NCBI GenBank assembly: GCA_963783575.1 | Contig: CAWAOD010000009.1 | Span: forward strand, 384,001-448,000 | Reading direction: 5' to 3' | DNA from: an uncultured Spirochaetota bacterium | GTDB lineage: Bacteria; Spirochaetota; Brevinematia; Brevinematales; JAOACQ01 | DNA length: 64,000 nucleotides | Shown: positions 1 to 64,000 of the stretch, piece by piece | How the letters are laid out: every line of letters starts with the position of its first letter | Numbering within the stretch: position 1 is the first letter of the stretch | Notes under the pieces: model-generated | What the model saw: only the letters and a program-made list of their open reading frames with translations | What the model was told of the DNA's origin: nothing | Database searches by the model: none | Translations under genes and position numbers: made by a program

Positions 1-36
1 CTTGTTTTATAAATATTAGTATAATAGGAGGTTAAA

Positions 37-531
37 ATGAATCCTAATGTTAATTTGACATTATTTTCTAAGGATAGTTATCGCTCGACCCGACAAGGGA
101 AAATGGTGCTTAATTTTAGTGCGCTCCAAATATTTCCCTTATTGTGCCCAGTAGAAGAGTATAAATGGTTCCCAGGCTGGGAATGTATAATGGTATATTC
201 CAAAACAGGGATTGCAGAGAAAGATGCCGTCTTTTTAACCAAAGAAAAGGACGGTTCTAATATTGTCTGGACAGTTATCACATATGATCCACCCAATTTA
301 ATTGAATTTAGTATCGTAAACGGTCTGAATTCCGTCGAGAGATTCAGTATTATTTTGACAGAGATATCTCATAAAAGTACTGAACTTGAATGGAAAATCA
401 TGAATACATCTTATTCAAAAAATAGTATTGAACAAAACAAAAATCAAAATAATGAATCTTTTAATATTTTTTTAGAAGATAGAAAAAAGGAAATGGACTA
501 CTATCTACGGACAGGGAAAATAATTCAATAA
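37..531 (+). CDS. SRPBCC/START-like fold hypothetical protein (cassette gene)
   Basis: AGGAGG RBS; motif FPLLCPVEEYKWFPGW...WTVITYDPP; followed by attC at 552. Confidence 0.6.
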   Translation: MNPNVNLTLFSKDSYRSTRQGKMVLNFSALQIFPLLCPVEEYKWFPGWECIMVYSKTGIAEKDAVFLTKEKDGSNIVWTVITYDPPNLIEFSIVNGLNSVERFSIILTEISHKSTELEWKIMNTSYSKNSIEQNKNQNNESFNIFLEDRKKEMDYYLRTGKIIQ

Positions 532-551
532 TTATATTAATAAGGCACTGC

Positions 552-712
552 GCACAACAGCAAGTCAGCGGTTGCGCTCGAGTACTCGCTCCACCCAAAT
601 CGCCGGGCTGGTTGAAAGCAATTAAATATGTTAATTTTTATAAATGCTTTTTGATATAATATTTACAGCTTAATTAAATACCGGCGACTTCGCCGACTTG
701 CACCCGTTGTAC
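552..712 (+). other. attC-like recombination site 1 (161 bp)
   Basis: R'' GCACAAC 552-558 and R' GTTGTAC 706-712. Arms GCAAGTCAGCG / CGCCGACTTGC; inner stem ATCGCCGG / CCGGCGAC; AT-rich central loop. Confidence 0.8.
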
Positions 713-822
713 GAAAATTTCCGGGCCGAAGCTGATGATATTACTTTTCCGGCGTCCTTGCCGGAAAAATGATTTATTATTTAAAATGTATTAGAATTTA
801 TATCGATTAGTAGAGGTTTTAA

Positions 823-2160
823 ATGGCATTATTATCAGAAATTGAATCTGCACTAATGCTTGGAATTACAGTTGAATTATTAAATTCATATACAAAATAT
901 TGTCCAAAATCTGGCGAAAATGTTAAATTAAAATATAAAATAGTAAAAGGTATAAAACATTTTGAAAAAGATGATATTCTATTTTATCATAAATATTTAA
1001 ACAGTCCGTGGCCTATGCCAAAAAAAGGAGAAAGACCATATATTCCTAAAGCAATCCAAGATTTTATAAAGTTTGAATCACATTATTCCTGTTCAATTTG
1101 CGGTCATATGGATAATGGTGAAATAGCACATATTGAAGCAGTTTCAACAACACTAAATAATAGTCCAGATAATCTTATTTATTTATGTCCAAATCATCAT
1201 ACAAAATATGATTATGGTTACAAACCTAATAGTAATGTTACATTAGAAGAAATTCGTGCTTCAAAACTTTTAAAAAGAAATGCTTTACAAAGAGTGATGA
1301 AATATGAGTCTAATACAGTTAAATTATTAAAAGTTACATTATTAAACATAAAATCAATCAGTGAAAAACTAGCCTTTGAAAGTGATAAAACAATGCTAGA
1401 GATTTATAATGTTGAATTACAAAACATTGTGAAGAATTTACCAGAATATATAGATAAAGCAAATGATGACGCAAAAAAAGATATAAGTTTAGTAAATGAA
1501 AAAGAACTATTATCTAAAAATGCACCAAATTTAATAAAATATTCAAATATAATAATAAAAGATTCTTCTTTGTTCAAAACATCCGTTGACTCAATAATCA
1601 AGATTTCTAACGAAATATTTATTGATTTAGATGAATATCCCTGTCCTCATTGTGGAGGAAGCGGACTAACAGGATTACTCGGTGATATATGTGTTTATTG
1701 TAAAGGTTCTTGTGTAGTCTCAAAGCAAATGGTTAATAGTTATGACTCTAATAAAATTGATGAAGTTGAATGTCCTCATTGTGGAGGAAGCGGACTAACA
1801 GGATTACTCGGTAATATATGTATTTATTGTAAAGGTTCTCGTAGAGTATCTCATAAAAAGTTTGATCAGTATGATCCAGATAAAATCGATGAAGTTGATT
1901 GCCCTCGTTGTGGGGGAAGCGGACTAACAGGATTACTCGGTGATATATGTACTTATTGTAAAGGTTCTCGTAGAGTATCTCATAAAAAGTTTGATGAGTA
2001 TGATCCCGATGAAACCAATGAAGTTGAATGTCCTCATTGTAGGGGAAGTGGTCTATCAGGATTAGTCGGTAATGTATGTAAATTATGTAAAGGTTCATGT
2101 GTTGTAACTAAGATAGTATATAAAGAATATATCAAGAAATATGGAACTATTGGCGATTAA
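823..2160 (+). CDS. HNH endonuclease fused to four DnaJ-like CxxCxGxG zinc-finger repeats (cassette gene)
   Basis: HNH motif CSICG...EIAHI...NSPDNLIYLCPNHH; C-terminal 4 x CP(H/R)C(G/R)GSGL(T/S)GL(L/V)G(D/N)(I/V)CxxCKGS. Confidence 0.8.
   Translation: MALLSEIESALMLGITVELLNSYTKYCPKSGENVKLKYKIVKGIKHFEKDDILFYHKYLNSPWPMPKKGERPYIPKAIQDFIKFESHYSCSICGHMDNGEIAHIEAVSTTLNNSPDNLIYLCPNHHTKYDYGYKPNSNVTLEEIRASKLLKRNALQRVMKYESNTVKLLKVTLLNIKSISEKLAFESDKTMLEIYNVELQNIVKNLPEYIDKANDDAKKDISLVNEKELLSKNAPNLIKYSNIIIKDSSLFKTSVDSIIKISNEIFIDLDEYPCPHCGGSGLTGLLGDICVYCKGSCVVSKQMVNSYDSNKIDEVECPHCGGSGLTGLLGNICIYCKGSRRVSHKKFDQYDPDKIDEVDCPRCGGSGLTGLLGDICTYCKGSRRVSHKKFDEYDPDETNEVECPHCRGSGLSGLVGNVCKLCKGSCVVTKIVYKEYIKKYGTIGD
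1630..2106 (+). repeat. Intragenic tandem repeat, 4 x 129 bp (43 aa)
   Basis: TG(T/C)CCTC(A/G)TTGT...AAAGGTTC units start at 1642, 1771, 1900 and 2029. Confidence 0.9.
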
Positions 2161-2224
2161 AGCCTCCGCCGTCCTGGGCTCCGGCTTTTTGCTTAAACAT
2201 TCGGCCCGGAAAACATCGTACAAC

Positions 2225-3978
2225 GGCCTTGTAGAAAAAGTTAATTTCAGGTAATAATCCTCCATTCCCAAACAGTTTGTTTTTTTTGATCTGTCTGGAA
2301 TTACTTTATTTATATAAAACCGGGCTGAATTTACCGGCAAAGCTGCTTTTATTCCATCACTATGCCATTATATCCCTCCATAGACCTGAATTTTCCCGAT
2401 ATTGTGCACAGTATTATATAATACCCATTGAATATTCACTTTTCCCTTTCCCCTCAGCGTAAATCGATCCATACCTTTACATGCCCTTATATTCCCGAAT
2501 ACAGGCTCAACTATAGCCATTCTTTTCGCATAAAGCTTTCTGCCTTCAGGTGTATCTATGAACTTTCTCATTTCGTCCGAGTAATGTCTGTTATCCGCAT
2601 TTAACGGCCTTTTTGGCTATATAGTAGCTCTTATGGAACCTCCGTGTTCCCAAGGTTGTTTGATTTTATTTTAATTCTTCAGGAAGTCTTTCTGGAATGG
2701 ACAATTACGGCAGGCCGATAACCGGCACATATACTTCGCATATGTAATATGATTCACCGTATAGTTATATCTGAACCTGAGTTCCTCTCCTTTCTTGCAT
2801 ATATAAACATTATTTTCCGGATCATATTGAAAATCATCAATTGTATACTGCCCTTTCTTCGCAGGCTTATGTCTGTCAGCGGTTTCAAACCTGCAATCGC
2901 GCTTCCTGAAATTCGTATCCGGGATGACCGGTTTCATACCGTTTTGCGAAATATATTTCAGGTTCTTTTCGCTGAAATAATTGGTGTCCGCGGTGATTAT
3001 TTTATCCTTTAAATCTTTTCCCAATTCTACTTTTGCTTTACGGATCATCCCTTTCAGGAATTCCCCCTCAGACCCGCTCCCAAAAGCTTCGGGATATACC
3101 ACAACCTGATACTTCGAATCCACTACAGAAAGTCCGTTGTAGCCCTGGATAACACCATGTGAACTCTTTATTTTCGCACTCTCGTTGTCAGTGACATTGG
3201 ACTGCTTTTCACCATGCCGTGCCTTGTTTTTGGGTTTTTCACTTTCCAGAAACTTTTCTATCTTTTCAGCTTTCTTTAAAATCTTCTCGATCCGTGCCAG
3301 ATCTTTTTCCTTATCCTTCTCAGGAAAACCGCCGTCCTGATCACGCTTTTCATGTTCATCAAGCATTTCCTTAACCAGGTTTTCCAGCTTCTCTTTTTTC
3401 TTCTTCAAATCCTTAAATGTTCCGCTCCATTCCTTTGATGCATTTGACGATAGTTTGCACCCGTCCAGCGCGAACATATCCCCGCCTATGAGATTCAGTT
3501 CGTCACAAACCATCAATATATTCAGGAATACGGTATTTATCTCATTTTTCATCGAAGAAACAAAATCGGCGATTGAAGTAAAGTGCGGTATTGAATTGGC
3601 GGAAATGGCTTTGGCTATAATATTCGTTTTACACAAATATTCGATTTCACGTGATGTAAAAATACCGCGGGAATAGCTGTAGAGTATTATCTTCAGCATA
3701 ACCCGCGGATTATAGGCCGGGGCACCGGTAGCATCGTTCTTATACTTATTCTCAAAGATTTTAAGATCAATTCTGCTGTCAACAAGAAAACTGAGTGTAT
3801 ATTCAAATGTTCCCGGTATAATCTGCTCATCGAATGAGACAGGTATGAGTTCCATTTGATCGTAATTAACTTTCTTATGTCTTGCCATAATTGATTTCCC
3901 CTCTTGATTTTATTTACAATATATTTTAAAGTATAACCGTTATTTTGTACATGAATGACGGACTTTTTCTACAGGCTC
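2225..3978 (-). mobile_element. IS1182-family insertion sequence inserted in attC site 2
   Basis: Terminal IRs GGCCTTGTAGAAAAAGT / ACTTTTTCTACAGGCTC; AAC target duplication at 2222-2224 and 3979-3981; encloses the transposase. Confidence 0.9.
2368..3888 (-). pseudogene. IS1182-family transposase interrupted by in-frame stops (ORFs 2671-3888 and 2368-2571, same frame)
   Basis: GAPAYNPRVMLKIILYSY, ALDGCKLSSNAS, ITADTNYFS and C-terminal RMAIVEPVFGNIR motifs; stops at 2671-2673 and ~2617. Confidence 0.85.
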
Positions 3979-3981
3979 AAC

Positions 3982-4200
3982 AACAGCTTAGCGTTCCGTT
4001 CCTCGGCGTTGCGACGCCTGCGGTACTCAGGGCTGCGCCCACATTTGCCTTTGACACAGTTTTTGCGTTATAATATTTGAAGGAAAGTTTTATGAGAAAT
4101 AATAAAATTTTACACTTTAAGGAAGCATTTACACAAAAAGGCAAAAACTGCGCCAATCGCTGACACGAACGTCAAACGTCGCCAAGCTATACCGTTATGT
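3982..4200 (+). other. attC-like site 2, main part (R'' GTACAAC at 2218-2224 lies left of the IS; reconstructed length ~226 bp)
   Basis: Arms AGCTTAGCG / CGCCAAGCT; inner stem CAGTTTTTGC 4057-4066 / GCAAAAACTG 4141-4150; R' GTTATGT 4194-4200. Confidence 0.75.
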
Positions 4201-4301
4201 GCAATACTCGCGTTCGATTTAATAAATATTTATAGGGCGATTTAATTTTGCTTCTAAATTTTTTTTGATATAAAATAATACTTATAAATTTCAACTTTTT
4301 T

Positions 4302-4331
4302 TTGACTTTATTCTACTTTCTCATATAGAAT
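4302..4331 (+). promoter_or_regulatory. Putative sigma70 promoter inside the SRPBCC-EVE cassette
   Basis: TTGACT-N18-TAGAAT; AT-rich context lowers specificity. Confidence 0.35.
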
Positions 4332-4399
4332 ATTTGACAGATTAAAATTAAAATATAATTATAAAAATAAGTTAATTGTAAAGTAAGGAGGATATTATT

Positions 4400-4819
4400 A
4401 TGATAAGTAAATCATTTTCAACAACAACTAAGAAGGTTTCAAAAGAGCAACTTTGGAAGCTTATGTCCCACATCAATGATTGGAAAAAGTGGGATAACAC
4501 AGTTGAATATTCTGAACTTCAAGGAGACTTTAAAACTGGATCAACATTTATTTTAAAACCTAAAGAAGGACCAAAAGTAAAAATAAAATTAATTGAAGTA
4601 AAACCAAATAATTATTTTAAAGACTGTACTATATTTCCTTTGGCTAAAATGTTTGGAGAACATTGGTATGAGGAAACGTCTGATGGCGTAAAAATTACTG
4701 TAACGATGACTATAAAAGGTATTCTGTCCTTTTTATGGTATAAAATAGTTATGAAGGAATTAGTTGAACATCTTCCGGAAGATGTAAAAAATCAAATTCA
4801 AGCTGCATATAAGTTATAA
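4400..4819 (+). CDS. SRPBCC family (polyketide cyclase/dehydrase-like) protein
   Basis: AAGGAGG RBS; motif WKLMSHINDWKKWD...LQGDFKTGS...KPKEGP. Confidence 0.8.
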   Translation: MISKSFSTTTKKVSKEQLWKLMSHINDWKKWDNTVEYSELQGDFKTGSTFILKPKEGPKVKIKLIEVKPNNYFKDCTIFPLAKMFGEHWYEETSDGVKITVTMTIKGILSFLWYKIVMKELVEHLPEDVKNQIQAAYKL

Positions 4820-4873
4820 TTTATTTGCACTATAATTAGAGTAATCTAGAAGATTTATAAAAGAGGTATTAAT

Positions 4874-5305
4874 ATGAAATATTGGATTAATACAGTTTCA
4901 AAAGATCATGTTATGATTGGTAAAAAAAATGGAATAGTTCAAGCCAATCATGGAAAATTATCACCATTGAAACGATTAAAAGTTGGAGATCAAATAATTT
5001 ATTATTCGCCGAAAACCTCATTCGAAAATGGTGAACCTTTAAAAGCATTTACAGCAATTGCAGAAATAATCGATGAAAAAATATATCAAATAGAATTAAG
5101 TGATGACTTTAAACCATATAGAATAAATGCTAAATATTTGGATTGCAATGAAGTTAAAATTGAACCTCTGATAGAAAGTTTAAATTTTATTAAGAATAAA
5201 AAATCTTGGGGTTATATGTTTAGATTTGGATTATTTGAAATAACAAAACATGATTTTGATTTGATTTATTCGATGATGAAAAAACAACGCGAGTACAGCA
5301 CATAA
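4874..5305 (+). CDS. EVE domain-containing protein
   Basis: MKYWINTVSKDHV...HGK...LKVGD.IIYYSP...WGYMFRFGLFEI; the stop codon TAA lies within R'' ACATAAC. Confidence 0.9.
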   Translation: MKYWINTVSKDHVMIGKKNGIVQANHGKLSPLKRLKVGDQIIYYSPKTSFENGEPLKAFTAIAEIIDEKIYQIELSDDFKPYRINAKYLDCNEVKIEPLIESLNFIKNKKSWGYMFRFGLFEITKHDFDLIYSMMKKQREYST

Positions 5306-5604
5306 CGGCCTTGTAGAAAAAGTTAATTTCAGGTAATAATCCTCCCTTTCCAAACAGCATGTTTTTTTTGATCTGTCCGGAATCACTTTTTTATATAAAA
5401 CCGGGCTGAATTTACCGGCAAAACTGCTTTTATTCCATCACTATGCCATTATATACCACCATATGGAAATGTCAAGAGTTTTTCCCATATCTGCGCTCGG
5501 GTAATTTCCCACCCCTTCCACAAGAGTATTTCCCATATGCTTCACAAGAGTTTTCCCCATACCTTCCACGTGAGTATTTCCCATAGTGAGGAGGCAAAGA
5601 ATGG

Positions 5605-6354
5605 TTACTCAACCTCCTTATTCAAATTTTGTATTCTGTAAGATTCTCCGCTCAAGTTATAAATATTTGAATGATGTAAAAGCCTATCCAGAAGAGCGGT
5701 TGTCATAATCGGGTCTCCCATCATTTCAGCCCAATCCTGAAATCCCTTATTCGATGTTATCACAATTGATGTCTTTTCATACAATTCACTTACAAGACTA
5801 AAGAATAGATTTGCCTCCTTCTTTTCGATAGGTGTGTAACCTATCTCATCAATGATTAATAAGTGTGACTTCATCATCCGGTTCAGCCTGAAAGCAGAGC
5901 TTCTCTGGATGTCCGCCGTTTTCAGAAACTTAATGAGAGTAGTCATCCTTTCAAAGCAGACAATATATCCCTTTTCAACTGCCCGGATTCCGATACTAAT
6001 TGCCAGATGCGTTTTCCCCAGCCCCGGAGACCCAAAGAACAACAGGTTATGATGATTATCAATCCAGCAGAAATCCAATAGCTGTGAAACATCCATTTTA
6101 GATATTCCATTCACTTTTTCAAAATTAAAACCTTCCACATCTTTGCGGACCGGGAAGTGTGCTCCTGCCATATTCCGCTGAAAACGTTTTTCCACTCTAT
6201 AATTCAATTCCAGAGAAAGCAGCCTCTGCAGAAAACTCAGATAAGACTCTTTTGCCTTTTCAGCCTCACCAATTTCCTCATCAATCCGTTTTATCATACC
6301 CTTCAACCCGAGAGTTGTAAGCGCAGTTATGATTTGTTCTCTTATCTTCAACAT
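5605..6354 (-). CDS. istB: IS21 helper ATPase IstB
   Basis: Walker A GSPGLGKT, Walker B LLIIDEIGY, ITSN and ALLDRLLHH motifs. Confidence 0.95.
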   Translation of the reverse strand: MLKIREQIITALTTLGLKGMIKRIDEEIGEAEKAKESYLSFLQRLLSLELNYRVEKRFQRNMAGAHFPVRKDVEGFNFEKVNGISKMDVSQLLDFCWIDNHHNLLFFGSPGLGKTHLAISIGIRAVEKGYIVCFERMTTLIKFLKTADIQRSSAFRLNRMMKSHLLIIDEIGYTPIEKKEANLFFSLVSELYEKTSIVITSNKGFQDWAEMMGDPIMTTALLDRLLHHSNIYNLSGESYRIQNLNKEVE

Positions 6355-7901
6355 TGCCGGCCCCCGATGGAGTCACAGAAACTCTGGTATTTCCCGATGT
6401 CTGATTTAGCTACTTCAAGATAGTGTTCAGGATTCACTGAAGGCCTGACAATCTTTTCAACATTCAAGGGTATTTCTGCCTTTTCTGTTATAAAACAGTT
6501 CAGGTAATTATCCCACAAATCCTTCATGGAATAACTATCACTCTCCAGGCAGTTTGAGATCGCTTGTGTAAGCTTCCCGGTATCAATTATCTTGTCCCTG
6601 AAGTATTTTCTTCCGGAAAGACATTGGTCCCTTACATAACGATTGAACTTCCTGAAATTACATTCAAGAAAATCCTTCCAGCCGGGAATATCAAAGTACC
6701 CGCTTACTTCTTCTTTCAATAACTGCACAGTCTTTCCCATTTCCCGGATCATTGACCTGTTGGTTACAATCTGCCCCGGAATCACTGAAAGCCGGTATTC
6801 GGCGATTTGCTCTCCCGTTATCCTGTCAAAGACAAAAAGCCGACTGCCCGTCTTGTAGATGTCCACCGAACCGTTCCTGTATTTTTCGGGAATATCATAC
6901 TGGCTTGCATCAACTGCGATCCGGCATTTATCGCTTACACTGCGCTCTTCCCTTGCTCCTATCCTGTCTTTACGGAATATCGAATTCCTGACAGATTGGA
7001 GATATGGTCTTTCCGTTTCAATCTCTATCAGTGGTATTTTCATTGTAGCCTGGGATATTCTCCCGTTGGCTTTTCTTTCCAGCCATTTCATCAGGCTTTC
7101 TTCCGCTTCCATTAAACTGTTGAACTCCCGGACTGAGAAGAAACCGTGCTTGATGAATTTGACTACGTTTTCAATCTTTCCCTTACTTTCCGGGTCAGCA
7201 GGTCGGCACACATACATTTTAAGACCCATTTCCCCGATGAAATACTGAAAGTCTTTCGTGTAGATGATATCGCCTGAGTTCTCACTCGCAACCATCGTGC
7301 AGTCCTGATCGATGACAAGTTCATGCGGTATCCCGCCCATATATGCGAAACAGTCCAACAGATGATTGATAAGGTCTTCTGTCCGGAATGGCCTCTCCTG
7401 GAGGGCCGCATACTTAAAACGACTGGCGGATAACACCGCGGCAAATATGTAATACCTTCTGCCATATCTGTCGGTATATTGACCGAAATCAAGCTGGAGC
7501 TGCTTTCCATATGGCATGTCAGGCACTTTTGTGTAATACCGTCGCTTTTCATTCAAGGTAAGCTGCCCGCTTTCAATCAGGTAATGTACGAAATTCCTCA
7601 TCGTATTTTCATTCGCCGGTAGTTTGCCTTTTACCTCCAATAAATAGTCATACAAAGCAGACATATTCAGCCGGATGTAATCATTCTTTTCATATACTTT
7701 CAATATGTCTGTTTTTATTCCTTCGAATTCTTTTTCACGGAAAGAGAATTCCATCAGGCTTTTCTGGTATTCGGAATCGTTCATAGCCCAATATTTTCGG
7801 ACTGTCTTAATATCTATTGACAGTTCCCGGGATACACCATTTTTACTTTTCCCCAAAAGTTTCAGTTTTTTTATGTCCTGATACATAATATTTTTCACCA
7901 T
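6348..7901 (-). CDS. istA: IS21 transposase IstA
   Basis: N-terminal HTH; QLDFG, VIDQD and ESKGKIE DDE motifs; overlaps istB. Confidence 0.95.
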   Translation of the reverse strand: MVKNIMYQDIKKLKLLGKSKNGVSRELSIDIKTVRKYWAMNDSEYQKSLMEFSFREKEFEGIKTDILKVYEKNDYIRLNMSALYDYLLEVKGKLPANENTMRNFVHYLIESGQLTLNEKRRYYTKVPDMPYGKQLQLDFGQYTDRYGRRYYIFAAVLSASRFKYAALQERPFRTEDLINHLLDCFAYMGGIPHELVIDQDCTMVASENSGDIIYTKDFQYFIGEMGLKMYVCRPADPESKGKIENVVKFIKHGFFSVREFNSLMEAEESLMKWLERKANGRISQATMKIPLIEIETERPYLQSVRNSIFRKDRIGAREERSVSDKCRIAVDASQYDIPEKYRNGSVDIYKTGSRLFVFDRITGEQIAEYRLSVIPGQIVTNRSMIREMGKTVQLLKEEVSGYFDIPGWKDFLECNFRKFNRYVRDQCLSGRKYFRDKIIDTGKLTQAISNCLESDSYSMKDLWDNYLNCFITEKAEIPLNVEKIVRPSVNPEHYLEVAKSDIGKYQSFCDSIGGRQC

Positions 7902-8171
7902 TCCTGCCTTCCTTTAATGAATTTTCATTAAAGGTAATCTTCAAGCCTCTCTATGGGAAATCTGTTTGTGACAGGTATGGGAATTTCATTTATTGCTACC
8001 CTGGTAAATTAGTTTATCATTTCCACCATAGACCTGAATTTTTCCTGTAAAGAACAAAGCCTGCTTATGTGCGCCCCGCAACATTAACGCCATTTCCGAT
8101 TGAGATGATGACAATTTGTTCGTTAGGAATATGGGCCAATTAGACGCTTACTGATTGTCAGTATAAAGATT

Positions 8172-9614
8172 TTATTGCTCGTAATTATTTTCTTCAGTTT
8201 TGAATTTGCTAACCAGTTTATCTAATAATTCAAGATTATCACTATTTTTTTGATTTGATTGTGATAAGATTTCGATTGAATTTAGTATCTGAATAAATCC
8301 TGTATTTATTTCTTCAAATTTGTTTTTAGTATCACTTGAAATCAAACTAATATTTGACATTGATAAAGTAATATTATCACTTTTTGAATCAACATCATGG
8401 CTTTGATCTTTTAATTTTTCAAAACTTGCCATTTGTTTTGATAATGATAGAATTATTTCTTTACTATGTGATGTTAAATTATTCATTGAAGTTTTTATAT
8501 CAATCATGCTATCTGATATATCCGAAACAGTGATTGAGATTTTTTGAAATACTTCATTAATTTCAGTTGTTGATTTTTCAGAATCATGTATATTATCAAG
8601 TATATTTTTTAAGGAAGTATGTACAGATTTTGAATTCAATGATGTACTTTCAGCGAGTTTTCTTATTTCGGTTGCAATAATTAAAAATCCTTTACCTTGT
8701 TCTCCGGCATGTGATGCTTGAATCGCAGCATTCATTGCCAGCAAATTAGTCATTTCCGAAATATCGTTAATGATATCGATAAAATTGAGAATATTCCTTG
8801 TTGAGGCAACAACCTTCTTCATTATTTCATTATTATTATTAATTTTCACGGCGCTATCTTTTGCTATAACAACTAAATCATCAACGATTTTAAGTTTTTC
8901 TATTAATGTATTCTCAATAGTTTTTATTAAAGAAATCATAACTTCTATTACTGAAGAAGATTCGGTTATTTCAACTGCCTGATTAGTAATTTTGTCAACA
9001 GAATCATTTATTGTAATACGCATATCCTCTGAAAGAGTATTACATTTTTGTATTTCAGTATCAAGTGTATTCATCATTGTAAATATATTGGAAATGTTAT
9101 TTTGAATTTCTTCAATTGATAGTGAGACTTCTCCAAATGAAGCTGTTAACTCAATATTAGTTAATACAGAATTTTCTTTTGTTTTTTTAATTTCTTTAAT
9201 AGCAGAATTTAGGGTCGATAAATAATTGTTATAGTTTTCTGATATTTCACTAAATTCATTTGAATATTTTTTATTAATTGTATCTATCAGATTGAAATTT
9301 TTAGCATCTCCCAATTTACTTTTTAATTCTTTTAGAGGAGATAAAATAAGTTTATATAAAATCAATAAAAAAATAAGTATAAGTGTTATAAATAAAGGAA
9401 TCTCCCATAATAAATTACTTATACTGCTATTATTAAATAAGGCTCCGAATAATACCATAAGTATTGAATACGGAATAATATAAACAAAAACTTTTATTAT
9501 AACTAATTTTTTCTTAAAAAACATTTTAGTAATATAAAATGCTAAAATTGTAAATATTGTTATAGAAATAATAAATACTGAGTATTTTTCCATATATTCC
9601 ATATAATTAATCAA
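8172..9614 (-). CDS. Methyl-accepting chemotaxis protein
   Basis: N-terminal TM helices; MCP signature [34 protein letters not shown]. Confidence 0.9.
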
Positions 9615-9668
9615 AAATATTACTTTTTATAAGATTCACAGATAATATTTTGATATTTTTTGGCATTA

Positions 9669-10232
9669 TTATTTTCCAATCCAGGTAATAACTAACTCAC
9701 AATATCCTTTACCTTCTTCAATCAACACAGTATATTTTGCATCAACTTGTTTTGCTCCCGATATTTCCAGTGCTTTTTTATAAAACCCTATAATAGAAAA
9801 TCCAATAATCCTATGCTGTTTTTCAAAACCGGTATATTTTATTATAGCTCCATTAGGACCTGTCATTTTAACCTCAATTGAAACACCTCTAAAATAACTT
9901 TGATGTATAGCTGACATTTTATTAAGAACGAATTCAGGGGAACCTAATTTAACGAATATTTTATAAATACCTCTTAACTGTTTTTCAATTATTATTTCTG
10001 TTCTAGCTATTAATTCAGATTCATTACCATTTGCAGTTATTTTTATATCAGATTCCAAAAATTTTGAAAAATGATCCAATGAATACCATCCTAATGATAA
10101 TATCATTTTTTGAAATATAGCTCTAGATTCATTGTCCAGGCTTGAAATAATGCTATTAAACACCTGTTCTCCGCTTCTTTTTTTGAGATTTTCAAGTGAA
10201 TCATTAATCACTGAACCTTTAACTTCAACCAT
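9669..10232 (-). CDS. Hypothetical protein, possibly DUF2378/V4R/H-NOX-like ligand-binding fold
   Basis: AGGAGG RBS; VKG...GWY...G-FY..ALE.SGA...C..W pattern. Confidence 0.5.
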   Translation of the reverse strand: MVEVKGSVINDSLENLKKRSGEQVFNSIISSLDNESRAIFQKMILSLGWYSLDHFSKFLESDIKITANGNESELIARTEIIIEKQLRGIYKIFVKLGSPEFVLNKMSAIHQSYFRGVSIEVKMTGPNGAIIKYTGFEKQHRIIGFSIIGFYKKALEISGAKQVDAKYTVLIEEGKGYCELVITWIGK

Positions 10233-10369
10233 ATTATCCTCCTATTGATAATTGATAGGAAAAAATATAATTCTATCTGAATGATAGGGAAATTATAATC
10301 AACGATTGAAAATAAAGCAAAAAAAAAGGAAAAACTGCAAAATATCACAACGTTTAGTAGACTTTAAAG

Positions 10370-10811
10370 GCTGGTGGTATACTTCGGAACAGGAACGCTG
10401 TGAACCTCTGGCGGTCCGAGAAATGAAGAGAGGCCTCATGAGGGCCTTGAAATGAAGACTCCTGCTATGATTTATTGTTTATCCCAGAGAAAGTATGATG
10501 GGACAGAAGATTGGCTGGTTTATCCTGAAGGGTATATCAGCCTCTGTTTGAATGACCGTGGATATATCAATCACAAAGGCAGAAGAATCTTTATTACTAA
10601 TGCCTCTGTGGTTTTAATATTGGTCTGAGGCTGAAAAGTAAACTAATGGCTGAAGTATGGTTTGAGAATAATTTAATGGGAAACCTGGACTTGAAAACTT
10701 TTATTTTTAAATCTATAATGAAAGAGGTTTTTCCCAGACACAAAAGAAAAATACATTAGTGTTACCTATGTCCTGACGTTAAAACGTTACCCATATCTTG
10801 AAGTCGGACCT
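10370..10811 (+). pseudogene. Degraded IS481-like transposase C-terminus and right end
   Basis: Fragments NEERPHEGLEMKTPA and AEVWFENNLMG; terminal TGTTACCTATGTCC / GTTACCCATATC repeats. Confidence 0.6.
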
Positions 10812-10863
10812 AATCAGTGATGGACAGTACCTTACCAACTTATAGTGGAGGACTCATTTAAGG

Positions 10864-11301
10864 ATGAAAAGGGAAATTAACGTATTAGGTGGGAGTGAAG
10901 TTTTAGACAACGGCCCCTTTTATCACGGGACGAAAGCGGATTTGCGGGTTGGCGATTTGTTGACTGCTGGGTTTCGGTCAAATTACAAACCCGAAGTCAT
11001 TATGAATCACATTTATTTTACAGCCTTGGCTAATGGGGCAGGACTTGCCGCAGCCTTGGCCAAAGGTGATGGACGTGAACGTGTATATATAGTTGAACCG
11101 ACGGGTAGCTTTGAAAATGACCCGAATGTTACGGACAAAAAATTTCCTGGTAATCCAACACGCTCATATCGCACTAAAGCGCCTTTGAAAATCGTCGGCG
11201 AATTAACAGATTGGGTGAGACCAACGCCTGAGGAACTTCAAAAATGGCGCGTAAAGTTGGCTGATATCAAAACGGATTCGAAAGCAGAAATTATTAATTA
11301 A
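10864..11301 (+). CDS. arr: NAD(+)-rifampin ADP-ribosyltransferase
   Basis: FYHGTKADL, NHIYFTA and VYIVEPTG.FENDPNVTDKKFPGNPTRSYR signatures. Confidence 0.95.
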   Translation: MKREINVLGGSEVLDNGPFYHGTKADLRVGDLLTAGFRSNYKPEVIMNHIYFTALANGAGLAAALAKGDGRERVYIVEPTGSFENDPNVTDKKFPGNPTRSYRTKAPLKIVGELTDWVRPTPEELQKWRVKLADIKTDSKAEIIN

Positions 11302-11394
11302 AAACATGGAAGAATTATAATGAATTCCTGGCGGCATCCTTGCCGGTAAAATAAGGAACCAGTTGTTCGTTATAAATTAATTGGAGGATTCATA

Positions 11395-12945
11395 ATGTTA
11401 GACTTATGGAGAAGATTCTGGATTATTCTTATTATTTTTTTCTGCTTCACGGTACCGGTTATAGCTAATGATACCAATGATTATTACCCCAGTACTACAT
11501 GGCGGACTTCAACTCCGGAAGCGCAGGGTATTGATTCGGGACATCTGGTCAGGATGCTGGATTATATACAATCGTATGATATAAATTTCCACAGTATTAT
11601 AATTATCCGTCATGGATATATTGTCATGGAAGCTTACGCAGAACCTTTCGGAAAGAACGTTATCCATACCCTTAATTCATGCACTAAAAGTGTCGTATCA
11701 TCTTTGATCGGTATTGCTTTAAGAGAAGGCTATATCAAAAGCATTGATCAAAGGGTCGTTGATATATTTTCCAATCAGAATATAAAAAATATGGATGATA
11801 ATAAACGGCAGATAACAATTGAACATCTGCTGACCATGAGTTCGGGAATCAACCAACCGGATGTAGATGGGCACCCCCCGGAAAATTATTTTAAAGCCTC
11901 CAAATGGAACCAATATTATCTTGATCTCCCAATGGCAACACAACCAGGTAAATTATTTGCTTATGATTCCTCAGGGGTAAACCTTCTTATGGCTATTTTA
12001 CAAAAAACCAGCGGTATGAAAAATTCGGATTTTGCCGATAAATTTCTTTTCAAGCCGATCGGTATTACCAATTATTATTGGCGGACTGATCCGCAGGGAG
12101 ATTATCTCGGAGGCTTTGGATTGGCTTTAACTCCAATGGATATGGCCAGGTTCGGTTATCTATATTTAAAAAAAGGAAATTGGAATGGAAAACAGATAAT
12201 ACCCGCCGATTGGGTTGAAATATCCATGTCCAACAATATTGATACATCAATGTGCCCTTTTGCGATTTCTACAAATAAAGGATACGGTTTCCTGTGGTGG
12301 GGGCTTCAGTTTGGTGGTTTTACAGCGATGGGCGCTGGTGGACAATTTATAATGGTCATGCCTGAAAATGATATGGTAGTTGTAGTTACCTCCGGTTTTC
12401 CCCCTCAAGATTTTCAAACACCATTAATTTATTTAGCTGAACAATTCACAAACCAATCCTATGTTTCCAGCAGCAGTCTCCCCGAAAATCCAGAAAAACA
12501 GGCGGAACTTGCGGCCGCCATCCGGAATTTTGGGAATCCAACAAATGATACAGATTTAGTTATTCCGGAAATGGCGAAAATAATTTCAGGGAAAAAATAT
12601 ATTCTTGATTCAAATCCGGGTAACTTAAAATCTATTATGGTGAATTTCAATGGTTCCAACGAATGTATTTTCGATGCAGAATATCCGGATAACCATTTTA
12701 AAATAATAATCGGATTGGACGGGAAATACCGTGAAAATAGATATGAAAATTTTTTATATTATAAGGAGTTCTGGCGTGGTAAATGGACAGGTGAAAATAC
12801 TTTTGTAGCAGAATATTACAGACCTTGTGTTGACGGTAGTAAAATTCAATTTACTTTTCAATTCGATCAGGATAAGCTCAAAATGGCACAAGAATCAACG
12901 GTTGGAGAATGGTGGCGGCATTTTACAGGAAAAATGGAACAATAA
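11395..12945 (+). CDS. Secreted serine hydrolase, beta-lactamase class C/AmpC-like superfamily
   Basis: Signal peptide; SxxK (SCTK), LLTMSSG, PGKLFAYDS and DMARFGYLYL motifs. Confidence 0.85.
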   Translation: MLDLWRRFWIILIIFFCFTVPVIANDTNDYYPSTTWRTSTPEAQGIDSGHLVRMLDYIQSYDINFHSIIIIRHGYIVMEAYAEPFGKNVIHTLNSCTKSVVSSLIGIALREGYIKSIDQRVVDIFSNQNIKNMDDNKRQITIEHLLTMSSGINQPDVDGHPPENYFKASKWNQYYLDLPMATQPGKLFAYDSSGVNLLMAILQKTSGMKNSDFADKFLFKPIGITNYYWRTDPQGDYLGGFGLALTPMDMARFGYLYLKKGNWNGKQIIPADWVEISMSNNIDTSMCPFAISTNKGYGFLWWGLQFGGFTAMGAGGQFIMVMPENDMVVVVTSGFPPQDFQTPLIYLAEQFTNQSYVSSSSLPENPEKQAELAAAIRNFGNPTNDTDLVIPEMAKIISGKKYILDSNPGNLKSIMVNFNGSNECIFDAEYPDNHFKIIIGLDGKYRENRYENFLYYKEFWRGKWTGENTFVAEYYRPCVDGSKIQFTFQFDQDKLKMAQESTVGEWWRHFTGKMEQ

Positions 12946-12996
12946 ATTTAATTATCTTTTAAATAACTGAAATATTATTTACATACATCGCCGTCC

Positions 12997-13200
12997 GTGG
13001 CTTTAATATTGGTCTGAGGCTGAAAAGTAAACTAATGGCTGAAGTATGGTCTGAGAATAATTTAATGGGAAACCTGGACTTGAAAATTTTTATTTTTAAA
13101 TCTATAATAAAAGAGTTGTTTTCCAGACACAAAAGAAAAATACATTAGTATTACTTATGTCCTGACGTTAAAACCTTACCCATGTCTTGAAGTCGGACCT
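12997..13200 (+). repeat. Second copy of the IS481-like right end (direct repeat of 10608-10811)
   Basis: ~200 bp near-identical, from GTGG(T/C)TTTAATATTGGTCTGAGG to CTTGAAGTCGGACC. Confidence 0.9.
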
Positions 13201-13226
13201 GGGCCAGCTTTTTTGTGGAGAAAAAA

Positions 13227-14570
13227 ATGTATTTAAAAAGAACAAATAATTGATGAAATTAAGCGTATTGCATTTCAGTTAGGGGTTTCATCATTAAAAT
13301 GAAGAGATTTTCAAATGAAATCAATAATATCTTTGAGTACAGTTTGTTATCATTTTAATACTTGGAATTAAGCAGTTAATGAAGCTGGATTAACACCTAT
13401 AGATAGTACTAAAATATTCAATAATATAGAACGCGGAATTGATGAAGTTGATTTACTAACTGAATTAATCAGACTTAATAAAGAAAATAATATTATTCCA
13501 ACAGGAAGTCTTATTAATTCTAAGGGTAAATATAGTACCAGACCTTATGAACATCGTTGGAAAAATATTAATAATGCATTTAAAAAAGAAGGAGGTAATT
13601 TGTGTTTAATAAGAGTTTATTAATTTTATTAGTTGTTTTGTCAATAATCATTTATAATAAACAAATATTAAATGGAAAAAATAATGAAAAGACTACAACT
13701 GGTTTAACAAACAAATTAAAAATATACGATAATTTGGATTATGGCTTTGATTTTAAATATCCGGCAAATTTTAAACTCCAAAACTTTAATGATCTTGGCC
13801 CAGATGAATTTATGCAAACCCATGACAAATTACAGTTGGAAAAATTAGTAGAAATTAATATGAATGGTTGGTTTTGTACCTACATTTGTCCTATTGATAA
13901 ATTTCTGGATGTGAATAATGTTAAGACTGTTAAAGATTTAGATCCGAAACTGCAATCGAAATCAATAAATAAGATTAAATATTATTTAAGCCCGGATGAA
14001 GAGGGTCCAGCAGCCATGGGCGGCCATAGAAGTACAGTATTTACTTATATTACTATTCAAAACAATCATTGCTTTTTATTTGTACAAACGTTGGCATATG
14101 ATATATATGATTTTGCAACAGAAGGAGGCGATATGCCCCGCAACCTGCATCCAAAAGAAGAGAAGGCATTACAAGACTGGATAACCAAACAAAAAAATGA
14201 ATATGAAAAATTCCTGGAGTCAGTTAAATTTTATAATACTAATCCAGGACCTAATGGCTGACAAATAAAAAGCAAACCTTCTATTAAATAACTTCTAGTA
14301 AGTAAAATAATTGTCAGATAACTTGCTTAGTTTTGTAAAATTAGCGAGGTTATAATTTTTGCCTGATGCATTTCTGTTAAAGATATTAAAATCATTTCAT
14401 CATTAATTATATCAGTTAAAATTGAATTTGAATTCAATAGTAAAAATTTTGTAAATCACGGTCATAATCCGGATGAATGTGATATTATAGTATATTGGGT
14501 TCATGATTGGCAAGAATGTACTTTAGTAATTTTAGAATTAAGGAATGTTATAAAATATTTGAAAAGTTAA
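13227..14570 (+). pseudogene. Disrupted homing-endonuclease-associated-repeat / nuclease gene (fragments 13227-13590 and ~14340-14570)
   Basis: Fragments EIKRIA...STVCYHFNTWN*AVNEAGL and HGHNPDECDIIVYWVHDWQEC contain stops and frameshifts; the gene ends just before attC half-site 14589. Confidence 0.55.
13602..14261 (+). CDS. Secreted hypothetical protein (PsbP-like YGF.FKYP motif)
   Basis: AAGGAGG RBS with GTG start; signal-like N-terminus; YDNLDYGFDFKYP motif; C-terminal FLESVKF. Confidence 0.6.
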   Translation: MFNKSLLILLVVLSIIIYNKQILNGKNNEKTTTGLTNKLKIYDNLDYGFDFKYPANFKLQNFNDLGPDEFMQTHDKLQLEKLVEINMNGWFCTYICPIDKFLDVNNVKTVKDLDPKLQSKSINKIKYYLSPDEEGPAAMGGHRSTVFTYITIQNNHCFLFVQTLAYDIYDFATEGGDMPRNLHPKEEKALQDWITKQKNEYEKFLESVKFYNTNPGPNG

Positions 14571-14588
14571 ACACGCGCGGAAAACTTC

Positions 14589-14620
14589 GTACAAACACGG
14601 CATACCTGTTCCGCTCCGTC
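14589..14620 (+). other. attC-like left half-site, truncated by IS110 remnant
   Basis: GGAAAACTTCGTACAAAC resembles the cassette-2 end GGAAAACATCGTACAAC; followed by ACGGCATACCTGTTCCGCTCC, similar to the attC2 arm GTTCCGTTCC. Confidence 0.55.
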
Positions 14621-14649
14621 TATGATAAAAGTCTAGTTTTAGTAAAATT

Positions 14650-15362
14650 TTAAACTACTTTTTTCAAAAAGTTATTATAATCTTTCAATTTATATAAGTG
14701 AAATTCTTTATCCATATAATAAAAATATTCATTTTTCTTCAGCATATGATATATTGCCACTAAAACTTTTCTTACAATAGCAATCCTTACCTTGACAGAG
14801 CTTTTACCATTTCTTTTCTTTTCATAGAACAATCTGAATTTATCATATGTTTTAAAATGGACTATGGATCCAATTAATAGATTGACAGATAATATTCTTC
14901 CCTGTTTATTTATTCTTCCAATTCTGGTTGTTTGGTTTGAAGAATCTACTCTTGGCGCTGACCTTAAATATGAGCAAAAGCATTTTGCATCAGCAAACCG
15001 ATTGATATCCGCAACATCAGACATAATTCCGATTGCACAAAATGGACTGATACCTTTGATGCTGGTTAATATTTCTATCTTATGTCGGAAATACCTTTGA
15101 TCAAGATTTCAGATTTTACTTCCTTTAGTGAATTTGAAACCGTCTCTAAATTCTGATAAAGTAATGTGATTTCCATTTTAACACTCAAATGTAATTCCAA
15201 ATTTAATATAGATTCTTTGATCTCTTTTCTTTCCAGGCTTTCTTTTGGATATTTATATCCATTCTGCTTCAATAGGGAATGCATACGGTTTTTGAGCATT
15301 ACAACCTGCTTTCTAAAAAATGATAAGTGGTAAATAACTGGCGTATTTCCCTGACTTCAGGC
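14650..15362 (-). pseudogene. IS110/IS1111-family transposase, frameshifted and 5'-truncated
   Basis: LKNRMHSLL, SIKGISPFCA and DINRFADAK.F.SY..SAPRVDSSNQT..GRINKQG motifs, spread over several frames. Confidence 0.8.
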
Positions 15363-15483
15363 TTCGTCAACAACTTTTGTATGACATTCTTTTATCTTTT
15401 GTGTGTCCTTCAGATCGTCTGCAAACTACCAATCCTCCTGAAAAAGGATCAAACACTTAATGGTTATAAGGCACTGTAGAAAT

Positions 15484-16518
15484 CTATGGTGTAACTATTA
15501 TAGATACATAATTGCTCCATCCTGTTGCCGCTTTATATGCGGACAAACTACCCGAGGGAACATGGATTTGCAGACTAGAATTACAATTTATAAATGCCTG
15601 TGATCCTGTAGGCAAGTCTGGAGGTGTAGTTCCCTGAACTGTAATGCTGGTCAGACTGGAGCAGTTAAAAAACGATCCAGCAATACTGGAACCAATACTG
15701 TTAACGCTAGAGGGGATGATGACACTGTTTAAAGTAATACCACTAAACGTATCGCCTCCTATGTTAGTAACACCAGATGGGATAGTGTAACTTCCAGCTA
15801 TACCGCCTGGGAAAGATAACAAGATAGTTCCGGTTTTATCAAACAAAACACCGGCTATTGATTCGTAATACAGGTTTGCTGAGTCGACGGAAATATTAGT
15901 AAGGACTGGGGAAAAAACGTAGGAACAACCATTGAATGCGCCTAGCCCAATACTGGTAACACTAGAAGGAATAGTTATATTGCTCAAACATGTTCCTCCT
16001 AATGCCCAAAGATTTATGTTGGTAACGCCAGATGGGATACTGTAGTTTCCAGCTTTACCTCTGGGGAAAGATAACAAGATAGTTCCGGTTTTATCGAACA
16101 GAACACCATCTATTGATTCATAATACTGATTTGCAGAATCAACGAAAAAATTGGCAAGGATGCCGCAATCCTTAAAATACCACCGGGCTATATTAGTGAT
16201 ACTAGAGGGGATAGTGACGGTAGTTATAGCACAGTAACTACCATCAAATGCATTATCACCAATTTCCGTTACAGGAACTCCATCAATATTTGATAATATC
16301 GTAATATTTCCGCTTGCGTTAGTACCTGTTAAAACAATCCATGTAGTTCCTGTATTGGTATAGACAACATTATCACTATTGGTATAACTTTCTCTCCCTC
16401 CACTCGAAGACGAATTTCCTCCACTGCTACTGCCGGAAGAAGACAGTGAACTACACGAAACAAGCATACTTATAATAATAAAAGTAAATAGGATTGGGGC
16501 TGACAATTTTCTGATCAT
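15484..16518 (-). CDS. BspA-type leucine-rich repeat lipoprotein
   Basis: Lipobox LVSC; Ser/Gly linker; repeats TIPSSVTSIG and YESIDGVLFDKTGT. Confidence 0.9.
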   Translation of the reverse strand: MIRKLSAPILFTFIIISMLVSCSSLSSSGSSSGGNSSSSGGRESYTNSDNVVYTNTGTTWIVLTGTNASGNITILSNIDGVPVTEIGDNAFDGSYCAITTVTIPSSITNIARWYFKDCGILANFFVDSANQYYESIDGVLFDKTGTILLSFPRGKAGNYSIPSGVTNINLWALGGTCLSNITIPSSVTSIGLGAFNGCSYVFSPVLTNISVDSANLYYESIAGVLFDKTGTILLSFPGGIAGSYTIPSGVTNIGGDTFSGITLNSVIIPSSVNSIGSSIAGSFFNCSSLTSITVQGTTPPDLPTGSQAFINCNSSLQIHVPSGSLSAYKAATGWSNYVSIIVTP

Positions 16519-16769
16519 AAAAATATACCTCCAAATATATTAAGCTTATTTTAGAAATAACTGTATAAAAAGTCAATACGGAGTTATCCGTATTATTGAC
16601 TTTTTATAAATATTTAACTTAACTTTATATATAATACTTTTGAAAATAATAAAATCTGAAATAAATAAAACAAATATTTGCACGATAGCTAGCAGAGAAA
16701 CAGATCCTCATTGGGGAAAATTCAAACTCTCTACCCTATGCCCATTCCTCTGCTTCTGCTCTGTCCGTA

Positions 16770-16885
16770 TTTTAATTCAAAAAGATTTGGAAACAATTCA
16801 TAATATTAAAGCTTTTAAAGAAAGATGCAACAACTGCGACAATCGCTGACGGGTAAGGCAAACGTCACCAAACATGCCGTTATAT
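16770..16885 (+). other. attC-like right half-site
   Basis: GCAACAACTGCGACAATCGCTGAC...CAAACGTCACCAA...CCGTTATAT is homologous to the attC2 right arm 4141-4200; R' GTTATAT at 16879-16885. Confidence 0.7.
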
Positions 16886-17126
16886 GCAAGCAATGTCGGA
16901 TCTTTGCGTTAAGAAGTGATTTCGGCATCCTTACCGGAAAATTGATTTTATTGAATTATCTAATTTATTATAGAATTTATAAAATTTAAATACAATAATT
17001 ACATATGTGACACAGTGTTATAATTATATGTATTGTAATAAGTTATTAAATATTAAAAAATATTATGATTTGTTTTCTCCATTTTTTTTTGCTATAATAT
17101 TATCCAAATTTATTGAGGAGTTTAAT

Positions 17127-18017
17127 ATGTTTGAAGAGAAAGCATTAAATGTTGGTCCTTCAAAGCTCAATATAGTTTATCAGCGTTTTGGTAGTCCTGC
17201 GTCGCCACCTATCCTGCTCATTATGGGCGGTGGTGCTCAGATGATTGCTTGGCCGGAAGGTTTCTGTGAAGAACTTGCTAGCCAGGGCCTGCAGCCGATT
17301 CGTTTTGATAATCGAGATACCGGATTGACCACTCACATTACCGACGCGCCGATCCCAGACTTGAAAGCGGCCAGAGCCGGTAATTTTTCATCGGTGTCTT
17401 ACACACTTTCCGATATGGCAGCTGATACCGTCGGACTTATGAGCGCACTAGGGTTTGAAAGTGCGCATCTTCTTGGAGCTTCGATGGGAGGTATGATTGC
17501 TCAGACCGTCGCTATTGAATACCCGGAAAAGGTGCGCTCACTAACATCAATGATGTCTACCACGGGAAACCCTTCTGTAGGACAGCCTGACAACAAAACA
17601 ATTGCCAACTTAGGTGCCCCTCCGCGCGATGATCGCCAGGGTGCCATTGATTGGCAAGTACGATCTCTTAAGGCTATCGGTTCGCCGAAATACCCGCTTG
17701 ATGAGGTTATTACAGCAGAAAATGCAGGCCGGGCCTGGGATCGTGATCACGATCCGTTAGGCATGTTACGCCAATCAGTAGCTGTTCTTAAATCTGGTGA
17801 CCGTACAAAGCAACTCCGAAAACTTCATGTGCCCACATTAGTAATCCATGGCGCTGACGACAAGATGATCGATGTCAGCGGCGGTAAAGCGACTGCAGCC
17901 GCCATTCCAGGAGCTGAAATCGTTATATTTGAAGGAATGGGTCATGGTTTCCCTCAACCTCTGTGGAAGGAGTTTGCGAAGCTCATTGTTAACCTTGTTA
18001 ATAGAGCAGAAGTATAA
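17127..18017 (+). CDS. Alpha/beta fold hydrolase (cassette gene)
   Basis: GAGGAG RBS; RFDNRDTG, GASMGG nucleophile elbow, HGADD and GMGH motifs. Confidence 0.9.
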   Translation: MFEEKALNVGPSKLNIVYQRFGSPASPPILLIMGGGAQMIAWPEGFCEELASQGLQPIRFDNRDTGLTTHITDAPIPDLKAARAGNFSSVSYTLSDMAADTVGLMSALGFESAHLLGASMGGMIAQTVAIEYPEKVRSLTSMMSTTGNPSVGQPDNKTIANLGAPPRDDRQGAIDWQVRSLKAIGSPKYPLDEVITAENAGRAWDRDHDPLGMLRQSVAVLKSGDRTKQLRKLHVPTLVIHGADDKMIDVSGGKATAAAIPGAEIVIFEGMGHGFPQPLWKEFAKLIVNLVNRAEV

Positions 18018-18140
18018 TTATAAATCGCCGTCCTGGCTTTACTTTATGCGCCGATTTTCGACCGGGCCAACGTTTAATACGGTATAGCTGTTTTGCCCAG
18101 TCTCAATAGTGTTACGAGCTGTGCTCAGTCCTTTCGTCAG

Positions 18141-19830
18141 CAGACTGTGTGAAAACACAGTAAATATGCTATAATTATTAGAACAAAATAATCGGAGTAA
18201 AAGATGAAGCATATTGAGGGAGAATCAAGGGATCAGATAGTTCTGTTCAATGAAACACTGGAAGATCTGTTAGGAGAAGAAGATCCGGTAAGGTTTATAG
18301 ATATTTTTGTTGATAAGCTAAATATGAAAGGAGTTGGTTTTAAAGTAAAAGAAGCATCAACCGGCAGAAGTTCATATAAATCCGAAATACTTTTAAAAAT
18401 CTATATTTACGGATATTTGAATAAAATCAGGACAAGCAGGAAATTAGAGAGAGAGTGCCGAAGAAACACAGAGTTGATGTGGCTGACTGGACGACTAGCG
18501 CCGGATTTCAAGACGATTGCCGACTTCAGGAAAGATAATAAGAAGGGAATACAGTCGATATTCAGAGAATTTTTGAAGATATGTCATAAAGCCGGGCTTT
18601 TATCATTTGACGTTGTTGGAATTGATGGAACCAAGATCAGTGCGCAAAACCACAATAACAATGTTTATCATAGGAAAAACATAGAAGAAATCATACATAG
18701 AATAGATCAAAAGATCGAAGAATATTTGAATGAGATGGATAAGAACGATAAGGAAGAAAAGAATGAATTTGAATTTCTTTCCGGAAAGATAGCGGAACGT
18801 TTAAAGAAAATGAAAACAAAAAAGGATAAAGTTGAGGCTATTAAAAAGATTTTTGAGGGAAATCCTGAAATGGAGAAATATTATTCAAATGACCCGGAAA
18901 GCCGGTTTATGAATGATAAAGGGAAATCCGACATTGCATATAATCTGCAGATGGCAGTAGATGATGCGAATAAACTGATTGTGGTGATTGATGTGACGAA
19001 TGAAAACAATGATATCAAACAGATGGCAGGAATGTGTGACCGAGTAGAAGAAATAAAGGACGAGCTTAAGGTAGAGACTGAAACGGTCAAAGTATCGGAT
19101 GCCGGTTATTACAGCGAACCGCAGATACTGGAATGTATAGATAAGGGACATAACGTATATATGCCGAATCCGGATGACGGACATAAGGCAAGGATTCGAG
19201 GCAAAGAAGATAATAAAGGAGTACCTGCTGAAGAATACCAGGTTGATAAATTCAAATATGATCCGGGACAAAATGTTTATTATTGTCCGGAGGGAAACCC
19301 ATTAGTGAGAAATGGGAAAAAAGTAGAGAAGGTCAATGGAGGAAAAGAGATAGTCAGGTACAAGTGCGGCTTATGCAGCCAATGTGAAGTAAAAAATAAG
19401 TGTACTGAAAGCGTGGAAGGACGAAGTATCAAAGTACCAGTTAGAAAAGAAGAAATTGAGAACTTCAAGAGGAAAATTCGTTCTGAAGCCGGGAAAAAGA
19501 TCATAGAGAAAAGGAAAGAGATATGTGAACATCCATTTGGATCGATAAAAAGGAATATGGGTTACAGTTATTTTTTAATGAAGGGAAAGGATGGCGTTCT
19601 GACGGAATCCAGTTTGGCAGGATTCATTCATAATTTAATAAAAGTATTGAATATATTGGGAATAAAGAGACTTATGACTCTGGTTTGATGCTAATAAACC
19701 ATCGTTTATCGTATTCGGATAGATTTTTTAAACTAAGATTTTTTTAGCTTGAAAAATATATCAAAAAATGGAGTTTTTGTATAATTAATCGATTTTACTA
19801 TAAAATTTTACTGAGTTTTCACACAGTCTG
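18141..19830 (+). mobile_element. IS1182-family insertion sequence (different subgroup), inserted in a REP-like palindrome
   Basis: IRs CAGACTGTGTGAAAAC / GTTTTCACACAGTCTG; CAG target duplication at 18138-18140 and 19831-19833. Confidence 0.9.
18204..19688 (+). CDS. IS1182-family transposase (intact)
   Basis: GRSSY, PDFKTIADFRKDN, IDGTKI, SDAGYYS and EHPFGSIK motifs. Confidence 0.95.
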   Translation: MKHIEGESRDQIVLFNETLEDLLGEEDPVRFIDIFVDKLNMKGVGFKVKEASTGRSSYKSEILLKIYIYGYLNKIRTSRKLERECRRNTELMWLTGRLAPDFKTIADFRKDNKKGIQSIFREFLKICHKAGLLSFDVVGIDGTKISAQNHNNNVYHRKNIEEIIHRIDQKIEEYLNEMDKNDKEEKNEFEFLSGKIAERLKKMKTKKDKVEAIKKIFEGNPEMEKYYSNDPESRFMNDKGKSDIAYNLQMAVDDANKLIVVIDVTNENNDIKQMAGMCDRVEEIKDELKVETETVKVSDAGYYSEPQILECIDKGHNVYMPNPDDGHKARIRGKEDNKGVPAEEYQVDKFKYDPGQNVYYCPEGNPLVRNGKKVEKVNGGKEIVRYKCGLCSQCEVKNKCTESVEGRSIKVPVRKEEIENFKRKIRSEAGKKIIEKRKEICEHPFGSIKRNMGYSYFLMKGKDGVLTESSLAGFIHNLIKVLNILGIKRLMTLV

Positions 19831-19944
19831 CAGGCTCAGGGTACAGGGATCACCTCACAAAATAGATCATTTCGTAAGTTGATCCATATAGAAACTTTAA
19901 GGTCAACCAAAAATTAAAATTTTCAACTTTTTTATCTTACTTTC

Positions 19945-21338
19945 TTATACTCTTTTCCATACAACCCCATCTTTGGTGTCCCTTATCTCAACTCCTCCGG
20001 AAAGCAGTTTTGCCCTGATCTCGTCAGCCCTTTTGTAATCCTTATTAAGTTTCGCTTTCGTTCTTTCTTCGATAAATTTTTTTTCTTCTTTAGATAATTC
20101 ATCCATTTTTTTGTCTATTACAAATCCCAGCACGGAATCTATATTATCAATAAAATCAAGGGTCTCACTTGCGTTTTCCTGCGTGATTGAATCCCATCTT
20201 TCATAATAAAGATTAATAATTTCAAAAATTGCGGCAATTGCTTCGGCAATATTCAAATCTTCATCCATTGAGGCTTCGAACTTTTCAGAGAGTCCCCGGA
20301 ACTTATTTGATACTACAATGTCTTTTTTACCATTTTTTTTATTGTTTTTTAATGCGAAAACAAACTCATCCAGCCTTTTTAAGGAAGAATCAGCCTGCTT
20401 CAAAAGATCGAATGAAAAATTCAATATTTTTCTGTAATGTGTTGTAAGCAGGGCATATCTCAGGGAACGCGGCGAAAATCCTTTTTCAATTAAATCCTGA
20501 AGCGTAAAGTAATTTCCCTTTGATTTCGACATCTTCTCACCGTTTACTATTAAAAATTCATTATGAATCCAATAATTTACAAATTTTTTCCCTGTCGCGG
20601 CCTCGCTCTGCGCTATTTCGTTAGTATGATGCGGGAAGATCAAATCCACTCCGCCCGAATGAATGTCAAGCGTTTCACCCAGGTATTTCATGTCATTGCC
20701 GAGCATTCGATATGCCATCCCGGCCTTCCGGCGCCGAATGGGGCTTCCCATTTTACATCGCCGTCTGCCGTGTCCCATTTTTTCCACAGGGCAAAATCAG
20801 CAATGTTTTCCTTCGTATATTCGTCGCTTGCATGCCTTCCCCCAGCCCCGGCTTTAAGTGAATCATGCTCCAGATTGGCCAGTTCACCATAGTTTTTAAA
20901 AGCCGAAATTTTAAAGTAAATCCCGTCGCCGGTTTCATATGCAAAGCCTTTATCCAGAAGAGTCCGGATAAGCGAGGTCATTTCCGGTATGTGATCCGTT
21001 GCCGCCGGATAATGTTCCGCCGGACGGATATTGAGTATCATGAGGCCTTCAAAGTAAATTTTTTTGTAAAAATCAGTATATTCTTGGATATTTTTATTCT
21101 GCTTGATAGAATTCGAAATTATTTTATCATCAACATCCGTCAGGTTCATAATGTGATGGACATTTAAGCCCCTATACTTCAGCCATCGGCAAAGCAGGTC
21201 GGTAACCAGCGGAGGCCTGTAATTCCCGATATGAGGATAATTGTAAACAGTTGGACCACATGTATAGATTGACACCTCCCCGGGTTTTATAGGAATAAAA
21301 TCTTCCAGCCTTCTGGATAATGTATTGTAAATCCGCAT
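19945..21338 (-). CDS. cysS: Cysteine--tRNA ligase (one frameshift near 20695, probably an assembly error)
   Basis: YTCGPTVY, HIGN, GRPGWHIECSAM, DIHSGGVDLIFPHH and KMSKS motifs across two frames. Confidence 0.9.
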
Positions 21339-21515
21339 AACCGCTCAATCCTCCAATTATATAATAAAATCCGATTTATTTTAAAGAATCAAATATAGGC
21401 AGTTCCATTGGATAAAAAGTGTAGTTTAAAGAAGGTTTTTGAACTGACCATATTATAATATGAAACTTGATTATAATAAAATTTTTATAATTCCTGAGTT
21501 ATGATTGAAATTTTG

Positions 21516-21630
21516 CAATTATCTGTAGCTAATTTTCAATTATCTGTAGCTAATTTTCAATTATCTGTAGCTAATTTTCAATTATCTGTAGCTAATTTTC
21601 AATTATCTGTAGCTAATTTTGCAATTATCT
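21516..21630. repeat. Tandem repeat, 5.4 x 21 bp CAATTATCTGTAGCTAATTTT
   Basis: Five exact copies at 21516-21620 plus a partial copy; no spacers. Confidence 0.95.
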
Positions 21631-21686
21631 TGGTCATTATCTAAAATCTATTATTCTTAAATTCAATTTTTTATCCGGATAATGTC

Positions 21687-22511
21687 ATGAATTTAATAAA
21701 TAAGAACCTTAAGCCGGGGAAATGGAAAGTCGAAGCCAAACGGATGGCAGCCGGCATCAGGCGGAATGTGCTTGAGCAGACTATCAATAATAACTGCGGT
21801 TACTTGAGCCAGGCCTGCTCTTCAGCAGAAATTATTGCCACCCTTTTTGTGAAAATTGTAAAGTTTGATAGTGACCGTTTTTTCTTTTCTTCCAGGCACT
21901 ATGGACAGGTAATTTACAACGCTGTTCTTGAGGCCGGAATAATAAATAAAGATTCTTTTGATCCGTTCGGGAAATCGAGTTCCGGTATTGAAACTGCCTC
22001 TTATGGAAATATACGGGAGATAGCTGATTTTACAGGGAAATTATATAAGGATTTAGGCCAGGCTTGTGGCGTAGCTATGATCCGGAAGCTTAAAGGCGAA
22101 AATGGACGGGTAATTCTTTTTATGCATAGCGGGGAATTCGGGAATGGGGAAACCTGGGATTCAGTTCAAACTATGGCTTTTCACAACCTTGAAAATATGC
22201 TCATTTTCATAGATATGAACGGTTATCAAATTAAAGATAATAATACATCAGCAGTAGATATAGAATCGCTTGAAATAAAGCTTGCTTCGTTTGGCGCAAA
22301 GGTCTACCGTATTTATGGTCATAATTTGAATATTTTAGCGGAAACGGCTGAATATTCGCCGGAAGGCAGGCCTGTATTTGTCATTGCCGATACCGATCCC
22401 TGTCATGGACTTGATATGCTGCGTTCAAGGTATCCTGATTTTCATTATTTTTGTTTCAATAATGAAGATGAAAAGAATTTGTACCGCAATCTGCTTAAGC
22501 ATTTTAAGTGA
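21687..22511 (+). CDS. Transketolase N-terminal-like subunit (degenerate)
   Basis: GYLSQACSSAE, DRFFFS.RHY and LGQACGVA motifs; the GDGE-type motif is replaced by HSGEF. Confidence 0.75.
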   Translation: MNLINKNLKPGKWKVEAKRMAAGIRRNVLEQTINNNCGYLSQACSSAEIIATLFVKIVKFDSDRFFFSSRHYGQVIYNAVLEAGIINKDSFDPFGKSSSGIETASYGNIREIADFTGKLYKDLGQACGVAMIRKLKGENGRVILFMHSGEFGNGETWDSVQTMAFHNLENMLIFIDMNGYQIKDNNTSAVDIESLEIKLASFGAKVYRIYGHNLNILAETAEYSPEGRPVFVIADTDPCHGLDMLRSRYPDFHYFCFNNEDEKNLYRNLLKHFK

Positions 22512-23482
22512 GTATGCTTATGGAAACCTTTCCTATGACATATGCCGTTAATCTGCTGGATTGGGCAAGAGATAAACCGGAAGTAGTCGTATTATCTTAT
22601 GGAATAAATGGTTTTAAGGAAACCGGTCTTTTCAGCAAGGAATATCCGGATCGTTTTCTCGAACTTAAAATCACCGGGAAAAATTTGATTTCGATTGCCT
22701 ATGGTATTGCCGGAGAAGGATATATTCCAATTATTCATACCTCAACGAATATAATATTCCACAATGCATTTGGGGAGCTGGCGGCATCCGCCGCCGGTTC
22801 AAAAGTACCGTTAAGAATAATTGGTTTCCCTCCCGATAATGGCGGCTCCAAAGAGGCGGAATTTGATATTTCAGTAATACGGACAATACCGGATATGACT
22901 GTGATCGAATGCTGCGATGCTACCGATATTGAGTGTGTTCTGCATGTCGCTCATACGGTTAAAGGCCCAGTATACATAAGAATGATCTCCGGCGATATTC
23001 CAAGGCTCTTTCCAAGAAATATTCCGATGTGCATCGGTGAACCGCGTTTTCTATCAGAAGGCAATGATATAGCTGTCTTTTCCTGCGGTATCTGCACGGG
23101 TGAAGCTATGACGGCTGTCAATGAACTTAAAAAAACCGGGATATTTGCATTTCATCTGCACATCAGCACATTGAAGCCTTTTCCAGCAGACAATGATCAG
23201 AAAAAGAAATTGCTTGATATTATAAATAATGTAAAATATGGAGTAATTACAGTTGAAAATCATCCCATAACCGGCGGTCTTGGAAGTATTGTCGCCGAAT
23301 TAATGGCAGAATCAGGTATTGGTAAAAGACTTTACAGGTTAGGTTTACCTGATGTTTTTATCAATAATTCCGGCAGTAGGAATTTAATAAAACAATATGG
23401 GCTTGATGCCATCTCGATCATACGTCTGATTGAAAAGATTCTTCATACCACGCTTGGAATCGATGGGGATGATCTGAAGTGA
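22508..23482 (+). CDS. Transketolase C-terminal-like subunit (degenerate)
   Basis: YPDRF, GPVYIRM, STLKPF and TVENH..TGGLGS motifs. Confidence 0.8.
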   Translation: MSMLMETFPMTYAVNLLDWARDKPEVVVLSYGINGFKETGLFSKEYPDRFLELKITGKNLISIAYGIAGEGYIPIIHTSTNIIFHNAFGELAASAAGSKVPLRIIGFPPDNGGSKEAEFDISVIRTIPDMTVIECCDATDIECVLHVAHTVKGPVYIRMISGDIPRLFPRNIPMCIGEPRFLSEGNDIAVFSCGICTGEAMTAVNELKKTGIFAFHLHISTLKPFPADNDQKKKLLDIINNVKYGVITVENHPITGGLGSIVAELMAESGIGKRLYRLGLPDVFINNSGSRNLIKQYGLDAISIIRLIEKILHTTLGIDGDDLK

Positions 23483-23553
23483 GTACTAGGCATGGATAAA
23501 TTGAGAGGAATTATGATCGGATTAAGCCTTACACTTGTTAAAAGGGGAAGGTT

Positions 23554-25152
23554 ATGAGTGAAGAGGAATTGAAGCAAAAAATTATTGATCTGGAAAAAGA
23601 CTTAACTGAAAAGAACAATTATATTGTTCATCTTGAAAAAATGAATAATGCTTACAGCATCCTTTCAGATATGTTCAATAATGAATTAAAGGAAGCTGAC
23701 CGTATATTAAAGGCACAGGAAATTTTGCAGGATTTAATGATCAAGGAAAGAATTGAAGCTGATCAAACAATCAAAGCTCATGAAAATCTTGAATTATTGA
23801 CAACCTATGAAAAAATCCAGGCTGACCAGATAATTAAGGCTCATGAAAACCTTGAAGAATACAGCATACAGGAAAAAATAGAAATGGACCGTATGTTAAA
23901 AGCACAGGAAATTACAAATAAGTTATCAATGGAGGAACTGGTAGAAAGAGACAAGGCTCTTTCTCATATTCTGGAAGTTAATAAGAACATAAGTATGTTT
24001 CTTGAAGAGAATATTTTACTGAAGAATATATTGTATAGTCTTGCCGGCATTGTCCATGCTCAAAGAGGGATTTTATTCCTCAGGGAAAAAAATCTATTAA
24101 TTCCAAGACTTCTTTTAAATATGAGCAGGGATGAATTAAAAAAGGATTATTTTCTGGATTCTTTTAAAATAATAAAGGATACTATCCAGAAAAGAAAAAG
24201 CTGTCTGGTTGTTAATCAAAAAATAGAGCTGCAGGATGATAATACAATCACCAATCAGCCTGTCAATATTTCTATAATCAGCTCCCCCCTTATTTATAAA
24301 GACAATATCCTAGGAATTTTATATATTGATATTCTGTCAAATTCAGAAAATTTCAAAGAGCGTGACCTTTCCCTAGTTGAAATTTTCTGTTCGCAAGCTT
24401 CTATTTCTATTAATAATTCGATTTTATACAAAGAAATTAAAAAAAAGAACAATCAGCTTTTAAAATTGATCAATTTCCGGGATCAATTTATTATGCACCT
24501 CTCCGATGATTTGAGCCGTCCTCTGGTAAATATCCGCGATCAGCTTGAAAAAGCCATTAACGATAAAAAAGACGACCCTGATGAAAGGAACGGCTTAATT
24601 GCCCTTACGGTATCTAAACTTAGCAGGATTCAGAATACCATATCTAAAGTATTGACGACAATATCGCTGGAAGAGGAAGTGGAAAGGTTATTTAAAGATA
24701 ATATTAATTTTAATGAGACCATTTCGCATATATTTAATAAGCATAACAGCGTCATTAAACAAAAAAATTTAACCATCTCAATAAAAATGCAGCCGGAATT
24801 CAATTCTTTCAAAGCCAATAGCCTGGTTATTAAAGTAATTCTTGATGAATTGATAAGTAACGCCGTTTATTATAACAGACCCGGGGGAAAGATCGATATA
24901 ATAGGCGAGGTTAATGATCAATATTTATCGATTGATATTATTGATACCGGTTACGGGATAAAAAATGAAGATATTGATAAAATATTCGAAAAATTTTACA
25001 GAACAGCAAATTCTGCATATTTGAACGAAAACGGCGCAGGGCTTGGATTATTTATGGTGAAAGAATCAATCAGGCATTATGGAGGAAAAATCTCGGTTAG
25101 CAGCGTTTATCAGGAAGGAAGCAAATTCACCATAAGTTTTTTAATGCATTAA
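23554..25152 (+). CDS. Cytoplasmic GAF-domain sensor histidine kinase-like protein with coiled-coil repeats
   Basis: GAF (PLIYKDNILGILYID); N box ELISNAVYYN; G1 DTGYGI; F box IFEKFYR; G2 GAGLGL. Confidence 0.85.
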   Translation: MSEEELKQKIIDLEKDLTEKNNYIVHLEKMNNAYSILSDMFNNELKEADRILKAQEILQDLMIKERIEADQTIKAHENLELLTTYEKIQADQIIKAHENLEEYSIQEKIEMDRMLKAQEITNKLSMEELVERDKALSHILEVNKNISMFLEENILLKNILYSLAGIVHAQRGILFLREKNLLIPRLLLNMSRDELKKDYFLDSFKIIKDTIQKRKSCLVVNQKIELQDDNTITNQPVNISIISSPLIYKDNILGILYIDILSNSENFKERDLSLVEIFCSQASISINNSILYKEIKKKNNQLLKLINFRDQFIMHLSDDLSRPLVNIRDQLEKAINDKKDDPDERNGLIALTVSKLSRIQNTISKVLTTISLEEEVERLFKDNINFNETISHIFNKHNSVIKQKNLTISIKMQPEFNSFKANSLVIKVILDELISNAVYYNRPGGKIDIIGEVNDQYLSIDIIDTGYGIKNEDIDKIFEKFYRTANSAYLNENGAGLGLFMVKESIRHYGGKISVSSVYQEGSKFTISFLMH

Positions 25153-25253
25153 CAAGCGTTCCGCTTGACCGTTATGAAAATCAATGCAAGATATATCATT
25201 AATTGAATACTGTTCAAGGCTATTAATATATGGATCCAGCATCATACTGCCAT

Positions 25254-26024
25254 TTAATTTAATAAAAAATTTTTAGCATTATTCAGCTCTTCTTCGCTTA
25301 ATGGCAGTAATCCCGAATCCCGCGGCGGTTTATTGATAGTAAGGATGTCTATTCTTTCAGGGGCTAATTTTTTATAGCATGCCTTTAATGCCGTTAGTTC
25401 TTCCAAAGAAGAATTATTAATTCTTCCCTTTACAAGCATTGTCTGGATTGTCTTATTCCTGAGGCCGCGAGCCGCCTCAAGCCATTCCCGCAGATTTACG
25501 TCGAACCCCGGCCTTGCTATTTTTTTCCATGTTTCATTAACTCCGGAATCAAGTTTAAGGCAGGGCCTGTCGGTCTTTTCCAGCGCTTTTTGAAATTCAA
25601 TGTGATTTGAATTAATTACAGGCAGAAGTCCCATACCATTGGTTAAAACAGTGATTTTTGTTTCTTTAATATCTTTATTGCTTAAACAGCCGTTTCTCAA
25701 CTCGATAAGAGATTCAATTATCCCGGGAAAATCAGGATTATCCGTCGGTTCGCCGTTTCCGGCTATTGTCCAGTCTGCAATATTATTAAGGTGGTATTCA
25801 AGAAGTCTTTTGATCAAAGCGATTTTAACCATTTCGGCATCAGGTAAACTGTTTATAATTTCTTTTTGATAACCATTACCCTGGTTTCCGCCGCGAAAAC
25901 AGTATGGGCAGTTAAACGAACAGTATTTACCGTTTCCGGAGATGTTTATTCCCAGGGATAGACCGAACCGCCTGGATTGAACCGGACCATATATAATTCC
26001 CGAAACAAGATTCTGGTTAATCAT
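25254..26024 (-). CDS. Radical SAM protein
   Basis: YGPVQSRRFGLSLGIN, CxxxCxxC (CSFNCPYC) and GNGEPT motifs. Confidence 0.9.
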   Translation of the reverse strand: MINQNLVSGIIYGPVQSRRFGLSLGINISGNGKYCSFNCPYCFRGGNQGNGYQKEIINSLPDAEMVKIALIKRLLEYHLNNIADWTIAGNGEPTDNPDFPGIIESLIELRNGCLSNKDIKETKITVLTNGMGLLPVINSNHIEFQKALEKTDRPCLKLDSGVNETWKKIARPGFDVNLREWLEAARGLRNKTIQTMLVKGRINNSSLEELTALKACYKKLAPERIDILTINKPPRDSGLLPLSEEELNNAKNFLLN

Positions 26025-26034
26025 TTTTCCACCT

Positions 26035-26754
26035 CTATCTTTTTAAAATATATATCACCCAGGGGGAAATTTCAGTTTCTTTAATCCAGTTATATGGTTC
26101 ATTTGATCTCCCAAGTGGCCTGTAAGTTTCCTCCAATTCAAGCCCGGATTTCCGGAATAATTCCAGGTAATCGTTATGGAACCAGATAACATCCTCCACC
26201 GGTCTTTTATCCTCAACATCTTTCATAATAACCCTTACTTTATCCCCGCTTTTTGCTTTTTTATTTTCGGGAAAATCTATTGTGGAGAAGGATGCCCATT
26301 CATTACAGTAACTTTCCGGCGTTGAGTCAAGAAGCAGAATCATACCGCCATTATTAATTAAATTCCCAAGACCATTTAATATTTTGATCCTATTTTCCCT
26401 GCCTGGTATATTATCGAAAGTAAAAATCGACGTTACCAGATCAAAACCATTTATTTCAAATTGACTGTAATCACCGTCGCTTATTTGATAATATTCGCCG
26501 GAAGGATCAATTTTTCTGGCTTTATTAATCATTTCCGGAGAAATATCGATACCGGCCGCATCAAAACCTGATCTTTTAATAAACCTTGTCGATCTTCCCG
26601 CCCCGCAGCCGAAATCTATCGCTTTTCTTCCCCTGGCATGTTTTTGCAAAATTTCGGGAATGTCTCTGTAAGCCAGATAATAGGTATTAGGAAATTCAAG
26701 TTTTGAGTAAGAATCGGCTCGGAATGGGTCTTCATAGACATTGGAAAAATTCAT
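26035..26754 (-). CDS. Class I SAM-dependent methyltransferase
   Basis: DFGCGAG and GIDISPEM motifs. Confidence 0.9.
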   Translation of the reverse strand: MNFSNVYEDPFRADSYSKLEFPNTYYLAYRDIPEILQKHARGRKAIDFGCGAGRSTRFIKRSGFDAAGIDISPEMINKARKIDPSGEYYQISDGDYSQFEINGFDLVTSIFTFDNIPGRENRIKILNGLGNLINNGGMILLLDSTPESYCNEWASFSTIDFPENKKAKSGDKVRVIMKDVEDKRPVEDVIWFHNDYLELFRKSGLELEETYRPLGRSNEPYNWIKETEISPWVIYILKR

Positions 26755-26768
26755 AATTAACACTCCTT

Positions 26769-27533
26769 TTACCATTTTTTCATTGCTTTCAACATTTCTT
26801 TGTAAATTTCCGGTAAAACGGAATTTAAATAATTCACACCGGCTTCGCTCGAACCTCCCGGGTGGGCCACCCTTTGAACTATTTCAATGGAATCTATTTT
26901 ATCAAGTTCCTGAAGATGTATTGTCCCCAGAACCGTTTCCATCATCAATTTGCGGCAAAATTCAATGCCGAAGTCATGCCGCCTGCCGAGGGTATCGGCA
27001 AACAATTCAAGCATAGTCGAGTATAAGGCCGGGCCGCAGCTCGAAATTGCAGAATATAAGTGCAGGTCTTCACCGGAAACTTCATGGATGGTTCCGGTCA
27101 GTCTTAAAATATCATTAATAATTTGCCTGTCACTTTCACTCAGATTTGAAGCGTAATGAATAATGGTAGCGCCAAAACCGGCGGCCATGTTGACATTTGG
27201 AAGGCATTCGGCCCATCGCGGCGTGTAGCCGGCAAGGGGAACGCCTGTTGTACAGCTTACAATAACTGGCAGCCGCCTGCCTATAATGCCTGAGTTGCGT
27301 TCCAGAACTTCCTGTGCATCACTGCCTTTTGTCCAGAGAAATATTATATCGCAAAGCTCGAATATTTCGGTTTCGGAATCGCGAAGACTCAAACTGCCCG
27401 CCTGTCTGACTGCAGTCTTGCCTTTTTCTTTATCGCGGCTGAAACCATAGATTAATTCCACTTTTTTCGACCTGTCAAGGCCGCGCGCCAGTGCCAGCCC
27501 CAGCCTTCCAAGCCCGATAATTCCAATCTGCAT
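26769..27533 (-). CDS. Pyrroline-5-carboxylate reductase-like protein
   Basis: GIIGLGRLG Rossmann motif; PNV, SSCGPA and VAHPGG motifs. Confidence 0.75.
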   Translation of the reverse strand: MQIGIIGLGRLGLALARGLDRSKKVELIYGFSRDKEKGKTAVRQAGSLSLRDSETEIFELCDIIFLWTKGSDAQEVLERNSGIIGRRLPVIVSCTTGVPLAGYTPRWAECLPNVNMAAGFGATIIHYASNLSESDRQIINDILRLTGTIHEVSGEDLHLYSAISSCGPALYSTMLELFADTLGRRHDFGIEFCRKLMMETVLGTIHLQELDKIDSIEIVQRVAHPGGSSEAGVNYLNSVLPEIYKEMLKAMKKW

Positions 27534-27555
27534 AATTTAAACCTCTTGTTTAAAT

Positions 27556-27996
27556 TTATCTTTGAGGACGCGGGTTCCTTATTTCCATCCACTTTTCGGG
27601 GTTCTGAACCGGTTTAAACCCGGATTTCGAGTATAAATAATGGGCGTCGGATGTTATCAACAGCCATTGGTAAATATCTTTCATTCCGGGATGGTTCAGG
27701 ATAAAATCTATCATGCCTTTTCCAATCCCTTTTTCCCTGTGTTTCTCATCCACATAAACATCCAGAATATACGCGAAACGGATTTTATCGGATATCACCC
27801 TTGAATAGCCGGTCTGCAAACCTTCCTGTGTAAACGCCCCCACAACCAGTGCCGAGTTTTCGGCGCCTTTAACAACTTCTTCCCTGCCGATGCCCTTACT
27901 CCAGTATGCTTCTTTAAGCATTTCGGTGATTCGTTCGAAATCCATTTTTTTTATTTCATCGCCTATTATGTATCCTGAATTTAATTTTATTTCCAT
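27556..27996 (-). CDS. GNAT family N-acetyltransferase
   Basis: AYW, FAYILDVYV...REKGIGK and DAHYLYSKSGF motifs. Confidence 0.9.
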   Translation of the reverse strand: MEIKLNSGYIIGDEIKKMDFERITEMLKEAYWSKGIGREEVVKGAENSALVVGAFTQEGLQTGYSRVISDKIRFAYILDVYVDEKHREKGIGKGMIDFILNHPGMKDIYQWLLITSDAHYLYSKSGFKPVQNPEKWMEIRNPRPQR

Positions 27997-28009
27997 AAAT
28001 GCACTCCTT

Positions 28010-29548
28010 CTAGTACAAAAAATCACCCAATCCGCTGAGACCCGGTTCACCCGGCGTTCCTTTAAGCAGATCCTTAACGGCCGCCGCCAAAAGTTCTATA
28101 CCTTCAACGATTTGATGCACCTCAAGAGACCCGTAAGCAAGCCTGAATCCGTTTGTGAAACGGTGATCAACATCCATCTGAGGCCCGGGAATGATTACAA
28201 CGCCTTTCTCGATCGCCAGTAAATAAAGCGTAATGCTTGAGTAGCCTGACGGCATTTCCACCCATAACTGGAAACCGCCGTTTGGTATTGTCCACGAAAC
28301 GCCGGCGGGCATGTTCTTTTTTAGAGCCTGATGCGTGGCATCCATCCTGATTTTGTAATGTTCCCTTGCCCTGATAATATGTTCACCATATTTCCCGGTA
28401 GCCAGCGATGCAAGAGCAATACCCTGCATCAGCGGAGGACAGGCAATGTCCATTGCCCTTTTTAATCCTATGAGTGAATTAATTCTATCTTTTCCGGTAA
28501 TAAGCCATCCGATCCGCAGTCCGCAAATGAATGATTTTGATAATGACCCGACAACAATTGAATTATCCTTCCCGTAATTCGATAAAATACTGACAGGCGC
28601 TTCTCCTTCAATTCTAAGATCATGGTAAATCTCATCAGCAATCAATAAGATTTTATTCTCTTTTGCCCAATTGACAAAAATTTTCATCCGTTCAACAGAT
28701 ATGTCAGTACCCATCGGATTATGCATTTCGGGACAAAAGTATAATAAAGAATTACGGTTATTTGAAACTGCTTTAAGCTTTTCAGGAATTGGTCCATACC
28801 TGTCCCTCGGGATTGTCTCAACCCAATGCCCGATCGCGCCGAAAGCGTTTGGAACACCCTGGTAGCAGGGCGATTCACAGATTGTTCTGTAATTATTCTC
28901 AAGTGCATACTGAGCGATCAATGAAATCGCCTGCTGAGATCCGCTTGTAATCAATATCTCTTCCGGTGATATATCAACGCCTTCACTTTTGTATTTTTGA
29001 GAGATTATTTCCCTTAATTCAAGCATGCCCATGGGATCGCCGTAATCCTGGTACATAGCCTGGTCTCTTTTCAGCGCTTCAAGAGTCATCTCAGAGAGTA
29101 AACCCGGCTGAAGAATGGAGATATCCGGAACACCCTGGGAAAATTGGATCAGGCCGGGACGCCTGGATAAAACCTGAAGAGCCTCAAGGCTCTTTGCCGC
29201 TCCCATCCGGAGCCTCCTAGCGGCGATAGTTAGTTCAGGATCGAAAGGTTCGAGGGGCGATCTCAGTAATAAGGTATCCTTGATATTACGGTTGGCGGAA
29301 TTATCGGAAGGATCGGTTACAAAAGAACCCCTGCCGACATGAGAAGCCATATAACCCGCTTCGATCAAATCCTCAAACGCCCTGAGAATTGTGGTTTGAG
29401 TGACCCCAAGCTGTTTGGAAAAAACAGCGACAGCCGGCAGACGGCTCCCGGCATCAAGTTTATTATCTTTAATTGCCTTGATTATGCCGTCACGTATTTG
29501 AGCATACAGCGGAATATCCGATTCCCTGTCAAGCCGGATATCAAACAT
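28010..29548 (-). CDS. MocR/GntR-family regulator with PLP-dependent aminotransferase domain
   Basis: PLYAQI...GSRLP HTH; ITSGSQQA, HNPMG and SLSKS..GLRIGW motifs. Confidence 0.9.
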   Translation of the reverse strand: MFDIRLDRESDIPLYAQIRDGIIKAIKDNKLDAGSRLPAVAVFSKQLGVTQTTILRAFEDLIEAGYMASHVGRGSFVTDPSDNSANRNIKDTLLLRSPLEPFDPELTIAARRLRMGAAKSLEALQVLSRRPGLIQFSQGVPDISILQPGLLSEMTLEALKRDQAMYQDYGDPMGMLELREIISQKYKSEGVDISPEEILITSGSQQAISLIAQYALENNYRTICESPCYQGVPNAFGAIGHWVETIPRDRYGPIPEKLKAVSNNRNSLLYFCPEMHNPMGTDISVERMKIFVNWAKENKILLIADEIYHDLRIEGEAPVSILSNYGKDNSIVVGSLSKSFICGLRIGWLITGKDRINSLIGLKRAMDIACPPLMQGIALASLATGKYGEHIIRAREHYKIRMDATHQALKKNMPAGVSWTIPNGGFQLWVEMPSGYSSITLYLLAIEKGVVIIPGPQMDVDHRFTNGFRLAYGSLEVHQIVEGIELLAAAVKDLLKGTPGEPGLSGLGDFLY

Positions 29549-29715
29549 AAAATTTCTCCTGAATATTATTACAGTAATATTACCATAATAATATAGTATT
29601 GTCAAGATAAAAAAATGTTTTTTTGAATTTAATCTTAAGTCATGATATAATAGCAGCAAAAAGCAGGCTGCGGCCCCCAGGATAATGTTTTCACAATGTT
29701 GGAAAGAGGTAAATT

Positions 29716-30588
29716 ATGATCAGACATTTCGTTTTACTTAAAGCAATATTGCTATTCATTGTATTTTTCTCAGTAGCCGCCTGCACAAAGGACGGCGGTA
29801 AGATTTTACCCATGAAAACATATCCGGTTACAAGCATCCCCGACGGTGAGTTTCTTCATTACGGCGTTTACTCCGGCGGTGAAAAGAATATGAACTATTA
29901 TTATGTTAAAAAAAAAGAAACAAACGAAAGCGACGGAATTTGTTACCGGGTACATTATGATATAATTTCCGAGCCTGCCGGTAAAAGACTACCTGAAAAT
30001 TATGCCGATTGGCCGGTTATTGTGCTGATTGATCCTGCCCGCGGACAGACCATTGAATCGACAGGAAATTTGAATACCAATATCCTGAAGGATTTTGGAA
30101 ATCTGGGTGTCGGGGGACTCATTTACTGGAACTATAAATTGAACCGTGAGAAGGGTGAAATAAGGTATGTTTCAAAATCAATAAATGATATCTCGACAAA
30201 CACGAAAAATTACAGGATTAATATTAATACAACTTACCCGATAATGGATATGATATCACAGGACTTTATTACCTATCGCCTGATAGATCCGAAAAGCCCG
30301 GGGATCATTTATTTTGTAATGCCGGATTTTATGAAAGACCCTTTATCAATTTCGCTCAGGTTGGGTAAAAAGGAAACCGTAAAAGTCAAAGCGGGGACTT
30401 TCAGTGTTAATGAGGTAATTATGATCGCGGCCGACAGGTTTATAGCAAAACTGGCGGAGCCTTTCCTGAAAAATTCAAGCTACTGGGTCGAGGATTCGGA
30501 CAGAAGACTGATTGTTAAAGGACAGGGGCTGGGAGAGGATATTCAGCTTGAGGAAATCTCAAATGTAAATATAGGACGAAATAAATGA
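29716..30588 (+). CDS. Hypothetical lipoprotein
   Basis: Lipobox VAAC; ETVKVKAGTF motif. Confidence 0.65.
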   Translation: MIRHFVLLKAILLFIVFFSVAACTKDGGKILPMKTYPVTSIPDGEFLHYGVYSGGEKNMNYYYVKKKETNESDGICYRVHYDIISEPAGKRLPENYADWPVIVLIDPARGQTIESTGNLNTNILKDFGNLGVGGLIYWNYKLNREKGEIRYVSKSINDISTNTKNYRININTTYPIMDMISQDFITYRLIDPKSPGIIYFVMPDFMKDPLSISLRLGKKETVKVKAGTFSVNEVIMIAADRFIAKLAEPFLKNSSYWVEDSDRRLIVKGQGLGEDIQLEEISNVNIGRNK

Positions 30589-31568
30589 AATTTTTTTCCA
30601 CAGGATCAAAGCCATTTTTTTTAACTGTCTGCCTCAATCCTACACTCCAGAAAACCATAATTCTCAAGGATTTAAAAGAGGATAAAGTTAACAGAAGCCG
30701 CGAATATTATCTCGATGCTTCAGGTAAAGGTATAAATGTAAGCAGGGTTCTCGCTCAGCTTTGTGAAAATGTTCTCCATCTGACTCAAACCGGCGGCAGA
30801 GATAAAAAGCTTTTTTCGGCTCTTGCTGAAAATGATGGAATAAAGATGGAAACCGTTGAATCGGGTTCGGATATCAGGTTTTGTTATACGATCTTAAACA
30901 AATCAAAAAACACCACAACGGAGATTATTGAGGAATCAAAACCCGTTAATCCGGAAACGGAAGATAAAATAATGAAAAAGTTTTATAAGATCCTTCCTGA
31001 TTGTCATACTTTGATCATTTCAGGAACAAAAGCGGACGGATTTTCTAAAAATATTTTTCCCGGAATGGTAAAAGAAGCGAAGAATGCCGGAAAAGTCGTA
31101 ATACTGGATTTCCGCGGTGAAGACCTGATTAATTCACTGTCTTTAAGGCCAGATATTATCAAGCCTAATTTTAGCGAGTTCTGCTCAACCTTCTTCCCGG
31201 GTTTTGAAAAATCATACAATAATATTGATTTAGACTTTATTGTCAGGAATAAAATGGTTGAGATATACCGGGATTACGGAATTTCTACGATCCTTACACA
31301 TGGCGGACTCGATATTCTTTATCTTGAGGATGGATTAGCCTGTAGTATGCAGGTTCCGGCAATTGTCCCGGTAAATACGACAGGCAGCGGAGATGCTTTT
31401 ACCGCGGGGTTCGGGTCAGCATTTCATTCCGGAAAGAGAATAAGGTTTTGTATTGAAAAAGGAATGGAATGTTCTTTAAAGAACGTTGTCCTGATTAAAC
31501 CCGGCACAATTAAGCGAAAAAACGAAAATTTTAATTTACAGAAAGACAAGAAGACACGAAGTTATTAA
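30585..31568 (+). CDS. 1-phosphofructokinase-family (PfkB) hexose kinase
   Basis: LNPT, GKGINVSRVL, IKPN and NTTGSGDAF motifs. Confidence 0.85.
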   Translation: MKFFSTGSKPFFLTVCLNPTLQKTIILKDLKEDKVNRSREYYLDASGKGINVSRVLAQLCENVLHLTQTGGRDKKLFSALAENDGIKMETVESGSDIRFCYTILNKSKNTTTEIIEESKPVNPETEDKIMKKFYKILPDCHTLIISGTKADGFSKNIFPGMVKEAKNAGKVVILDFRGEDLINSLSLRPDIIKPNFSEFCSTFFPGFEKSYNNIDLDFIVRNKMVEIYRDYGISTILTHGGLDILYLEDGLACSMQVPAIVPVNTTGSGDAFTAGFGSAFHSGKRIRFCIEKGMECSLKNVVLIKPGTIKRKNENFNLQKDKKTRSY

Positions 31569-31740
31569 CAGCGGATTAATTTAGTATTCTCAAGATTCTT
31601 GAAAAAATATATTCTGCCGCAATAATATTGATTATTTCAAATTCCCGCTCTTCTAGTCTTCCATACTTCCTGTAAAAACAGCAATCAAAAAACGATAACA
31701 TTGTATGGTTATAAAAAATATAATTTTTAGGAGCTTGTCT

Positions 31741-31938
31741 ATGGCAAATTCAGCAAAAATCTGCCCGTTAAACGGATCACAATGCGATCCTCTTTCGCAA
31801 AACGCGAATGAAACGGCAAACCTTAACTGTTCTTTTTTTATTTCGGATATCTTCGCGGCACGCTGCCTTTATATTGAAAGCATGAAAGCATTACCGCAGA
31901 TTGCGGAAAATATTAAAAAAATTAAAATACAAAGCTGA
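31741..31938 (+). CDS. Small Cys-containing hypothetical protein
   Basis: AGGAG RBS before ATG 31741; CP...C...C...C pattern. Confidence 0.45.
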   Translation: MANSAKICPLNGSQCDPLSQNANETANLNCSFFISDIFAARCLYIESMKALPQIAENIKKIKIQS

Positions 31939-32075
31939 ATGTTGCGGATTATAAATTATCATTATAATTTTGCATAAAACATGTTTTATCAGTAAAATAT
32001 AAAATAATCAAAATAAAATTTTCTAAAAATATTATATTACCGGAGGTTTTTCTGGAAGAAAATATTGAAGTAGTT

Positions 32076-32516
32076 TTGGCCAGTGTTCGTCTGTTCAAAG
32101 ACTTTACAAGCAGTGAATTGGGATTCATATCGGATTATCTGGAAATAAAAAATTATCCTGCAGAAACAATAATTTTCCGCGAAGGAGAGACAGGTTCGGA
32201 ATTTTTTGTAATAATTTCCGGTGAAGTCCAGGTATTTAAAGAAGGCGAAAAAAAGAAAGAACATATCCTGGCCAATCTAAAAACCGGAGCCTGTTTTGGG
32301 GAAATGTCTCTTATAGACAGCCTCCCCCGTTCGGCAAGTGTAGAATCAATAATTGAGACAAAAGTTGCGATTTTATCGCAGAATTCTTTTCTTCAACTAA
32401 GGTTTAATAACCCGGAAGTATATTCCCAGATCCTGCTAAATATGGTTAAGGAATTCAGCTCAAGACTCAGGAATATGGATAATAAATTCGTTAAAATGAT
32501 AGGTTTCTTTTTCTAA
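32076..32516 (+). CDS. Cyclic nucleotide-binding domain protein (stand-alone)
   Basis: IFREGE, FGEMSL and PRSAS motifs; the start may be CTG at 32052 after GGAGG. Confidence 0.85.
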   Translation: MASVRLFKDFTSSELGFISDYLEIKNYPAETIIFREGETGSEFFVIISGEVQVFKEGEKKKEHILANLKTGACFGEMSLIDSLPRSASVESIIETKVAILSQNSFLQLRFNNPEVYSQILLNMVKEFSSRLRNMDNKFVKMIGFFF

Positions 32517-32519
32517 TTT

Positions 32520-32780
32520 ATGGAATGCAGGAAAGAATGCGGCGCCTGCTGCATAGCGGCTTCAATATCATCGCCGATTCCGGGTGAAAACGGTATGTCT
32601 TATGGGAAACCAGCCGGAACTCCATGCGTACATTTAACCGATTTGTATACCTGCGCTATTTATCCTTTCAGGCCCTGGGTTTGCAGGGATTTTGCCCCTT
32701 CCATAGAATACTGCGGCAGTAACAGGGATGAAGCTCTTAAGATATTGGAATATATGGAAATAATGACGGTAATTAAATAA
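32520..32780 (+). CDS. YkgJ-family cysteine cluster protein
   Basis: CRKECGACC...GKPAGTPC...CAIY..RP.VC motif. Confidence 0.85.
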   Translation: MECRKECGACCIAASISSPIPGENGMSYGKPAGTPCVHLTDLYTCAIYPFRPWVCRDFAPSIEYCGSNRDEALKILEYMEIMTVIK

Positions 32781-32795
32781 TTATCAGAGGCTGCA

Positions 32796-33587
32796 ATGAA
32801 TGATATCCTGACAGTTTGTATTCGGGTTGCGCGGGAAGCGGGTGATTTTCTTCTTGATAATTTCGAGAAAAAGATTCTTTCAATTGAAAAAAAACCCGAT
32901 AAAAGCCTTGCAACAAATCTGGACCGGGAAGCAGAAAGAATGATAACTGATAGAATAAAGGGATTTTTCCCCGGGCATGGCATTCTCGGCGAAGAAAGCG
33001 GTTTGACCGGATCATCGGACGAATACCTATGGATTATAGATCCGCTGGATGGGACACATAATTATATCAGGGGAATAGGCTTATTCGGCGTATCGGTTGG
33101 CGTTGCATTTCATGGCCGTTTTGTTGCCGGTGCCGTGTATCTGCCTGTTTCGAATGAATTTTATACGGGAGAAAAAAATAACGGCGCTTTTAAAAACAAC
33201 AAAATAATTCACGTATCCGATACCGGCAAATTAATTGAAAGTACAATAATCTTCGATTCCGAAATTAGAAATGATCCCAATCTCAAACTGAAAATATTGA
33301 AAGAACTTGCGGGAAGTGTATTCAACATCCGTATGCTTGGTTCATCTGTCAGGCATCTGAGCTACATCGCGGAAGGCAAAATTGACGCGGATATAGAGCT
33401 GCATGACAAGCCATGGGATTTTGCCGGTAGTGTTACCATAATTGAAGAGGCGGGAGGAAAGATAAACTCGCTGGACGGGTATGAACTTACGTATCGCGAT
33501 ACCGGTTTTATTGCTTCAAATGGAGTTTTACAAAAGGAAATTAGTGAAATTATTTTAAATTCAAAAAATAAATTTAAAATAAATTAA
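32796..33587 (+). CDS. Inositol monophosphatase family protein
   Basis: GEE, WIIDPLDGTHNY and PWDFAG motifs. Confidence 0.9.
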   Translation: MNDILTVCIRVAREAGDFLLDNFEKKILSIEKKPDKSLATNLDREAERMITDRIKGFFPGHGILGEESGLTGSSDEYLWIIDPLDGTHNYIRGIGLFGVSVGVAFHGRFVAGAVYLPVSNEFYTGEKNNGAFKNNKIIHVSDTGKLIESTIIFDSEIRNDPNLKLKILKELAGSVFNIRMLGSSVRHLSYIAEGKIDADIELHDKPWDFAGSVTIIEEAGGKINSLDGYELTYRDTGFIASNGVLQKEISEIILNSKNKFKIN

Positions 33588-33603
33588 TTAAAAGGAGCGG
33601 AAT

Positions 33604-34830
33604 ATGCTTCCGGAACTTATAAAAATCCGCCGGGAATTCGATAAAACTGAAATTATCGATGTCGAAAAAGCGGTTTTCGATGAATTGGAAAGAATAAAGC
33701 TAACAATCAGGCCGGGGTCCAGGATAGCCATAACCGCAGGAAGCAGGGGAATTGATAGGATTGATAGAATAATCAAGTCGGTTGTTGAATTTGTAAAAAA
33801 ATCAGGCGGCGAACCGTTTATTGTACCGGCGATGGGCAGTCATGGCGGCGCAACAGCCGAAGGTCAGACTGCGGTTTTAAAAGAACTTGGAATTTCAAAA
33901 GAAAGTACCGGTGCCCCGGTTTTATCTTCCATGGAAGTTGTTGAAGCCGGAGAAATAAATATTCGGAATGATGATAATTTGAAGAACCTGATATTAACAG
34001 ACAAAGGAACTAATACCATCAATGTATGGATGGACAAATTCGCCTTTGAGTCGGATGGGATTATTGTTATAAACAGGGTGAAGCCTCATACTTCTTTTCA
34101 TAGCGATTCGGAAAGCGGATTGCTCAAAATGATTTCAATAGGATTGGGAAAGGCTGTACAGGCTGGAATCATTCATCAGTTTGGAACAGAAGGCTTAAAG
34201 AATCTAATTAAACCTCTGGCTAATAAGGCGATAGAAACCGGAAAGATTATCGCCGGGATCGGTATTGTTGAAAATGCTTACGATAAAGCATTGGTAATGA
34301 AAGCTTTTCGCTCTGAAGAAATTGAGTCAGGAGATAAAAATCTTCTGATAACAGCAAGGAAAAATATGCCTTCATTACCTGCAAAAGATATCGATGTATT
34401 GATTGTTGAAGAAATTGGAAAAGATATAAGCGGAACAGGTATGGATACCAATATTATAGGAAGGATAAAAATAAGGGGCGAGAAAGAGCCCTCTTCCCCG
34501 GCAATCAAAACTATTATAGCGCTTGGCCTTTCGCGGAAAACAAATGGGAACGCATATGGAATGGGCCTTGCAGATTTTATCACCCGGGATTTATTTAAAA
34601 GTATCGATTATAAATCCACATATACAAATGCAATAACATCAACTTTTACTGAAAGAGTTAAGATTCCTGTAATCACTAAAAGCGAAAATGAAGCGATAAT
34701 TATGGCTTTAAAGGTTTCCGGAATTGATAAAAATGAAGATGCAAGAATCGTAAAAATTAAAAATACGCTGGATTTGAATGAAGTACTGGTTTCAAAAAAT
34801 ATTTTCGAAGAGATCAAAAAAACCGAATAG
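33604..34830 (+). CDS. LarA-like / DUF362-type protein
   Basis: GSRGI, PAMGSHGGATAEGQ, NRVKPHT and GKDISGTGMDTNIIGR motifs. Confidence 0.75.
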   Translation: MLPELIKIRREFDKTEIIDVEKAVFDELERIKLTIRPGSRIAITAGSRGIDRIDRIIKSVVEFVKKSGGEPFIVPAMGSHGGATAEGQTAVLKELGISKESTGAPVLSSMEVVEAGEINIRNDDNLKNLILTDKGTNTINVWMDKFAFESDGIIVINRVKPHTSFHSDSESGLLKMISIGLGKAVQAGIIHQFGTEGLKNLIKPLANKAIETGKIIAGIGIVENAYDKALVMKAFRSEEIESGDKNLLITARKNMPSLPAKDIDVLIVEEIGKDISGTGMDTNIIGRIKIRGEKEPSSPAIKTIIALGLSRKTNGNAYGMGLADFITRDLFKSIDYKSTYTNAITSTFTERVKIPVITKSENEAIIMALKVSGIDKNEDARIVKIKNTLDLNEVLVSKNIFEEIKKTE

Positions 34831-34839
34831 AGGAAAATC

Positions 34840-35130
34840 ATGATAGAAAGAAGGCAATTTGAAAGGAAATTGCTGGAAATCGATGCGGAATATGATTGGA
34901 ACGGATGTGTTTGTCCTTGCTTTATTGTTGATGTATCGGTTCAAGGGGTAGGAATGAGGGTAAAAGGATGCCTTGCCGTGAATGATAATATTACCCTTAT
35001 GATAGGGATGGAAATGATAAATGCAATTGTTGCACATGTTGACGGCACTTTTGTAGGAATTAAATTCAATAGTTTAACCGAAAAGCAGATGAATTATATT
35101 TTAGATTTGAAAATGGAAATGGCAAAATAA
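34840..35130 (+). CDS. PilZ domain protein
   Basis: RRQFER and DVSVQG c-di-GMP-binding motifs. Confidence 0.8.
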   Translation: MIERRQFERKLLEIDAEYDWNGCVCPCFIVDVSVQGVGMRVKGCLAVNDNITLMIGMEMINAIVAHVDGTFVGIKFNSLTEKQMNYILDLKMEMAK

Positions 35131-35134
35131 AATA

Positions 35135-35166
35135 TGCCCCCGTTTCTTCATCGAAAAACGGAGGCA
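35135..35166. terminator. Putative terminator hairpin between convergent genes
   Basis: Imperfect stem TGCCCCCGTTT / AAACGGAGGCA. Confidence 0.5.
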
Positions 35167-35224
35167 CCTCTATATAAATTATATTGAAGCTTGCGCTTCA
35201 ATAGATATGGGGGGGATTGATTTT

Positions 35225-35842
35225 TTAGAACCAGCCGAAGCTTAAGGATAGTCCGGCATTAAAACCTGAAAGCTTGCTGTCAGTCAGATTAAGGATATTG
35301 ATATTTCCATAAACATACCTGTATCCGATGTATGGTGATACTCTGCACCACCTGGTAATATTGAAATCAACTCCAGCAGTTGCTTCCGAAGCAAAAAACG
35401 CCCATCCGCCGTAATCGTCTTTTTGTGATACATAGCCTATGCTTCCGGAGCCGATCAAAACTTTAATAAAAGGATGAATAATGGATTGCGGCAAAAATAT
35501 ATATCCGAGCATAAGTCCGCCCCATCCGGCTCCGCTTGCATCATTTGTCGCATGCGGACTATAATGCATTGTATATGAAAGCGGCATGCCTCTTCCTGCA
35601 AAACCTATAATCAGGGAATGGTTAATTATAGCCCCAAACTCGGCACCTGCTACAGGATACACATTGCTGTCAACAAGAGTAGCATGTGATGATAAAGAAA
35701 AGTAACCTCCTATTGAATTATTTGATGAATCTAATAATGTTTGCTGATCGAATCCTTCCTGACTGAAAATCTTCATCCAGTCTCTTCCATATGATAATGA
35801 AACTACAGCAGCCAGCAGAAATACAACTATACATTTCCTCAT
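35225..35842 (-). CDS. Putative outer-membrane beta-barrel protein
   Basis: Signal peptide; amphipathic strands; GYRYV motif; C-terminal aromatic residue. Confidence 0.65.
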   Translation of the reverse strand: MRKCIVVFLLAAVVSLSYGRDWMKIFSQEGFDQQTLLDSSNNSIGGYFSLSSHATLVDSNVYPVAGAEFGAIINHSLIIGFAGRGMPLSYTMHYSPHATNDASGAGWGGLMLGYIFLPQSIIHPFIKVLIGSGSIGYVSQKDDYGGWAFFASEATAGVDFNITRWCRVSPYIGYRYVYGNINILNLTDSKLSGFNAGLSLSFGWF

Positions 35843-35926
35843 AAAATACTCCACTTTTAAAATATATAAATATATTGGCAATATCTATACCAACATGAAA
35901 TAAATATTTATCAAAAATTTAATTCT

Positions 35927-36084
35927 GGGCAGTTCTAAAAACTCATTTATTACCGGCATCGTCATACTGAGCTTGACGAAGTATGGTTACAATTGCCTCA
36001 AAACTTGTCACCCATTGGGTCAGTGCCTGCCCTGAGGAACCGAAGGGGCTCAGGGTTACTTTTATTGAGTTTTTAAAACTGCCC
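35927..36084. mobile_element. MITE (158 bp) carrying REP-like palindromes
   Basis: TIR GGGCAGTTCTAAAAACTCA / TGAGTTTTTAAAACTGCCC; TTCT duplicated on both flanks; internal CTGAGCTTGACGAAG and CCCTGAG...CTCAGGG. Confidence 0.75.
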
Positions 36085-36223
36085 TTCTATAACTAATAAA
36101 GAAATGTCTGGTTATAAGAATTCTACATTATCAATATTAAATAATAATATTCATTTTTTTGTAAAATTGATATATCAGAAATGATTAACTATCATTTATC
36201 AGTTTCAAAATTTGGAGTTGTTT

Positions 36224-37009
36224 ATGAAAAAAAACAAATATGCCGTTATTACAGGAGCCAGCAGCGGTATTGGCGCCGCTTTCGCAAGGCATTTCGCGGG
36301 TGAAGGGTATGATCTTGTCATTACCGGAAGAAGGAAAGACCTCCTGCATGCTCTGGCAGTGGAACTTGAATCGACTTATTCTATTCGTGTGGAGGAAATT
36401 GAGGTTGAATTAACAGATTCAATTCAGGTGGAAAAATTGATTAATAAAATTATGCTGATAGACAATATTGAAATTCTTGTTAACAATGCCGGATTTGGAA
36501 CAAATGAATATTTTTATAAAGGTGACATTAAAAAGTATACTGACATGGTGATGGTTCATGACATTGTTCCGATGATACTTACCTATGCCGTTTTGCCGAA
36601 AATGGTACTGAGTGGTTATAGCGGAATTATAATTAATGTTTCTTCTCTGTCGGCATTAATCCCTTTACCGAAAAATACCGTTTATGGCGGGAGCAAGGCT
36701 TTTTTAATTAATTTTTCCGAGTCATTATCGATTGAACTAAAAGATAAAGACATATATATTCAAGCTCTTTGTCCCGGATTTACCAGGACTGATTTTCATA
36801 AAAAACTGGATATCCCTGAAGATGATCTGAAAAACACCGGGCCGGCCAGGTGGATGACGCCGGAAAAAGTTGTTAAACTGTCTGTCCGTGCCGTCCAAAA
36901 AGGCAAAGTCGTTTATATTCCGGGTTTCTGGAATAAGTTACTTGTATTATTTACCAGGATTATACCGAAATCATTGTTTTATAAATTAGCGGGAAGATTT
37001 TTCGATTAA
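36224..37009 (+). CDS. SDR family oxidoreductase
   Basis: TGASSGIG, NNAG and YGGSK motifs. Confidence 0.9.
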   Translation: MKKNKYAVITGASSGIGAAFARHFAGEGYDLVITGRRKDLLHALAVELESTYSIRVEEIEVELTDSIQVEKLINKIMLIDNIEILVNNAGFGTNEYFYKGDIKKYTDMVMVHDIVPMILTYAVLPKMVLSGYSGIIINVSSLSALIPLPKNTVYGGSKAFLINFSESLSIELKDKDIYIQALCPGFTRTDFHKKLDIPEDDLKNTGPARWMTPEKVVKLSVRAVQKGKVVYIPGFWNKLLVLFTRIIPKSLFYKLAGRFFD

Positions 37010-38409
37010 CCCTTTTTCTTCCTTTTTTCCCGGTAAAGCATTTTATCAGCTTCAGCAATCATTTCCGAAAATGATTTTGTATTATTTTGAGGATCGAAAA
37101 CTGCAAATCCAAAACTTAAAGAAACTTTAAAAGGCTTTCTTAAATTATTATTTATTGCTCCCAGCATTTCATTTATCCGTGTTTTTATAAATTTCACATC
37201 ATTCTTTACTGAATCGGCCGCAATAATTGTAAACTCATCGCCGCCAATTCTGCCAATAATATCTGATTGTCTGAAATTTTTCTTTAATATTTCAGCCGCT
37301 GTAATAAGTGCAAAGTCTCCTTCGCTATGTCCATACATATCATTTATGAGTTTTAAACCGTCCATATCGGCAAAAATCAGCAGGAACCTGCCGCCGTTTC
37401 TTTTGGCAATCTGGTAATGCTGTTCACCGAGTATTGATACTCCCCGCCTGTTATAAAGCCCGGTAAGCTCGTCTTTCAGGGAGAGGCTGTGAAGTTCAAT
37501 GTTTGATTTTTCAAGTTCGGAAAGGGCTATCCTTAATTTATCTTCGGCCATCTGCCTTTCATGGAATAATTTAGCTTTCAAAAGCGAATTGCTTATCTGT
37601 GCACGGAGGGTCTCATAAATAATAGCTTCTTTTCTATTTAAACCGAAAACTATAAGACCGAAATCAACATCTTTGTCAAGTAGCGGCATAACAATCCAGG
37701 TATTTCTTTTTCTTGAAAGATTCATATTATCAGTTAGAATTTTACGGGTCGGCATAAGCGGGTTGTCAGTATTTTTAGTAATAATGATGTTTTCTTTTAT
37801 CGATAGAACCAGTCTGGCAAACTCGGGCATAATCCCGACCTTCTTATCGGTAATTTCATTTTCATAAAGCAGTATAAAGCATTCTTTAATGCCTATAAGA
37901 GGAAAACTTTCCGATATTATGTCAATTAATTTTTCTCTTGATATGGCTGAGTTCAAAACCTGTAATATATTTCTCAATTCAAAAAACAGAATATCCATTT
38001 TTGTCGAATGATTTGCGGTAATAAGGAAAAGCCTTTGAAAAACAACTACCTGGGCTTTTTGCATTATCAATTCTAACCTGGTTATTTCCTTTTTATTTGT
38101 CAATAAATTGACATAATAATTTCTGATCAGTAATAGCATTTCCGGCCAGAAATCTGCTTTATCCTCAAAGATAACCCTTTCGGACATTGTGATGTCAAGA
38201 AGATCCGGAAATTTTTCCGACTTTGCATTCATTATATCAAATTCAAGGGCTTCTATTAAACTCAGGTATATTTTATTATTCTTAATATTCAAACCCATAT
38301 TATAATGGCTTACGGCTTCCAAAATTTGCTTAATAAGATTTTTTTTATTATCATATTCGAGTATCGAATCTTTGTTTTTGATTACAGTTTTCATTTCATG
38401 ATAATTCAA
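37006..38409 (-). CDS. Diguanylate cyclase (GGDEF)
   Basis: DELTGLYNRR, DMDGLKLINDMYGH, RQSD I-site and GGDEF motifs. Confidence 0.9.
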   Translation of the reverse strand: MNYHEMKTVIKNKDSILEYDNKKNLIKQILEAVSHYNMGLNIKNNKIYLSLIEALEFDIMNAKSEKFPDLLDITMSERVIFEDKADFWPEMLLLIRNYYVNLLTNKKEITRLELIMQKAQVVVFQRLFLITANHSTKMDILFFELRNILQVLNSAISREKLIDIISESFPLIGIKECFILLYENEITDKKVGIMPEFARLVLSIKENIIITKNTDNPLMPTRKILTDNMNLSRKRNTWIVMPLLDKDVDFGLIVFGLNRKEAIIYETLRAQISNSLLKAKLFHERQMAEDKLRIALSELEKSNIELHSLSLKDELTGLYNRRGVSILGEQHYQIAKRNGGRFLLIFADMDGLKLINDMYGHSEGDFALITAAEILKKNFRQSDIIGRIGGDEFTIIAADSVKNDVKFIKTRINEMLGAINNNLRKPFKVSLSFGFAVFDPQNNTKSFSEMIAEADKMLYREKRKKKG

Positions 38410-39329
38410 GATTTCCGGCTTATGCGGAAGTCATGACCCGTAAATTTTTTACAGCCGCAGGATTCCCTGATGACTAATCCCGCCTTTAAATGGGTAATAC
38501 CGGGAACCGGTTTACCGTTGATTTTATCTATAAGCAGTTTCATTGCCAGAAAGGATTGATCGTTAAGCGGCTGAGCAACCGTTGTCAGAGGCGGTGTTAA
38601 ATATTGCGACTGTGCCATATCATCGAATCCCGTAATAGAAACATCATCAGGAACTTTTATGCCGTTTGATTTTAAAACATTTATCGCTGCATCTGCCATC
38701 ATATCATTAGAAGCAACAATTGCATTAAAGTCAGCATTTCTTTCTTTAAGCAGAATTTCCGTACATTTTTTCCCCGACGGGTTTGTAAAGTCCCCCGTTA
38801 TTACAAGATCAGGATCAAAACGGATATTGCATTCCGAAAGCGCTTCGCGATATGCGTCAAATCTCTCTTCTGCCTCAAAATTATTTTCGGGCCCCCGGAT
38901 AAAAGCTATTTTTCGGCGTCCATGCACATCTATGAGATGCCGGACGGCTTCCTTCATCCCTTTTTTGTTATCAATCAACAGGCTTGGTATGCCTGCTATT
39001 GGCATAGATAAACTTACGGCCGGGATTTTATTAAAAGGTTTGATAAGCCTGTCCAATTCCACCATACCGGATAAGACTGCTATTGTCCCGGAAGCCACAA
39101 CAATTCCGTCAAAAACTTTTAAATCGGCAAGTTTGTATACAATATTAAATTGATTGTCAAACTCGTTTGGTGAATTATATATTTTCCCGGTCAGAAAAAC
39201 AATATTTATGCCGTTTTCCTCGGCATAATCGGTTATACTTTTCCAGATCTGGTATTGGTACAAACCATCGAAATAGCTGATCAAAATACCGATTGTCAAT
39301 CTTTTCGTTGATTTAGATTCAGATTTCAT
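38406..39329 (-). CDS. LacI-type sugar-binding domain protein without HTH
   Basis: IDNKKG, HGRRKIAFIRGP, ASND, GFDD, PPLTTV and RESCG motifs; no N-terminal HTH. Confidence 0.85.
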   Translation of the reverse strand: MKSESKSTKRLTIGILISYFDGLYQYQIWKSITDYAEENGINIVFLTGKIYNSPNEFDNQFNIVYKLADLKVFDGIVVASGTIAVLSGMVELDRLIKPFNKIPAVSLSMPIAGIPSLLIDNKKGMKEAVRHLIDVHGRRKIAFIRGPENNFEAEERFDAYREALSECNIRFDPDLVITGDFTNPSGKKCTEILLKERNADFNAIVASNDMMADAAINVLKSNGIKVPDDVSITGFDDMAQSQYLTPPLTTVAQPLNDQSFLAMKLLIDKINGKPVPGITHLKAGLVIRESCGCKKFTGHDFRISRKS

Positions 39330-39368
39330 AAAACCATCACCAAGCACTCCAAACAACTTATTTAAGAA

Positions 39369-40076
39369 TTATTCCGGCCTGTCAATAAAAATAATACTCC
39401 CTCCGTCAACAAGAGGACCGTCATATAAAGTTACAATTTCAAATCCCGCTTTTTTGATAAAACTGCAAGCTTCAGCTTTATCCTTAATCGAATCAATATT
39501 TCCTATAAAAAAAACCTTATCTTCATAAACACCGCAAGTTCCGCCTAATAATCCGTTTTTAAAGTTATGCTTCCCCGGTATTTTGATTTGAACCGGGTTT
39601 ATATATAATGATTTCAATCCTTTTTTATTAAGAGCATCGAATATTCCATAATCCGATGTTAAAAAATATTTCCCTCCTAATGGCAGAAGGCTGCACCTTG
39701 CATAACCCTGTGAGACATTTATCTTCTCGCAATTTTCGGCCAGATTGATAAGTGTCCGATCGGTTATTTCCAGCTTATGTACAAAGAAATTGACGGATAC
39801 TGCCGCGTTGTAACAGGCGCTTGATGGGTATTCCTTTCCTATGAAAGATTTCCCGCAATGATATTTAATATTATGATCCTTAAGAATTTTTATATAATTA
39901 TCGGGAAGATTGGGAGGGATTACAAGAGTATCGCCGATCTTGCAGAAAAAAATATCCGGGTGGCAGGAAATAGCATCATATGTGATTCCCTCGGTTGAAA
40001 ACTCTATTAATTCACCGTATTTAGAAAGATTATCCATGGCTTTTAAAGGAATTCTACTGTCAATAATAATCAACAC
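39369..40076 (-). CDS. DUF6873-like hypothetical protein
   Basis: AISCHPDIF, YNAA, QGYARCS, GLLGG and L.DGGS motifs. Confidence 0.65.
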   Translation of the reverse strand: MLIIIDSRIPLKAMDNLSKYGELIEFSTEGITYDAISCHPDIFFCKIGDTLVIPPNLPDNYIKILKDHNIKYHCGKSFIGKEYPSSACYNAAVSVNFFVHKLEITDRTLINLAENCEKINVSQGYARCSLLPLGGKYFLTSDYGIFDALNKKGLKSLYINPVQIKIPGKHNFKNGLLGGTCGVYEDKVFFIGNIDSIKDKAEACSFIKKAGFEIVTLYDGPLVDGGSIIFIDRPE

Positions 40077-41070
40077 GGTATTCTCTTCCTGAAAGATTTG
40101 AATCTGTTTTAAATATTACTTTTTTGAATGACTTTTCCAGTAGTTTCCTGTTATCTGAGTTATAACCGACGGCATGGTTTATTTCATCGGGGTTGATAAA
40201 AATAGTAATCCCGCCTTCCGATTTTTTTTCAATAAGACTGCTGAAATTTTTCTTCCAGATTTCAGTCCGGACAAGCTCCCGGAATGAAGGATGGAATGGT
40301 CCCGCTGCCAGATTTTCACCTGTTAGAAGCCCCTCGGAAGGGTGAAGCCCCATCCGGATAACCGGTATGCCTGCCTTCTCGAAAATCCGGAAGATTTCGG
40401 ATGCCCAGCGGATGGCTTCGGACAAATCCAGTGGTTTATACTCTCCCCTGAGGTATATTTCTTCAAGTTCCGTCCGTTTTATGACAACAGCGGGATAAAT
40501 CCTGGTGCAGTCCGCTTTTAATTCGGTTATTTTTTCGGCGGTGTATATTGCTTTTTCAAGGCTGTCACCCGGAAGGCCTATCATCATTTGGAGACCGAGA
40601 TTTAAACAGGATTCTTTAATCAATAATGATGCCTTAATTATGTCCTCTGCTGTATGGCCGCGTCCGGACAAAAGTAAAACTTCATTGTCAAATGACTGGG
40701 CACCCAGTTCAACGGTTTTAACACCGTATTTCTTAAGAAGTTTTAACCCATCTTTATTAATAAAATCAGGCCTGGTCGATATTCTTACGGATTGGACAAA
40801 TTGTTTTTTTATAAAAGGTAAAACCACTTGAAGGTATTCTTCCTGAATTTCCAAGGAAAGTCCGGTAAAACTTCCCCCAAAAAATCCAACCTCGATTATA
40901 CTGTTTTCCTTTCTGACAGTTTGCAGATATTTTTCTATAATATCTGTAATATTATCCTGGGAATGGCTCAAAATTTTCCCTGTTATTTTATCCTGATCGC
41001 AAAAAACACAATTGAAAGGACAACCCAGGTGCGGGATAAATATTGGAATTGTATAATGTTTTATTTTCAA
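40060..41070 (-). CDS. Elp3-like radical SAM protein
   Basis: IPIFIPHLGCPFNCVFCDQ, FFGGSFT, STRPD, ELGAQS and GPFHP motifs. Confidence 0.9.
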   Translation of the reverse strand: MKIKHYTIPIFIPHLGCPFNCVFCDQDKITGKILSHSQDNITDIIEKYLQTVRKENSIIEVGFFGGSFTGLSLEIQEEYLQVVLPFIKKQFVQSVRISTRPDFINKDGLKLLKKYGVKTVELGAQSFDNEVLLLSGRGHTAEDIIKASLLIKESCLNLGLQMMIGLPGDSLEKAIYTAEKITELKADCTRIYPAVVIKRTELEEIYLRGEYKPLDLSEAIRWASEIFRIFEKAGIPVIRMGLHPSEGLLTGENLAAGPFHPSFRELVRTEIWKKNFSSLIEKKSEGGITIFINPDEINHAVGYNSDNRKLLEKSFKKVIFKTDSNLSGREYRVDYY

Positions 41071-41083
41071 ACTTTTTACCTGA

Positions 41084-42509
41084 TTATACCCGGATTTCCG
41101 ATTTGACACCGATAAACTCTTTGTTCTTTTCAAGAATCGGATCGACAAATTCCTTGATCATTTCCTCAGTCTGTTCCGAAGCCCGCCCTGTATAAGTCGA
41201 CAGGTTTCCGACCTTATCCCATGAGGAATCAGTTATATTAAATTTACCGCTTTTTTTCATTTCCGAAAGCATATCATAGGCTTCACCTTTACGGATTGCC
41301 TCTACCTGTTTCATCGCATACCGGCGGATTTCCTCGTGCAGTTCTTGCCTATTCCCTCCAGTGTTTTACCGCTTCCATCAGGATATTCTCGGTTGCAAAA
41401 AAAGGGAGATTATTCAGGAGATTTGTCCTGATAACCTCCGGGTAAACATTAAGCCCTTCGATGAGTTTCTGATATATGATCAGTATCGAATCGGCGGCAA
41501 GAAATCCCTCGGCTATGGATAAACGGCGATTGGCGGAATCATCAAGCGTTCTTTCAAGGAACTGGAAAGCATAAGTATAGACCGCGTTCATTACATCATT
41601 TATAACATACCGGGCAAGAGAAGTCATTCTCTCGGCCAGAATCGGGTTCCTCTTGTAAGGCATCGCCGATGAACCGACCTGGTTTTTATCAAATGGCTCC
41701 TCAACCTGCCATGAATGCTGCATCAGCCTGATATCGTTCGCTGCCCTGTGCGCTGATTGGGCGATACCCGAAAGTACTTCAAGCACCTGAACGTCTATTT
41801 TGCGTGTAAGCGTCTGGCCGCTCACAGGAACGCTTGATCCGAACCCAAGCTTTTCAGCAACAAGCTGGTCAAGTTTTTTAACTTTCAATCCGTCACCTTC
41901 GAAGAGCCTCCATAAAACTTGCCTGCGTACCTGTTGTTGCTTTAACTCCAAGTGTTGTCAGCGAAGACAATCTTGAATCAAGATCGATGTAATCAAGCAC
42001 CAGATCATATAGCCATATACTGATTCTCTTTCCCAGAGTCGTCGGCTGAGCCGGCTGGAGGTGGGTGTAAGCAAGTACCGGCATATCTTTATATTGCAGA
42101 CATTTTTCTTTAAGAGAATTAATAAGGGTAACAAGACGGCTCTTTACAAGGGTCAGCGCTTTTTTAGCTATGATCATATCTGTATTGTCATCAACATAAG
42201 CCGATGTTGCGCCAAGATGAATAATGCCCTTTGCTTTAACGGCAACTTCGCCGTAAGTCCGGATATGGCTCATTACATCATGGTGTATTTCTCTTTCTAT
42301 TTCACGGGCACGCTCAAGATTGAGATTTCCCCTGTTTTTTATAAGATCTTCGATCTGTTCATCCGTTATAGGAAGGCCGACTCTTTTTCAGCCTGAGCAA
42401 GGGCAATCCAGCAGTCACGCCAGCAAAGAAATTTGGTTTCCTCTGAAAACAGCTCAAGCATTTCTTTTGAAGCATAACGGGTTTCTAGCGGGTTTTTATA
42501 AACAGACAT
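41084..42509 (-). CDS. purB: Adenylosuccinate lyase (several frameshifts, probably assembly errors)
   Basis: NPLETRYAS, IIHLGATS, THLQPAQPTT, GSSAMPYKRNP and ERTLDDSANRR motifs over several frames. Confidence 0.85.
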
Positions 42510-42759
42510 AAATAAATCCTCAAATTTTAGATTTATTTATTATATCATTATTAATTAATTAAATAAATTATAAGACCGAAAATTAGCTATTTATTATAAT
42601 TTTTTACTCAGAATACCTAAATTCTAAACTAGTCCCTGCCATTGTATTGATTTATTTTAATTTTTCAGTTAAAATATAATAAAGTTGCTTCTTTATAGAA
42701 CCCTTTTTTAATAAAAATACAAATATTCAATTGTTCTATGTTTTTATCGGAGGGGGACA

Positions 42760-43857
42760 GTGCCGGATAACAATACCCTGGAAATGTCCCAGGCAATTGA
42801 ACTTAAAAAAAGCATATATCAATCACTCCGTGAAGGCGATCTTAATAAAGCCGAAGAGATTGCTCTTCGCGGGTTGGAAGAAGATTATCAGAATCCGGAA
42901 TATGAAAAATATTTAAAACTGATAAAATTCTGGCAAAACAGGCAGGATTTATTTGAATATAAAGAAAGCAGTGCAGAAAAATTAATTTCCGAATGGGATA
43001 AATTTCTTAAATTCTGCATAGAAAATAAAGTTGACTGCAAAAAAGCATTTATATCGATTAAAGATTTTATTTTCCGTAATATAATCGATCTATTAATCGA
43101 TTCTTACAGGCTTTCACCTGTCCCTGAAAGAGAGACTTTAATACTTTTAGGCCAATCTTTTTATGAGATCGGGATTCTTGACAGGGCAATCGAAACTCTT
43201 GAATATGCAATGTCAATTAATACTGATGATGAAGACGCCCGTATATTTACACTTTTGGGGAATTTATACAGCGAATGCGGTGAAAACGATCTGGCGATGG
43301 TCATGTTTAATGATGCTTTTTTAAAATTCCCTCAGTTAGTGAATTTAGATAATATAGATTTTCCATACATTGTTAAAATCAGGCAGATGGTATGCGATGA
43401 CGGATTTAATGAACATGAAGTACCAGAATGGATCCCTGTTTACGGTTATCTTTATGAAGGGCTTACAGTAAAAAGAAAGATGGAATACAAAGATTATATG
43501 GAACTTAAAGAAAGGGTAACCGATTACGAAAAGACCCTTAAAGTTGATAAAAAGGCAGCTAACATTATAATTCCAAGGCTTATTAATTATTATCTTTGGA
43601 TTCTGGATTATTTTTTGTATCAGGTGAATGCATTTGGTCCTGCGCAGAATGTTATTACAAGGATTCTGGATTTGATTGGAAATTTTCCCGGAGATATTAG
43701 GATCAAAGATAAAATTAAGGGAAAGGCATCCGTATTATTTAAAAATCTTATGGAAAGCAGGATTTCCGCCAGTAAGATCGTACAATCAGTCAGTAAGACG
43801 GATTTATCCACCGATAAGGCGGTGATATTCACCGGTAAGGAAAATAAACAGGTTTAA
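42760..43857 (+). CDS. Tetratricopeptide repeat protein
   Basis: TPR-like helices LGQSFYEIG..DRAIE and LGNLY..CGE; WIPVYG motif. Confidence 0.7.
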   Translation: MPDNNTLEMSQAIELKKSIYQSLREGDLNKAEEIALRGLEEDYQNPEYEKYLKLIKFWQNRQDLFEYKESSAEKLISEWDKFLKFCIENKVDCKKAFISIKDFIFRNIIDLLIDSYRLSPVPERETLILLGQSFYEIGILDRAIETLEYAMSINTDDEDARIFTLLGNLYSECGENDLAMVMFNDAFLKFPQLVNLDNIDFPYIVKIRQMVCDDGFNEHEVPEWIPVYGYLYEGLTVKRKMEYKDYMELKERVTDYEKTLKVDKKAANIIIPRLINYYLWILDYFLYQVNAFGPAQNVITRILDLIGNFPGDIRIKDKIKGKASVLFKNLMESRISASKIVQSVSKTDLSTDKAVIFTGKENKQV

Positions 43858-43869
43858 TCGGGAGTTGTT

Positions 43870-44781
43870 ATGCCAATAATAGCAGTAGGTTCGCTGGCGT
43901 TTGACAGTATTAAAACCGTTGAGGGTGAAAGGCACAGGATATTAGGCGGTTCACTAACACATTTTATAAATGCATCGAGTTTTTTATCCAAACCTAAACT
44001 CATAGCCGTGGTTGGCAGTGATTTTACCGAAAAAGAATGGGATTTTGTCAAATCAAAATCATCCGATATTTCCGGTATCGAAGTACTTTCCAATGAAAAA
44101 TGTTTTTATTGGGAAGGCTGCTACAGTGAGGATTTTGACCGCGCCGATACAATAAAGACTGAATTGAACGCCTTTGCCAAATTTGCCCCGGTTGTTCCGG
44201 AAAGTTATAAAAAAGAAACCGGCATTCTTTTTCTTGCAAATATCGACCCGGTAATACAGAGGCAGGTCGCCGATCAATGCACTAATTGCCGGTTTAAAAT
44301 CCTTGATACTATGAATTACTGGATAAACAATACACGGGAAGACCTTGAAAAAGCATTTGAAGCTGTTGATGGGATAACTATCAATGAGGGAGAAGCGCTG
44401 CTTTTAACCGGTGAAAAAAATCTTTTAAAAGCAGTAGAAAAGCTGTTTTTATCACATTTCAAACTGATAATTTTGAAAAAAGGGTCCAATGGCGTTATGG
44501 TTTTCGGTGAGGATTTCACGATAACGCTACCGTCTTTTCCGTTGAAAAAAATCGTAGATCCTACCGGGGCTGGCGACAGTTTTGCCGGTGCCTTTATGAG
44601 TTTTATCGATGTTTATAACATAACAAAATTTACCCGGGAGAATATGAAAAAAGCTGCAGCTTATGCGTCGGTTGTAGCTTCTTATGCCGTTGAAGATTTC
44701 GGCCTTGATGGCATCAATAAAATAACAATGAGAGATATTAAAAATAGACTGAGAGAATTTAGAAAAATGGTGGTTTTTTAA
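43870..44781 (+). CDS. PfkB family carbohydrate/nucleoside kinase
   Basis: VGSLAFD, FLANIDP, DTMNYWI and DPTGAGDSFAG motifs. Confidence 0.9.
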   Translation: MPIIAVGSLAFDSIKTVEGERHRILGGSLTHFINASSFLSKPKLIAVVGSDFTEKEWDFVKSKSSDISGIEVLSNEKCFYWEGCYSEDFDRADTIKTELNAFAKFAPVVPESYKKETGILFLANIDPVIQRQVADQCTNCRFKILDTMNYWINNTREDLEKAFEAVDGITINEGEALLLTGEKNLLKAVEKLFLSHFKLIILKKGSNGVMVFGEDFTITLPSFPLKKIVDPTGAGDSFAGAFMSFIDVYNITKFTRENMKKAAAYASVVASYAVEDFGLDGINKITMRDIKNRLREFRKMVVF

Positions 44782-44814
44782 TGAAAAGATATTTTAGGAG
44801 GAGAGGAATTAATC

Positions 44815-47527
44815 ATGGCGGATAATGTTATAAAGAAAAAAGAAGATATATTGCTTGACATTGAAGAAAAACTAAAAGAGGAAAAATGGACACGAGCAGC
44901 CATTGAAAGCTACAGCGTTAAAAATTTTATAGAACTGGACAGCTATATCCGTATCGCGATCGATGAGAATTTTAAAGATGAACTGAAGAATCTTTGCCGG
45001 GAAAATTTGAAGCATTACCAGAACAGCGTTGTCGGGCTTTATCTTATCGGAGTATTATCGCTCGAAGAATCGGCTGTTGACGATACTCATATCCCCCAGA
45101 TAATCAAACTTTTTATCGATAATAAAAAATATAAAATCGCCGAATTCCTTGCCGAGAAAATACTTTCTTACAGAGAAAATAAATTTGCGCTTAAAACTCT
45201 TGAAATGGTTTATGAAGGATATGGTAACCAGGACGAACTCTTTAATATCAAAAAAAGGCTTGTACTTATTGACAACAGGGACGCAAGCAACGCGAAATTC
45301 CTCGGCGAATATTACGAAAAGGAAGGCGATAAAGACCAGGCGATGTTTTATTACCGGCTTGCAATTGAAAGATATATCTCATTAAAGAGCGTAAAAATGG
45401 TGGAAGAAACTCTGGAATAAAGTTATCAAGCTCTATCCCGAAGATCCGAATCTTGTAATTAGCATGTCCAGGAAGATTCGCGAAGTACTGGGCGATGAAC
45501 GCGTGGCCGATATGGTTTACAATGATTTTATAAGGCCGGCAATGAAGAATGAAAATTTCACGGATGCGATCAAGGTGCTAAAGGTGATCATCGATTTCAA
45601 ACAGGCTGATAAACAGCTCCGTAAAGCGATTGAAGACTGTTATAAAAATGTATATTCCGATCATACCCAGCTGGATAAATATTTAAAGCTTTCTGCTATC
45701 GGACAGAGCTGGAAACCTCACAAAGAAGCCATAAGGCTTTTTGAAACGCATATAGCCTTCGATAAAGGTATTTACGTTTCTCATAAAAGCTGGGGCATCG
45801 GTGTTGTTAAGGAAATTCAGAATGAAAAGGTAATCATTGATTTCGAGAATAAAAAGGATCATGAAATGTCGCTTGAAGTTGCGCTCCGGGCTCTTAACAT
45901 TTTAAACGGCGATAATATAATAGTCTGGAAAAAATTCAAGACAGAAGAACTGGAGTATACTCTTAAAGAAGAGCCTTTAAATGTTATTGAAATAATACTG
46001 CGCAGCCAGAATGGGTCTGCCGCGACTTCAGAAATAAAGAATTATCTTGTTCCGGATCTGATAAAGGATTCCGAGTGGAATAAATGGTGGGTATTTGTTA
46101 AAAAACAGATGGAAGGCAGTAATACCCTTGTCCAGAATTTTTCAAGAAGAAATATCATTGAGCTTCGCGACAGTGAACTGACTATGTCTGAAGAAATAAT
46201 AAGCAAGTTCAAGAAGACCACGAACTTTGAGAATAAAGTTAAGCTTTTAATCGATTTTATTAACCGGGGAGGCGATATTAATTCCGTATCCGCTTCGGCG
46301 ATGCTGTCGTATTTTACGGAAATTATTAATGCCCTGAGTGAATCCAACGAAAAAAAGCTTATCTCGCTTGTTGCTTTAAAATTCGCGAACTATCAGGAAT
46401 ACAGCGATAATATGGTCGATACATCCATTATTTTCGGAATAAAAAACCTGCTTGATTTTTATATTGCCCTGGAAATTGATCTTAAAAAACCTTTTCTGCA
46501 GATCCTTATGAAAAAATTAAAAGACTGGGAAATTAAATTCGCAGATTTTATCACCCACTCAAATTTCACAAAATTAGACAGGTTTATGCTGAACGAACTG
46601 GAGATTTTTGAAAAATTCGATGTGATTAACGGGATATTCGTATCTTCTATGAACGGTTTTCAGGAAAATCCTGAGCTTTTTGTATGGTTTTCCAAGGTAA
46701 TTCTTGATGAAAGCGAATCATCCCTAAAAAATACCATCGGGATCAAAGAAAGCGAAGTGATATTCAGGCTGCTGTCATTACTGGATATCCTCAATACCGA
46801 GATTGAATCCAAAACAAATGTGGGCAGGAACAAGAAAATTATTTCGGGTATTTATGATATTTTATTTAAAAAGAAAATACTTGCAGATGTAATTGACCAC
46901 TCGGATGAAACCACTGTTAAATCTCTGCTATCTCTCGTTTATTCAACAATGACTTTGGAAGAAGGCATTAAAGAAGAATATGTAAATAAAATTATTGCTC
47001 TTTACCCTAACCTGAAAAAGCTTGATAAACAGGAAAAAATCAAGATAAGGCATCCGTTCCTTGTAACTAAAAGCTCTCTGGAAGCTAAAAAAAGGGAATT
47101 ATCCCGCCTTATGACGGCAGAAATACCGGAAAACAGCAAGGCCATCGGGGAAGCGATGGAAAAAGGCGATTTAAGGGAAAACGCCGAGTATAAAGCGGCT
47201 CTGGAAAAGCAGGACCAGCTTAAAGCCGGCGCATCAAAGCTTGAGGCGGATATTAACCAGGCAAAAGTTCTTGATAAATCCCTTGTGAATACATCGATAG
47301 TTGATGTCGGCACTAGGGTGGTTGTGAAAACAGGGAAAAATGATAAAGAAATTTATCAAATACTCGGCCAGTGGGATGTTGATTTTAAGAAAAATATTAT
47401 TTCTTACCATTCGCCGCTTGGGAAAGCCCTGCTTGATAAAAAAGTCGGTGATACTATAAACTTTGAATTTAACGGCGAGATAAAGAAATTTGAAATAAGT
47501 GAGATCGCCCTTGCGGATTTTGAATGA
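44815..47527 (+). CDS. greA: Spirochaete-type long transcription elongation factor GreA (frameshift near 45410, probably an assembly error)
   Basis: C-terminal GDLRENAEYKAA and ISYHSPLGKALL motifs; removing one A in GAAGAAACTCTGG joins the two ORFs. Confidence 0.85.
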
Positions 47528-47607
47528 TTGATTAAACTTGATAGATTACTATATAAAGTTTTTCATTTGGAAAGATTTAGCCATGAAAAATATTTAAGGA
47601 GGGGCAC

Positions 47608-47874
47608 ATGCTGCCGCAGCCGTTTCCTATATTAATACAGATTATCGTCGGGGGTATTGCAGGATTTTATTATGTTAGAATAATAAAAAGGCCTGTTTTT
47701 GGAAATTTATGGGGGTCAATAATTGTCGGAGTTATCGGCAGCGTTCTAGGGGGCTTTTTCCTGGACAGGATTATAGGCTTTCTTGTACAGAATCCGTTAA
47801 CTGTTGATTTTGTTGCGACATTTTTTGGGGCGTTTTTACTTATCTGGTTATTTTCAAAATTGGCGCATCAATAA
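47608..47874 (+). CDS. GlsB/YeaQ/YmgE family membrane protein
   Basis: Three Gly-rich TM helices; IIVGVIGSVLGG motif. Confidence 0.75.
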   Translation: MLPQPFPILIQIIVGGIAGFYYVRIIKRPVFGNLWGSIIVGVIGSVLGGFFLDRIIGFLVQNPLTVDFVATFFGAFLLIWLFSKLAHQ

Positions 47875-47897
47875 TTTTTTATTTGAGGGAGAAATAT

Positions 47898-48302
47898 ATG
47901 GCTAATGAATTGGATGAAGTAAAGGTTGGTACAATAGCAACACGGTCTCCTTTTACCGTAAGAGCGGATATGCCCGTATCGAAAGCTGCTGAAAGAATGC
48001 TGAGAGAAAAGGTTCATAATCTTGTGGTGACCGATAAAGATAATAAAGCTGTTGGAGTTATATCGGCCTGGGATGTATTGAAAATTGCTTTCCTTTCGGA
48101 GTCTGGCAGGGAACTGCCGGTATCAAAGCTGATAGAGGGTCAGAAAATGGTCTTTGTTTACACAGAAGTTACTCTTAGAGACGCTCTTGATCTGATGATA
48201 AATAAAAATATTCGGGCTTTGCCCGTCCTTGATGAAAAGGATAATCTTTACGGAAAAATCAGCCTTACTGATATTGCAGTCTTCGTCCGTGATAAAATGT
48301 AA
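47898..48302 (+). CDS. CBS domain protein
   Basis: Two CBS repeats (LVVTD..GVIS.WD; LPVLD..GKIS.TD). Confidence 0.9.
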   Translation: MANELDEVKVGTIATRSPFTVRADMPVSKAAERMLREKVHNLVVTDKDNKAVGVISAWDVLKIAFLSESGRELPVSKLIEGQKMVFVYTEVTLRDALDLMINKNIRALPVLDEKDNLYGKISLTDIAVFVRDKM

Positions 48303-48431
48303 AATAAGAGATTTAATTTCAGTAGCGTTTGAATAAAAATAAAGTTCTCGCAACAGAAACATCAAGCTTAAAATCAACATTAACAGTAAATTATTAAATG
48401 GATGCAACATAATGTTGCCCAGGAGTTTAGA

Positions 48432-50483
48432 ATGGGAAAATATCTTGTGACTTCTGCTCTGCCGTATGCGAATGGCCCTGTTCATCTCGGCCACCTGGCC
48501 GGGGCGTATCTTCCGGCTGATATTTTTGTCAGGTACAGAAAATTAAACGGGGATGATGTTGTATATATGTGCGGAACAGACGAGCATGGCGTACCTATAA
48601 CGCTCCGTGCGGATAAAGAAGGCATTACTCCCAGGGATGTAGTGGATAAATATCACCGTGAAATCAAGGAAAGCTTTTATAAAATGGGGATAAATTTTGA
48701 TAATTTTTCAGGGACTTCAAGGCAAAAGCATTATGAACTTTCACAGCAGTTTTTTACCGATCTTTACAAAAACAATTACATAACGGAAAAAACAGAAGAG
48801 CAATTTTATGATGAAAAGCGTAAGCGCTTTCTGCCTGACCGTTATATAGAAGGAACCTGTCCGCACTGCGGTTATGACAAGGCCAGGGGCGATCAATGTG
48901 ATAAATGTGGTAAACTTCTGAATCCCATTGAATTAATCAATCCGCGCAGCGCATTATCCGGAGAAAAGCCGGTAATAAAAAAAACAAAGCACTGGTATTT
49001 GAAACTGCAGGATTTTGAAAAAAAGCTTACCAATTGGCTAAATAAAAAAGAAAACTGGAAAGACAATGTTCGGAATTTTGTTCTTGGATGGATCGGTAAA
49101 GAGGGTTTGAAGGAAAGGGCGATTACCCGGGATATAGATTGGGGTGTTCCTGTTCCTCTTGAAGGCGCCGTAGGCAAGGTTCTCTATGTCTGGTTTGACG
49201 CCCCGATAGGTTATATTTCCTCGACAGTAGAATGGGCCGAAAGGATCGGAAGACCGGACAAATGGAAAGATTACTGGCTTGACAGTGAAACTAGGCTTGT
49301 TCATTTTATCGGAAAGGATAATATTCCGTTTCATGCAATAATATGGCCGGCAATGCTGATGGGCCAGAACTCACCTTTTGTTTTACCTTATGATATTCCC
49401 GCTAACGAGTATTTAACCCTGGAAGGCGAAAAATTTTCCACTTCTCAAAACTGGGCGGTCTGGGTTGATGAATATCTTGAAAATTTTCCGCCGGATCCCC
49501 TGAGGTATTTTCTTGCCTCGAATGCTCCAGAGAGTAAGGATGCGGATTTTTCATGGAAAGCATTCCAGACTAGAAATAATGAAGAAATCGCCAATATTCT
49601 CGGCAACTTTGCAAACCGTACCCTCACTTTTATCAATAATTTCTGCGAGGGTAAGGTACCTGAAGGAGTTTACGGCCCGGAAGAAAATGAGATTTTCAAA
49701 TCCCTAGAAGAAAAAGTAAGCGAGCTTGTTAAATGTTATGAAACTTATAAAGTTCGTGAAGCCTCAAAACTTATGATGGATATTGCCAGGATAGGAAATA
49801 AGTATTTTGATGATACCAAGCCCTGGTTCTTAAATAAAAATGACCCGGAACGCCTTAAAAAAGTAATGAATATGTGCATGAATATACTCAGAATACTTAC
49901 TGTTGCGATGTACCCCATAATTCCGTTCTCCTCAGAAAAACTCTGGAGGATGATCGGGGAGGAAGGTGATATTTTAAAAGAAAGATGGAATAGCCTTGCA
50001 GCTCAGAGAATCAACCCAGGGCAGAAAATCGGGAAACTGGAAATTCTTTTTACTAAATATGACAATCCTCTTATTCAAAAACAGATAGACAGATTAATCA
50101 GTAAATCGAAACAGAAATCCGGTGAAAATATTGAGATGGAACACAGTATAAATACAAAAGTTACAATTGATGATTTCAAGAAATTTGATCTTCGCGTCGC
50201 GGAAATCCTTGAAGCTTTACCTGTGGAAAAATCAAATAAACTTCTAAAACTTAAGATCAAAATCGGAGATACGGAAAAACAGATTTTGGCCGGGATAAAG
50301 CAGTTTTATACCCCAGATCAATTGAAAGGCAGAAAGATTGTCATAATAAATAACCTTGAGCCTGCGAAACTTATGGGGGAAACCTCCGAGGGTATGATGC
50401 TTGCTGCGAGTAACGCGGACAAATCCAGGGTTATCTTTTTAACCCCCGAATCCGATGTCGAGAGCGGCGCAAAAATAAGCTAA
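48432..50483 (+). CDS. metG: Methionine--tRNA ligase
   Basis: ALPYANG.HLGH, GTDEHG, Zn knuckle, KFSTS and C-terminal tRNA-binding domain. Confidence 0.97.
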   Translation: MGKYLVTSALPYANGPVHLGHLAGAYLPADIFVRYRKLNGDDVVYMCGTDEHGVPITLRADKEGITPRDVVDKYHREIKESFYKMGINFDNFSGTSRQKHYELSQQFFTDLYKNNYITEKTEEQFYDEKRKRFLPDRYIEGTCPHCGYDKARGDQCDKCGKLLNPIELINPRSALSGEKPVIKKTKHWYLKLQDFEKKLTNWLNKKENWKDNVRNFVLGWIGKEGLKERAITRDIDWGVPVPLEGAVGKVLYVWFDAPIGYISSTVEWAERIGRPDKWKDYWLDSETRLVHFIGKDNIPFHAIIWPAMLMGQNSPFVLPYDIPANEYLTLEGEKFSTSQNWAVWVDEYLENFPPDPLRYFLASNAPESKDADFSWKAFQTRNNEEIANILGNFANRTLTFINNFCEGKVPEGVYGPEENEIFKSLEEKVSELVKCYETYKVREASKLMMDIARIGNKYFDDTKPWFLNKNDPERLKKVMNMCMNILRILTVAMYPIIPFSSEKLWRMIGEEGDILKERWNSLAAQRINPGQKIGKLEILFTKYDNPLIQKQIDRLISKSKQKSGENIEMEHSINTKVTIDDFKKFDLRVAEILEALPVEKSNKLLKLKIKIGDTEKQILAGIKQFYTPDQLKGRKIVIINNLEPAKLMGETSEGMMLAASNADKSRVIFLTPESDVESGAKIS

Positions 50484-50535
50484 TCAACGGTTTAAATAAG
50501 TTTCAAACAAACCTTTTTAATAAGATATATCTTAT

Positions 50536-51606
50536 TTATTTTACTATCCTGCTTTTTATTGAAGCTCTTTTCCCATATCCGTATATCTTTTCCCTTGTGA
50601 ATTTATCGATAACCGGTACAAAAATATTCATTATAATAATGGCATAGCAAACGCCATCCGGGAATATGCTCCAGAGACGTATTGCGACTGTAAGAATTCC
50701 AAGGAAAATTCCGAAGATTATTTTACCGTAAAGGCTTATCGGCGTAGTAACAGGATCTGAGGCCATAAATAGGGAACCAAGAATAAAGCCTCCTGTTATA
50801 ATATGAAAAAGAGCGTTGCCGGTAAAAAACCCGGTTCTATAAGGTAACCCACCGAAAACCCATACGAGAAGCACAGTTACCGCTGTATATGTCACAGGTA
50901 TTACCGGGTTAATAACTTTTCTGAATAATAAATATATAAAACCTATAAGAAGCGCTATGACAGAAGTTTCACCAATACATCCGGGCCTGTTCCCAATAAA
51001 TAAATTAAAGTAGTTGTCAATGTTCATATTATGAACAGATTCCCAGCCGCCGGTTTTCAGCAGGCTTAGTGGAGAAGCACTGCTTACTGCATCCGGCCCG
51101 ATGATAATACGCGAAGCCTCCTTAAAACTTATCCCCTTTACAATTAAATCCAACATTGAAGGAGACCATTTCCCTATAAACAACACCGGCCAGACCGCAG
51201 CCACAAAAATCCGTCCGCCAAGCGCAGGGTTCATAAAATTCTTTCCCAGACCGCCGAAAGCCCATTTAACGATGGCTATGGCAAAAAAGCATCCGGCAAT
51301 GACAACAAACCATGGTATTCCTGGGGGAAGGCAATATGCAAATAGCAGCGATGTTATGACTGCACTTCCATCAAAAGCTGTAAATCCCCGTTTAGAAAGA
51401 ATGTTCATCAATAGTTCAGTCAATATACCGGTTAATAAACTTATTAGTATTATACGAACCGAGTTCATACCGAAGAAAATAATAGCAGCGGCCCCCGCAG
51501 GTAAGAGGGCGATAACGGTATCCCACATCATACTTTCTATGGAAAAACGGCTGTGGATATGCGGAGAAAAAAATGGAGAACCTGCTTTACCTTCAGCTTT
51601 GGCCAT
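50536..51606 (-). CDS. rnfD: Rnf electron transport complex subunit D
   Basis: SPHI, FGGLGKNFMNPA, GCIGETS and FMASDPVTTP motifs. Confidence 0.9.
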   Translation of the reverse strand: MAKAEGKAGSPFFSPHIHSRFSIESMMWDTVIALLPAGAAAIIFFGMNSVRIILISLLTGILTELLMNILSKRGFTAFDGSAVITSLLFAYCLPPGIPWFVVIAGCFFAIAIVKWAFGGLGKNFMNPALGGRIFVAAVWPVLFIGKWSPSMLDLIVKGISFKEASRIIIGPDAVSSASPLSLLKTGGWESVHNMNIDNYFNLFIGNRPGCIGETSVIALLIGFIYLLFRKVINPVIPVTYTAVTVLLVWVFGGLPYRTGFFTGNALFHIITGGFILGSLFMASDPVTTPISLYGKIIFGIFLGILTVAIRLWSIFPDGVCYAIIIMNIFVPVIDKFTREKIYGYGKRASIKSRIVK

Positions 51607-52906
51607 TTGCTTCCCCCATTTTTTGCTTGCCGTAACGGATCAACCCTGTTATAGGAATTGACGAAGGGCAGATATATGAACAAGCGCCGCATTCAATGCA
51701 ATCATATAGACCAAAAGTTTCAGCAGCTTCATTAAAAAAAGAGCCTTCACATAATTTTACCAGCTCTGAAGGCTGAAGCCTTACGGGACATGCTTCCAAA
51801 CACTTTGAACATCTGATGCAGGGTTTGTTTCTAACCCTGTAGTTGTTTTTCCCGGGAAGAACTACAATACCCGAGGTATTTTTCAAAACAGGCGTATTCT
51901 TATCATTGATTTCATATCCCATCATCGGCCCACCGGCCAATATTGAATAGAAATTATCCGGCAGATCGTAATCGTCAAAGATTTGTCCGGCTAAACTGCC
52001 GATCCGTACTTTATAATTTCCCCTGTTTTTTACCTGATCACCTGTATAGGTCATTATTCTCTCAATTAAAGGCTTTCTAAATACGATTGCTTCATAAATT
52101 GCATATGTTGTTGCGGTATTTTCAACAATAATTCCCAGATCCTCCGGAGAACCCTTGCTTGGTATCTGCCGGCCCGTTACGGTCTCTATTATCTGATTTT
52201 CACAGCCCCCAGGATATTTCAGCCCCAGTGATAAAATCTTAAAAGAGCCGTCGCCTTTCAATTTCGATTCAAACATATCTATTACATCTGTTTTGTTTTT
52301 TTCAAGTACAATAAAAGCCTTATCCGTCGAGATAATTTTCATAATTATTCGAATACCTTCTATAATTTCATCCGTTTTCTCAATCATTAAGCTATGATCG
52401 GAGGTTAAATAAGGCTCGCTTTCAGCGCCATTGATTATCAGTACGTTTATTTTTTTTTCTTTCGGAAGTGAAAGTTTAATATGAGAAGGAAAAGCATTTC
52501 CGCCCAACCCGACAATTCCGGCATCTTTGATCATTTTCAACAGTTCATGATTTTTTAGGGAAGTATAAACAAACTTTTCCTTATACCAGTTTTTTATTAT
52601 TCCTCCAGTTTCAATAACCGCGGTTTCAACAGCCCTGCATGTCGGTGTATCGATTTTTTCAACCGCCGTGACTCTTCCGGAAACGCTGGAATGGATATTC
52701 GAGGAGATTTCTCCGTCAGCCTCACCGATGACCTGCCCTTCTTCAACAAGATCCCCGATTTTTACCAGAAGTTTTGCAGGGTTTCCTATATGCTGAGACA
52801 TTGGAAGCCTTACAATTTTCGGCATATGGGATTTTATGATGGGATGCGCCCCGGTTAACTTATTTTCTTTCAGCCGAAGGCCTCCGCGGAAAGTATGGAT
52901 TTTCAT
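51593..52906 (-). CDS. rnfC: Rnf electron transport complex subunit C
   Basis: QHIG.PA, AGIVGLGG..FP, EPYLT.D and GGPMMG motifs; two 4Fe-4S motifs. Confidence 0.9.
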   Translation of the reverse strand: MKIHTFRGGLRLKENKLTGAHPIIKSHMPKIVRLPMSQHIGNPAKLLVKIGDLVEEGQVIGEADGEISSNIHSSVSGRVTAVEKIDTPTCRAVETAVIETGGIIKNWYKEKFVYTSLKNHELLKMIKDAGIVGLGGNAFPSHIKLSLPKEKKINVLIINGAESEPYLTSDHSLMIEKTDEIIEGIRIIMKIISTDKAFIVLEKNKTDVIDMFESKLKGDGSFKILSLGLKYPGGCENQIIETVTGRQIPSKGSPEDLGIIVENTATTYAIYEAIVFRKPLIERIMTYTGDQVKNRGNYKVRIGSLAGQIFDDYDLPDNFYSILAGGPMMGYEINDKNTPVLKNTSGIVVLPGKNNYRVRNKPCIRCSKCLEACPVRLQPSELVKLCEGSFFNEAAETFGLYDCIECGACSYICPSSIPITGLIRYGKQKMGEANGQS

Positions 52907-53049
52907 CCGGAATACTCCTTTTTTCGGCAAATATCATTTTTACAGAATAATAATATAGAGCGGTAAACCGTAAAAGTCAAACAATGGCAAGCCATTCTGG
53001 TAATGGCAATCCATACGGATAATGATTTCAATGCCTATTTGCGGAAGTT

Positions 53050-53442
53050 TTATTTGCTTTCCTTATTCAAAACTAACTTATAAATAATGGAAGAGATTAT
53101 AATTGAAATAAAAATAAAAAGCGGCAATAAAATCAGTTGTATTATTTTTAAATCATGATGAATAAAAGTATGATTAATTACTGTCAGCAATATAACTATT
53201 GGCAATATGATTATAACCTGAATGATATTGAATTTTACTAAATTAACAGGCCTGACAAAAAAATAATAAAGAGTAATATTTATTATTGACAGCAATATTA
53301 CAAGGATGGAATGTAAAATCATATTTCCTGGAGTAATAATTCCCATAATTGTAAGCTCAACATAAAGCATGACCAGCAGAATAATAAAACCAATAATCGC
53401 TTTTTCATTGAGTAATATTTCCTTCTTAAAAAACCATTTCAT
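53050..53442 (-). CDS. Hypothetical membrane protein
   Basis: Four hydrophobic helices. Confidence 0.55.
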   Translation of the reverse strand: MKWFFKKEILLNEKAIIGFIILLVMLYVELTIMGIITPGNMILHSILVILLSIINITLYYFFVRPVNLVKFNIIQVIIILPIVILLTVINHTFIHHDLKIIQLILLPLFIFISIIISSIIYKLVLNKESK

Positions 53443-53451
53443 AAAATAACC

Positions 53452-54243
53452 TTATATCCCCATAAATATATCTTCCAGTTTATTCAAAACAGATTCTCTC
53501 TTCCAGAATTTCCAGCCATGAATCTGGTCTGTACCGAGATCAAGGAAATTGATTATTTCGACATTATCAGGATTATTTTGAGTCAGATTTTTGGCTTGAG
53601 TTGAATAAACGGACTTTTCCTCACAGAAAAGATAAATTTTAAGTCGATCGAATTTTTTAATTATTTCAACCGGGTTTTCATTGTGCCAGGATTCTTTATC
53701 GCCGCCGAATTGCTTCAAATGAATGCGGTATTCTCCGCTGAACTTATCGAGTTTAGAGTAATCAAAAGTCCCGGAAATAGCGATAATTTCAGCCCTGTTT
53801 GTGATAATTGACGCAAACTTCAAAACCCCTTCAACTCCTGTTGAGATGCCTGAAAAAATAATTCTGGCGCTCAAGCCATATTTATTAATAATGCCGCGAT
53901 GGATTCCTGATAACCATAACATATCAGGGTGGATTTTTGTTGTTCCCTTTTCATATAGAGGGTAAACCGTGCCGGGGATATCAGGAAGGATTATCATAGC
54001 ATGGATTCTTCCGGATATTTTCTCAAGTTCCCAGTATCTTATTATCCAAACAGGGTTCTGGCGGTAGGGATCGGATTCGGCCTGAAATCCGGGAAAAATC
54101 CAGATTATTTTTTGAATATCTTCACCGTCTTTATTTACAATAAATATTTTGTTTTTTTGACCGGGGCCTGGTATTATTGTTACTGATGAATAAGCATAAC
54201 CTAAAGTAAAAATAATCATTATAAGAAATATTTCAAATTTCAT
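53452..54243 (-). CDS. Secreted alpha/beta hydrolase (esterase-like)
   Basis: Signal peptide; GISTG nucleophile motif; HGWKFW. Confidence 0.65.
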   Translation of the reverse strand: MKFEIFLIMIIFTLGYAYSSVTIIPGPGQKNKIFIVNKDGEDIQKIIWIFPGFQAESDPYRQNPVWIIRYWELEKISGRIHAMIILPDIPGTVYPLYEKGTTKIHPDMLWLSGIHRGIINKYGLSARIIFSGISTGVEGVLKFASIITNRAEIIAISGTFDYSKLDKFSGEYRIHLKQFGGDKESWHNENPVEIIKKFDRLKIYLFCEEKSVYSTQAKNLTQNNPDNVEIINFLDLGTDQIHGWKFWKRESVLNKLEDIFMGI

Positions 54244-54267
54244 AATTACCTTACAAACGAATAATGC

Positions 54268-56589
54268 TTATTCTTTAAGAACAAGGCGAAATGTAAAGAA
54301 CAGGGTTCCAACAGTATAAACCGCCAGACCGATTATGAATACTGCTGTGAAGCCATATAATATCGCTATAAAAACTGCGATAAAGCTGGCTACAACTGAA
54401 AAGATGCCGTTTATAGACCACATCCAGGGAATGGAACTCTGGACGGAAGAAATGACCCTTATTCCCGAAGGCATCATGAACCCCATGAATACGCCGGTAA
54501 GGCTAACAAGTAAAGCCACAATTATAACTCTCCACACAAAAATAAAACCTATCAAAAAAGAATCCAGATATTGCGTAATTAAATATGAAAGGATGGTTGT
54601 TGTGATAATACCGCAAAGCCCGATAAATATGGCACGGTAAGGATTTTTAATTCTTTCGGAAAGAAAACTACCTATGCCGGTGCTTATAAGTAGCGCTGAA
54701 AGTACTACCGAGAACGAGTAAACCGGATGCCCAAGTATAAGAGTATATTTCTGCATAAGGACAACTTCCATCATCATAAACCCCAGGCCCAGTGAAGCGA
54801 AATATAATATGGATCCGGCTTTATTAGGCAACTTTCTTAAACCTCCGAGGTTTAGGAAAAGAAGAGGCAGAAGCATGAAAATAACGCTGTATAATGCAAC
54901 CTGTGAAGTAATCTGCCTGAGCATTAAAAAAGGCTGGGGATAATAATGCTTGATCGCATAAATATCGCGTGTGAATTCAACGGAATCGGGTTTCATATGC
55001 TGGCTGAAGAAAGGCCAGTTGTCCGTCGATGGCCGTAATTCCTGATCGCTTAAAAAATATTTGTTATCCATATTTTTTGCAAGAATCAGGTCCTCAACAA
55101 TAGAACCAGTTTTTAATCCTGGGGCATAGAGGACTTTATGGCCGGCCAATGTCATATATTTAACTACATTTTGGACTTCCTCCGGAGAAAAAACACCGTT
55201 CTTAACCAGTAATTTACACTTCCTATAATTCGAATTTTCCTCATCGCCCATAATGATTGAATGTTTGAATTCATTATCCCTTCCCAGACGGTGAAAAGCT
55301 TCTTTAAGTAGGCACGCGAATCTTTCGGCATGGGGAATTGGATTGCTTAAGTAAATAACTCCGCCCGGTTTTAGTTTATTAAGATAATCTATCATTGCCT
55401 CAACGGTAAAGAGATAACTTTCGGCTAAAGTGAAAGAACCCGACGAGACAGCAACCTGAGAAATGGAATTATCAAAAACCAAGACATCATATTTTCTCGC
55501 TGTTGAACGGATAAAAAACCTTCCTTCCTGAAACTCTACATGTACATTCGGAAGATTGGCAATATTTCCAGTAAAATTTGTATAAACTTCTTTTAATGTC
55601 CTGTATATTGTGGAATTGAATTCCGCTCCGTAAACATTTCCAGCTCCGCAGCCGAGCGCAAGCTGAATATCTTTACCTTCCCCGACTCCAATAACACCGA
55701 CATCGTCAGGGTCTTTTTTAACAACATAAGGATAATAATGGCTCTTTAATATTTTTTTGAATTCGGAAAAATCTTTTGTATACTGGGCATTATACATATA
55801 AGTAAAGCAGGTAAAGTCTGCTGTAGCGACCCTTGAACCATTAGCGCTTTCAAAAACGGCTACATACCCGAAATTATCCCAATCGGAAAATAACTTTTTG
55901 CCGAATATTTCCACATTCCTTTTTTCTTTATCAACACGGACTTCCACATCTTTAACCAGAGGATAAACAAATAAAATATCGGGAATTATTAAAAGAAGAA
56001 CCGGAATTGCTATAAAAGCATTTTGCCTAAACGCAAAGAAAGCCGCGCCTACGATCACTGCAATGGAAATTATATATGCAGTAAACATCGGACCATGGTG
56101 GGGAAATACTGCAAGGGCGAAAAAGCATCCGATACCGCCACCCAGTAAGTCAAAAAAATACAATTGATTTATTTTTTCGCTTAAATTTGAAAAAAGCGAT
56201 GAAAAGATATATCCTGCAAGTACAAAGGGGATTATAAGTGTCAGAAAAAAATCCCTGAAATAACCCTGCTGTACCGGATCGGTTGCGATATCATTCATTT
56301 GAAGAGGAATTGAATTTATATGGAGAAGTACCCAGGGAATACTGAATGCAAGCAGGGCGGAAATAATTGCCAGGAACAGGGGCAGAAACTTTTTAACAAA
56401 GCGGTTGGTAAAGAAAACAAGAAGCCCGCCAAGTCCGATTCCGAAAAGAGCCACGGAAAGAATAATAAATGCGAAATGGTACCAGAATGTCAGAGCAAAC
56501 ATACGGTTTAAGACTGTCTCCAGAGCCAGAACGGAAAGAGAAATAATAAATATTCCCGCGAAAAGCGCCCAATGTGAATGTTTTCCCAT
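54268..56589 (-). CDS. Multi-TM membrane protein with spermidine-synthase-like methyltransferase domain
   Basis: YHFAF..LS.ALFG.G, IGVGEGKD, EGRFFI, ESYLFTVEA, TDNWPFF and WMWSINGIFSV motifs. Confidence 0.8.
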   Translation of the reverse strand: MGKHSHWALFAGIFIISLSVLALETVLNRMFALTFWYHFAFIILSVALFGIGLGGLLVFFTNRFVKKFLPLFLAIISALLAFSIPWVLLHINSIPLQMNDIATDPVQQGYFRDFFLTLIIPFVLAGYIFSSLFSNLSEKINQLYFFDLLGGGIGCFFALAVFPHHGPMFTAYIISIAVIVGAAFFAFRQNAFIAIPVLLLIIPDILFVYPLVKDVEVRVDKEKRNVEIFGKKLFSDWDNFGYVAVFESANGSRVATADFTCFTYMYNAQYTKDFSEFKKILKSHYYPYVVKKDPDDVGVIGVGEGKDIQLALGCGAGNVYGAEFNSTIYRTLKEVYTNFTGNIANLPNVHVEFQEGRFFIRSTARKYDVLVFDNSISQVAVSSGSFTLAESYLFTVEAMIDYLNKLKPGGVIYLSNPIPHAERFACLLKEAFHRLGRDNEFKHSIIMGDEENSNYRKCKLLVKNGVFSPEEVQNVVKYMTLAGHKVLYAPGLKTGSIVEDLILAKNMDNKYFLSDQELRPSTDNWPFFSQHMKPDSVEFTRDIYAIKHYYPQPFLMLRQITSQVALYSVIFMLLPLLFLNLGGLRKLPNKAGSILYFASLGLGFMMMEVVLMQKYTLILGHPVYSFSVVLSALLISTGIGSFLSERIKNPYRAIFIGLCGIITTTILSYLITQYLDSFLIGFIFVWRVIIVALLVSLTGVFMGFMMPSGIRVISSVQSSIPWMWSINGIFSVVASFIAVFIAILYGFTAVFIIGLAVYTVGTLFFTFRLVLKE

Positions 56590-56770
56590 AAATCAAACTT
56601 CTCCACAATATAAATTTTTAATCACTTTACTCGATTATTAGCTTGCGATAATAATAATATTGAATTATAAATACCGATCAAGCGGAACGCTTGTTAAAAT
56701 AAAAATATTTTATAGGGGAGTTAGAATTTTAGCAAGTTATTCCTGTACAGTCAATCCCGGGTAATCATAA

Positions 56771-56798
56771 AAAAAGCGGCGAAATATTCCGCCGCTTT
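56771..56798 (-). terminator. Intrinsic terminator after the cyclase gene
   Basis: AAAAGCGGCG-loop-CGCCGCTTTT with A/T tracts. Confidence 0.75.
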
Positions 56799-56802
56799 TA
56801 AA

Positions 56803-59157
56803 TTATTTTGTTTTCAATACGAATACACCATCCCAGTCATCAGGAGGAGGATTTTTCTTAAAGTTAGTACAGCGGCCGAGATATGTTTGAGAAGGGGCAT
56901 CATTGCTGTTTTTGATAATATCCTGGAACATGTTTATCGCTGTCTGCCAATTGCGGTTGTTATATTCCTGCAGGGCTTCTTCATAAAGTTTTATGGTTTT
57001 TAATAAATTTTCTTCAACCTCGCCGGTCCTTCCGACAAGTTCATATACAGCAACCGGCTTGGTTTTACCGACCACCCGGAGCAAATCGAGTTTTCTAACA
57101 ATAAATTTATCTTTTACATATTCGTATGTGCTGTCCGAAATCATCGTATAAGTACCATATGCTTTATTCGCTCCTTCAAAACGTGATGCCGAGTTTACAG
57201 TATCGCCCATCATTGTATAGTCCATTCTCTGCTGGGATCCCATATTGCCGATGACAGCCTGGCCTGTATTGATGCCCATTCTGGCGTTCAATGACGGAAG
57301 TCCTTCTTTTTCCCAATCACTCCTGAGTCTTTGCAGTGTCGCCTGCATATCCACTGCTGCGTTGCAGCAGCGGATGGCATGATCCGGATGCGGTATAGGC
57401 GCTCCAAAAAATGCCACAATGGCATCCCCCTCATATTTATCTACAGTTCCGCCGTTTGCAAGAATAATGTCTGTCATTGCGGTTAGATATTTATTCAACA
57501 ACCCTACCAGATCTTCAGGGGATAATTTTTCCGAAATTGAGGTGAAGCCGGCAACATCAGAGAAGTATGCCGTTATCTCTCTTCTTTCTCCTCCGAGTTT
57601 GAGCAGGCTCGGGTTATCGATCACCTGCTTTACAACATCGGGTGAAAGGTACTGCATAAATGCCTTTTTAATATAATTTTTCTGCCTGTCATAAAGCATG
57701 AATTTATAAATGATGAAAGCTATCAAGCTGATAAATGCATGCAATAGTATCAGGATATAGTTCAAAATCTGCCCGAATAACGCTAACAAAACATAATCCA
57801 ATATTAAAATGAAGGCGATTATTAATCCCGAGAATACTATTTCTCTTAATGCCGAAGTAAGCCTTAAGCTGACAATGAAAATCATAAAACCAAGAAGTAT
57901 TATAAGACTTATATCCATATAATCGGGAACTTTTGTTAAAAACGCCTTTTGATAAATTGTATTGATAAGAGTACCCTGAAGAAGAACCAGCGGTGCCACA
58001 GGATCGATAGTTATCATACCCCTGTCCGTGCTGGCTTCGGCAGTCCATCCTGTAATGGTTATTTTACCGTTAACGACTGATATTTTATTTGAGAGTTCGC
58101 TTAAGATCGGTTCAAGAACCTTGATCTGCTCGCGAATGGCTTTTTTATCTTCCTCGCTTACGTTTTTATTTGTCAAATACGATTGATACTGTTCATATAC
58201 TTTATTGTCGTCATAATATTCAACCAGAAAACTGAACGGCAGATGTCTTCCGAAAGGATTTTGCGCCCATTTTTTTGTCCAGTTTATATACATCTCACCG
58301 TTTTCAAGGATAGGTATTTTAAAAGTTGTTTTTCCATCCCTGGAAACAAGTTTTACATAATTGCCGGGTTTTATTTCTATTTTATCCCTGTCGATATCAA
58401 ATTCATCAAAAATAATAGGCATAGATAATTGCGGGACAAGATAATCTTTATAAATGCTGAAAAGACCGATTTTCCTCAGAGACCCGTCGATATCCTTAAT
58501 GGATGTTGTAAAACCCAAGCTTTTAGCCGAGAGGTAGATTGGAAAAGCGGGGCTTTCCATTAATTTATCGGAGGGTATTGTATTGGTCAGTTTTTTGTCT
58601 TTTAAGGGTATAAAAAACTTTTCCACAATCTGTAGTTCTTGGTTCTGATCCTTTGAAATATCTGTCCTTTCTTTTGCGCTTTGATCGACGCCCCGGCATG
58701 GAAGATATACATTGATCGGGCTAATTCCGAATGCTTTCGCGAGTTCCCTGTCGGGCTGAATGACGAGATCATCCTGAATATACTGCATTGGGACCGCGGC
58801 ATTCTGCGAATCGATAAGCTGTTTAAAATTTTCCTGGTTCAATACTATGGGAGCCGGATCGATATATTCAATGTCAAGTAGTATTTTATCCGCCCCGAAT
58901 TTCTTCAGTACGCTGATTCCATTGGCAATCCTGTAACGAGGAGGAGGATAATTCCCGAGAAGATCGATTGTCTGGTCGTCTATATCCACGTAAAGAATCT
59001 TATTCCATTCGGCAGGCCTCGGCTTGATCATGGAAAAAATATCGTAAAGCTTTAAATCCAGCAGCCGCCCGGGAGGACTGTATGATATGAACAAAGCTAC
59101 AAAAATACTTACTATTACAATAATCAAACCTGTGGTAGTTTCCTTATTCCATTTCAA
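56803..59157 (-). CDS. CHASE2-domain class III adenylate/guanylate cyclase
   Basis: CHASE2 (VDIDD, DIDGSLR); three TM helices; FSDVAGFTS, DKYEGD and GDTVNSASRFEG motifs; likely TTG start after AAGGAGG. Confidence 0.9.
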   Translation of the reverse strand: MKWNKETTTGLIIVIVSIFVALFISYSPPGRLLDLKLYDIFSMIKPRPAEWNKILYVDIDDQTIDLLGNYPPPRYRIANGISVLKKFGADKILLDIEYIDPAPIVLNQENFKQLIDSQNAAVPMQYIQDDLVIQPDRELAKAFGISPINVYLPCRGVDQSAKERTDISKDQNQELQIVEKFFIPLKDKKLTNTIPSDKLMESPAFPIYLSAKSLGFTTSIKDIDGSLRKIGLFSIYKDYLVPQLSMPIIFDEFDIDRDKIEIKPGNYVKLVSRDGKTTFKIPILENGEMYINWTKKWAQNPFGRHLPFSFLVEYYDDNKVYEQYQSYLTNKNVSEEDKKAIREQIKVLEPILSELSNKISVVNGKITITGWTAEASTDRGMITIDPVAPLVLLQGTLINTIYQKAFLTKVPDYMDISLIILLGFMIFIVSLRLTSALREIVFSGLIIAFILILDYVLLALFGQILNYILILLHAFISLIAFIIYKFMLYDRQKNYIKKAFMQYLSPDVVKQVIDNPSLLKLGGERREITAYFSDVAGFTSISEKLSPEDLVGLLNKYLTAMTDIILANGGTVDKYEGDAIVAFFGAPIPHPDHAIRCCNAAVDMQATLQRLRSDWEKEGLPSLNARMGINTGQAVIGNMGSQQRMDYTMMGDTVNSASRFEGANKAYGTYTMISDSTYEYVKDKFIVRKLDLLRVVGKTKPVAVYELVGRTGEVEENLLKTIKLYEEALQEYNNRNWQTAINMFQDIIKNSNDAPSQTYLGRCTNFKKNPPPDDWDGVFVLKTK

Positions 59158-59222
59158 AGGCTGCCTCCTTATAAAAACAAAGGCGACATGAATCATGCCG
59201 CCTTAATATAAAATGAAAATAT

Positions 59223-60422
59223 CTAAATCTTAAGGCTTATCCCGGCCAGAAGTTTATATTGATTGGTTGTTGAAATATAGGCATTCCCGGGGATAAAATA
59301 ACCGATATTCGCAAACAGAGAAATATTGGGATCAAAATCCCAATTTAATGTACCGTCAACTTCATTTCCAACAACCTGTCCGTTGCTTGAATAGGAATTC
59401 ATCGAAACAATATCCGATTCATTGTTGGTCGACATCCTTATACTATAAATATAATCAATTTTCAAAGAAAGGTGATCTTCAAAAAGTCTTGATATTATAC
59501 CTACCCGTATCAGGAATAGATTAGAAAAATCAAGCCCCTCAACTAATCCCGTGCTGTATTTCCCGTAGGCTTTAAAGCCTTCATATACATTCGTGGAATT
59601 GGTGTTGTCCCCGCTTGCTATTGCAAGCTCCCCGGTTAATCCGAATTTGATATCGTCCCCGGTCAGGTATTGAAGCCCGGCATCGATTGCCCACCCTGAA
59701 AGGGAAATATTTGTATCATAGCTGCCCAGTTCATAAATCCCGGCGATTGTAAATGTAAGGCTTGGTATAATCGTGCCTTCCGCGTTCAAACCTATATAAA
59801 GGGGATTAAAAAGCTTATTTGTGGACAGGTCCATACTATATAAAATAGTTCCTGAAACGGATTTGTTCAATAAACCCAGGGCTTCTACCACGCCTCCGGC
59901 CACGAATCTCTGCGGCCCATTTGAAAGAACGCTGTCAACGCTTTGAATATAGAATTGATTTACACCAGTTGGCATTGTTCCCGGTATGCCGGAATCATAT
60001 GCGTAAATTCTCTCCTTTAACCCAAGAAAATTTGCGCTGAGCCTTGCTCCGTCAGCCATATTCCCAATCAAAATACCGTTATTTTCAAGGTATAAATCCC
60101 TTCCCACAAGCGCCCCAAAGTTTTCGCCGTTGTATTCGACGCTTAAGCGGTCGGCATAAAAGTAGTTTGTATTTGTCACTCCTGCTGGCGGCGCGTTCAT
60201 AAATACATCTTTAAACCGGAACTTTAAGCTTAAATTATCCGATAAGTATAAATCTGCGGAAGCGTTCGCGATATTTATTAATCCGCCATAAGGATTATTG
60301 CTGATATCTGCCGTGATAAGCTGGATCGGAATATCTTCAATGCCGAATGTATAATAAAAACCGTAGGCATTTGAAATTATCAGCAGAAGAAATGGAATTA
60401 TTATTAATGTTATCTTTTTCAT
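59223..60422 (-). CDS. Putative outer-membrane beta-barrel protein (alginate-export-like)
   Basis: Signal peptide; ASGD, GNEVD and GYFIPG motifs; amphipathic strands. Confidence 0.65.
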   Translation of the reverse strand: MKKITLIIIPFLLLIISNAYGFYYTFGIEDIPIQLITADISNNPYGGLINIANASADLYLSDNLSLKFRFKDVFMNAPPAGVTNTNYFYADRLSVEYNGENFGALVGRDLYLENNGILIGNMADGARLSANFLGLKERIYAYDSGIPGTMPTGVNQFYIQSVDSVLSNGPQRFVAGGVVEALGLLNKSVSGTILYSMDLSTNKLFNPLYIGLNAEGTIIPSLTFTIAGIYELGSYDTNISLSGWAIDAGLQYLTGDDIKFGLTGELAIASGDNTNSTNVYEGFKAYGKYSTGLVEGLDFSNLFLIRVGIISRLFEDHLSLKIDYIYSIRMSTNNESDIVSMNSYSSNGQVVGNEVDGTLNWDFDPNISLFANIGYFIPGNAYISTTNQYKLLAGISLKI

Positions 60423-60431
60423 TACTTCCCC

Positions 60432-61121
60432 CTAAAGTCTTTCCGGTTCTGAAACCTTCGGTGTTTCTGGTATTTTTGGTACTATATTGCTTGGTATATT
60501 CTGTTGTATTACATTCTGAATAACGTTATTATGCGTATCGTTATCACTGAATTGCTCGGTTGTACCGACATTTTGCTGAACGATTCCCGTCTGGCTGAAA
60601 GTCTGCCCGTTTCCTTTTACACCGCCCTGTTCTCCCTGGGAAGCTGTAAAATGGCTGCCGGAATTATCGGCAATATCAATAGAACCCTCAATTACATCAA
60701 CCTTCATTCCTCGCGCCGGGCCGAAACTGAAATCCTCCCATGTTCCTCTGACGGAAGCCGTTCCTTTTGGAGATTGGACTTTAAAACTTGATTTTATCCC
60801 TTGAATTTTAGTAAAATGAACACTAACCTTCCCGATATCGACCGAAAGCTGCTGATCGGAAGACGTTTCGGTTGTTTTTTCCTTAAATGTTACCATAGAC
60901 AGTTCATTAACGGTAAAGAACCCTCCCTTTGTTTCCACTTTCATCGATGAACCGATTCCTGTCATTATTTTCGTATTATCCTGAATACCCATATCAACAG
61001 CGGCCGGTTGCCATTTACCGTCAAGCAGTAAGTCGACTTTACCCTGCATTTCTATAATCTTCCCCGCATACAAAAAGCCGTATAACCCGGTAATTATTAA
61101 ACCAAATATAATTATCTTCAT
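60432..61121 (-). CDS. FecR domain-containing periplasmic protein
   Basis: Signal peptide; G.V...W..A...I.TG and FKVQSPKGTASVRGT motifs. Confidence 0.8.
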   Translation of the reverse strand: MKIIIFGLIITGLYGFLYAGKIIEMQGKVDLLLDGKWQPAAVDMGIQDNTKIMTGIGSSMKVETKGGFFTVNELSMVTFKEKTTETSSDQQLSVDIGKVSVHFTKIQGIKSSFKVQSPKGTASVRGTWEDFSFGPARGMKVDVIEGSIDIADNSGSHFTASQGEQGGVKGNGQTFSQTGIVQQNVGTTEQFSDNDTHNNVIQNVIQQNIPSNIVPKIPETPKVSEPERL

Positions 61122-61151
61122 ATAATCCTCCTGGATTAAAACACTTTAATA

Positions 61152-61580
61152 TTATTTCTGTTTTTCTTTTATCAACGAAACAAATTCAATAAGTTCCATG
61201 CCGCTTATATTTCTGTTCCAGAAATAATAACTCGGCAATATATTCTGGTAGATAAGGCTCTCCGCGGCATACTTCGAAAAACCTGTTAAGCTGTAAATTA
61301 TCCCGCCCCGAACTTTTTTCATCTCGATTGCTATGATCGAGAACCTGCCGGCGTTAAGCGGGTCTTCCATTTTCAAAGACATAAGCCTGCCGTTGCCTTT
61401 CAGGTCAACGCTATCTTTTTCCACATCAGGGTTGTCCAGGGAAGAAAGCATCATAACGGCATCCTCAACCGAAGCAATATCTTTATCCATAATATCCCTG
61501 ACATCGCTTGTCGATATGGAAAATCCCTGTGAAAACGTAAATAGAAGGAAAATCAAAGCTCCTCCAAATAACCATTTCAT
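61152..61580 (-). CDS. Secreted hypothetical protein
   Basis: GAGG RBS; signal peptide; GGIIYSLTG..KYA motif. Confidence 0.6.
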   Translation of the reverse strand: MKWLFGGALIFLLFTFSQGFSISTSDVRDIMDKDIASVEDAVMMLSSLDNPDVEKDSVDLKGNGRLMSLKMEDPLNAGRFSIIAIEMKKVRGGIIYSLTGFSKYAAESLIYQNILPSYYFWNRNISGMELIEFVSLIKEKQK

Positions 61581-61656
61581 TATAAACCTCCGATATCTTT
61601 TGTTTTCAATATCTTATATTTTCAATATTTATACTTCAAAACCGGTCCCAAATTAC

Positions 61657-64000
61657 TTATGATACCGTATCCACAATATCATTCGGCTGGTTGCTAATAA
61701 CAGTTCCTATATTTGTATTATTATTACCGCTGTATTCATACAACCCTCCGCCATTAATCCCTGCGCCATTATTGCTTATAATGCCCAAGTTTGTATTATA
61801 TGTTGATCCCAAATCCATAAATACCCCGCCGCCATTAACTTCGGCGAAATTATTCGTGATATAAGTCAGGGAAGAAATCGTGTTAAAACTGCTGCTATTC
61901 ATATAGATCCCGCCGCCGTTTCCGTTTGTGGCATAATTGATATAGACAGCGCCGTTTATTGAGTTGAAAGCACATTTCGACAATTCCATACCGCCGCCGT
62001 ACTTTGCTATATTCAGGTAAACAGGCCCGTCAATAAAGCTGTTTGTGGTCGATTCCATAAATATACCGCCGCCACTTCCTGCAGACTGGTCAAACACCTG
62101 GTTGCTGAATATTGTTGCCGAAATCGAGTTGTTATTCCCATAGACCATATCTATACCGGCACCACCGTTAGTGGCCACATTATTATAGATTACTCCGGCA
62201 AACTGGCTGTTATTGCACCCGGTCGCATATATTCCGCCGCCGTAATTGGCAGCTATGTTGCCGTTAAATAATACGTTAATACTGATCCCATTTTCCGAGT
62301 TGAGGAAAACACCTGCGCCTAAATTTGTCGCATAATTATTAGATACGATTCCGAAAAGGAAATTGTTCGTACCGAATTCCATCCTTACACCGCCGCCTTG
62401 CCCGGCCATATTATTAAAAATAGAGGCGTTTATTGTGCAGTTTGTAGAGCCTATCATTTCAACTCCGCCTCCGGAAAGCGAAACGTTTCTTTCTATTGAA
62501 GCAAATACTGCATCGCCCGATTCGCCGCCGATATACAAACCGCCGCCGTTTGAGTAACCGGTGTTATTCATTAAGAAACCGTTTATAAAATTAGCCTTAC
62601 CATTGATAAGAAACAATCCGCCGCCTGATGAAGCTGCGTTGTTTGTTATATAGCAGTTTATAATGTTAGAACCGCCGCCAACCAGAACCATTCCGCCGCC
62701 TTCGCCCGGAATATTCGAGTTTATTATTGGAATGGTTGTGTTATTTGCTGCATTGCTGACAATGTAAACTAATACGGAAAAATTATTACTCGAGCAGTTT
62801 ACCATGAAGACCCCTCCGCCTATAGTTGCGGTATTGTTGCTGACAAACATATATCCGAATGTGGAATTTCTTACATTGGTCATTAAGATTCCGCCGCCGC
62901 AAAAGTCTGCTATGTTAGCTGAAAGTGATTTATATGCATTCCCTCCGCGTATGGTAAAATTATTCATATTTAAGTTGCTGATGTTTCCGGCATATATTAC
63001 ATGCTGATTGCTATTCAGACCGTCCAGTTCGCTGAAAGCGACAGGGGAAGTATAGACCGAGTCCCATCCGCCGGAAATATTAATGCCGCTGAGATTGATG
63101 TTTACGCCGTTGGAGCCGGAGGACAGCCCGCTGCCAGGTGTGTATACACCCATCTGCAGGAATATGTTTGTTATTCCCAGTGAGGAAGCCTTGGATAAAG
63201 CCGTTTGAATGGTTAAAATCGGCGCTAACGGAGTAGTTCCGCTGTTTGTGTCATTCCCGATCGGACTAGGGGCAACATATATAGCGGTAACACCTGCCGA
63301 TGAGGACGATGATGAAGAGGACGAAGATGACGAAGAGCTGGAAGATGAAGAAGGAATATGAGCCGCCGCGTCAGCCAGTACGGCATCGATCTTATTATCA
63401 TTTGAATTAAAACGGTAAAGATCATAATTACCATTTCCGAACCGGGTTGAAGCAAAATAAATTTTCCTTGAAGAATAATCAATAAAAGGTTCGGCATCAT
63501 CAAAATCGGAACCAAGATTAACCGGTTTATAAACAAAATTAGAAAGACTGATAAAAAGTTGATGTTTTCCGTTTGAATAAATAGAATCTACAATATGATT
63601 ATATCTATCTATAGAATCCAAAGAATAAAAAACATTTTGCCCTGGGGTGTTTGTGTTTGAGAACCAGCCTACGTCCCAAATATATAACAAACAATTGGTG
63701 CTTCCAGTGGATACAATCAGGGGACTCTGATAATTCGTGTGATCATCCAGTGATATCTGTGTGGCATTCACAGAAACCGAAGAAATTAGGCCCCCGATGG
63801 AATGATTACTTGGATTATAAAGGTATGTATAAATATTTGTCGATGTCGAATTATACCTGATGAAAGAAATGAACGCGGTTGAAGAATTTGTATTGAAAAT
63901 AACGGGAGAAATCTCGTTATCGGATGTATTTACAGGTGTGCCCAGATTCGCGGGGGCAGTAAAAGTCTCATCGCTGTTCATATCGGCGTAATAAATGTCA
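61657..64000 (-). CDS. Large surface protein: PD40-like repeats, poly-Ser linker, right-handed beta-helix (GGG/N-rich repeats); 5' end outside window
   Basis: NLGTPVNT.DNE.SP and IYFASTR..GNYDLY motifs; YVAP.GND..G...P..TIQ.AL; repeated NNxAxxGGG; the frame is open to the window edge. Confidence 0.8.
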   Translation of the reverse strand, partial: DIYYADMNSDETFTAPANLGTPVNTSDNEISPVIFNTNSSTAFISFIRYNSTSTNIYTYLYNPSNHSIGGLISSVSVNATQISLDDHTNYQSPLIVSTGSTNCLLYIWDVGWFSNTNTPGQNVFYSLDSIDRYNHIVDSIYSNGKHQLFISLSNFVYKPVNLGSDFDDAEPFIDYSSRKIYFASTRFGNGNYDLYRFNSNDNKIDAVLADAAAHIPSSSSSSSSSSSSSSSSSSAGVTAIYVAPSPIGNDTNSGTTPLAPILTIQTALSKASSLGITNIFLQMGVYTPGSGLSSGSNGVNINLSGINISGGWDSVYTSPVAFSELDGLNSNQHVIYAGNISNLNMNNFTIRGGNAYKSLSANIADFCGGGILMTNVRNSTFGYMFVSNNTATIGGGVFMVNCSSNNFSVLVYIVSNAANNTTIPIINSNIPGEGGGMVLVGGGSNIINCYITNNAASSGGGLFLINGKANFINGFLMNNTGYSNGGGLYIGGESGDAVFASIERNVSLSGGGVEMIGSTNCTINASIFNNMAGQGGGVRMEFGTNNFLFGIVSNNYATNLGAGVFLNSENGISINVLFNGNIAANYGGGIYATGCNNSQFAGVIYNNVATNGGAGIDMVYGNNNSISATIFSNQVFDQSAGSGGGIFMESTTNSFIDGPVYLNIAKYGGGMELSKCAFNSINGAVYINYATNGNGGGIYMNSSSFNTISSLTYITNNFAEVNGGGVFMDLGSTYNTNLGIISNNGAGINGGGLYEYSGNNNTNIGTVISNQPNDIVDTVS

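Follow-up and report, generated by a model that had tools for sequence, protein, structure and literature searches.

The question raised by this locus was whether a row of genes separated by very long attC-like sites in an uncultured spirochaete represents an integron cassette array, and which recombinase could have filled it. The window, i.e., the whole stretch of 64,000 nucleotides that was analyzed, is part of contig C9 of the assembly G000 (positions 384,001–448,000), which is 89.85% complete and has 4.91% contamination. Four FlaA genes above the Pfam cut-off, versus none in 14 control genomes, are consistent with a spirochaete host. The initial annotation had placed the array at positions 1–18,100. 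The reading as a cassette array on the chromosome, with sites of unusual length, was supported, but the extent of the array had to be corrected: the intact cassettes begin 1.7 kb to the left of the window and stop at position 5306, beyond which there are only ordinary genes, insertion sequences and three site halves that are broken.

The window opens in cassette 2, the G|TT start of which lies 23 bases to the left (G000:C9:383977). Its leader (1..36; features are on the + strand unless stated otherwise) precedes an ORF for 164 aa without Pfam match (37..531), which is identical at 495/495 nt to a cassette in an array on contig C5. An attC-like site of 161 bp follows (552..712), and its predicted bottom-strand fold has the AAC and GTT paired, with an adjoining 3-nt bulge. 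The ORF of cassette 3 (823..2160) encodes 445 aa with an HNH-like domain and four DnaJ-type zinc-finger repeats. The R'' end of this cassette (2218..2224) is separated from its own site by an IS1182-family element (2225..3978, − strand), which entered the cassette end at its AAC and duplicated this triplet. The first four bases of the next attC-like site (3975..4200, 226 bp) belong to this element, and the true AAC is at 3979. Promoter-like hexamers were noted within this site at 4045–4074, together with a 23-codon ORF in its loop. Cassette 4 (4194..5306) contains two ORFs, for a SRPBCC/polyketide-cyclase fold (4400–4819) and an EVE domain (4874–5305). It ends at an IS1182-type stub (5307..8046, − strand), which is split by an IS21 (5464–8025), and the expected next site is gone. 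Throughout the genome, members of the IS1182 family were found at cassette ends. A PADLOC analysis of the window cassettes yielded weak partial matches only, and an Rfam search of positions 1–22,000 with E-values up to 1 had zero matches.

The region from 8049 to 18,100 contains a chemoreceptor gene and a gene for an LRR lipoprotein (both on the reverse strand), arr, genes for a serine hydrolase and a further hydrolase, and IS110 fragments. Only site halves were found there: a left half truncated next to the IS110 fragments (approximately 14589..14621), a right half with its GTT at 16879 that precedes an alpha/beta hydrolase gene (16824..16885), and a possible degenerate cassette end with a left arm (18072..18092), a visual call under the profile threshold. 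A degradation of the array with distance from its head was supported.

It had been claimed that each R' is the exact complement of the R'' that ends the next cassette, and this was verified for GTTGTAC (706) with GTACAAC (2218–2224) and for GTTATGT (4194) with ACATAAC (5300–5306). For 26 cassettes, the ends of which were defined independently of the starts, the own start and the own end agreed at 157 of 182 variable positions. The expectation from permutations was 111.7 ± 5.9, and none of 20,000 permutations reached 157. The two heptamers inside one composite site agreed at only 31/60 positions, versus 90/104 for the own ends of a cassette. The exception in the window is the cassette with the ORF 37–531, which agrees with its own end at 4/7 positions only. 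The start-end match is far above chance, which confirmed that the cassettes are real and that they carry an R' start complementary to their own R'' end, like integron cassettes.

The lengths of 161 and 226 bp were confirmed for the two window sites, both of which have GC-rich arms around an AT-rich loop, and both bottom strands folded better than shuffled sequences (z of −4.1 and −2.1, respectively). Because a hairpin scan of the whole genome gave too much noise (376 matches), a right-arm profile was used instead (47 matches). Right ends were chosen by hand in 32 cases, and 21 passed the arm test. These 21 intact sites have sizes of 153–253 bp and are outside of the 57–141 bp given as the attC size range in a published account (PMC5371416). 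A 207-bp repeat was rejected as a site because it has no site-like fold. Twenty distinct sites, among which seven or more stem sequences occur, had Watson-Crick pairs at 165 of their 180 outer-stem positions, and the mismatches included ten top-strand A.C, equivalent to a bottom-strand G.T wobble, versus no G.T. Core pairing was likelier on the bottom strand in 16/20 sites, while outer-stem pairing was no likelier on that strand (higher in 7, equal in 5 and lower in 8). Stem covariation, the 10:0 wobble bias and core pairing thus point to a folded bottom strand, as in integrons. In canonical attC sites a central spacer is unpaired and extrahelical bases are located in the L'' arm. This register was not found; the stem starts 1 nt after the AAC, and two to three extra bases adjoin the GTT, which are GG on the bottom strand in 18/20 sites. 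The sites depart from attC in register as well as in length.

One could imagine that an Xer-like recombinase acts on double-stranded sites, and that the true sites are short and flanked by the long hairpins, which would be expression signals or REP-like repeats. The 10-nt complementarity of the cassette ends could make a duplex site in the circle, the sites contain promoter-like and translation signals, and the candidate enzyme described below lacks the helix known for the reading of single-stranded attC (PMC7790495). Nevertheless, this explanation is highly improbable, because the arm sequences vary while their pairing is kept, and the mismatches are one-sided in favor of the bottom strand.

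An integrase had been expected to the left of the window, and this expectation failed: the 60 kb upstream contain housekeeping genes and no nearby tyrosine recombinase. The array starts there with a promoter block (C9:382103-382132) that matches 12/12 positions of the sigma-70 consensus and has an extended -10 with a TG motif, and with an attI-like site (C9:382232-382288) with the crossover at 382286. Cassette 1 follows, with an ORF for 467 aa that includes a NADase-type glycan-binding domain and with exact 10-nt complementary ends, and then an attC-like site of 224 bp (C9:383760-383983). The promoter block lies about 185 nt before the crossover and is, by its sequence, a candidate Pc. Zero integrase genes are present from the promoter to the attI-like site, which is identical at 52/54 nt to the site adjoining a recombinase gene on contig C5. 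Judged from sequence, the array head has an attI with a G|TT crossover, as expected for an integron, but an integrase gene adjoining attI and array is present only on C5. The window locus qualifies as a CALIN, which has two attC sites or more and no integrase nearby, with three intact, non-canonical sites and no recombinase within 60 kb upstream.

The head of the window array is not unique. The promoter block has 11 copies in the assembly, each followed after 117–414 nt by a cassette start at G|TT, and nine of these heads are clearly attI-like, one is degenerate, and one is closer to an attC arm. The heads are conserved until the G|TT and variable afterwards, most of them keep the perfect promoter consensus, their attI sequences fall into several types, and in two an integrase gene survives as a decayed 3' end. 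The window head and a head at C5:114977 have 92% identity from promoter to attI and are gene-less in between; in general, gene-less modules in head pairs at different loci have 87–92% identity. A search of 11 family genomes yielded neither the promoter block nor this attI motif. Matches to the attI motif in G006 and G005:C84 were located inside genes and were rejected as chance.

The only integron-like recombinase gene in the assembly (C5:457129-458194) is on another contig than the window. It is oriented toward its own array, with an attI-like site within 60 nt, and this array has the same site types as elsewhere in the genome. No canonical IntI was found in the assembly above the family cut-off of 265 bits (best 100 bits), and the main frame of the C5 recombinase scored 161.6 bits with TIGR02249, also under the cut-off. 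Its catalytic R-to-H spacing is 92 residues, versus 133 in 7/7 canonical spirochaete IntIs, and is thus 41 residues shorter; in a comparison with VchIntIA the gap measures 24 residues instead of 66, and the enzyme of an intact relative has a 42-residue deficit versus 2a3v. The additional domain of IntI (I2 helix) is therefore missing, and the intI profile of IntegronFinder is described as built on this very region (PMC4889954). In a phylogenetic tree, IntI, an IS91-linked recombinase and the short enzymes formed a group separate from XerC/D (100/100). The short enzymes are not XerC/D orthologs, and separate XerC/D-like genes are present in the genome.

The N-terminal part of the short enzymes may be a HARP-like domain. 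HARP (PF07443) was above the Pfam cut-off in three relatives that had been chosen for that annotation, had an E-value of 0.0027 in the C5 recombinase piece, and had no match in P0001, the recombinase of the relative G011. The top Foldseek match of the domain was SMARCAL1 HARP (E 0.17, TM 0.49), and VIA gave a Z of 3.9, with an rmsd of 1.6 over 44 residues at rank 30. The idea that HARP replaces I2 was weakened, since 5/7 canonical IntIs likewise show weak signs of a HARP-like domain, and it is therefore not a specific replacement of the insertion.

The C5 recombinase gene contains two frameshifts. At the rate seen in conserved genes of the assembly (7 in 55.9 kb), two frameshifts by error would have a probability of about 0.008, although errors cluster and the sole cysS copy is likewise frameshifted. 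A comparison of IS copies revealed 1 indel in 66 kb, which is a poor gauge of errors because cysS is frameshifted. The C5 recombinase may now be dead.

Canonical IntI was found in 0/11 family genomes, in none of the searched genomes of the order, and in 29/301 phylum genomes, versus 70/301 for the short form; one genome has both. The relative G011 contains intact genes, and two of its loci share the same gene and attI, one of which has an extra cassette exactly at G|TT, before the first cassette of the other. Its 13 sites have lengths of 138–223 bp and the same register as in G000. The short gene is directly before attI in G000, in G011 and at most of the phylum loci that were inspected visually. 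The site detector found sites behind only 3 of the 16 phylum loci that had 1 kb or more of flanking sequence. A separate search for related loci returned only IS91-type and XerC-like recombinases.

These distributions bear on the possibility of an ordinary integron with long attC sites, the canonical IntI of which was lost or is missing from the assembly, with the short recombinase as a bystander. The AAC/GTT cores, the G|TT crossover and the bottom-strand bias are shared with canonical integrons, Treponema is reported to have co-oriented integrons of the canonical type in which sites reach 132 bp (PMC3607928), and the assembly is incomplete. Given its completeness and contamination, an IntI may be missing or strains may be mixed. 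Still, an ordinary integron is very unlikely, given that IntI was found neither in the 11 family genomes nor in the searched genomes of the order, the position of the short gene directly before attI, and sites without the canonical spacer and bulge register.

Cassettes 2–3 of the window and their C5 copies are identical at all but one of about 2,250 nt (99.95%), and the single difference generates a premature stop in the C5 copy of cassette 3. Among the 14 array regions, no other cassette block is shared in near-identical form. At the second locus, these two cassettes have other neighbors, and the gene order is thus not fixed. The left edge of the block coincides with the crossover point, whereas the right edge is inside an IS, and the C5 site preceding the block has mismatched arms; therefore, homologous recombination had a part in it. 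It could be that the heads are frozen remnants of full integrons of the same insertion-less system with decayed integrases, that no cassettes were added later, and that the block was moved when site arms and IS copies recombined homologously. The decayed integrase 3' ends, the several attI types, the heavy IS load with a block terminating inside an IS, the frameshifted C5 gene, and the description of CALINs as possible products of integrase loss (Cury et al., PMC4889954) would fit. The retained promoter consensus and the 87–92% similarity of gene-less modules at different loci argue against it, as does the exact-ended cassette 1 between attI and the 99.95%-identical block, the position of which points to a recent insertion at this gene-less head, unless the window locus was the source from which the block was copied outward. 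Frozen remnants are thus the less probable explanation, albeit one with appreciable weight.

Taken together, it is probable that the window contains the head of a satellite array in an insertion-less integron-like system, in which gene-less heads are filled in trans. A co-oriented tyrosine recombinase of about 350 aa, without the IntI insertion and with a HARP-like N-terminal domain, would insert circular cassettes at the G|TT of a double-stranded attI-like site. Its partner substrate would be the folded bottom strand of the long cassette sites, in which the outer stem is nearly fully paired and the two to three extra bases beside the core would replace the canonical extrahelical bases. About ten heads with promoter and attI, spread over the chromosome, probably arose from full integrons by gene deletion and were later copied as a unit. 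They would express their cassettes and would have been filled by the single C5 recombinase. A wider proposal is more tentative and, as a whole, somewhat less likely than not: a second integron class in spirochaetes would be common, with an IntI sister in which the I2 helix was lost or had never existed, and with long, bulge-shifted hairpin sites; here one recombinase would fill about ten promoter-bearing platforms spread as non-autonomous modules, short ORFs in the long sites would carry translation across the hairpins, and the IS1182 family would target the cassette core.

The literature covered, which included few subscription papers, yielded nothing on insertion-less cassette systems, on recombinases with a HARP domain, on IS1182 elements that target attC, or on multiple attI heads that are gene-less; a supplementary tree of recombinases near attC sites (Cury 2016) may be relevant here. 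Sedentary chromosomal integrons share the tandem, co-oriented, AT-rich cassettes, the AAC/GTT cores, the G|TT crossover, the complementary cassette ends, the bottom-strand wobble bias, and a cargo of toxin-antitoxin-like and lipoprotein genes. In contrast to them, the G000 recombinase lacks the IntI-specific insertion, the sites exceed the published range, the extra bases beside the core are on the R' side and not in the L box, and one genome has many attI heads. Treponema integrons (Wu et al. 2013, PMC3607928) are similar in host, in an integrase transcribed toward attI, in some long sites and in cases of integrase loss. They are reported to have sites of 63–132 bp and one attI per integron, and canonical spirochaete IntIs retain the insertion (spacing 133) and form a separate clade. 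Close IntI relatives without the insertion are known as an "integron-like" subgroup of tyrosine recombinases (Smyshlyaev et al., 10.1101/542381) and as NCBIfam NF040815, but the insertion-less members of this subgroup are described in connection with IS91 and IS3 elements and not with cassette arrays. Recombination of single-stranded attC is held to have become possible through the I2 helix as an innovation, and the lack of intermediates is stated as a limit (PMC7790495); cassette footprints without I2 would thus be a natural test of integron origin. Detection tools define IntI by the I2 region (PMC4889954), and because the short enzyme is commoner than canonical IntI in the spirochaete sample, a sizeable pool of cassettes may so far have gone uncounted. 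CALINs (Cury et al. 2016, PMC4889954; Ghaly et al., PMC8618304, PMC9668308) are likewise cassette clusters without an adjoining integrase, and use of their cassettes in trans has been proposed there. While they are described as cut off from Pc, the G000 clusters have retained a promoter and an attI-like site of their own, and could therefore receive and express cassettes in addition to donating them. Integrase-less arrays with such heads would read as live sites of expression and capture, not as debris.

Two attC-like sites, of 161 bp (552-712) and 226 bp (3975-4200), had been reported in the window (C9:384001-448000, forward strand of the contig), and re-reading of the sequence verified these coordinates as well as the claim that cassette ends are complementary to the starts of their own cassettes. 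The array had been extended to 18100 in the initial annotation and turned out to be shorter: the intact cassettes begin 1.7 kb left of the window and end at 5306. Beyond lies an IS1182-type stub, interrupted by an IS21, and then a mixed region with genes on the reverse strand, arr, hydrolase genes and three half-sites. The rifampin ADP-ribosyltransferase gene arr (10864-11301) scored above the NCBIfam cut-off, and no intact cassette sites bound it. Together with a serine hydrolase gene it is flanked by a 207-bp direct repeat (94% identical; 10605-10811 and 12994-13200), which carries promoter-like hexamers; a cassette-site-like fold was looked for in this repeat and not found. Partial copies are present at C5:364074 and 367571, and the distal portion of another array has related stretches ahead of genes. 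Further right, six 21-bp units in tandem (21491-21641) lie upstream of a gene pair resembling transketolase subunits. The four FlaA genes of the assembly are consistent with a spirochaete host.

Right arms were profiled throughout the assembly, yielding 47 matches, 32 right ends were picked by hand, and left arms were located via arm complementarity. The arm test was passed by 21 sites (20 distinct) of 153-253 bp. For the footprint test, 15 of the 21 sites (six with IS-derived left edges were excluded) and 17 IS insertion points supplied cassette ends, each of which was paired with the nearest upstream start; removal of four ends without a start and of two duplicates left 26 cassettes. Starts and ends agreed at 157 of 182 positions outside the invariant triplet. 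Permuted pairings gave a mean of 111.7 (sd 5.9), and none of 20,000 reached 157. Such agreement is the footprint expected if circular cassettes insert at the crossover point G|TT.

The stem of the sites begins one base past the AAC of the cassette end and is about 10 pairs long. In the right arm, two or three additional bases adjoin the GTT; in 18 of 20 sites the bottom strand reads GG there. The stem sequence varies across site types, with pairing retained. Top-strand stem mismatches comprised ten A.C and no G.T, i.e., wobble pairs on the bottom strand, and at cassette ends the ratio of A.C to G.T was 6 to 1 (over 23 cassettes, after exclusion of the three poorest matches among the 26). In 16 of the 20 sites, core pairing was more probable for the bottom strand than for the top; for outer-stem pairing, no such preference was found with the same 20 sites. 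A top-strand ribosome-binding site and an ORF of 20-25 codons, which stops 34-40 nt short of the site end, were present in 14 of the 16 distinct sites of at least 191 bp. The bottom strands of these 16 contained no such ORF with a ribosome-binding site, and neither did the top strands of the four short sites. Because 10 of the 14 belong to a single near-identical family, the short ORF is taken as a lead only.

The integrase gene predicted to lie left of the window was not found there: the 60 kb upstream contain housekeeping genes and IS copies. A predicted sigma-70 promoter (C9:382103; 12/12 consensus, extended -10) is followed after about 185 nt by an attI-like site whose inverted repeats run up to G|TT (C9:382286), and then by cassette 1. 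This promoter block has 11 copies at unrelated loci of the assembly (none with more than 4 mismatches in 32, against a threshold of 7), always 117-414 nt ahead of a cassette start. Nine of the sites behind it are clearly attI-like, one is degenerate, and one resembles an attC arm. None of the 11 heads contains an integrase gene; two retain a decayed integrase 3' end (weak tblastn matches, E 0.02-0.03), and pairs of heads have a gene-less module in common (87-92% identity). The block was found in none of the 11 family genomes. Ahead of cassette clusters, further attI-like heads of a different sequence type and without the block occur at C12:18566, C13:202547 and C13:208470. A 250-bp imperfect palindromic repeat, which may represent a REP- or MITE-like element, is dispersed in the assembly (C9:381790-382040 plus about 16 further copies); frequently, though not invariably, it lies upstream of promoter heads.

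The best scorer against the integron family among 15 PF00589 matches in the assembly, C5:457129-458194, faces an attI-like site and about 26 kb of array; the promoter block is absent ahead of it. The gene has two frameshifts, both at short single-base runs. Error is possible, because 7 frameshifts were counted over 55.9 kb of conserved genes in the assembly (affecting 5 of 46 genes) and its only cysS (19945-21338) is split by one, a sign of assembly indel errors; the gene is nevertheless more probably a genuine pseudogene. Family genomes contain intact relatives (348-353 aa), which lack the IntI insertion: their R-to-H spacing is 92, compared with 133 for canonical spirochaete IntIs and 94-97 for XerC/D. 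The predicted structure of one of them (P0001, pLDDT 89) best matched VchIntIA and XerA. A tree of 26 proteins united the short enzymes in one clade, although support was not strong (84/87), and placed them with IntI and an IS91-linked recombinase, apart from XerC/D (100/100). Sequence and fold weakly suggest that their first 70 residues are HARP-like, and a weak trace of this was seen in five of seven long canonical IntIs. Among 301 genomes of the phylum, non-independent kin included, 70 had the short form, 29 canonical IntI and one both; canonical IntI was found in none of the family and order genomes searched. An attI-like repeat and a GTT start were visible by eye behind most of 28 parsed phylum loci, and the detector found complete sites behind only 3 of 16 with sufficient flank. 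Away from arrays, tyrosine recombinase genes also occur on C5 and C15 as five tandem pairs (about 450 plus 350-370 aa; e.g., C5:2631-4987).

In G011, a related genome with intact recombinase genes, two loci have the gene and attI in common, and at G|TT one of them has an additional cassette, after which comes the cassette that is first in the other; they may represent two loci or two strains. In the G011 arrays, 13 sites measure 138-223 bp and keep the register seen in our assembly (control: 3 detector matches in 180 kb of DNA). Type I methylase fragments precede the G011 gene (L049 on contig C1, L048 on C7), and ORFs on the same short contig are, judged by sequence likeness, relaxase-like and ParA-like; thus, the insertion-less system may be carried on a mobile element. 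In our assembly, C5:472317-474566 equals window cassettes 2 and 3 with one base different. The identity begins at the crossover and stops inside an IS, the neighbours differ on both sides, and no other near-identical block occurred among 14 array regions. The C5 site ahead of the block has mismatched arms, so that homologous recombination, or transfer from the window to C5, may have moved it; in the simplest history, the block would have been inserted first at the window head and cassette 1 thereafter. The cassette 3 ORF (823-2160) fuses an HNH-like domain to four DnaJ-type zinc-finger repeats of 43 residues each and weakly matched PDC-M68A in PADLOC (E 3e-6); its product is a possible defence nuclease.

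Cassette ends are also targets of an IS1182-type element (window 2225-3978 and 16 more left ends). All 8 right ends precede AAC and a site arm, and all 17 left ends follow cassette-end sequence, of which only the bases before the AAC are informative, as the query included it. Insertion duplicates 3 bp (AAC), and the downstream site stays formally intact. A second, very recent IS1182-family element (18141-19830, about 35 copies) has a differing target preference, with repeat-like sequences recurring at its flanks.

Judged by its sequence, the window array system behaves like an integron. It differs from the canonical form in that the candidate enzyme lacks the IntI domain, no integrase gene adjoins the window array, and the site register departs. 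The canonical layout described in PMC5371416, an unpaired spacer and extrahelical bases in L'', is absent from the sites of this assembly, which at 153-253 bp exceed the lengths given there for attC (57-141 bp) and in PMC3607928 for Treponema (63-132 bp). No description of an insertion-less cassette system with gene-less attI-like heads was found in the literature searched. A few insertion-less recombinases near attC sites were classed as non-IntI by Cury et al. (PMC4889954), and insertion-less IntI relatives were reported in IS elements by Smyshlyaev et al. (10.1101/542381).

Follow-up and report, generated by a model that had tools for sequence, protein, structure and literature searches.

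In classical attC sites the published extension of the cassette ends is 9-11 nt (excerpt of PMC2727003). Integron recombination is held to be defined by the insertion of the integrase IntI and by the extrahelical bases of the folded site, and the question of how either arose without the other is described as a chicken-and-egg paradox (excerpt of PMC4792948). The CTX phage site is without extrahelical bases and mimics double-stranded DNA for the insertion-less recombinases XerCD (excerpt of the same paper), and the integron-like tyrosine recombinases of IS91 and IS3 elements are the closest IntI homologs without the insertion (excerpt of bioRxiv 10.1101/542381). Integron searches recognise intI by means of this insertion (PMC9176274), so arrays of the kind described here would probably be overlooked or classed as clusters without an integrase.

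The arrays described here belong to an uncultured Spirochaetota bacterium, and the window, that is, the whole stretch of DNA analysed, is 64,000 nucleotides long. Complementary ends of about 21 bases are present in most cassettes of this genome, and the array system is likely to be an undescribed variant of the integron. The reading preferred here, with a probability of roughly 0.55, is that the matching ends form the outer segment of a hairpin which zips only in the free circle and serves a recombinase without the insertion.

Complementarity between the ends of a cassette

The features of the window are collected in Table 1. An Rfam search of the window gave no match.

Table 1. Cassettes, junctions and insertion sequences of the window
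Feature	Position	Strand	Remark
Cassette 1	1..558	+	starts 24 bases upstream of the window
Cassette 1 ORF	37-531		164 aa, without Pfam or NCBIfam match
Cassette 1 end arm	541..558	+	R'' = 552-558; 14/18 complementary to own start
Cassette 1/2 attC-like junction, intact	552..712	+	161 bp
Cassette 2 start arm	706..730	+	crossover between G and TT at 706/707; fixed position-11 A = 716
Cassette 2, remainder of shared 5' end	731..770	+	hairpin 749-764, loop GTCCTT
Cassette 2 cargo	823..2160	+	445-aa protein; borderline HNH match and DnaJ-type zinc repeats
Cassette 2 shared 3' end	2155..2199	+	terminator-like hairpin 2166-2184, then T run
Cassette 2 end arm	2200..2224	+	fixed position-11 partner C = 2214; R'' 2218-2224
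IS1182-type element	2225..3978	-	directly after AAC of R''; AAC repeated 3979-3981
IS1182-type transposase	2671-3888		scores below the NCBIfam cut-off
attC-like junction remainder behind IS	3979..4200	+	reaches R' of cassette 3
Cassette 3 start arm	4194..4214	+	fixed position-11 A = 4204
Cassette 3 cargo	4400..5305	+	Polyketide_cyc2-domain ORF 4400-4819; EVE-domain ORF 4874-5305
Cassette 3 end arm	5286..5306	+	fixed position-11 partner C = 5296
Second IS1182-type element, left-end remnant	5307..5469	.	after AAC; cut off by IS21-family element
IS21-family element			istB 5605-6354; istA 6348-7901

An earlier note on this DNA had claimed that the ends of cassettes 2 and 3 are complementary beyond the R box, and its counts were reproduced: the start arm matches the reverse complement of the end arm at 22/25 bases in cassette 2 (mismatches at positions 10-12) and at 19/21 in cassette 3 (mismatches at positions 10-11). 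In the whole genome, at least 22/25 matches to the cassette-2 start occur only at that start, at the end of the same cassette and at the copy of both on contig C5; for the cassette-3 start, at least 19/21 matches occur only at the start and end of cassette 3. The start which the note had predicted for cassette 1 is right in part: upstream of the window it reads GTTATATGCAATGCCTTA, agreeing with nine of the 13 predicted letters.

The feature also extends to other cassettes; it is a general property of the arrays, with specificity for cognate ends. Over positions 12-20 the starts of 25 distinct cassettes of this genome match their own ends at 176/225 bases, compared with 74±8 in shuffled pairs, and none of 20000 shuffles reaches the cognate value; the shuffles rule out chance, AT-richness and an array-wide consensus as the cause of the matching ends. 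In 18/25 cassettes no other end matches the start as well as the own end, the cognate excess is gone by about position 21-22 and the median stem is 22, with five weak pairs (of 25) that match at no more than five of positions 12-21. In the relative G011, positions 12-21 give 132/170 matches versus 54±8, with a median stem of 21. In the more distant G383 the stem occurs in only 5/14 pairs and reaches about position 16, and positions 12-21 carry no cognate signal (50/140 versus 47.5). The 42 pairs fall into 27 end families, and with one member per family the matched fraction is 0.77 versus 0.31; all four bases occur at each of positions 13-21 in the matched pairs, and 11 compensatory changes are found within families.

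Folding of the junctions and the pair at position 11

The array sites, 160-253 bp long, contain the attC palindrome R''-L''...L'-R' with the AAC/GTT core. At the intact junction between cassettes 1 and 2 the bottom strand folds the R box and the inner stem (z -2.5), and the top strand fails to do so (z -0.7). The inner arms covary as a hairpin; read by eye, the inner stems are 10-11 bp long with the bulge absent or a one-base T on the top strand, and neither a conserved extrahelical G in the bottom-strand L box nor a conserved C on top was seen in them. A finder built on the classical attC geometry, with 5/5-6 spacers and a single bulge, recovered a single perfect palindrome and missed all of the array sites. 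As to a REP/RAYT origin of the inner hairpins, there are two Y1_Tnp matches, neither of which adjoins copies of the motif. The crossover lies between G and TT: a duplicated block of cassettes 1 and 2 is identical from the GTT that follows CC, behind a different attC arm, and the register of end and start is fixed on this point.

The outer stem is possible only in the circle or in a whole cassette strand, as had been supposed, and the predicted R-box pairing in ten folded cassettes is 0.94 at the circle junction versus 0.44 at the array junctions. The top strand of the circle junction gives 0.87 versus 0.94 for the bottom strand, whose duplex gains no more than about 1 kcal/mol in stability. 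For the two cassettes on which the supposition was founded, the circle stem does not hold: in both, IS1182 has cut the cassette off from its attC by coming between the cassette end and the inner arm of attC, so that the long stem would not form in the excised circles. A comparison for stem decay after IS insertion gave means of 8.75 (n=12) versus 6.77 (n=13) with p=0.09, and no decay is established. The IS1111-attC group, reportedly described by Tetu and Holmes in 2008, is said to consist of insertion sequences homing to attC sites; the likeness is an insertion sequence at attC, here of the IS1182 type, after the AAC of R'' and with the AAC repeated.

Mismatches beginning at position 10, which the note had considered conserved, are true of cassettes 2 and 3, but genome-wide position 10 is paired in 17/25 cassettes and the invariant non-pair is position 11, with A in 25/25 starts and G in 23/25 reverse-complemented ends. 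This pair is A·C when read in the top strand, T·G in the bottom one, and it is kept in G383 (A 14/14, G 13/14). Conservation of structure rather than sequence is right for the outer stem and wrong for the bubble, in which the letters at position 11 are fixed. Outside position 11 the wobbles show no strand bias (13 bottom versus 12 top), and this, together with the near-equal folding of the top strand and the difference of about 1 kcal/mol, lends little weight to a marking of the strand.

The reading direction of the cassettes is that of the top strand, and terminator-like hairpins occur at some ends, as would suit a pairing of the 5' and 3' ends of the cassette transcript that stabilises it or takes part in an RNA-based step of cassette creation. 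Such a role is very improbable, because the transcribed strand has A·C and the wobble exists only on the bottom strand, the stem register is exact with the crossover, and the end arm is located downstream of the 3' terminator-like hairpin.

The recombinase and the sharing of ends by unrelated cargos

The window's own array has no tyrosine recombinase gene nearby. Such a gene stands at the head of the main array (C5:457129-458102); it is frameshifted in this assembly and intact in G011, so activity rests on the intact relatives. Its K..R to HxxRH distance is 65 residues versus 106 in IntIs, the alignment with canonical IntI leaves a 41-residue gap, the IntI-specific insertion (I2 region) is missing, and the score against TIGR02249 is 161.6 (cut-off 265). 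In G011 and G383, as in this genome, arrays have the insertion-less gene at their head, each time in the same orientation. Behind it a putative attI-like site is placed where the first cassette begins (C5:458246) with no attC upstream, and the pairing of this cassette's start with its end extends over 21 positions. In a quick tree the recombinase is apart from two Xer-like proteins of the genome. Its top plasmid hits are Clostridium proteins, of which the one inspected adjoins an IS91 transposase; beside the C5 gene such a transposase is absent, judged from ORF lists, and a 129-aa cassette ORF follows. The 70-residue N-terminal domain has no fold match above Z 5.3; compared with the HARP domain of SMARCAL1 it gives Z 4.0 and rmsd 1.7 over 44 residues at rank 28, and HARP (PF07443, E<=0.01) is found in 43/100 recombinase homologs and not in the query. 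A scan of genome contigs with a recombinase fragment gave four loci, none with a clear array.

An ordinary integron with a longer R-box extension, in which the canonical IntI was lost or is unassembled and the insertion-less recombinase is incidental, is improbable. It would agree with the published extension, with the measured pairing to about 12 in class 1 cassettes, by which part of the feature is ordinary, and with a genome that is 89.85% complete and has a broken recombinase. However, no integron-integrase match was found in this genome at E<=1e-60, nor one over the cut-off in G011, G383, G177 and G168, the insertion-less gene recurs at array heads in three genomes, and in four genomes of the same phylum the canonical-IntI spirochaete arrays have a median stem of 8, and their positions 12-21 show no signal.

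Double-stranded recombination of the Xer/dif style, with the terminal repeats as transposon-like protein-binding ends, is likewise quite unlikely. The missing insertion, the archaeal XerA structures among the top fold matches and the possibility of reading each junction as arm-spacer-arm would suit it, but the spacers vary among the sites, and that of the attI-like site (ATATCGAG) differs from those of the attC sites (mostly CCGCACCG and variants), which argues against homology-dependent double-strand exchange. In addition, the outer repeats have no common sequence in the 27 families and would thus be unreadable by one protein, and the inner arms covary as a hairpin.

The first 29-63 and last 26-70 bases of cassette 2 share 86-97% identity with the ends of several G011 cassettes with other contents: Fur, ferritin, catalase-peroxidase and DUF4491 (3.7 kb), a four-ORF DUF3842 unit (2.3 kb) and a 175-aa ORF. 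The hairpin of its shared 5' end likewise recurs in relatives' cassettes with different cargo, and a restriction-modification cassette has a start of this type, a start match only, the end not being located. The cargos framed by such ends give no hits to one another, either as proteins or in their internal DNA. The ends, called cassette-specific in the note, are rather family-specific and not strictly private, as one end family frames unrelated cargo. A metagenome scan for the cassette-2 start found one short contig. The catalase-peroxidase homolog of this genome was rejected as a clean donor state, as it adjoins EVE gene remnants and an IS end.

The stem may be a footprint of cassette creation, in which a pre-existing module of 5' end, 3' end and hairpins is reused, new DNA is inserted between the ends, and the stem is inherited with little effect on recombination. 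The shared ends around unrelated G011 cargos would fit this, as would the same ends before four different inner attC arms and a cargo gene that has a 67.5% identical homolog in this genome, in a metal-transporter-like operon where no start-like site occurs in 10 kb. As the whole explanation it is unlikely: the 27 paired families, the compensatory changes and the fixed non-pair point to selection on pairing, and an end copied from the other end would not repeat the same mismatch. Moreover, homogeneous attC sites already predict shared ends around unrelated cargo, and the multi-gene cassettes might be fusions, though no hidden start was found inside them. The footprint and the circle stem can both hold at once.

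Proposed mechanism and comparison with known systems

In the preferred reading, that of a stem zipped only in the circle, the start and end would pair over about 21 bases once the cassette is excised, and the long stem is likely to mimic double-stranded DNA for a recombinase without the integron insertion. Positions 2-12 would be the binding arm, and the T·G wobble with the 1x3 loop beside the crossover may be a strand mark in place of the extrahelical G. As for IntI, the folded bottom strand would be cut at AAC, one strand exchanged and the recombination junction resolved by replication. Positions 12-21 would stabilise the site of the circle, and the best reading of the outer stem is that it would favour integration over excision. 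It is possible, though doubtful, that these arrays are a second kind of integron, without I2 or extrahelical bases, with a circle-only, wobble-marked stem and with unrelated genes or operons loaded between reusable ends.

A natural array without the insertion and without extrahelical bases makes the paradox of integron origin testable, and the circle-only stem, if true, is the intermediate called for by the chicken-and-egg problem of I2. Should the stem be completed only after excision, the system would have a simple inherent preference for integration, and ends reused around unrelated operons are a concrete handle on cassette creation. Full-text literature searches, mostly on integrons and covering few subscription papers and main texts without supplements, gave no cognate stems of about 21 bp, no fixed position-11 wobble in cassette ends, no insertion-less integrases with arrays and no IS1182 in attC.

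The arrays have in common with classical attC and IntI (excerpts of PMC2727003 and PMC5027507) the palindrome, the AAC/GTT core, directly oriented cassettes, a start complementary to the own end and better folding of the bottom strand. They differ, as far as these excerpts go, in pairing to about 21 (classical 9-12), the fixed wobble at position 11, the 1x3 loop (classical 5-6 nt spacer), an L'' in which no conserved extrahelical G was seen, sites longer than the reported 57-141 bp and a recombinase without the insertion. The spirochaete reverse integrons with canonical IntI keep the 41-residue insertion, and their attC sites are mostly short (excerpt of PMC3607928). The excerpt on IS91 and IS3 recombinases (bioRxiv 10.1101/542381) names no cassette arrays, whereas here an attI-like site and cassettes follow the gene, which carries its additional N-terminal domain. 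Finally, the likeness to CTX attP and XerCD (excerpt of PMC4792948) is a folded single-strand site, free of extrahelical bases and probably resembling double-stranded DNA, and a recombinase without the I2 domain; the identical spacers of partner sites in Xer/dif and CTX-type recombination are not shared by the sites here, and while CTX uses the host XerCD, here a separate recombinase stands at the head of a multi-cassette array.

Cognate pairing of cassette ends

The inverted repeats which the earlier note had described at the ends of cassettes 2 and 3 are present as claimed, with 22/25 and 19/21 matches, and the best match of each start in the 4.9-Mb genome (G000) is the cassette's own end, except for the second copy of cassette 2 on contig C5. 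The window itself occupies 384001-448000 of contig C9. Four FlaA matches in G000 exceed the cut-off while 14 control genomes have none, which indicates a spirochaete. The start predicted for cassette 1 was found upstream with 9 of the 13 predicted letters, the other four differing, and it matches its own end at 14/18.

In G000, 32 starts were curated, of which 27 were paired with the next end and five were unpairable, giving 25 distinct pairs; ends were set by the end of an insertion sequence (IS) or by the left attC arm, independently of the stem. Counted inward from the start and compared with the reverse complement of the own end, positions 12-20 match in 176/225 cases against 74±8 after shuffling (0/20000 shuffles reach it). 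Complementarity beyond the R box extends to other cassettes, and positions 26-40 of these 25 pairs show no excess (121 vs 122). In 18/25 cassettes no other end matches the start as well as the own one. Five of the 25 pairs are weak, matching at five or fewer of positions 12-21: one has an IS21 adjoining its end, one carries a one-base deletion and is rescued by gapped comparison, and three are without explanation. The bubble had been claimed to start at position 10, but that position is paired in 17/25 cassettes, and the fixed non-pair is at position 11, where all 25 starts have A and 23 of the 25 reversed ends have G; the top strand thus shows A·C and the bottom strand T·G. Starts had been sought with a seed pattern demanding this A, but a profile of the attC arm only gave 27 strong sites in G000, 26 of them with the A.

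G011, belonging to the same family but another genus, yielded 17 distinct pairs (20 in all, from 28 starts), with 132/170 matches at positions 12-21 against 54±8 shuffled, a median stem of 21, and at position 11 A in 17/17 starts (demanded by one of two start patterns) and G in 16/17 reversed ends. The 42 pooled pairs of G000 and G011 form 27 end families. When a single member is drawn at random from each, the match rate is still 0.77 vs 0.31; within families, where covariation had been proposed earlier as a check, 11 differences are compensatory and 19 are not. In canonical-IntI arrays of four genomes from the same phylum, 87 starts led to 75 pairs, and the 66 distinct ones show no signal at positions 12-21 (168/660 vs 160±9) and a median stem of 8. 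Among class 1 cassettes (12 genes tried, seven measured), five stems are 12, one scores 19, with 12 of them perfect, and one is 5 via a mis-called end. In the distant G383 (26 starts, 14 pairs), position 11 is A in 14/14 and G in 13/14. Pairing is nevertheless confined to five short cassettes, where it ends near position 16, and the 14 pairs show no cognate signal at positions 12-21, which counts against generality of the long stem; undetected sites may lie within the nine long spans.

The stems are real, specific to cognate ends and roughly double what has been published, namely self-pairing to 9-11 nt in most cassettes (PMC2727003).

Recombinase and a possible role of the outer stem

A tyrosine recombinase gene, frameshifted in the G000 assembly and intact in G011, heads the main array on C5 in the same orientation, and its product is without the 41-residue insertion of IntI. 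Homologs at E<=1e-50 number 7161 among 7999 candidates scored. The predicted structure (pLDDT 88) best matches integron integrase 2a3v and archaeal XerA, and in a quick tree 13 such recombinases form a weakly supported group (84) that is distinct from IntI (100) and Xer-like rows. A canonical integron integrase was not found in G000 (assembly 89.85% complete), and none exceeded the cut-off in four further genomes that have junctions of this type.

The attI-like and attC spacers have little in common beyond G, so ordinary two-strand exchange is unlikely; by analogy with the IntI and CTX precedents, one strand would be exchanged on a folded strand. In ten C5 cassettes, predicted bottom-strand R-box pairing is 0.94 in the circle junction (attC and the cassette's own start) vs 0.44 in the array junction (attC and the next start), and predicted folding energy is -59 vs -47 kcal/mol; this better pairing in the circle fits an integration bias. 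The preferred reading, with a probability of roughly 0.55, is that the outer stem forms in the circle, mimics double-stranded DNA for the insertion-less recombinase and favours integration. Strand marking by the position-11 pair stays hypothetical, because the circle top strand also folds (predicted R-box pairing 0.87) and the other wobbles have no strand bias (13 vs 12).

Insertion sequences and shared ends

All three cassettes in the window have the same, direct orientation. In cassettes 2 and 3, the pair cited in the earlier note, an IS1182-type element follows the terminal AAC at once and so separates the end arm from the inner hairpin; the long stem would not arise in the excised circle of either. 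Genome-wide, 23 of 25 IS1182-type left ends found stand directly after the AAC of cassette ends, and related elements in G011 likewise follow it. Insertion sequences homing to attC sites include the IS1111-attC group. Cassettes 1-2 are duplicated in the C5 main array. The two copies have different attC arms in front and become identical at CC|GTT, the identity extending into the IS, which suggests a site-specific event at the left boundary and an IS-mediated one at the right.

Features in the window and related loci
Feature	Location	Remark
Cassette 1 start	24 bases upstream of window	GTTATATGCAATGCCTTA
attC-like junction	552-712	intact; bottom strand folds (z -2.5), top does not (z -0.7)
IS1182-type element	2225-3978	AAC repeated behind element
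IS1182-type element	5307-5469	left-end remnant, after cassette 3 AAC
Cassette-2 gene	823-2160; copy G000:C5:473165-474439	copies differ at one base (window 2096), 445 vs 424 aa; three 129-bp repeats of zinc-binding motif
Hairpins, loop (A/G)TCCT(T/G)	749-764; 2166-2184	in several cassettes ~46 bases after start, 50 before end; also outside cassettes and in G383 ends
Rifampin ADP-ribosyltransferase (Arr) family gene	10864-11301	outside detected cassettes
Cassette remnant	~14570-14620	isolated end, truncated left attC arm
Cassette remnant	~16830-16940	isolated right arm, cassette start
G011 recombinase N-terminus	L016:2251-2460	70-residue domain, weak HARP-like signal; also on a canonical spirochaete IntI
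Catalase-peroxidase gene	G000:C11:224400-227300	frameshifted; 85% identical to G011 cassette copy; behind tRNA-like sequences, remnants of EVE gene and IS end
Mixed-arm attC	L002:17151-17319 (G000:C5:472151-472319)	inner arms from different families, poorly paired

The first 29-63 and last 26-70 bases of cassette 2 share 86-97% identity with the ends of three G011 cassettes, which frame a Fur/ferritin/catalase-peroxidase/DUF4491 unit, a four-ORF DUF3842 unit and a 175-aa ORF; cargos within such ends have no protein or internal DNA matches to one another. These ends stand before four different inner attC arms, and a restriction-modification cassette has the same type of start, its matching end not being located. 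The multi-gene cassettes contain no hidden start, and a homolog of one cargo gene occurs outside cassettes in G000. The suggestion that the ends are a trace of cassette creation is supported in that one end pair frames unrelated cargo, but homogeneous attC families yield a similar picture, so it is a lead.

An ORF for a transposase-like protein of 387 aa lies, together with its end sequence, about 20 bases past the start of four different G011 cassettes (L034, L061, L062, L065), possibly a second element targeting the outer-stem edge. The mixed-arm attC suggests exchange inside the variable loop.

Relation to known systems

Long wobble-marked cassette ends are undescribed in the accessible portions of PMC5027507, PMC3607928, PMC4889954, PMC9176274, PMC9137128, PMC8876359, PMC10963911, PMC7439510 and bioRxiv 2022.02.06.479319 and 2024.07.02.601686. 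The paradox of I2 and the extrahelical base is posed, and the CTX site described, in PMC4792948, and bioRxiv 10.1101/542381 places IS91/IS3 recombinases without the insertion beside IntI. Two defining features of the integron, the IntI insertion and the extrahelical G, are missing here; as the system otherwise seems to work like integron attC systems, it may be regarded as a variant of them.

Follow-up and report, generated by a model that had tools for sequence, protein, structure and literature searches.

An IS1182-family insertion sequence at the foot of integron attC sites in an uncultured Spirochaetota bacterium, likely placed by the attC palindrome and an AAC/GTT triplet

The cassette array and its two insertions

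The window, the whole stretch of 64,000 nucleotides analysed here from an uncultured Spirochaetota bacterium, carries a cassette array in which two attC sites are occupied by an IS1182-family element. The features are as follows.

551..712, plus strand: unoccupied attC-like site (GCACAAC, inner arms GCAAGTCAG / CCGACTTGC, GTTGTAC), of the same build as the occupied sites
823..2160, plus strand: cassette ORF of 445 aa with HNH_2 and DnaJ-type CXXCXGXG zinc-finger repeats, upstream of an occupied attC
2218..2224, plus strand: R'' box GTACAAC, ending in the left copy (2222-2224) of the 3-bp target duplication
2225..3978, minus strand: IS1182-family element, copy 1, 1754 bp, with inverted repeats at its ends and AAC on each side
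2225-2240 and 3963-3978: left inverted repeat GGCCTTGTAGAAAAAG and right inverted repeat (reverse complement GAGCCTGTAGAAAAAG) of copy 1
2368..2571, minus strand: C-terminal piece of the transposase, 67 aa, separated from the N-terminal piece by an internal lesion
2604..2682, no strand: remnant of a 106-bp foreign segment, which takes the place of about 28 bases of the transposase gene
2671..3888, minus strand: N-terminal piece of the transposase, 405 aa, with DUF772 and the start of DDE_Tnp_1, lacking the C-terminal DDE_Tnp_1_6 part
3975..3981, plus strand: GCTCAAC, made of the IS terminus GCTC and the right copy of the duplicated AAC (3979-3981); an RYYYAAC box adjoining the inner arm
3982..4200, plus strand: rest of the interrupted attC, with inner arm AGCTTAGCG, a long central part, the partner arm CGCCAAGCT, a spacer and R' GTTATGT (4194-4200)
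4400..5305, plus strand: two-gene cassette encoding a Polyketide_cyc2-like protein (139 aa) and an EVE-domain protein (143 aa)
5300..5306, plus strand: R'' box ACATAAC of the second occupied site
5307..5463, minus strand: IS1182-family element, copy 2, a left-end fragment 93.7% identical to copy 1
5464..8025, minus strand: IS21-family element inserted into copy 2 (istA 6348-7901, istB 5605-6354), with CCATA on each side
8031..8045, minus strand: copy 2 resumed after the IS21 element for about 15 bases, beyond which the sequence is unrelated to the IS

An earlier note on this DNA had placed AAC directly before the IS in both copies, in the same orientation, and this is what the junctions show. 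In copy 1, GTACAAC is followed by GGCCTTGTAGAAAAAG at 2224/2225; in copy 2, ACATAAC is followed at 5306/5307 by a 27-mer identical to the start of copy 1, on the same strand, a shared start for which 100 shuffles gave 0 matches. The AAC duplication claimed around copy 1 was likewise confirmed, as the terminus CTACAGGCTC ends at 3978 and AAC follows directly. The proposal that the IS end supplies a substitute R''-like box also holds, GCTCAAC being a perfect RYYYAAC box beside the inner arm.

One of that note's points required correction. Copy 1 had been called complete and is in fact defective: its transposase, read on the minus strand, is split into the two pieces of 405 and 67 aa by the internal lesion, and the full 106-bp lesion segment is identical in five other copies. 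The divergence of the two window copies, put at about a dozen of some 170 positions, is real, although the exact count is 10 differences in 158 aligned positions. That the copies are independent insertions agrees with their different flanks, and copy 2 is nearer other copies in the genome (96.3% to the C16 copy) than copy 1 (93.8%).

An indexed search for paired inner arms and outer boxes yielded 19 attC sites. Their outer boxes follow RYYYAAC ... GTTRRRY (GTACAAC/GCACAAC/GTTTAAC ... GTTGTAC/GTTATGT/GTTAAAC), with the T at the second R position of GTTGTAC as a local deviation from the attC consensus. The inner arms (L''/L') are 9 bp long and pair with at most one mismatch, the spacer on the gene-distal side exceeds that on the gene-proximal side by 2-3 bases at 19/19 sites, and the predicted folds contain a 7-bp outer stem and an inner stem. 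With their branched central parts, the sites are 160-253 bp long, outside the usual range of roughly 57-141 bp. The cassette ORFs run in one direction only, and the second gene of the two-gene cassette, with the EVE domain, has its stop codon inside the next R'' box. Cassette units start at the G|TT of R', and first cassettes adjoin an attI-like site at GTTAAAC / GTTGTAC. We considered whether the attC sites might be inverted relative to the genes, so that the box that is hit would be R'. Three observations argue against this: a duplicated two-cassette block (described below) begins at the gene-distal GTT, no attC body separates the first cassettes from the attI-like site, and in the commonest attC type it is the gene-proximal arm that carries the bulged base.

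No integron integrase exceeded the TIGR02249 cut-off of 265 in this assembly, which is 89.85% complete. The best match (100.5 bits), at C5:457130-458190, was a frameshifted tyrosine recombinase encoded in the cassette direction, which scores no better as IntI than as Xer.

Copies of the element across the genome

The assignment to the IS1182 family, made in the earlier note from the letters alone, is borne out by an intact paralogue on C16, which passes the equivalog model NF033551 (transpos_IS1182) with 278.6 bits (cut-off 270) over profile positions 3-485 of 488. Its transposase of 494 aa is about 93% identical to the reading frame of the window copy. The Pfam models PF05598 (DUF772), PF01609 (DDE_Tnp_1) and PF13751 (DDE_Tnp_1_6) all exceed their cut-offs in the C16 copy; in the window copy DUF772 alone does so, because the gene is split. 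The Pfam domain search of the transposase returned DDE-type families only and no DEDD / IS110 domain. The element consists of one transposase gene enclosed by terminal inverted repeats (GGCCTTGTAG... / ...CTACAGGCTC), which are 16 bp long, imperfect and different by one indel. IS1182 elements are about 1.3-2 kb in size. Copies here measure 1694-1798 bp, the intact C16 copy 1720 and copy 1 1757 when the right-hand AAC of each is counted, and the transposase gene is intact in one of the eight long copies of the genome.

Site targeting had been suggested from the two window copies, with the proviso that most other copies should not lie at non-attC sites. Genome-wide, all 18 left junctions, with 17 distinct flanks, follow AAC within cassette arrays, and no copy was found outside cassette arrays in the whole genome. 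The left-junction boxes are GTACAAC, GCACAAC, ACACAAC, ACATAAC, GCAGAAC, GCCTAAC and TGACAAC. At the right, 8/8 ends read GGCTC|AAC followed by an inner attC arm, of which at least four sequence types stand beside insertions (GCGGCTATA, GCGCGTAGAC, CAGCTTAGCG, GGCATAGCT). Every copy has the 5' end of its transposase gene towards the attC body. A gene-less derivative of 109 bp, with AAC on each side, also sits inside a typical attC. In public reads, one run carried a signal (0.15 of the sampled words), and its contigs were short IS fragments with no joint across the element and no empty site.

The genome has two other IS1182-like families, dispersed over many contigs. A second IS1182-like element lies inside an attC body in C16. 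It could be supposed that the IS inserts widely and that its copies persist only in attC, where insertions are harmless. Cassette arrays are dispensable DNA, and other IS accumulate in them, as the IS21 element of the window and this C16 element illustrate. We nevertheless regard survival of this kind as very improbable, since it does not account for one position, one orientation and matching triplets in 18/18 local junctions and in 58/67 relatives. Other neutral intergenic DNA holds no copy, and the wide dispersal of the other two families speaks against it as well.

Parts of the arrays are duplicated. Two cassettes together with the first 388 bp of the IS form a block of 2638 bp whose C9 and C5 versions share 99.85% identity, and its start coincides with a cassette boundary, GTTATAT. 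This block, duplicated between two arrays and running into the IS, fits the earlier suggestion that the IS may travel with a cassette. Copy 1 itself is a mosaic that resembles C5a on the left and is closer to C5b on the right. Together with the lesion shared by five copies, these features could be read as the spread of a single ancestral insertion through integrase cassette shuffling or homologous exchange, in place of repeated transposition. We find this hardly credible: the left flanks are of 17 different sequences, at least four types of inner arm stand on the right, shuffling would leave the neighbouring cassette attached, and the junction is found again in 63 unrelated assemblies that have attC sequences of their own.

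A further alternative is that the transposase recognizes a short double-stranded motif concentrated in attC (here ...YAAC|A, elsewhere C-GTT|A-R) and that the palindrome is irrelevant. In this genome the triplet does not vary, and it is followed by A in 10/11 right flanks from here and two related genomes. Conversely, the R'' and R' boxes are mostly the same 7-mer at the 19 attC sites with paired inner arms, and the R' box presents the same CGTACAAC and outer flank on the other strand, yet the R'' side is occupied at six sites and the R' side at none. The 7-mer alone is thus insufficient. Sites with CGTACAAC outside the arrays are empty, which also argues against pure sequence recognition, a reading that we consider unlikely.

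Relatives in other genomes

Relatives were examined at 79 loci in 63 assemblies from many bacterial phyla, with both ends resolved in 67. The same triplet stands on both sides in all 67 (GTT in 56, AAC in 2, another triplet in 9), which indicates a 3-bp target duplication. The orientation towards the attC body is the same as here. The spirochaete element shares the features of this lineage, namely ends of the form GAGN-CTGTAGAAAAA, a 3-bp duplication of GTT/AAC at the attC foot and a transposase 5' end facing the attC body; its local deviations are the left end GGCC(T/A)TGTAG and the use of the R'' foot.

In Desulfoluna spongiiphila AA1 the element sits in R' of the third attC, its transposase co-directional with the cassettes, and an intact divergent intI (461.7 bits) lies 2.7 kb away. 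In a second MAG, an intI scoring 464.1 bits lies 2.6 kb from the element. In both of these canonical integrons with intact intI, the element occupies the crossover box R', not R''. One genome of the same genus as the spirochaete and one of the same family have AAC|IS|AAC followed by an inner arm, as seen here. The R'' AAC, which the earlier note took as the insertion point, holds for this spirochaete-type reverse integron and these two related genomes. Across the family, insertion is usually at GTT in R', so that use of R'' sets this spirochaete lineage apart.

The relatives also bear on recognition of a double-stranded motif from both sides. GTT is mostly preceded by C and mostly followed by A, and nine copies in one Nitrospirota MAG lie at C-GTT-A within a short dispersed repeat that cannot readily be called an attC. 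Against such recognition, this lineage and its relatives have different motifs beside the triplet, yet the foot position and the orientation are kept. In a crude forced-pairing fold test (threshold <= -25 kcal/mol), 11/46 of the relatives' targets passed, compared with 16/377 control GTT sites, which is an enrichment and not a clean separation. A stricter box-plus-arm heuristic classed only 12/46 targets, and 140/3331 controls, as attC-like. We count these two results against the proposal made below, together with the Nitrospirota copies, the nine relatives at other triplets and the lack of an intact intI in this assembly.

Proposed mechanism and known systems

We propose that the element is an IS1182-family DDE insertion sequence that makes a 3-bp duplication at the AAC/GTT of the attC foot and probably reads both the palindrome and the triplet, a proposal built on sequence comparison. 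It likely belongs to a widespread lineage of transposons that home into integron cassette arrays. The transposase would make a 3-bp staggered cut at the triplet. The attC may remain foldable after insertion because the terminus GCTC and the duplicated AAC rebuild an RYYYAAC box by the inner arm, and the IS could then ride as cargo of the upstream cassette. Copies other than the intact one may have been moved in trans or may be fossils, given that only one of the eight long copies has an intact gene. The data do not separate a structural from a sequence reading of the target: the triplet does not vary, and A comes next in nearly all right flanks.

A bolder version, which we put forward tentatively and hold to be more doubtful than not, is that a DDE lineage reads the folded substrate of the integron integrase, inserts at the crossover-type triplet and rebuilds the core box. 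The attC would stay recombinogenic, the IS would acquire another means of movement as a passenger of integrase-mobilised cassettes, and either foot could be used by dyad symmetry, the foot (R' in canonical integrons, R'' in these spirochaete reverse integrons) reporting which attC strand was exposed as a hairpin (e.g., on the lagging-strand template). If so, the insertions would be a natural record of attC folding in vivo, and the contrast between R'' and R' would offer a handle on attC strand exposure. No usable replication signal was obtained on the array-bearing contigs from GC skew (20-kb windows) or long-ORF strand bias (40-kb windows). A rule for the choice of foot based on spacer length or the short arm was inconsistent between this genome and the relatives. 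It is also conceivable, as speculation, that attC-borne promoters select against R' insertions. A promoter scan of 1-5500 gave 32 sites where 24.8 +/- 5.3 were expected, a non-significant difference. One predicted promoter site lies at 4045-4074, in the attC body.

For cassette arrays, such an element would bear on decay, on rearrangement (mosaic IS copies, duplicated blocks) and on passenger carriage. If the proposal is correct, it would also provide a tractable system for studying how a DDE enzyme recognizes a structured recombination site.

In our literature search, no paper on attC homing by IS1182 elements came up, and the lineage is apparently undescribed. Insertion of IS1111-attC elements at one attC position is reportedly covered by Tetu and Holmes (2008) and by Post and Hall (2009). 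The attC-specific integron invaders in the literature surveyed are the RNA-guided IS1111-attC group and the group IIC-attC introns; in excerpts of two integron papers from 2024 and 2025, the IS1111 group alone is cited for attC-targeting IS (PMC11089894, PMC12444791). A widespread cut-and-paste DDE family, if it does the same, would be a third and mechanistically different route into attC. According to an excerpt of one of these papers, 49% of cassette-associated transposases were assigned to the IS5 family (PMC11089894), and we conjecture that an attC-homing DDE family lies behind part of the IS5-like transposases in cassette surveys.

The IS1111-attC group (ISKpn4, ISPst6 and relatives, of the IS110/IS1111 families) is described in excerpts of PMC11187229 as inserting at one specific place at the attC end in one orientation, with a DEDD transposase, a seekRNA guide, circles and subterminal repeats. 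The single attC position and the single orientation are shared with the present element, which in contrast has a DDE transposase (IS1182 model), terminal inverted repeats and a 3-bp duplication. Group IIC-attC introns are retro-elements with a ribozyme and a reverse transcriptase, neither of which is present here; they are mobile and insert into attC in one orientation (PMC3001079). Homing in one orientation next to dif/pdif, a tyrosine recombinase site, is described for the IS1202 family in excerpts of PMC10132070. That is a different IS family with an Xer target, and it inserts 5 bp from the site, whereas the element here inserts in the crossover-type triplet.

IS1272/TnSha1 of staphylococci belongs to the same transposase family and offers a precedent for hairpin targets: in excerpts of PMC4923244 and PMC5678879, it targets hairpin-forming inverted repeats, at the base or stem. 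Insertion of IS1272 leaves no target duplication and removes part of the hairpin, with no primary sequence preference and in both orientations. In contrast, the element described here duplicates 3 bp at an invariant triplet, leaves its target intact and lies in one orientation.

Two insertions in the cassette array of the window

The window opens with the last part of a gene-cassette array, which covers its first 8 kb and reads on the + strand. Each short ORF in it has, downstream, a long imperfect palindrome with RYYYAAC ... GTTRRRY-type boxes at its ends. An IS1182-family element has entered this array twice.

Features of the array in the window
551-712: unoccupied attC-like site
2218-2224: R'' box (gene-proximal outer box) GTACAAC; the IS begins directly after it, at 2225
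2225-3978: insertion sequence copy 1, imperfect inverted repeats GGCCTTGTAGAAAAAG and the reverse complement of GAGCCTGTAGAAAAAG
2222-2224 and 3979-3981: AAC on both sides of copy 1
after copy 1: rest of the interrupted attC, with inner arm AGCTTAGCG, long central part, partner arm CGCCAAGCT and GTTATGT (4194-4200)
5300-5306: box ACATAAC, after a two-gene cassette; the left end of copy 2 starts at the next base
5307-5463: copy 2, same left end as copy 1, cut by an IS21-type element
5464-8025: IS21-family element (istA, istB) that splits copy 2, CCATA on both sides
8031-8045: continuation of copy 2, about 15 bases; the sequence beyond is unrelated

The earlier note had described two left ends of the same type directly after the AAC of an attC box, and this stands as written (2218-2225 and 5300-5307); the two ends differ at 10 of 158 positions. 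The IS21-family element has near-identical copies (about 98-99.9%) at more than 10 further genomic locations, and several of these are within cassette arrays. In the cassette protein at 823-2160, an HNH-type nuclease motif accompanies four zinc-finger units of the DnaJ-like CXXCXGXG kind; 129-bp tandem repeats, about 87% alike, encode these units.

The transposase gene of copy 1 is broken into 405 + 67 codons, with a foreign segment in place of about 28 bases. Among the eight long copies in the genome, only one has an intact gene, of 494 codons (C16:115953-117672; C-numbers denote contigs of the window's genome). Its protein contains the domains DUF772, DDE_Tnp_1 and DDE_Tnp_1_6 and scores 278.6 bits against the NCBI IS1182 equivalog model (cut-off 270), so the IS1182 assignment made earlier for the broken copy is supported by this intact paralogue. 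The lesion recurs in five other copies as an identical 106-bp version. This gene-breaking segment (window 2604-2682; C5:474960-475065; four other copies) shows 100% identity among five IS copies that elsewhere diverge by 2-6%, pointing to gene conversion or a recent shared origin for this stretch. Sequences starting ATCGTGT... also follow (C)GTAYAAC at C3:134762, C5:64719 and C16:17173.

The attC-like sites are attC by sequence and structure criteria and are long (160-253 bp). No intact integron integrase was found in the assembly, which is 89.85% complete. The best candidate is a frameshifted tyrosine recombinase (C5:457130-458190, score below cut-off), which adjoins an attI-like site and points in the same direction as the cassettes. 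This layout matches that of the 'reverse integrons' described for Treponema (PMC6557892). Four loci have the conserved attI-like sequence, with its palindromic core ATATACGCAATGCGTATAT, directly next to the first cassette (C5:~458250, C9:~382293, C4:~7082 and C13:~218517), and only at C5 does the frameshifted recombinase gene lie beside it. Cassettes (C5:459722-461135 and others) are each flanked, just beyond the two outer boxes, by an inverted repeat of about 13-18 bases that is particular to the cassette; therefore, the attC stem of a circularised cassette would be far longer than that in the array. At window 4030-4075, and at the corresponding place in other attC bodies, there is a conserved motif, CACATTTGCCTTTG(A/G/T)CA, then a TATAAT-like hexamer, facing the downstream cassette; in the window this is a promoter-like match (TTGCCT-18-TATAAT) in a promoter scan that as a whole was not above chance.

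Junctions across the genome and the choice of box

Every IS junction was tabulated across the whole source genome. All 18 left junctions lie directly after AAC, with 17 distinct flanks and the boxes GTACAAC, GCACAAC, ACACAAC, ACATAAC, GCAGAAC, GCCTAAC and TGACAAC. All right ends (8/8) read GGCTC, then AAC, then an inner arm, whose sequence falls into at least four types. In C16, a 109-bp derivative that lacks the gene has AAC on both sides within a typical attC, and four more diverged left ends likewise follow GTACAAC or GCACAAC. By the earlier note's own measure, a majority of copies at non-attC sites would have counted against the targeting; the whole-genome census found none outside cassette arrays. 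Two other IS1182-like families of this genome, with 24% and 32% identity, are spread across many contigs.

The larger of these (24% identical; e.g. C9:359539-360906, about 30 other copies) has ends ...CAGACTGTGTGAAAAC and always sits within the same short palindromic context, CCCTGA before and CGAAGGG after, or the mirror; it appears likewise to home to a repeated hairpin, a different one. At seven sites (C12:23373, C12:25011, C13:203466, 204445, 208334, 209556 and 213752), a box (GTACAAC, once TGACAAC) precedes ~55 bases from the left end of the attC-homing IS, which are fused to a conserved segment like the centre of an attC body; a degenerate box of R' type and the following cassette come next. 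This has the look of an old deletion derivative, which now forms the junction at several different cassettes.

Since in most cases one 7-mer, read on opposite strands, makes up both the gene-proximal and the gene-distal box, the polarity of the sites was checked. C9 and C5 share a 2638-bp block at 99.85% identity; it comprises two cassettes and the first 388 bp of the IS and starts exactly at the gene-distal GTTATAT, and the attC bodies upstream are unrelated. In two arrays the first cassette lies directly against the conserved attI-like site (at GTTAAAC or GTTGTAC), and no attC body separates the two; the bulged base of the commonest attC type is on the gene-proximal arm. Thus, the gene-distal box is R', the crossover box, and the IS lies at R'', as had been proposed.

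At the 19 sites with paired inner arms, R'' is occupied in six and R' in none. The spacer between box and inner arm measures 1-3 bases at R''; at R' it is longer by 2-3 bases. Sequence alone might direct insertion, as the base following the triplet is nearly always A in this genome. Nevertheless, the 6-to-0 contrast between feet (box ends of the palindrome) that share the 7-mer, together with the variety of inner-arm sequences, leads us to infer that more than the 7-mer plays a role.

Related elements in other phyla

Transposase homologues number in the thousands. We scanned one genome per species, giving 79 loci in 63 assemblies of Spirochaetota, Desulfobacterota, Gammaproteobacteria, Nitrospirota, Planctomycetota and others. 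Identity is 38-85% over the best-matching segment and 39-66% for loci covering most of the protein. The ends read GA(G/A)N-CTGTAG-AAAAA, with CTGTCG in one group. All 67 relatives with both ends resolved have the same three bases on both sides, and hence a 3-bp duplication; two right ends and the CCA pair were set by eye for an off-by-one in the end pattern. The triplet is GTT in 56, AAC in two and another in nine (CCA and GCT twice each, CAT, ATC, GCA, GTA, TTT). Seven loci (L040, L048, L053, L054, L056, L058, L059) combine CTGTCG-type ends with non-GTT duplications (CCA, ATC, GCA, GTA, GCT) and may represent a sub-branch without attC homing.

In the relatives, when the transposase is read on the + strand, the attC body is upstream of the element and GTT-RRRY is downstream of it, and the longest downstream flanking ORF is co-directional with the transposase in 32/41. 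In Desulfoluna spongiiphila AA1, the element sits in R' of the third attC of a canonical integron, 2.7 kb from an intact divergent intI (461.7 bits); a second MAG has an intI of 464.1 bits at the same distance from the IS. The integrase is beside the IS in two of five relatives' genomes checked, a third has a putative contig match only, and in the remaining two the matches are partial or degraded, below cut-off and elsewhere in the genome. The Pseudoalteromonas piscicida copy lies at GGC-GTT ... GTT-ATAT of a clear attC.

Many targets are textbook attC sites (e.g. loci L046, L055, L065, L101 and L107). In unconstrained folds, by a crude automatic measure, GTT pairs with an upstream AAC or AAT in 18/52. 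A strict but crude box-plus-arm heuristic accepts 12/46 targets versus 140/3331 control GTT sites, a set that includes some genuine attCs from the neighbourhood. Forced-pair hairpin energy, also a crude measure, is <= -25 kcal/mol in 11/46 targets versus 16/377 controls inside IS bodies. One Nitrospirota MAG (L087-L094, L096, L104) has nine copies of identical length (1811 bp), each at GTT inside a short GC-rich repeat of GTGGGCTCGGC-GTT-ACTCGCCCAC type; the repeats are dispersed over two large contigs and do not form an evident attC or integron.

One genome of the same genus as the window's organism and one of the same family show AAC, IS, AAC and inner arm, as in the window. The 5' end of the transposase gene faces the attC body in both this lineage and the relatives, whereas the foot differs: R' in canonical integrons, R'' in this spirochaete lineage. 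Given the dyad symmetry of the palindrome, one arrangement mirrors the other. What the window adds is the use of the R'' foot in a reverse-integron lineage.

Proposed mechanism and comparison with known systems

The element occupies a fixed position and orientation with a 3-bp duplication, at many independent sites and across phyla. We propose that a DDE transposase inserts the element by cut-and-paste, with a 3-bp staggered cut at the foot triplet, and that palindrome and triplet together would guide it. The whole lineage retains the terminal GCTC (GAGN on the opposite strand), which with the duplicated triplet rebuilds RYYYAAC, or GTTRRRY/R, beside the attC body. The substitute R''-like box GCTCAAC suggested in the earlier note was recovered by an attC finder, which takes it as the outer box at five occupied sites. 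With a rebuilt box beside the body, the attC would stay foldable and the IS would be carried as cassette cargo. One end of the C9/C5 block is a cassette boundary and the other is internal to the IS, and copy 1 is a mosaic; both fit a scenario in which cassette movement was followed by exchange between IS copies.

The targeting of the attC triplet is real and specific, and apparently unpublished. We found no description of attC homing by the IS1182 family in the openly accessible literature on IS or MITEs in attC, or on IS1182 with attC or palindromes. The nearest relatives by family are IS1272/TnSha1, which target hairpins without duplication and with loss of part of the target (PMC4923244, PMC5678879); the element here, in contrast, makes a 3-bp duplication. 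The nearest functional analogues are the group IIC-attC introns and the IS1111-attC group, which is DEDD and seekRNA-guided (PMC11187229). The present element joins these known attC-homing mobile elements through a different enzyme family.
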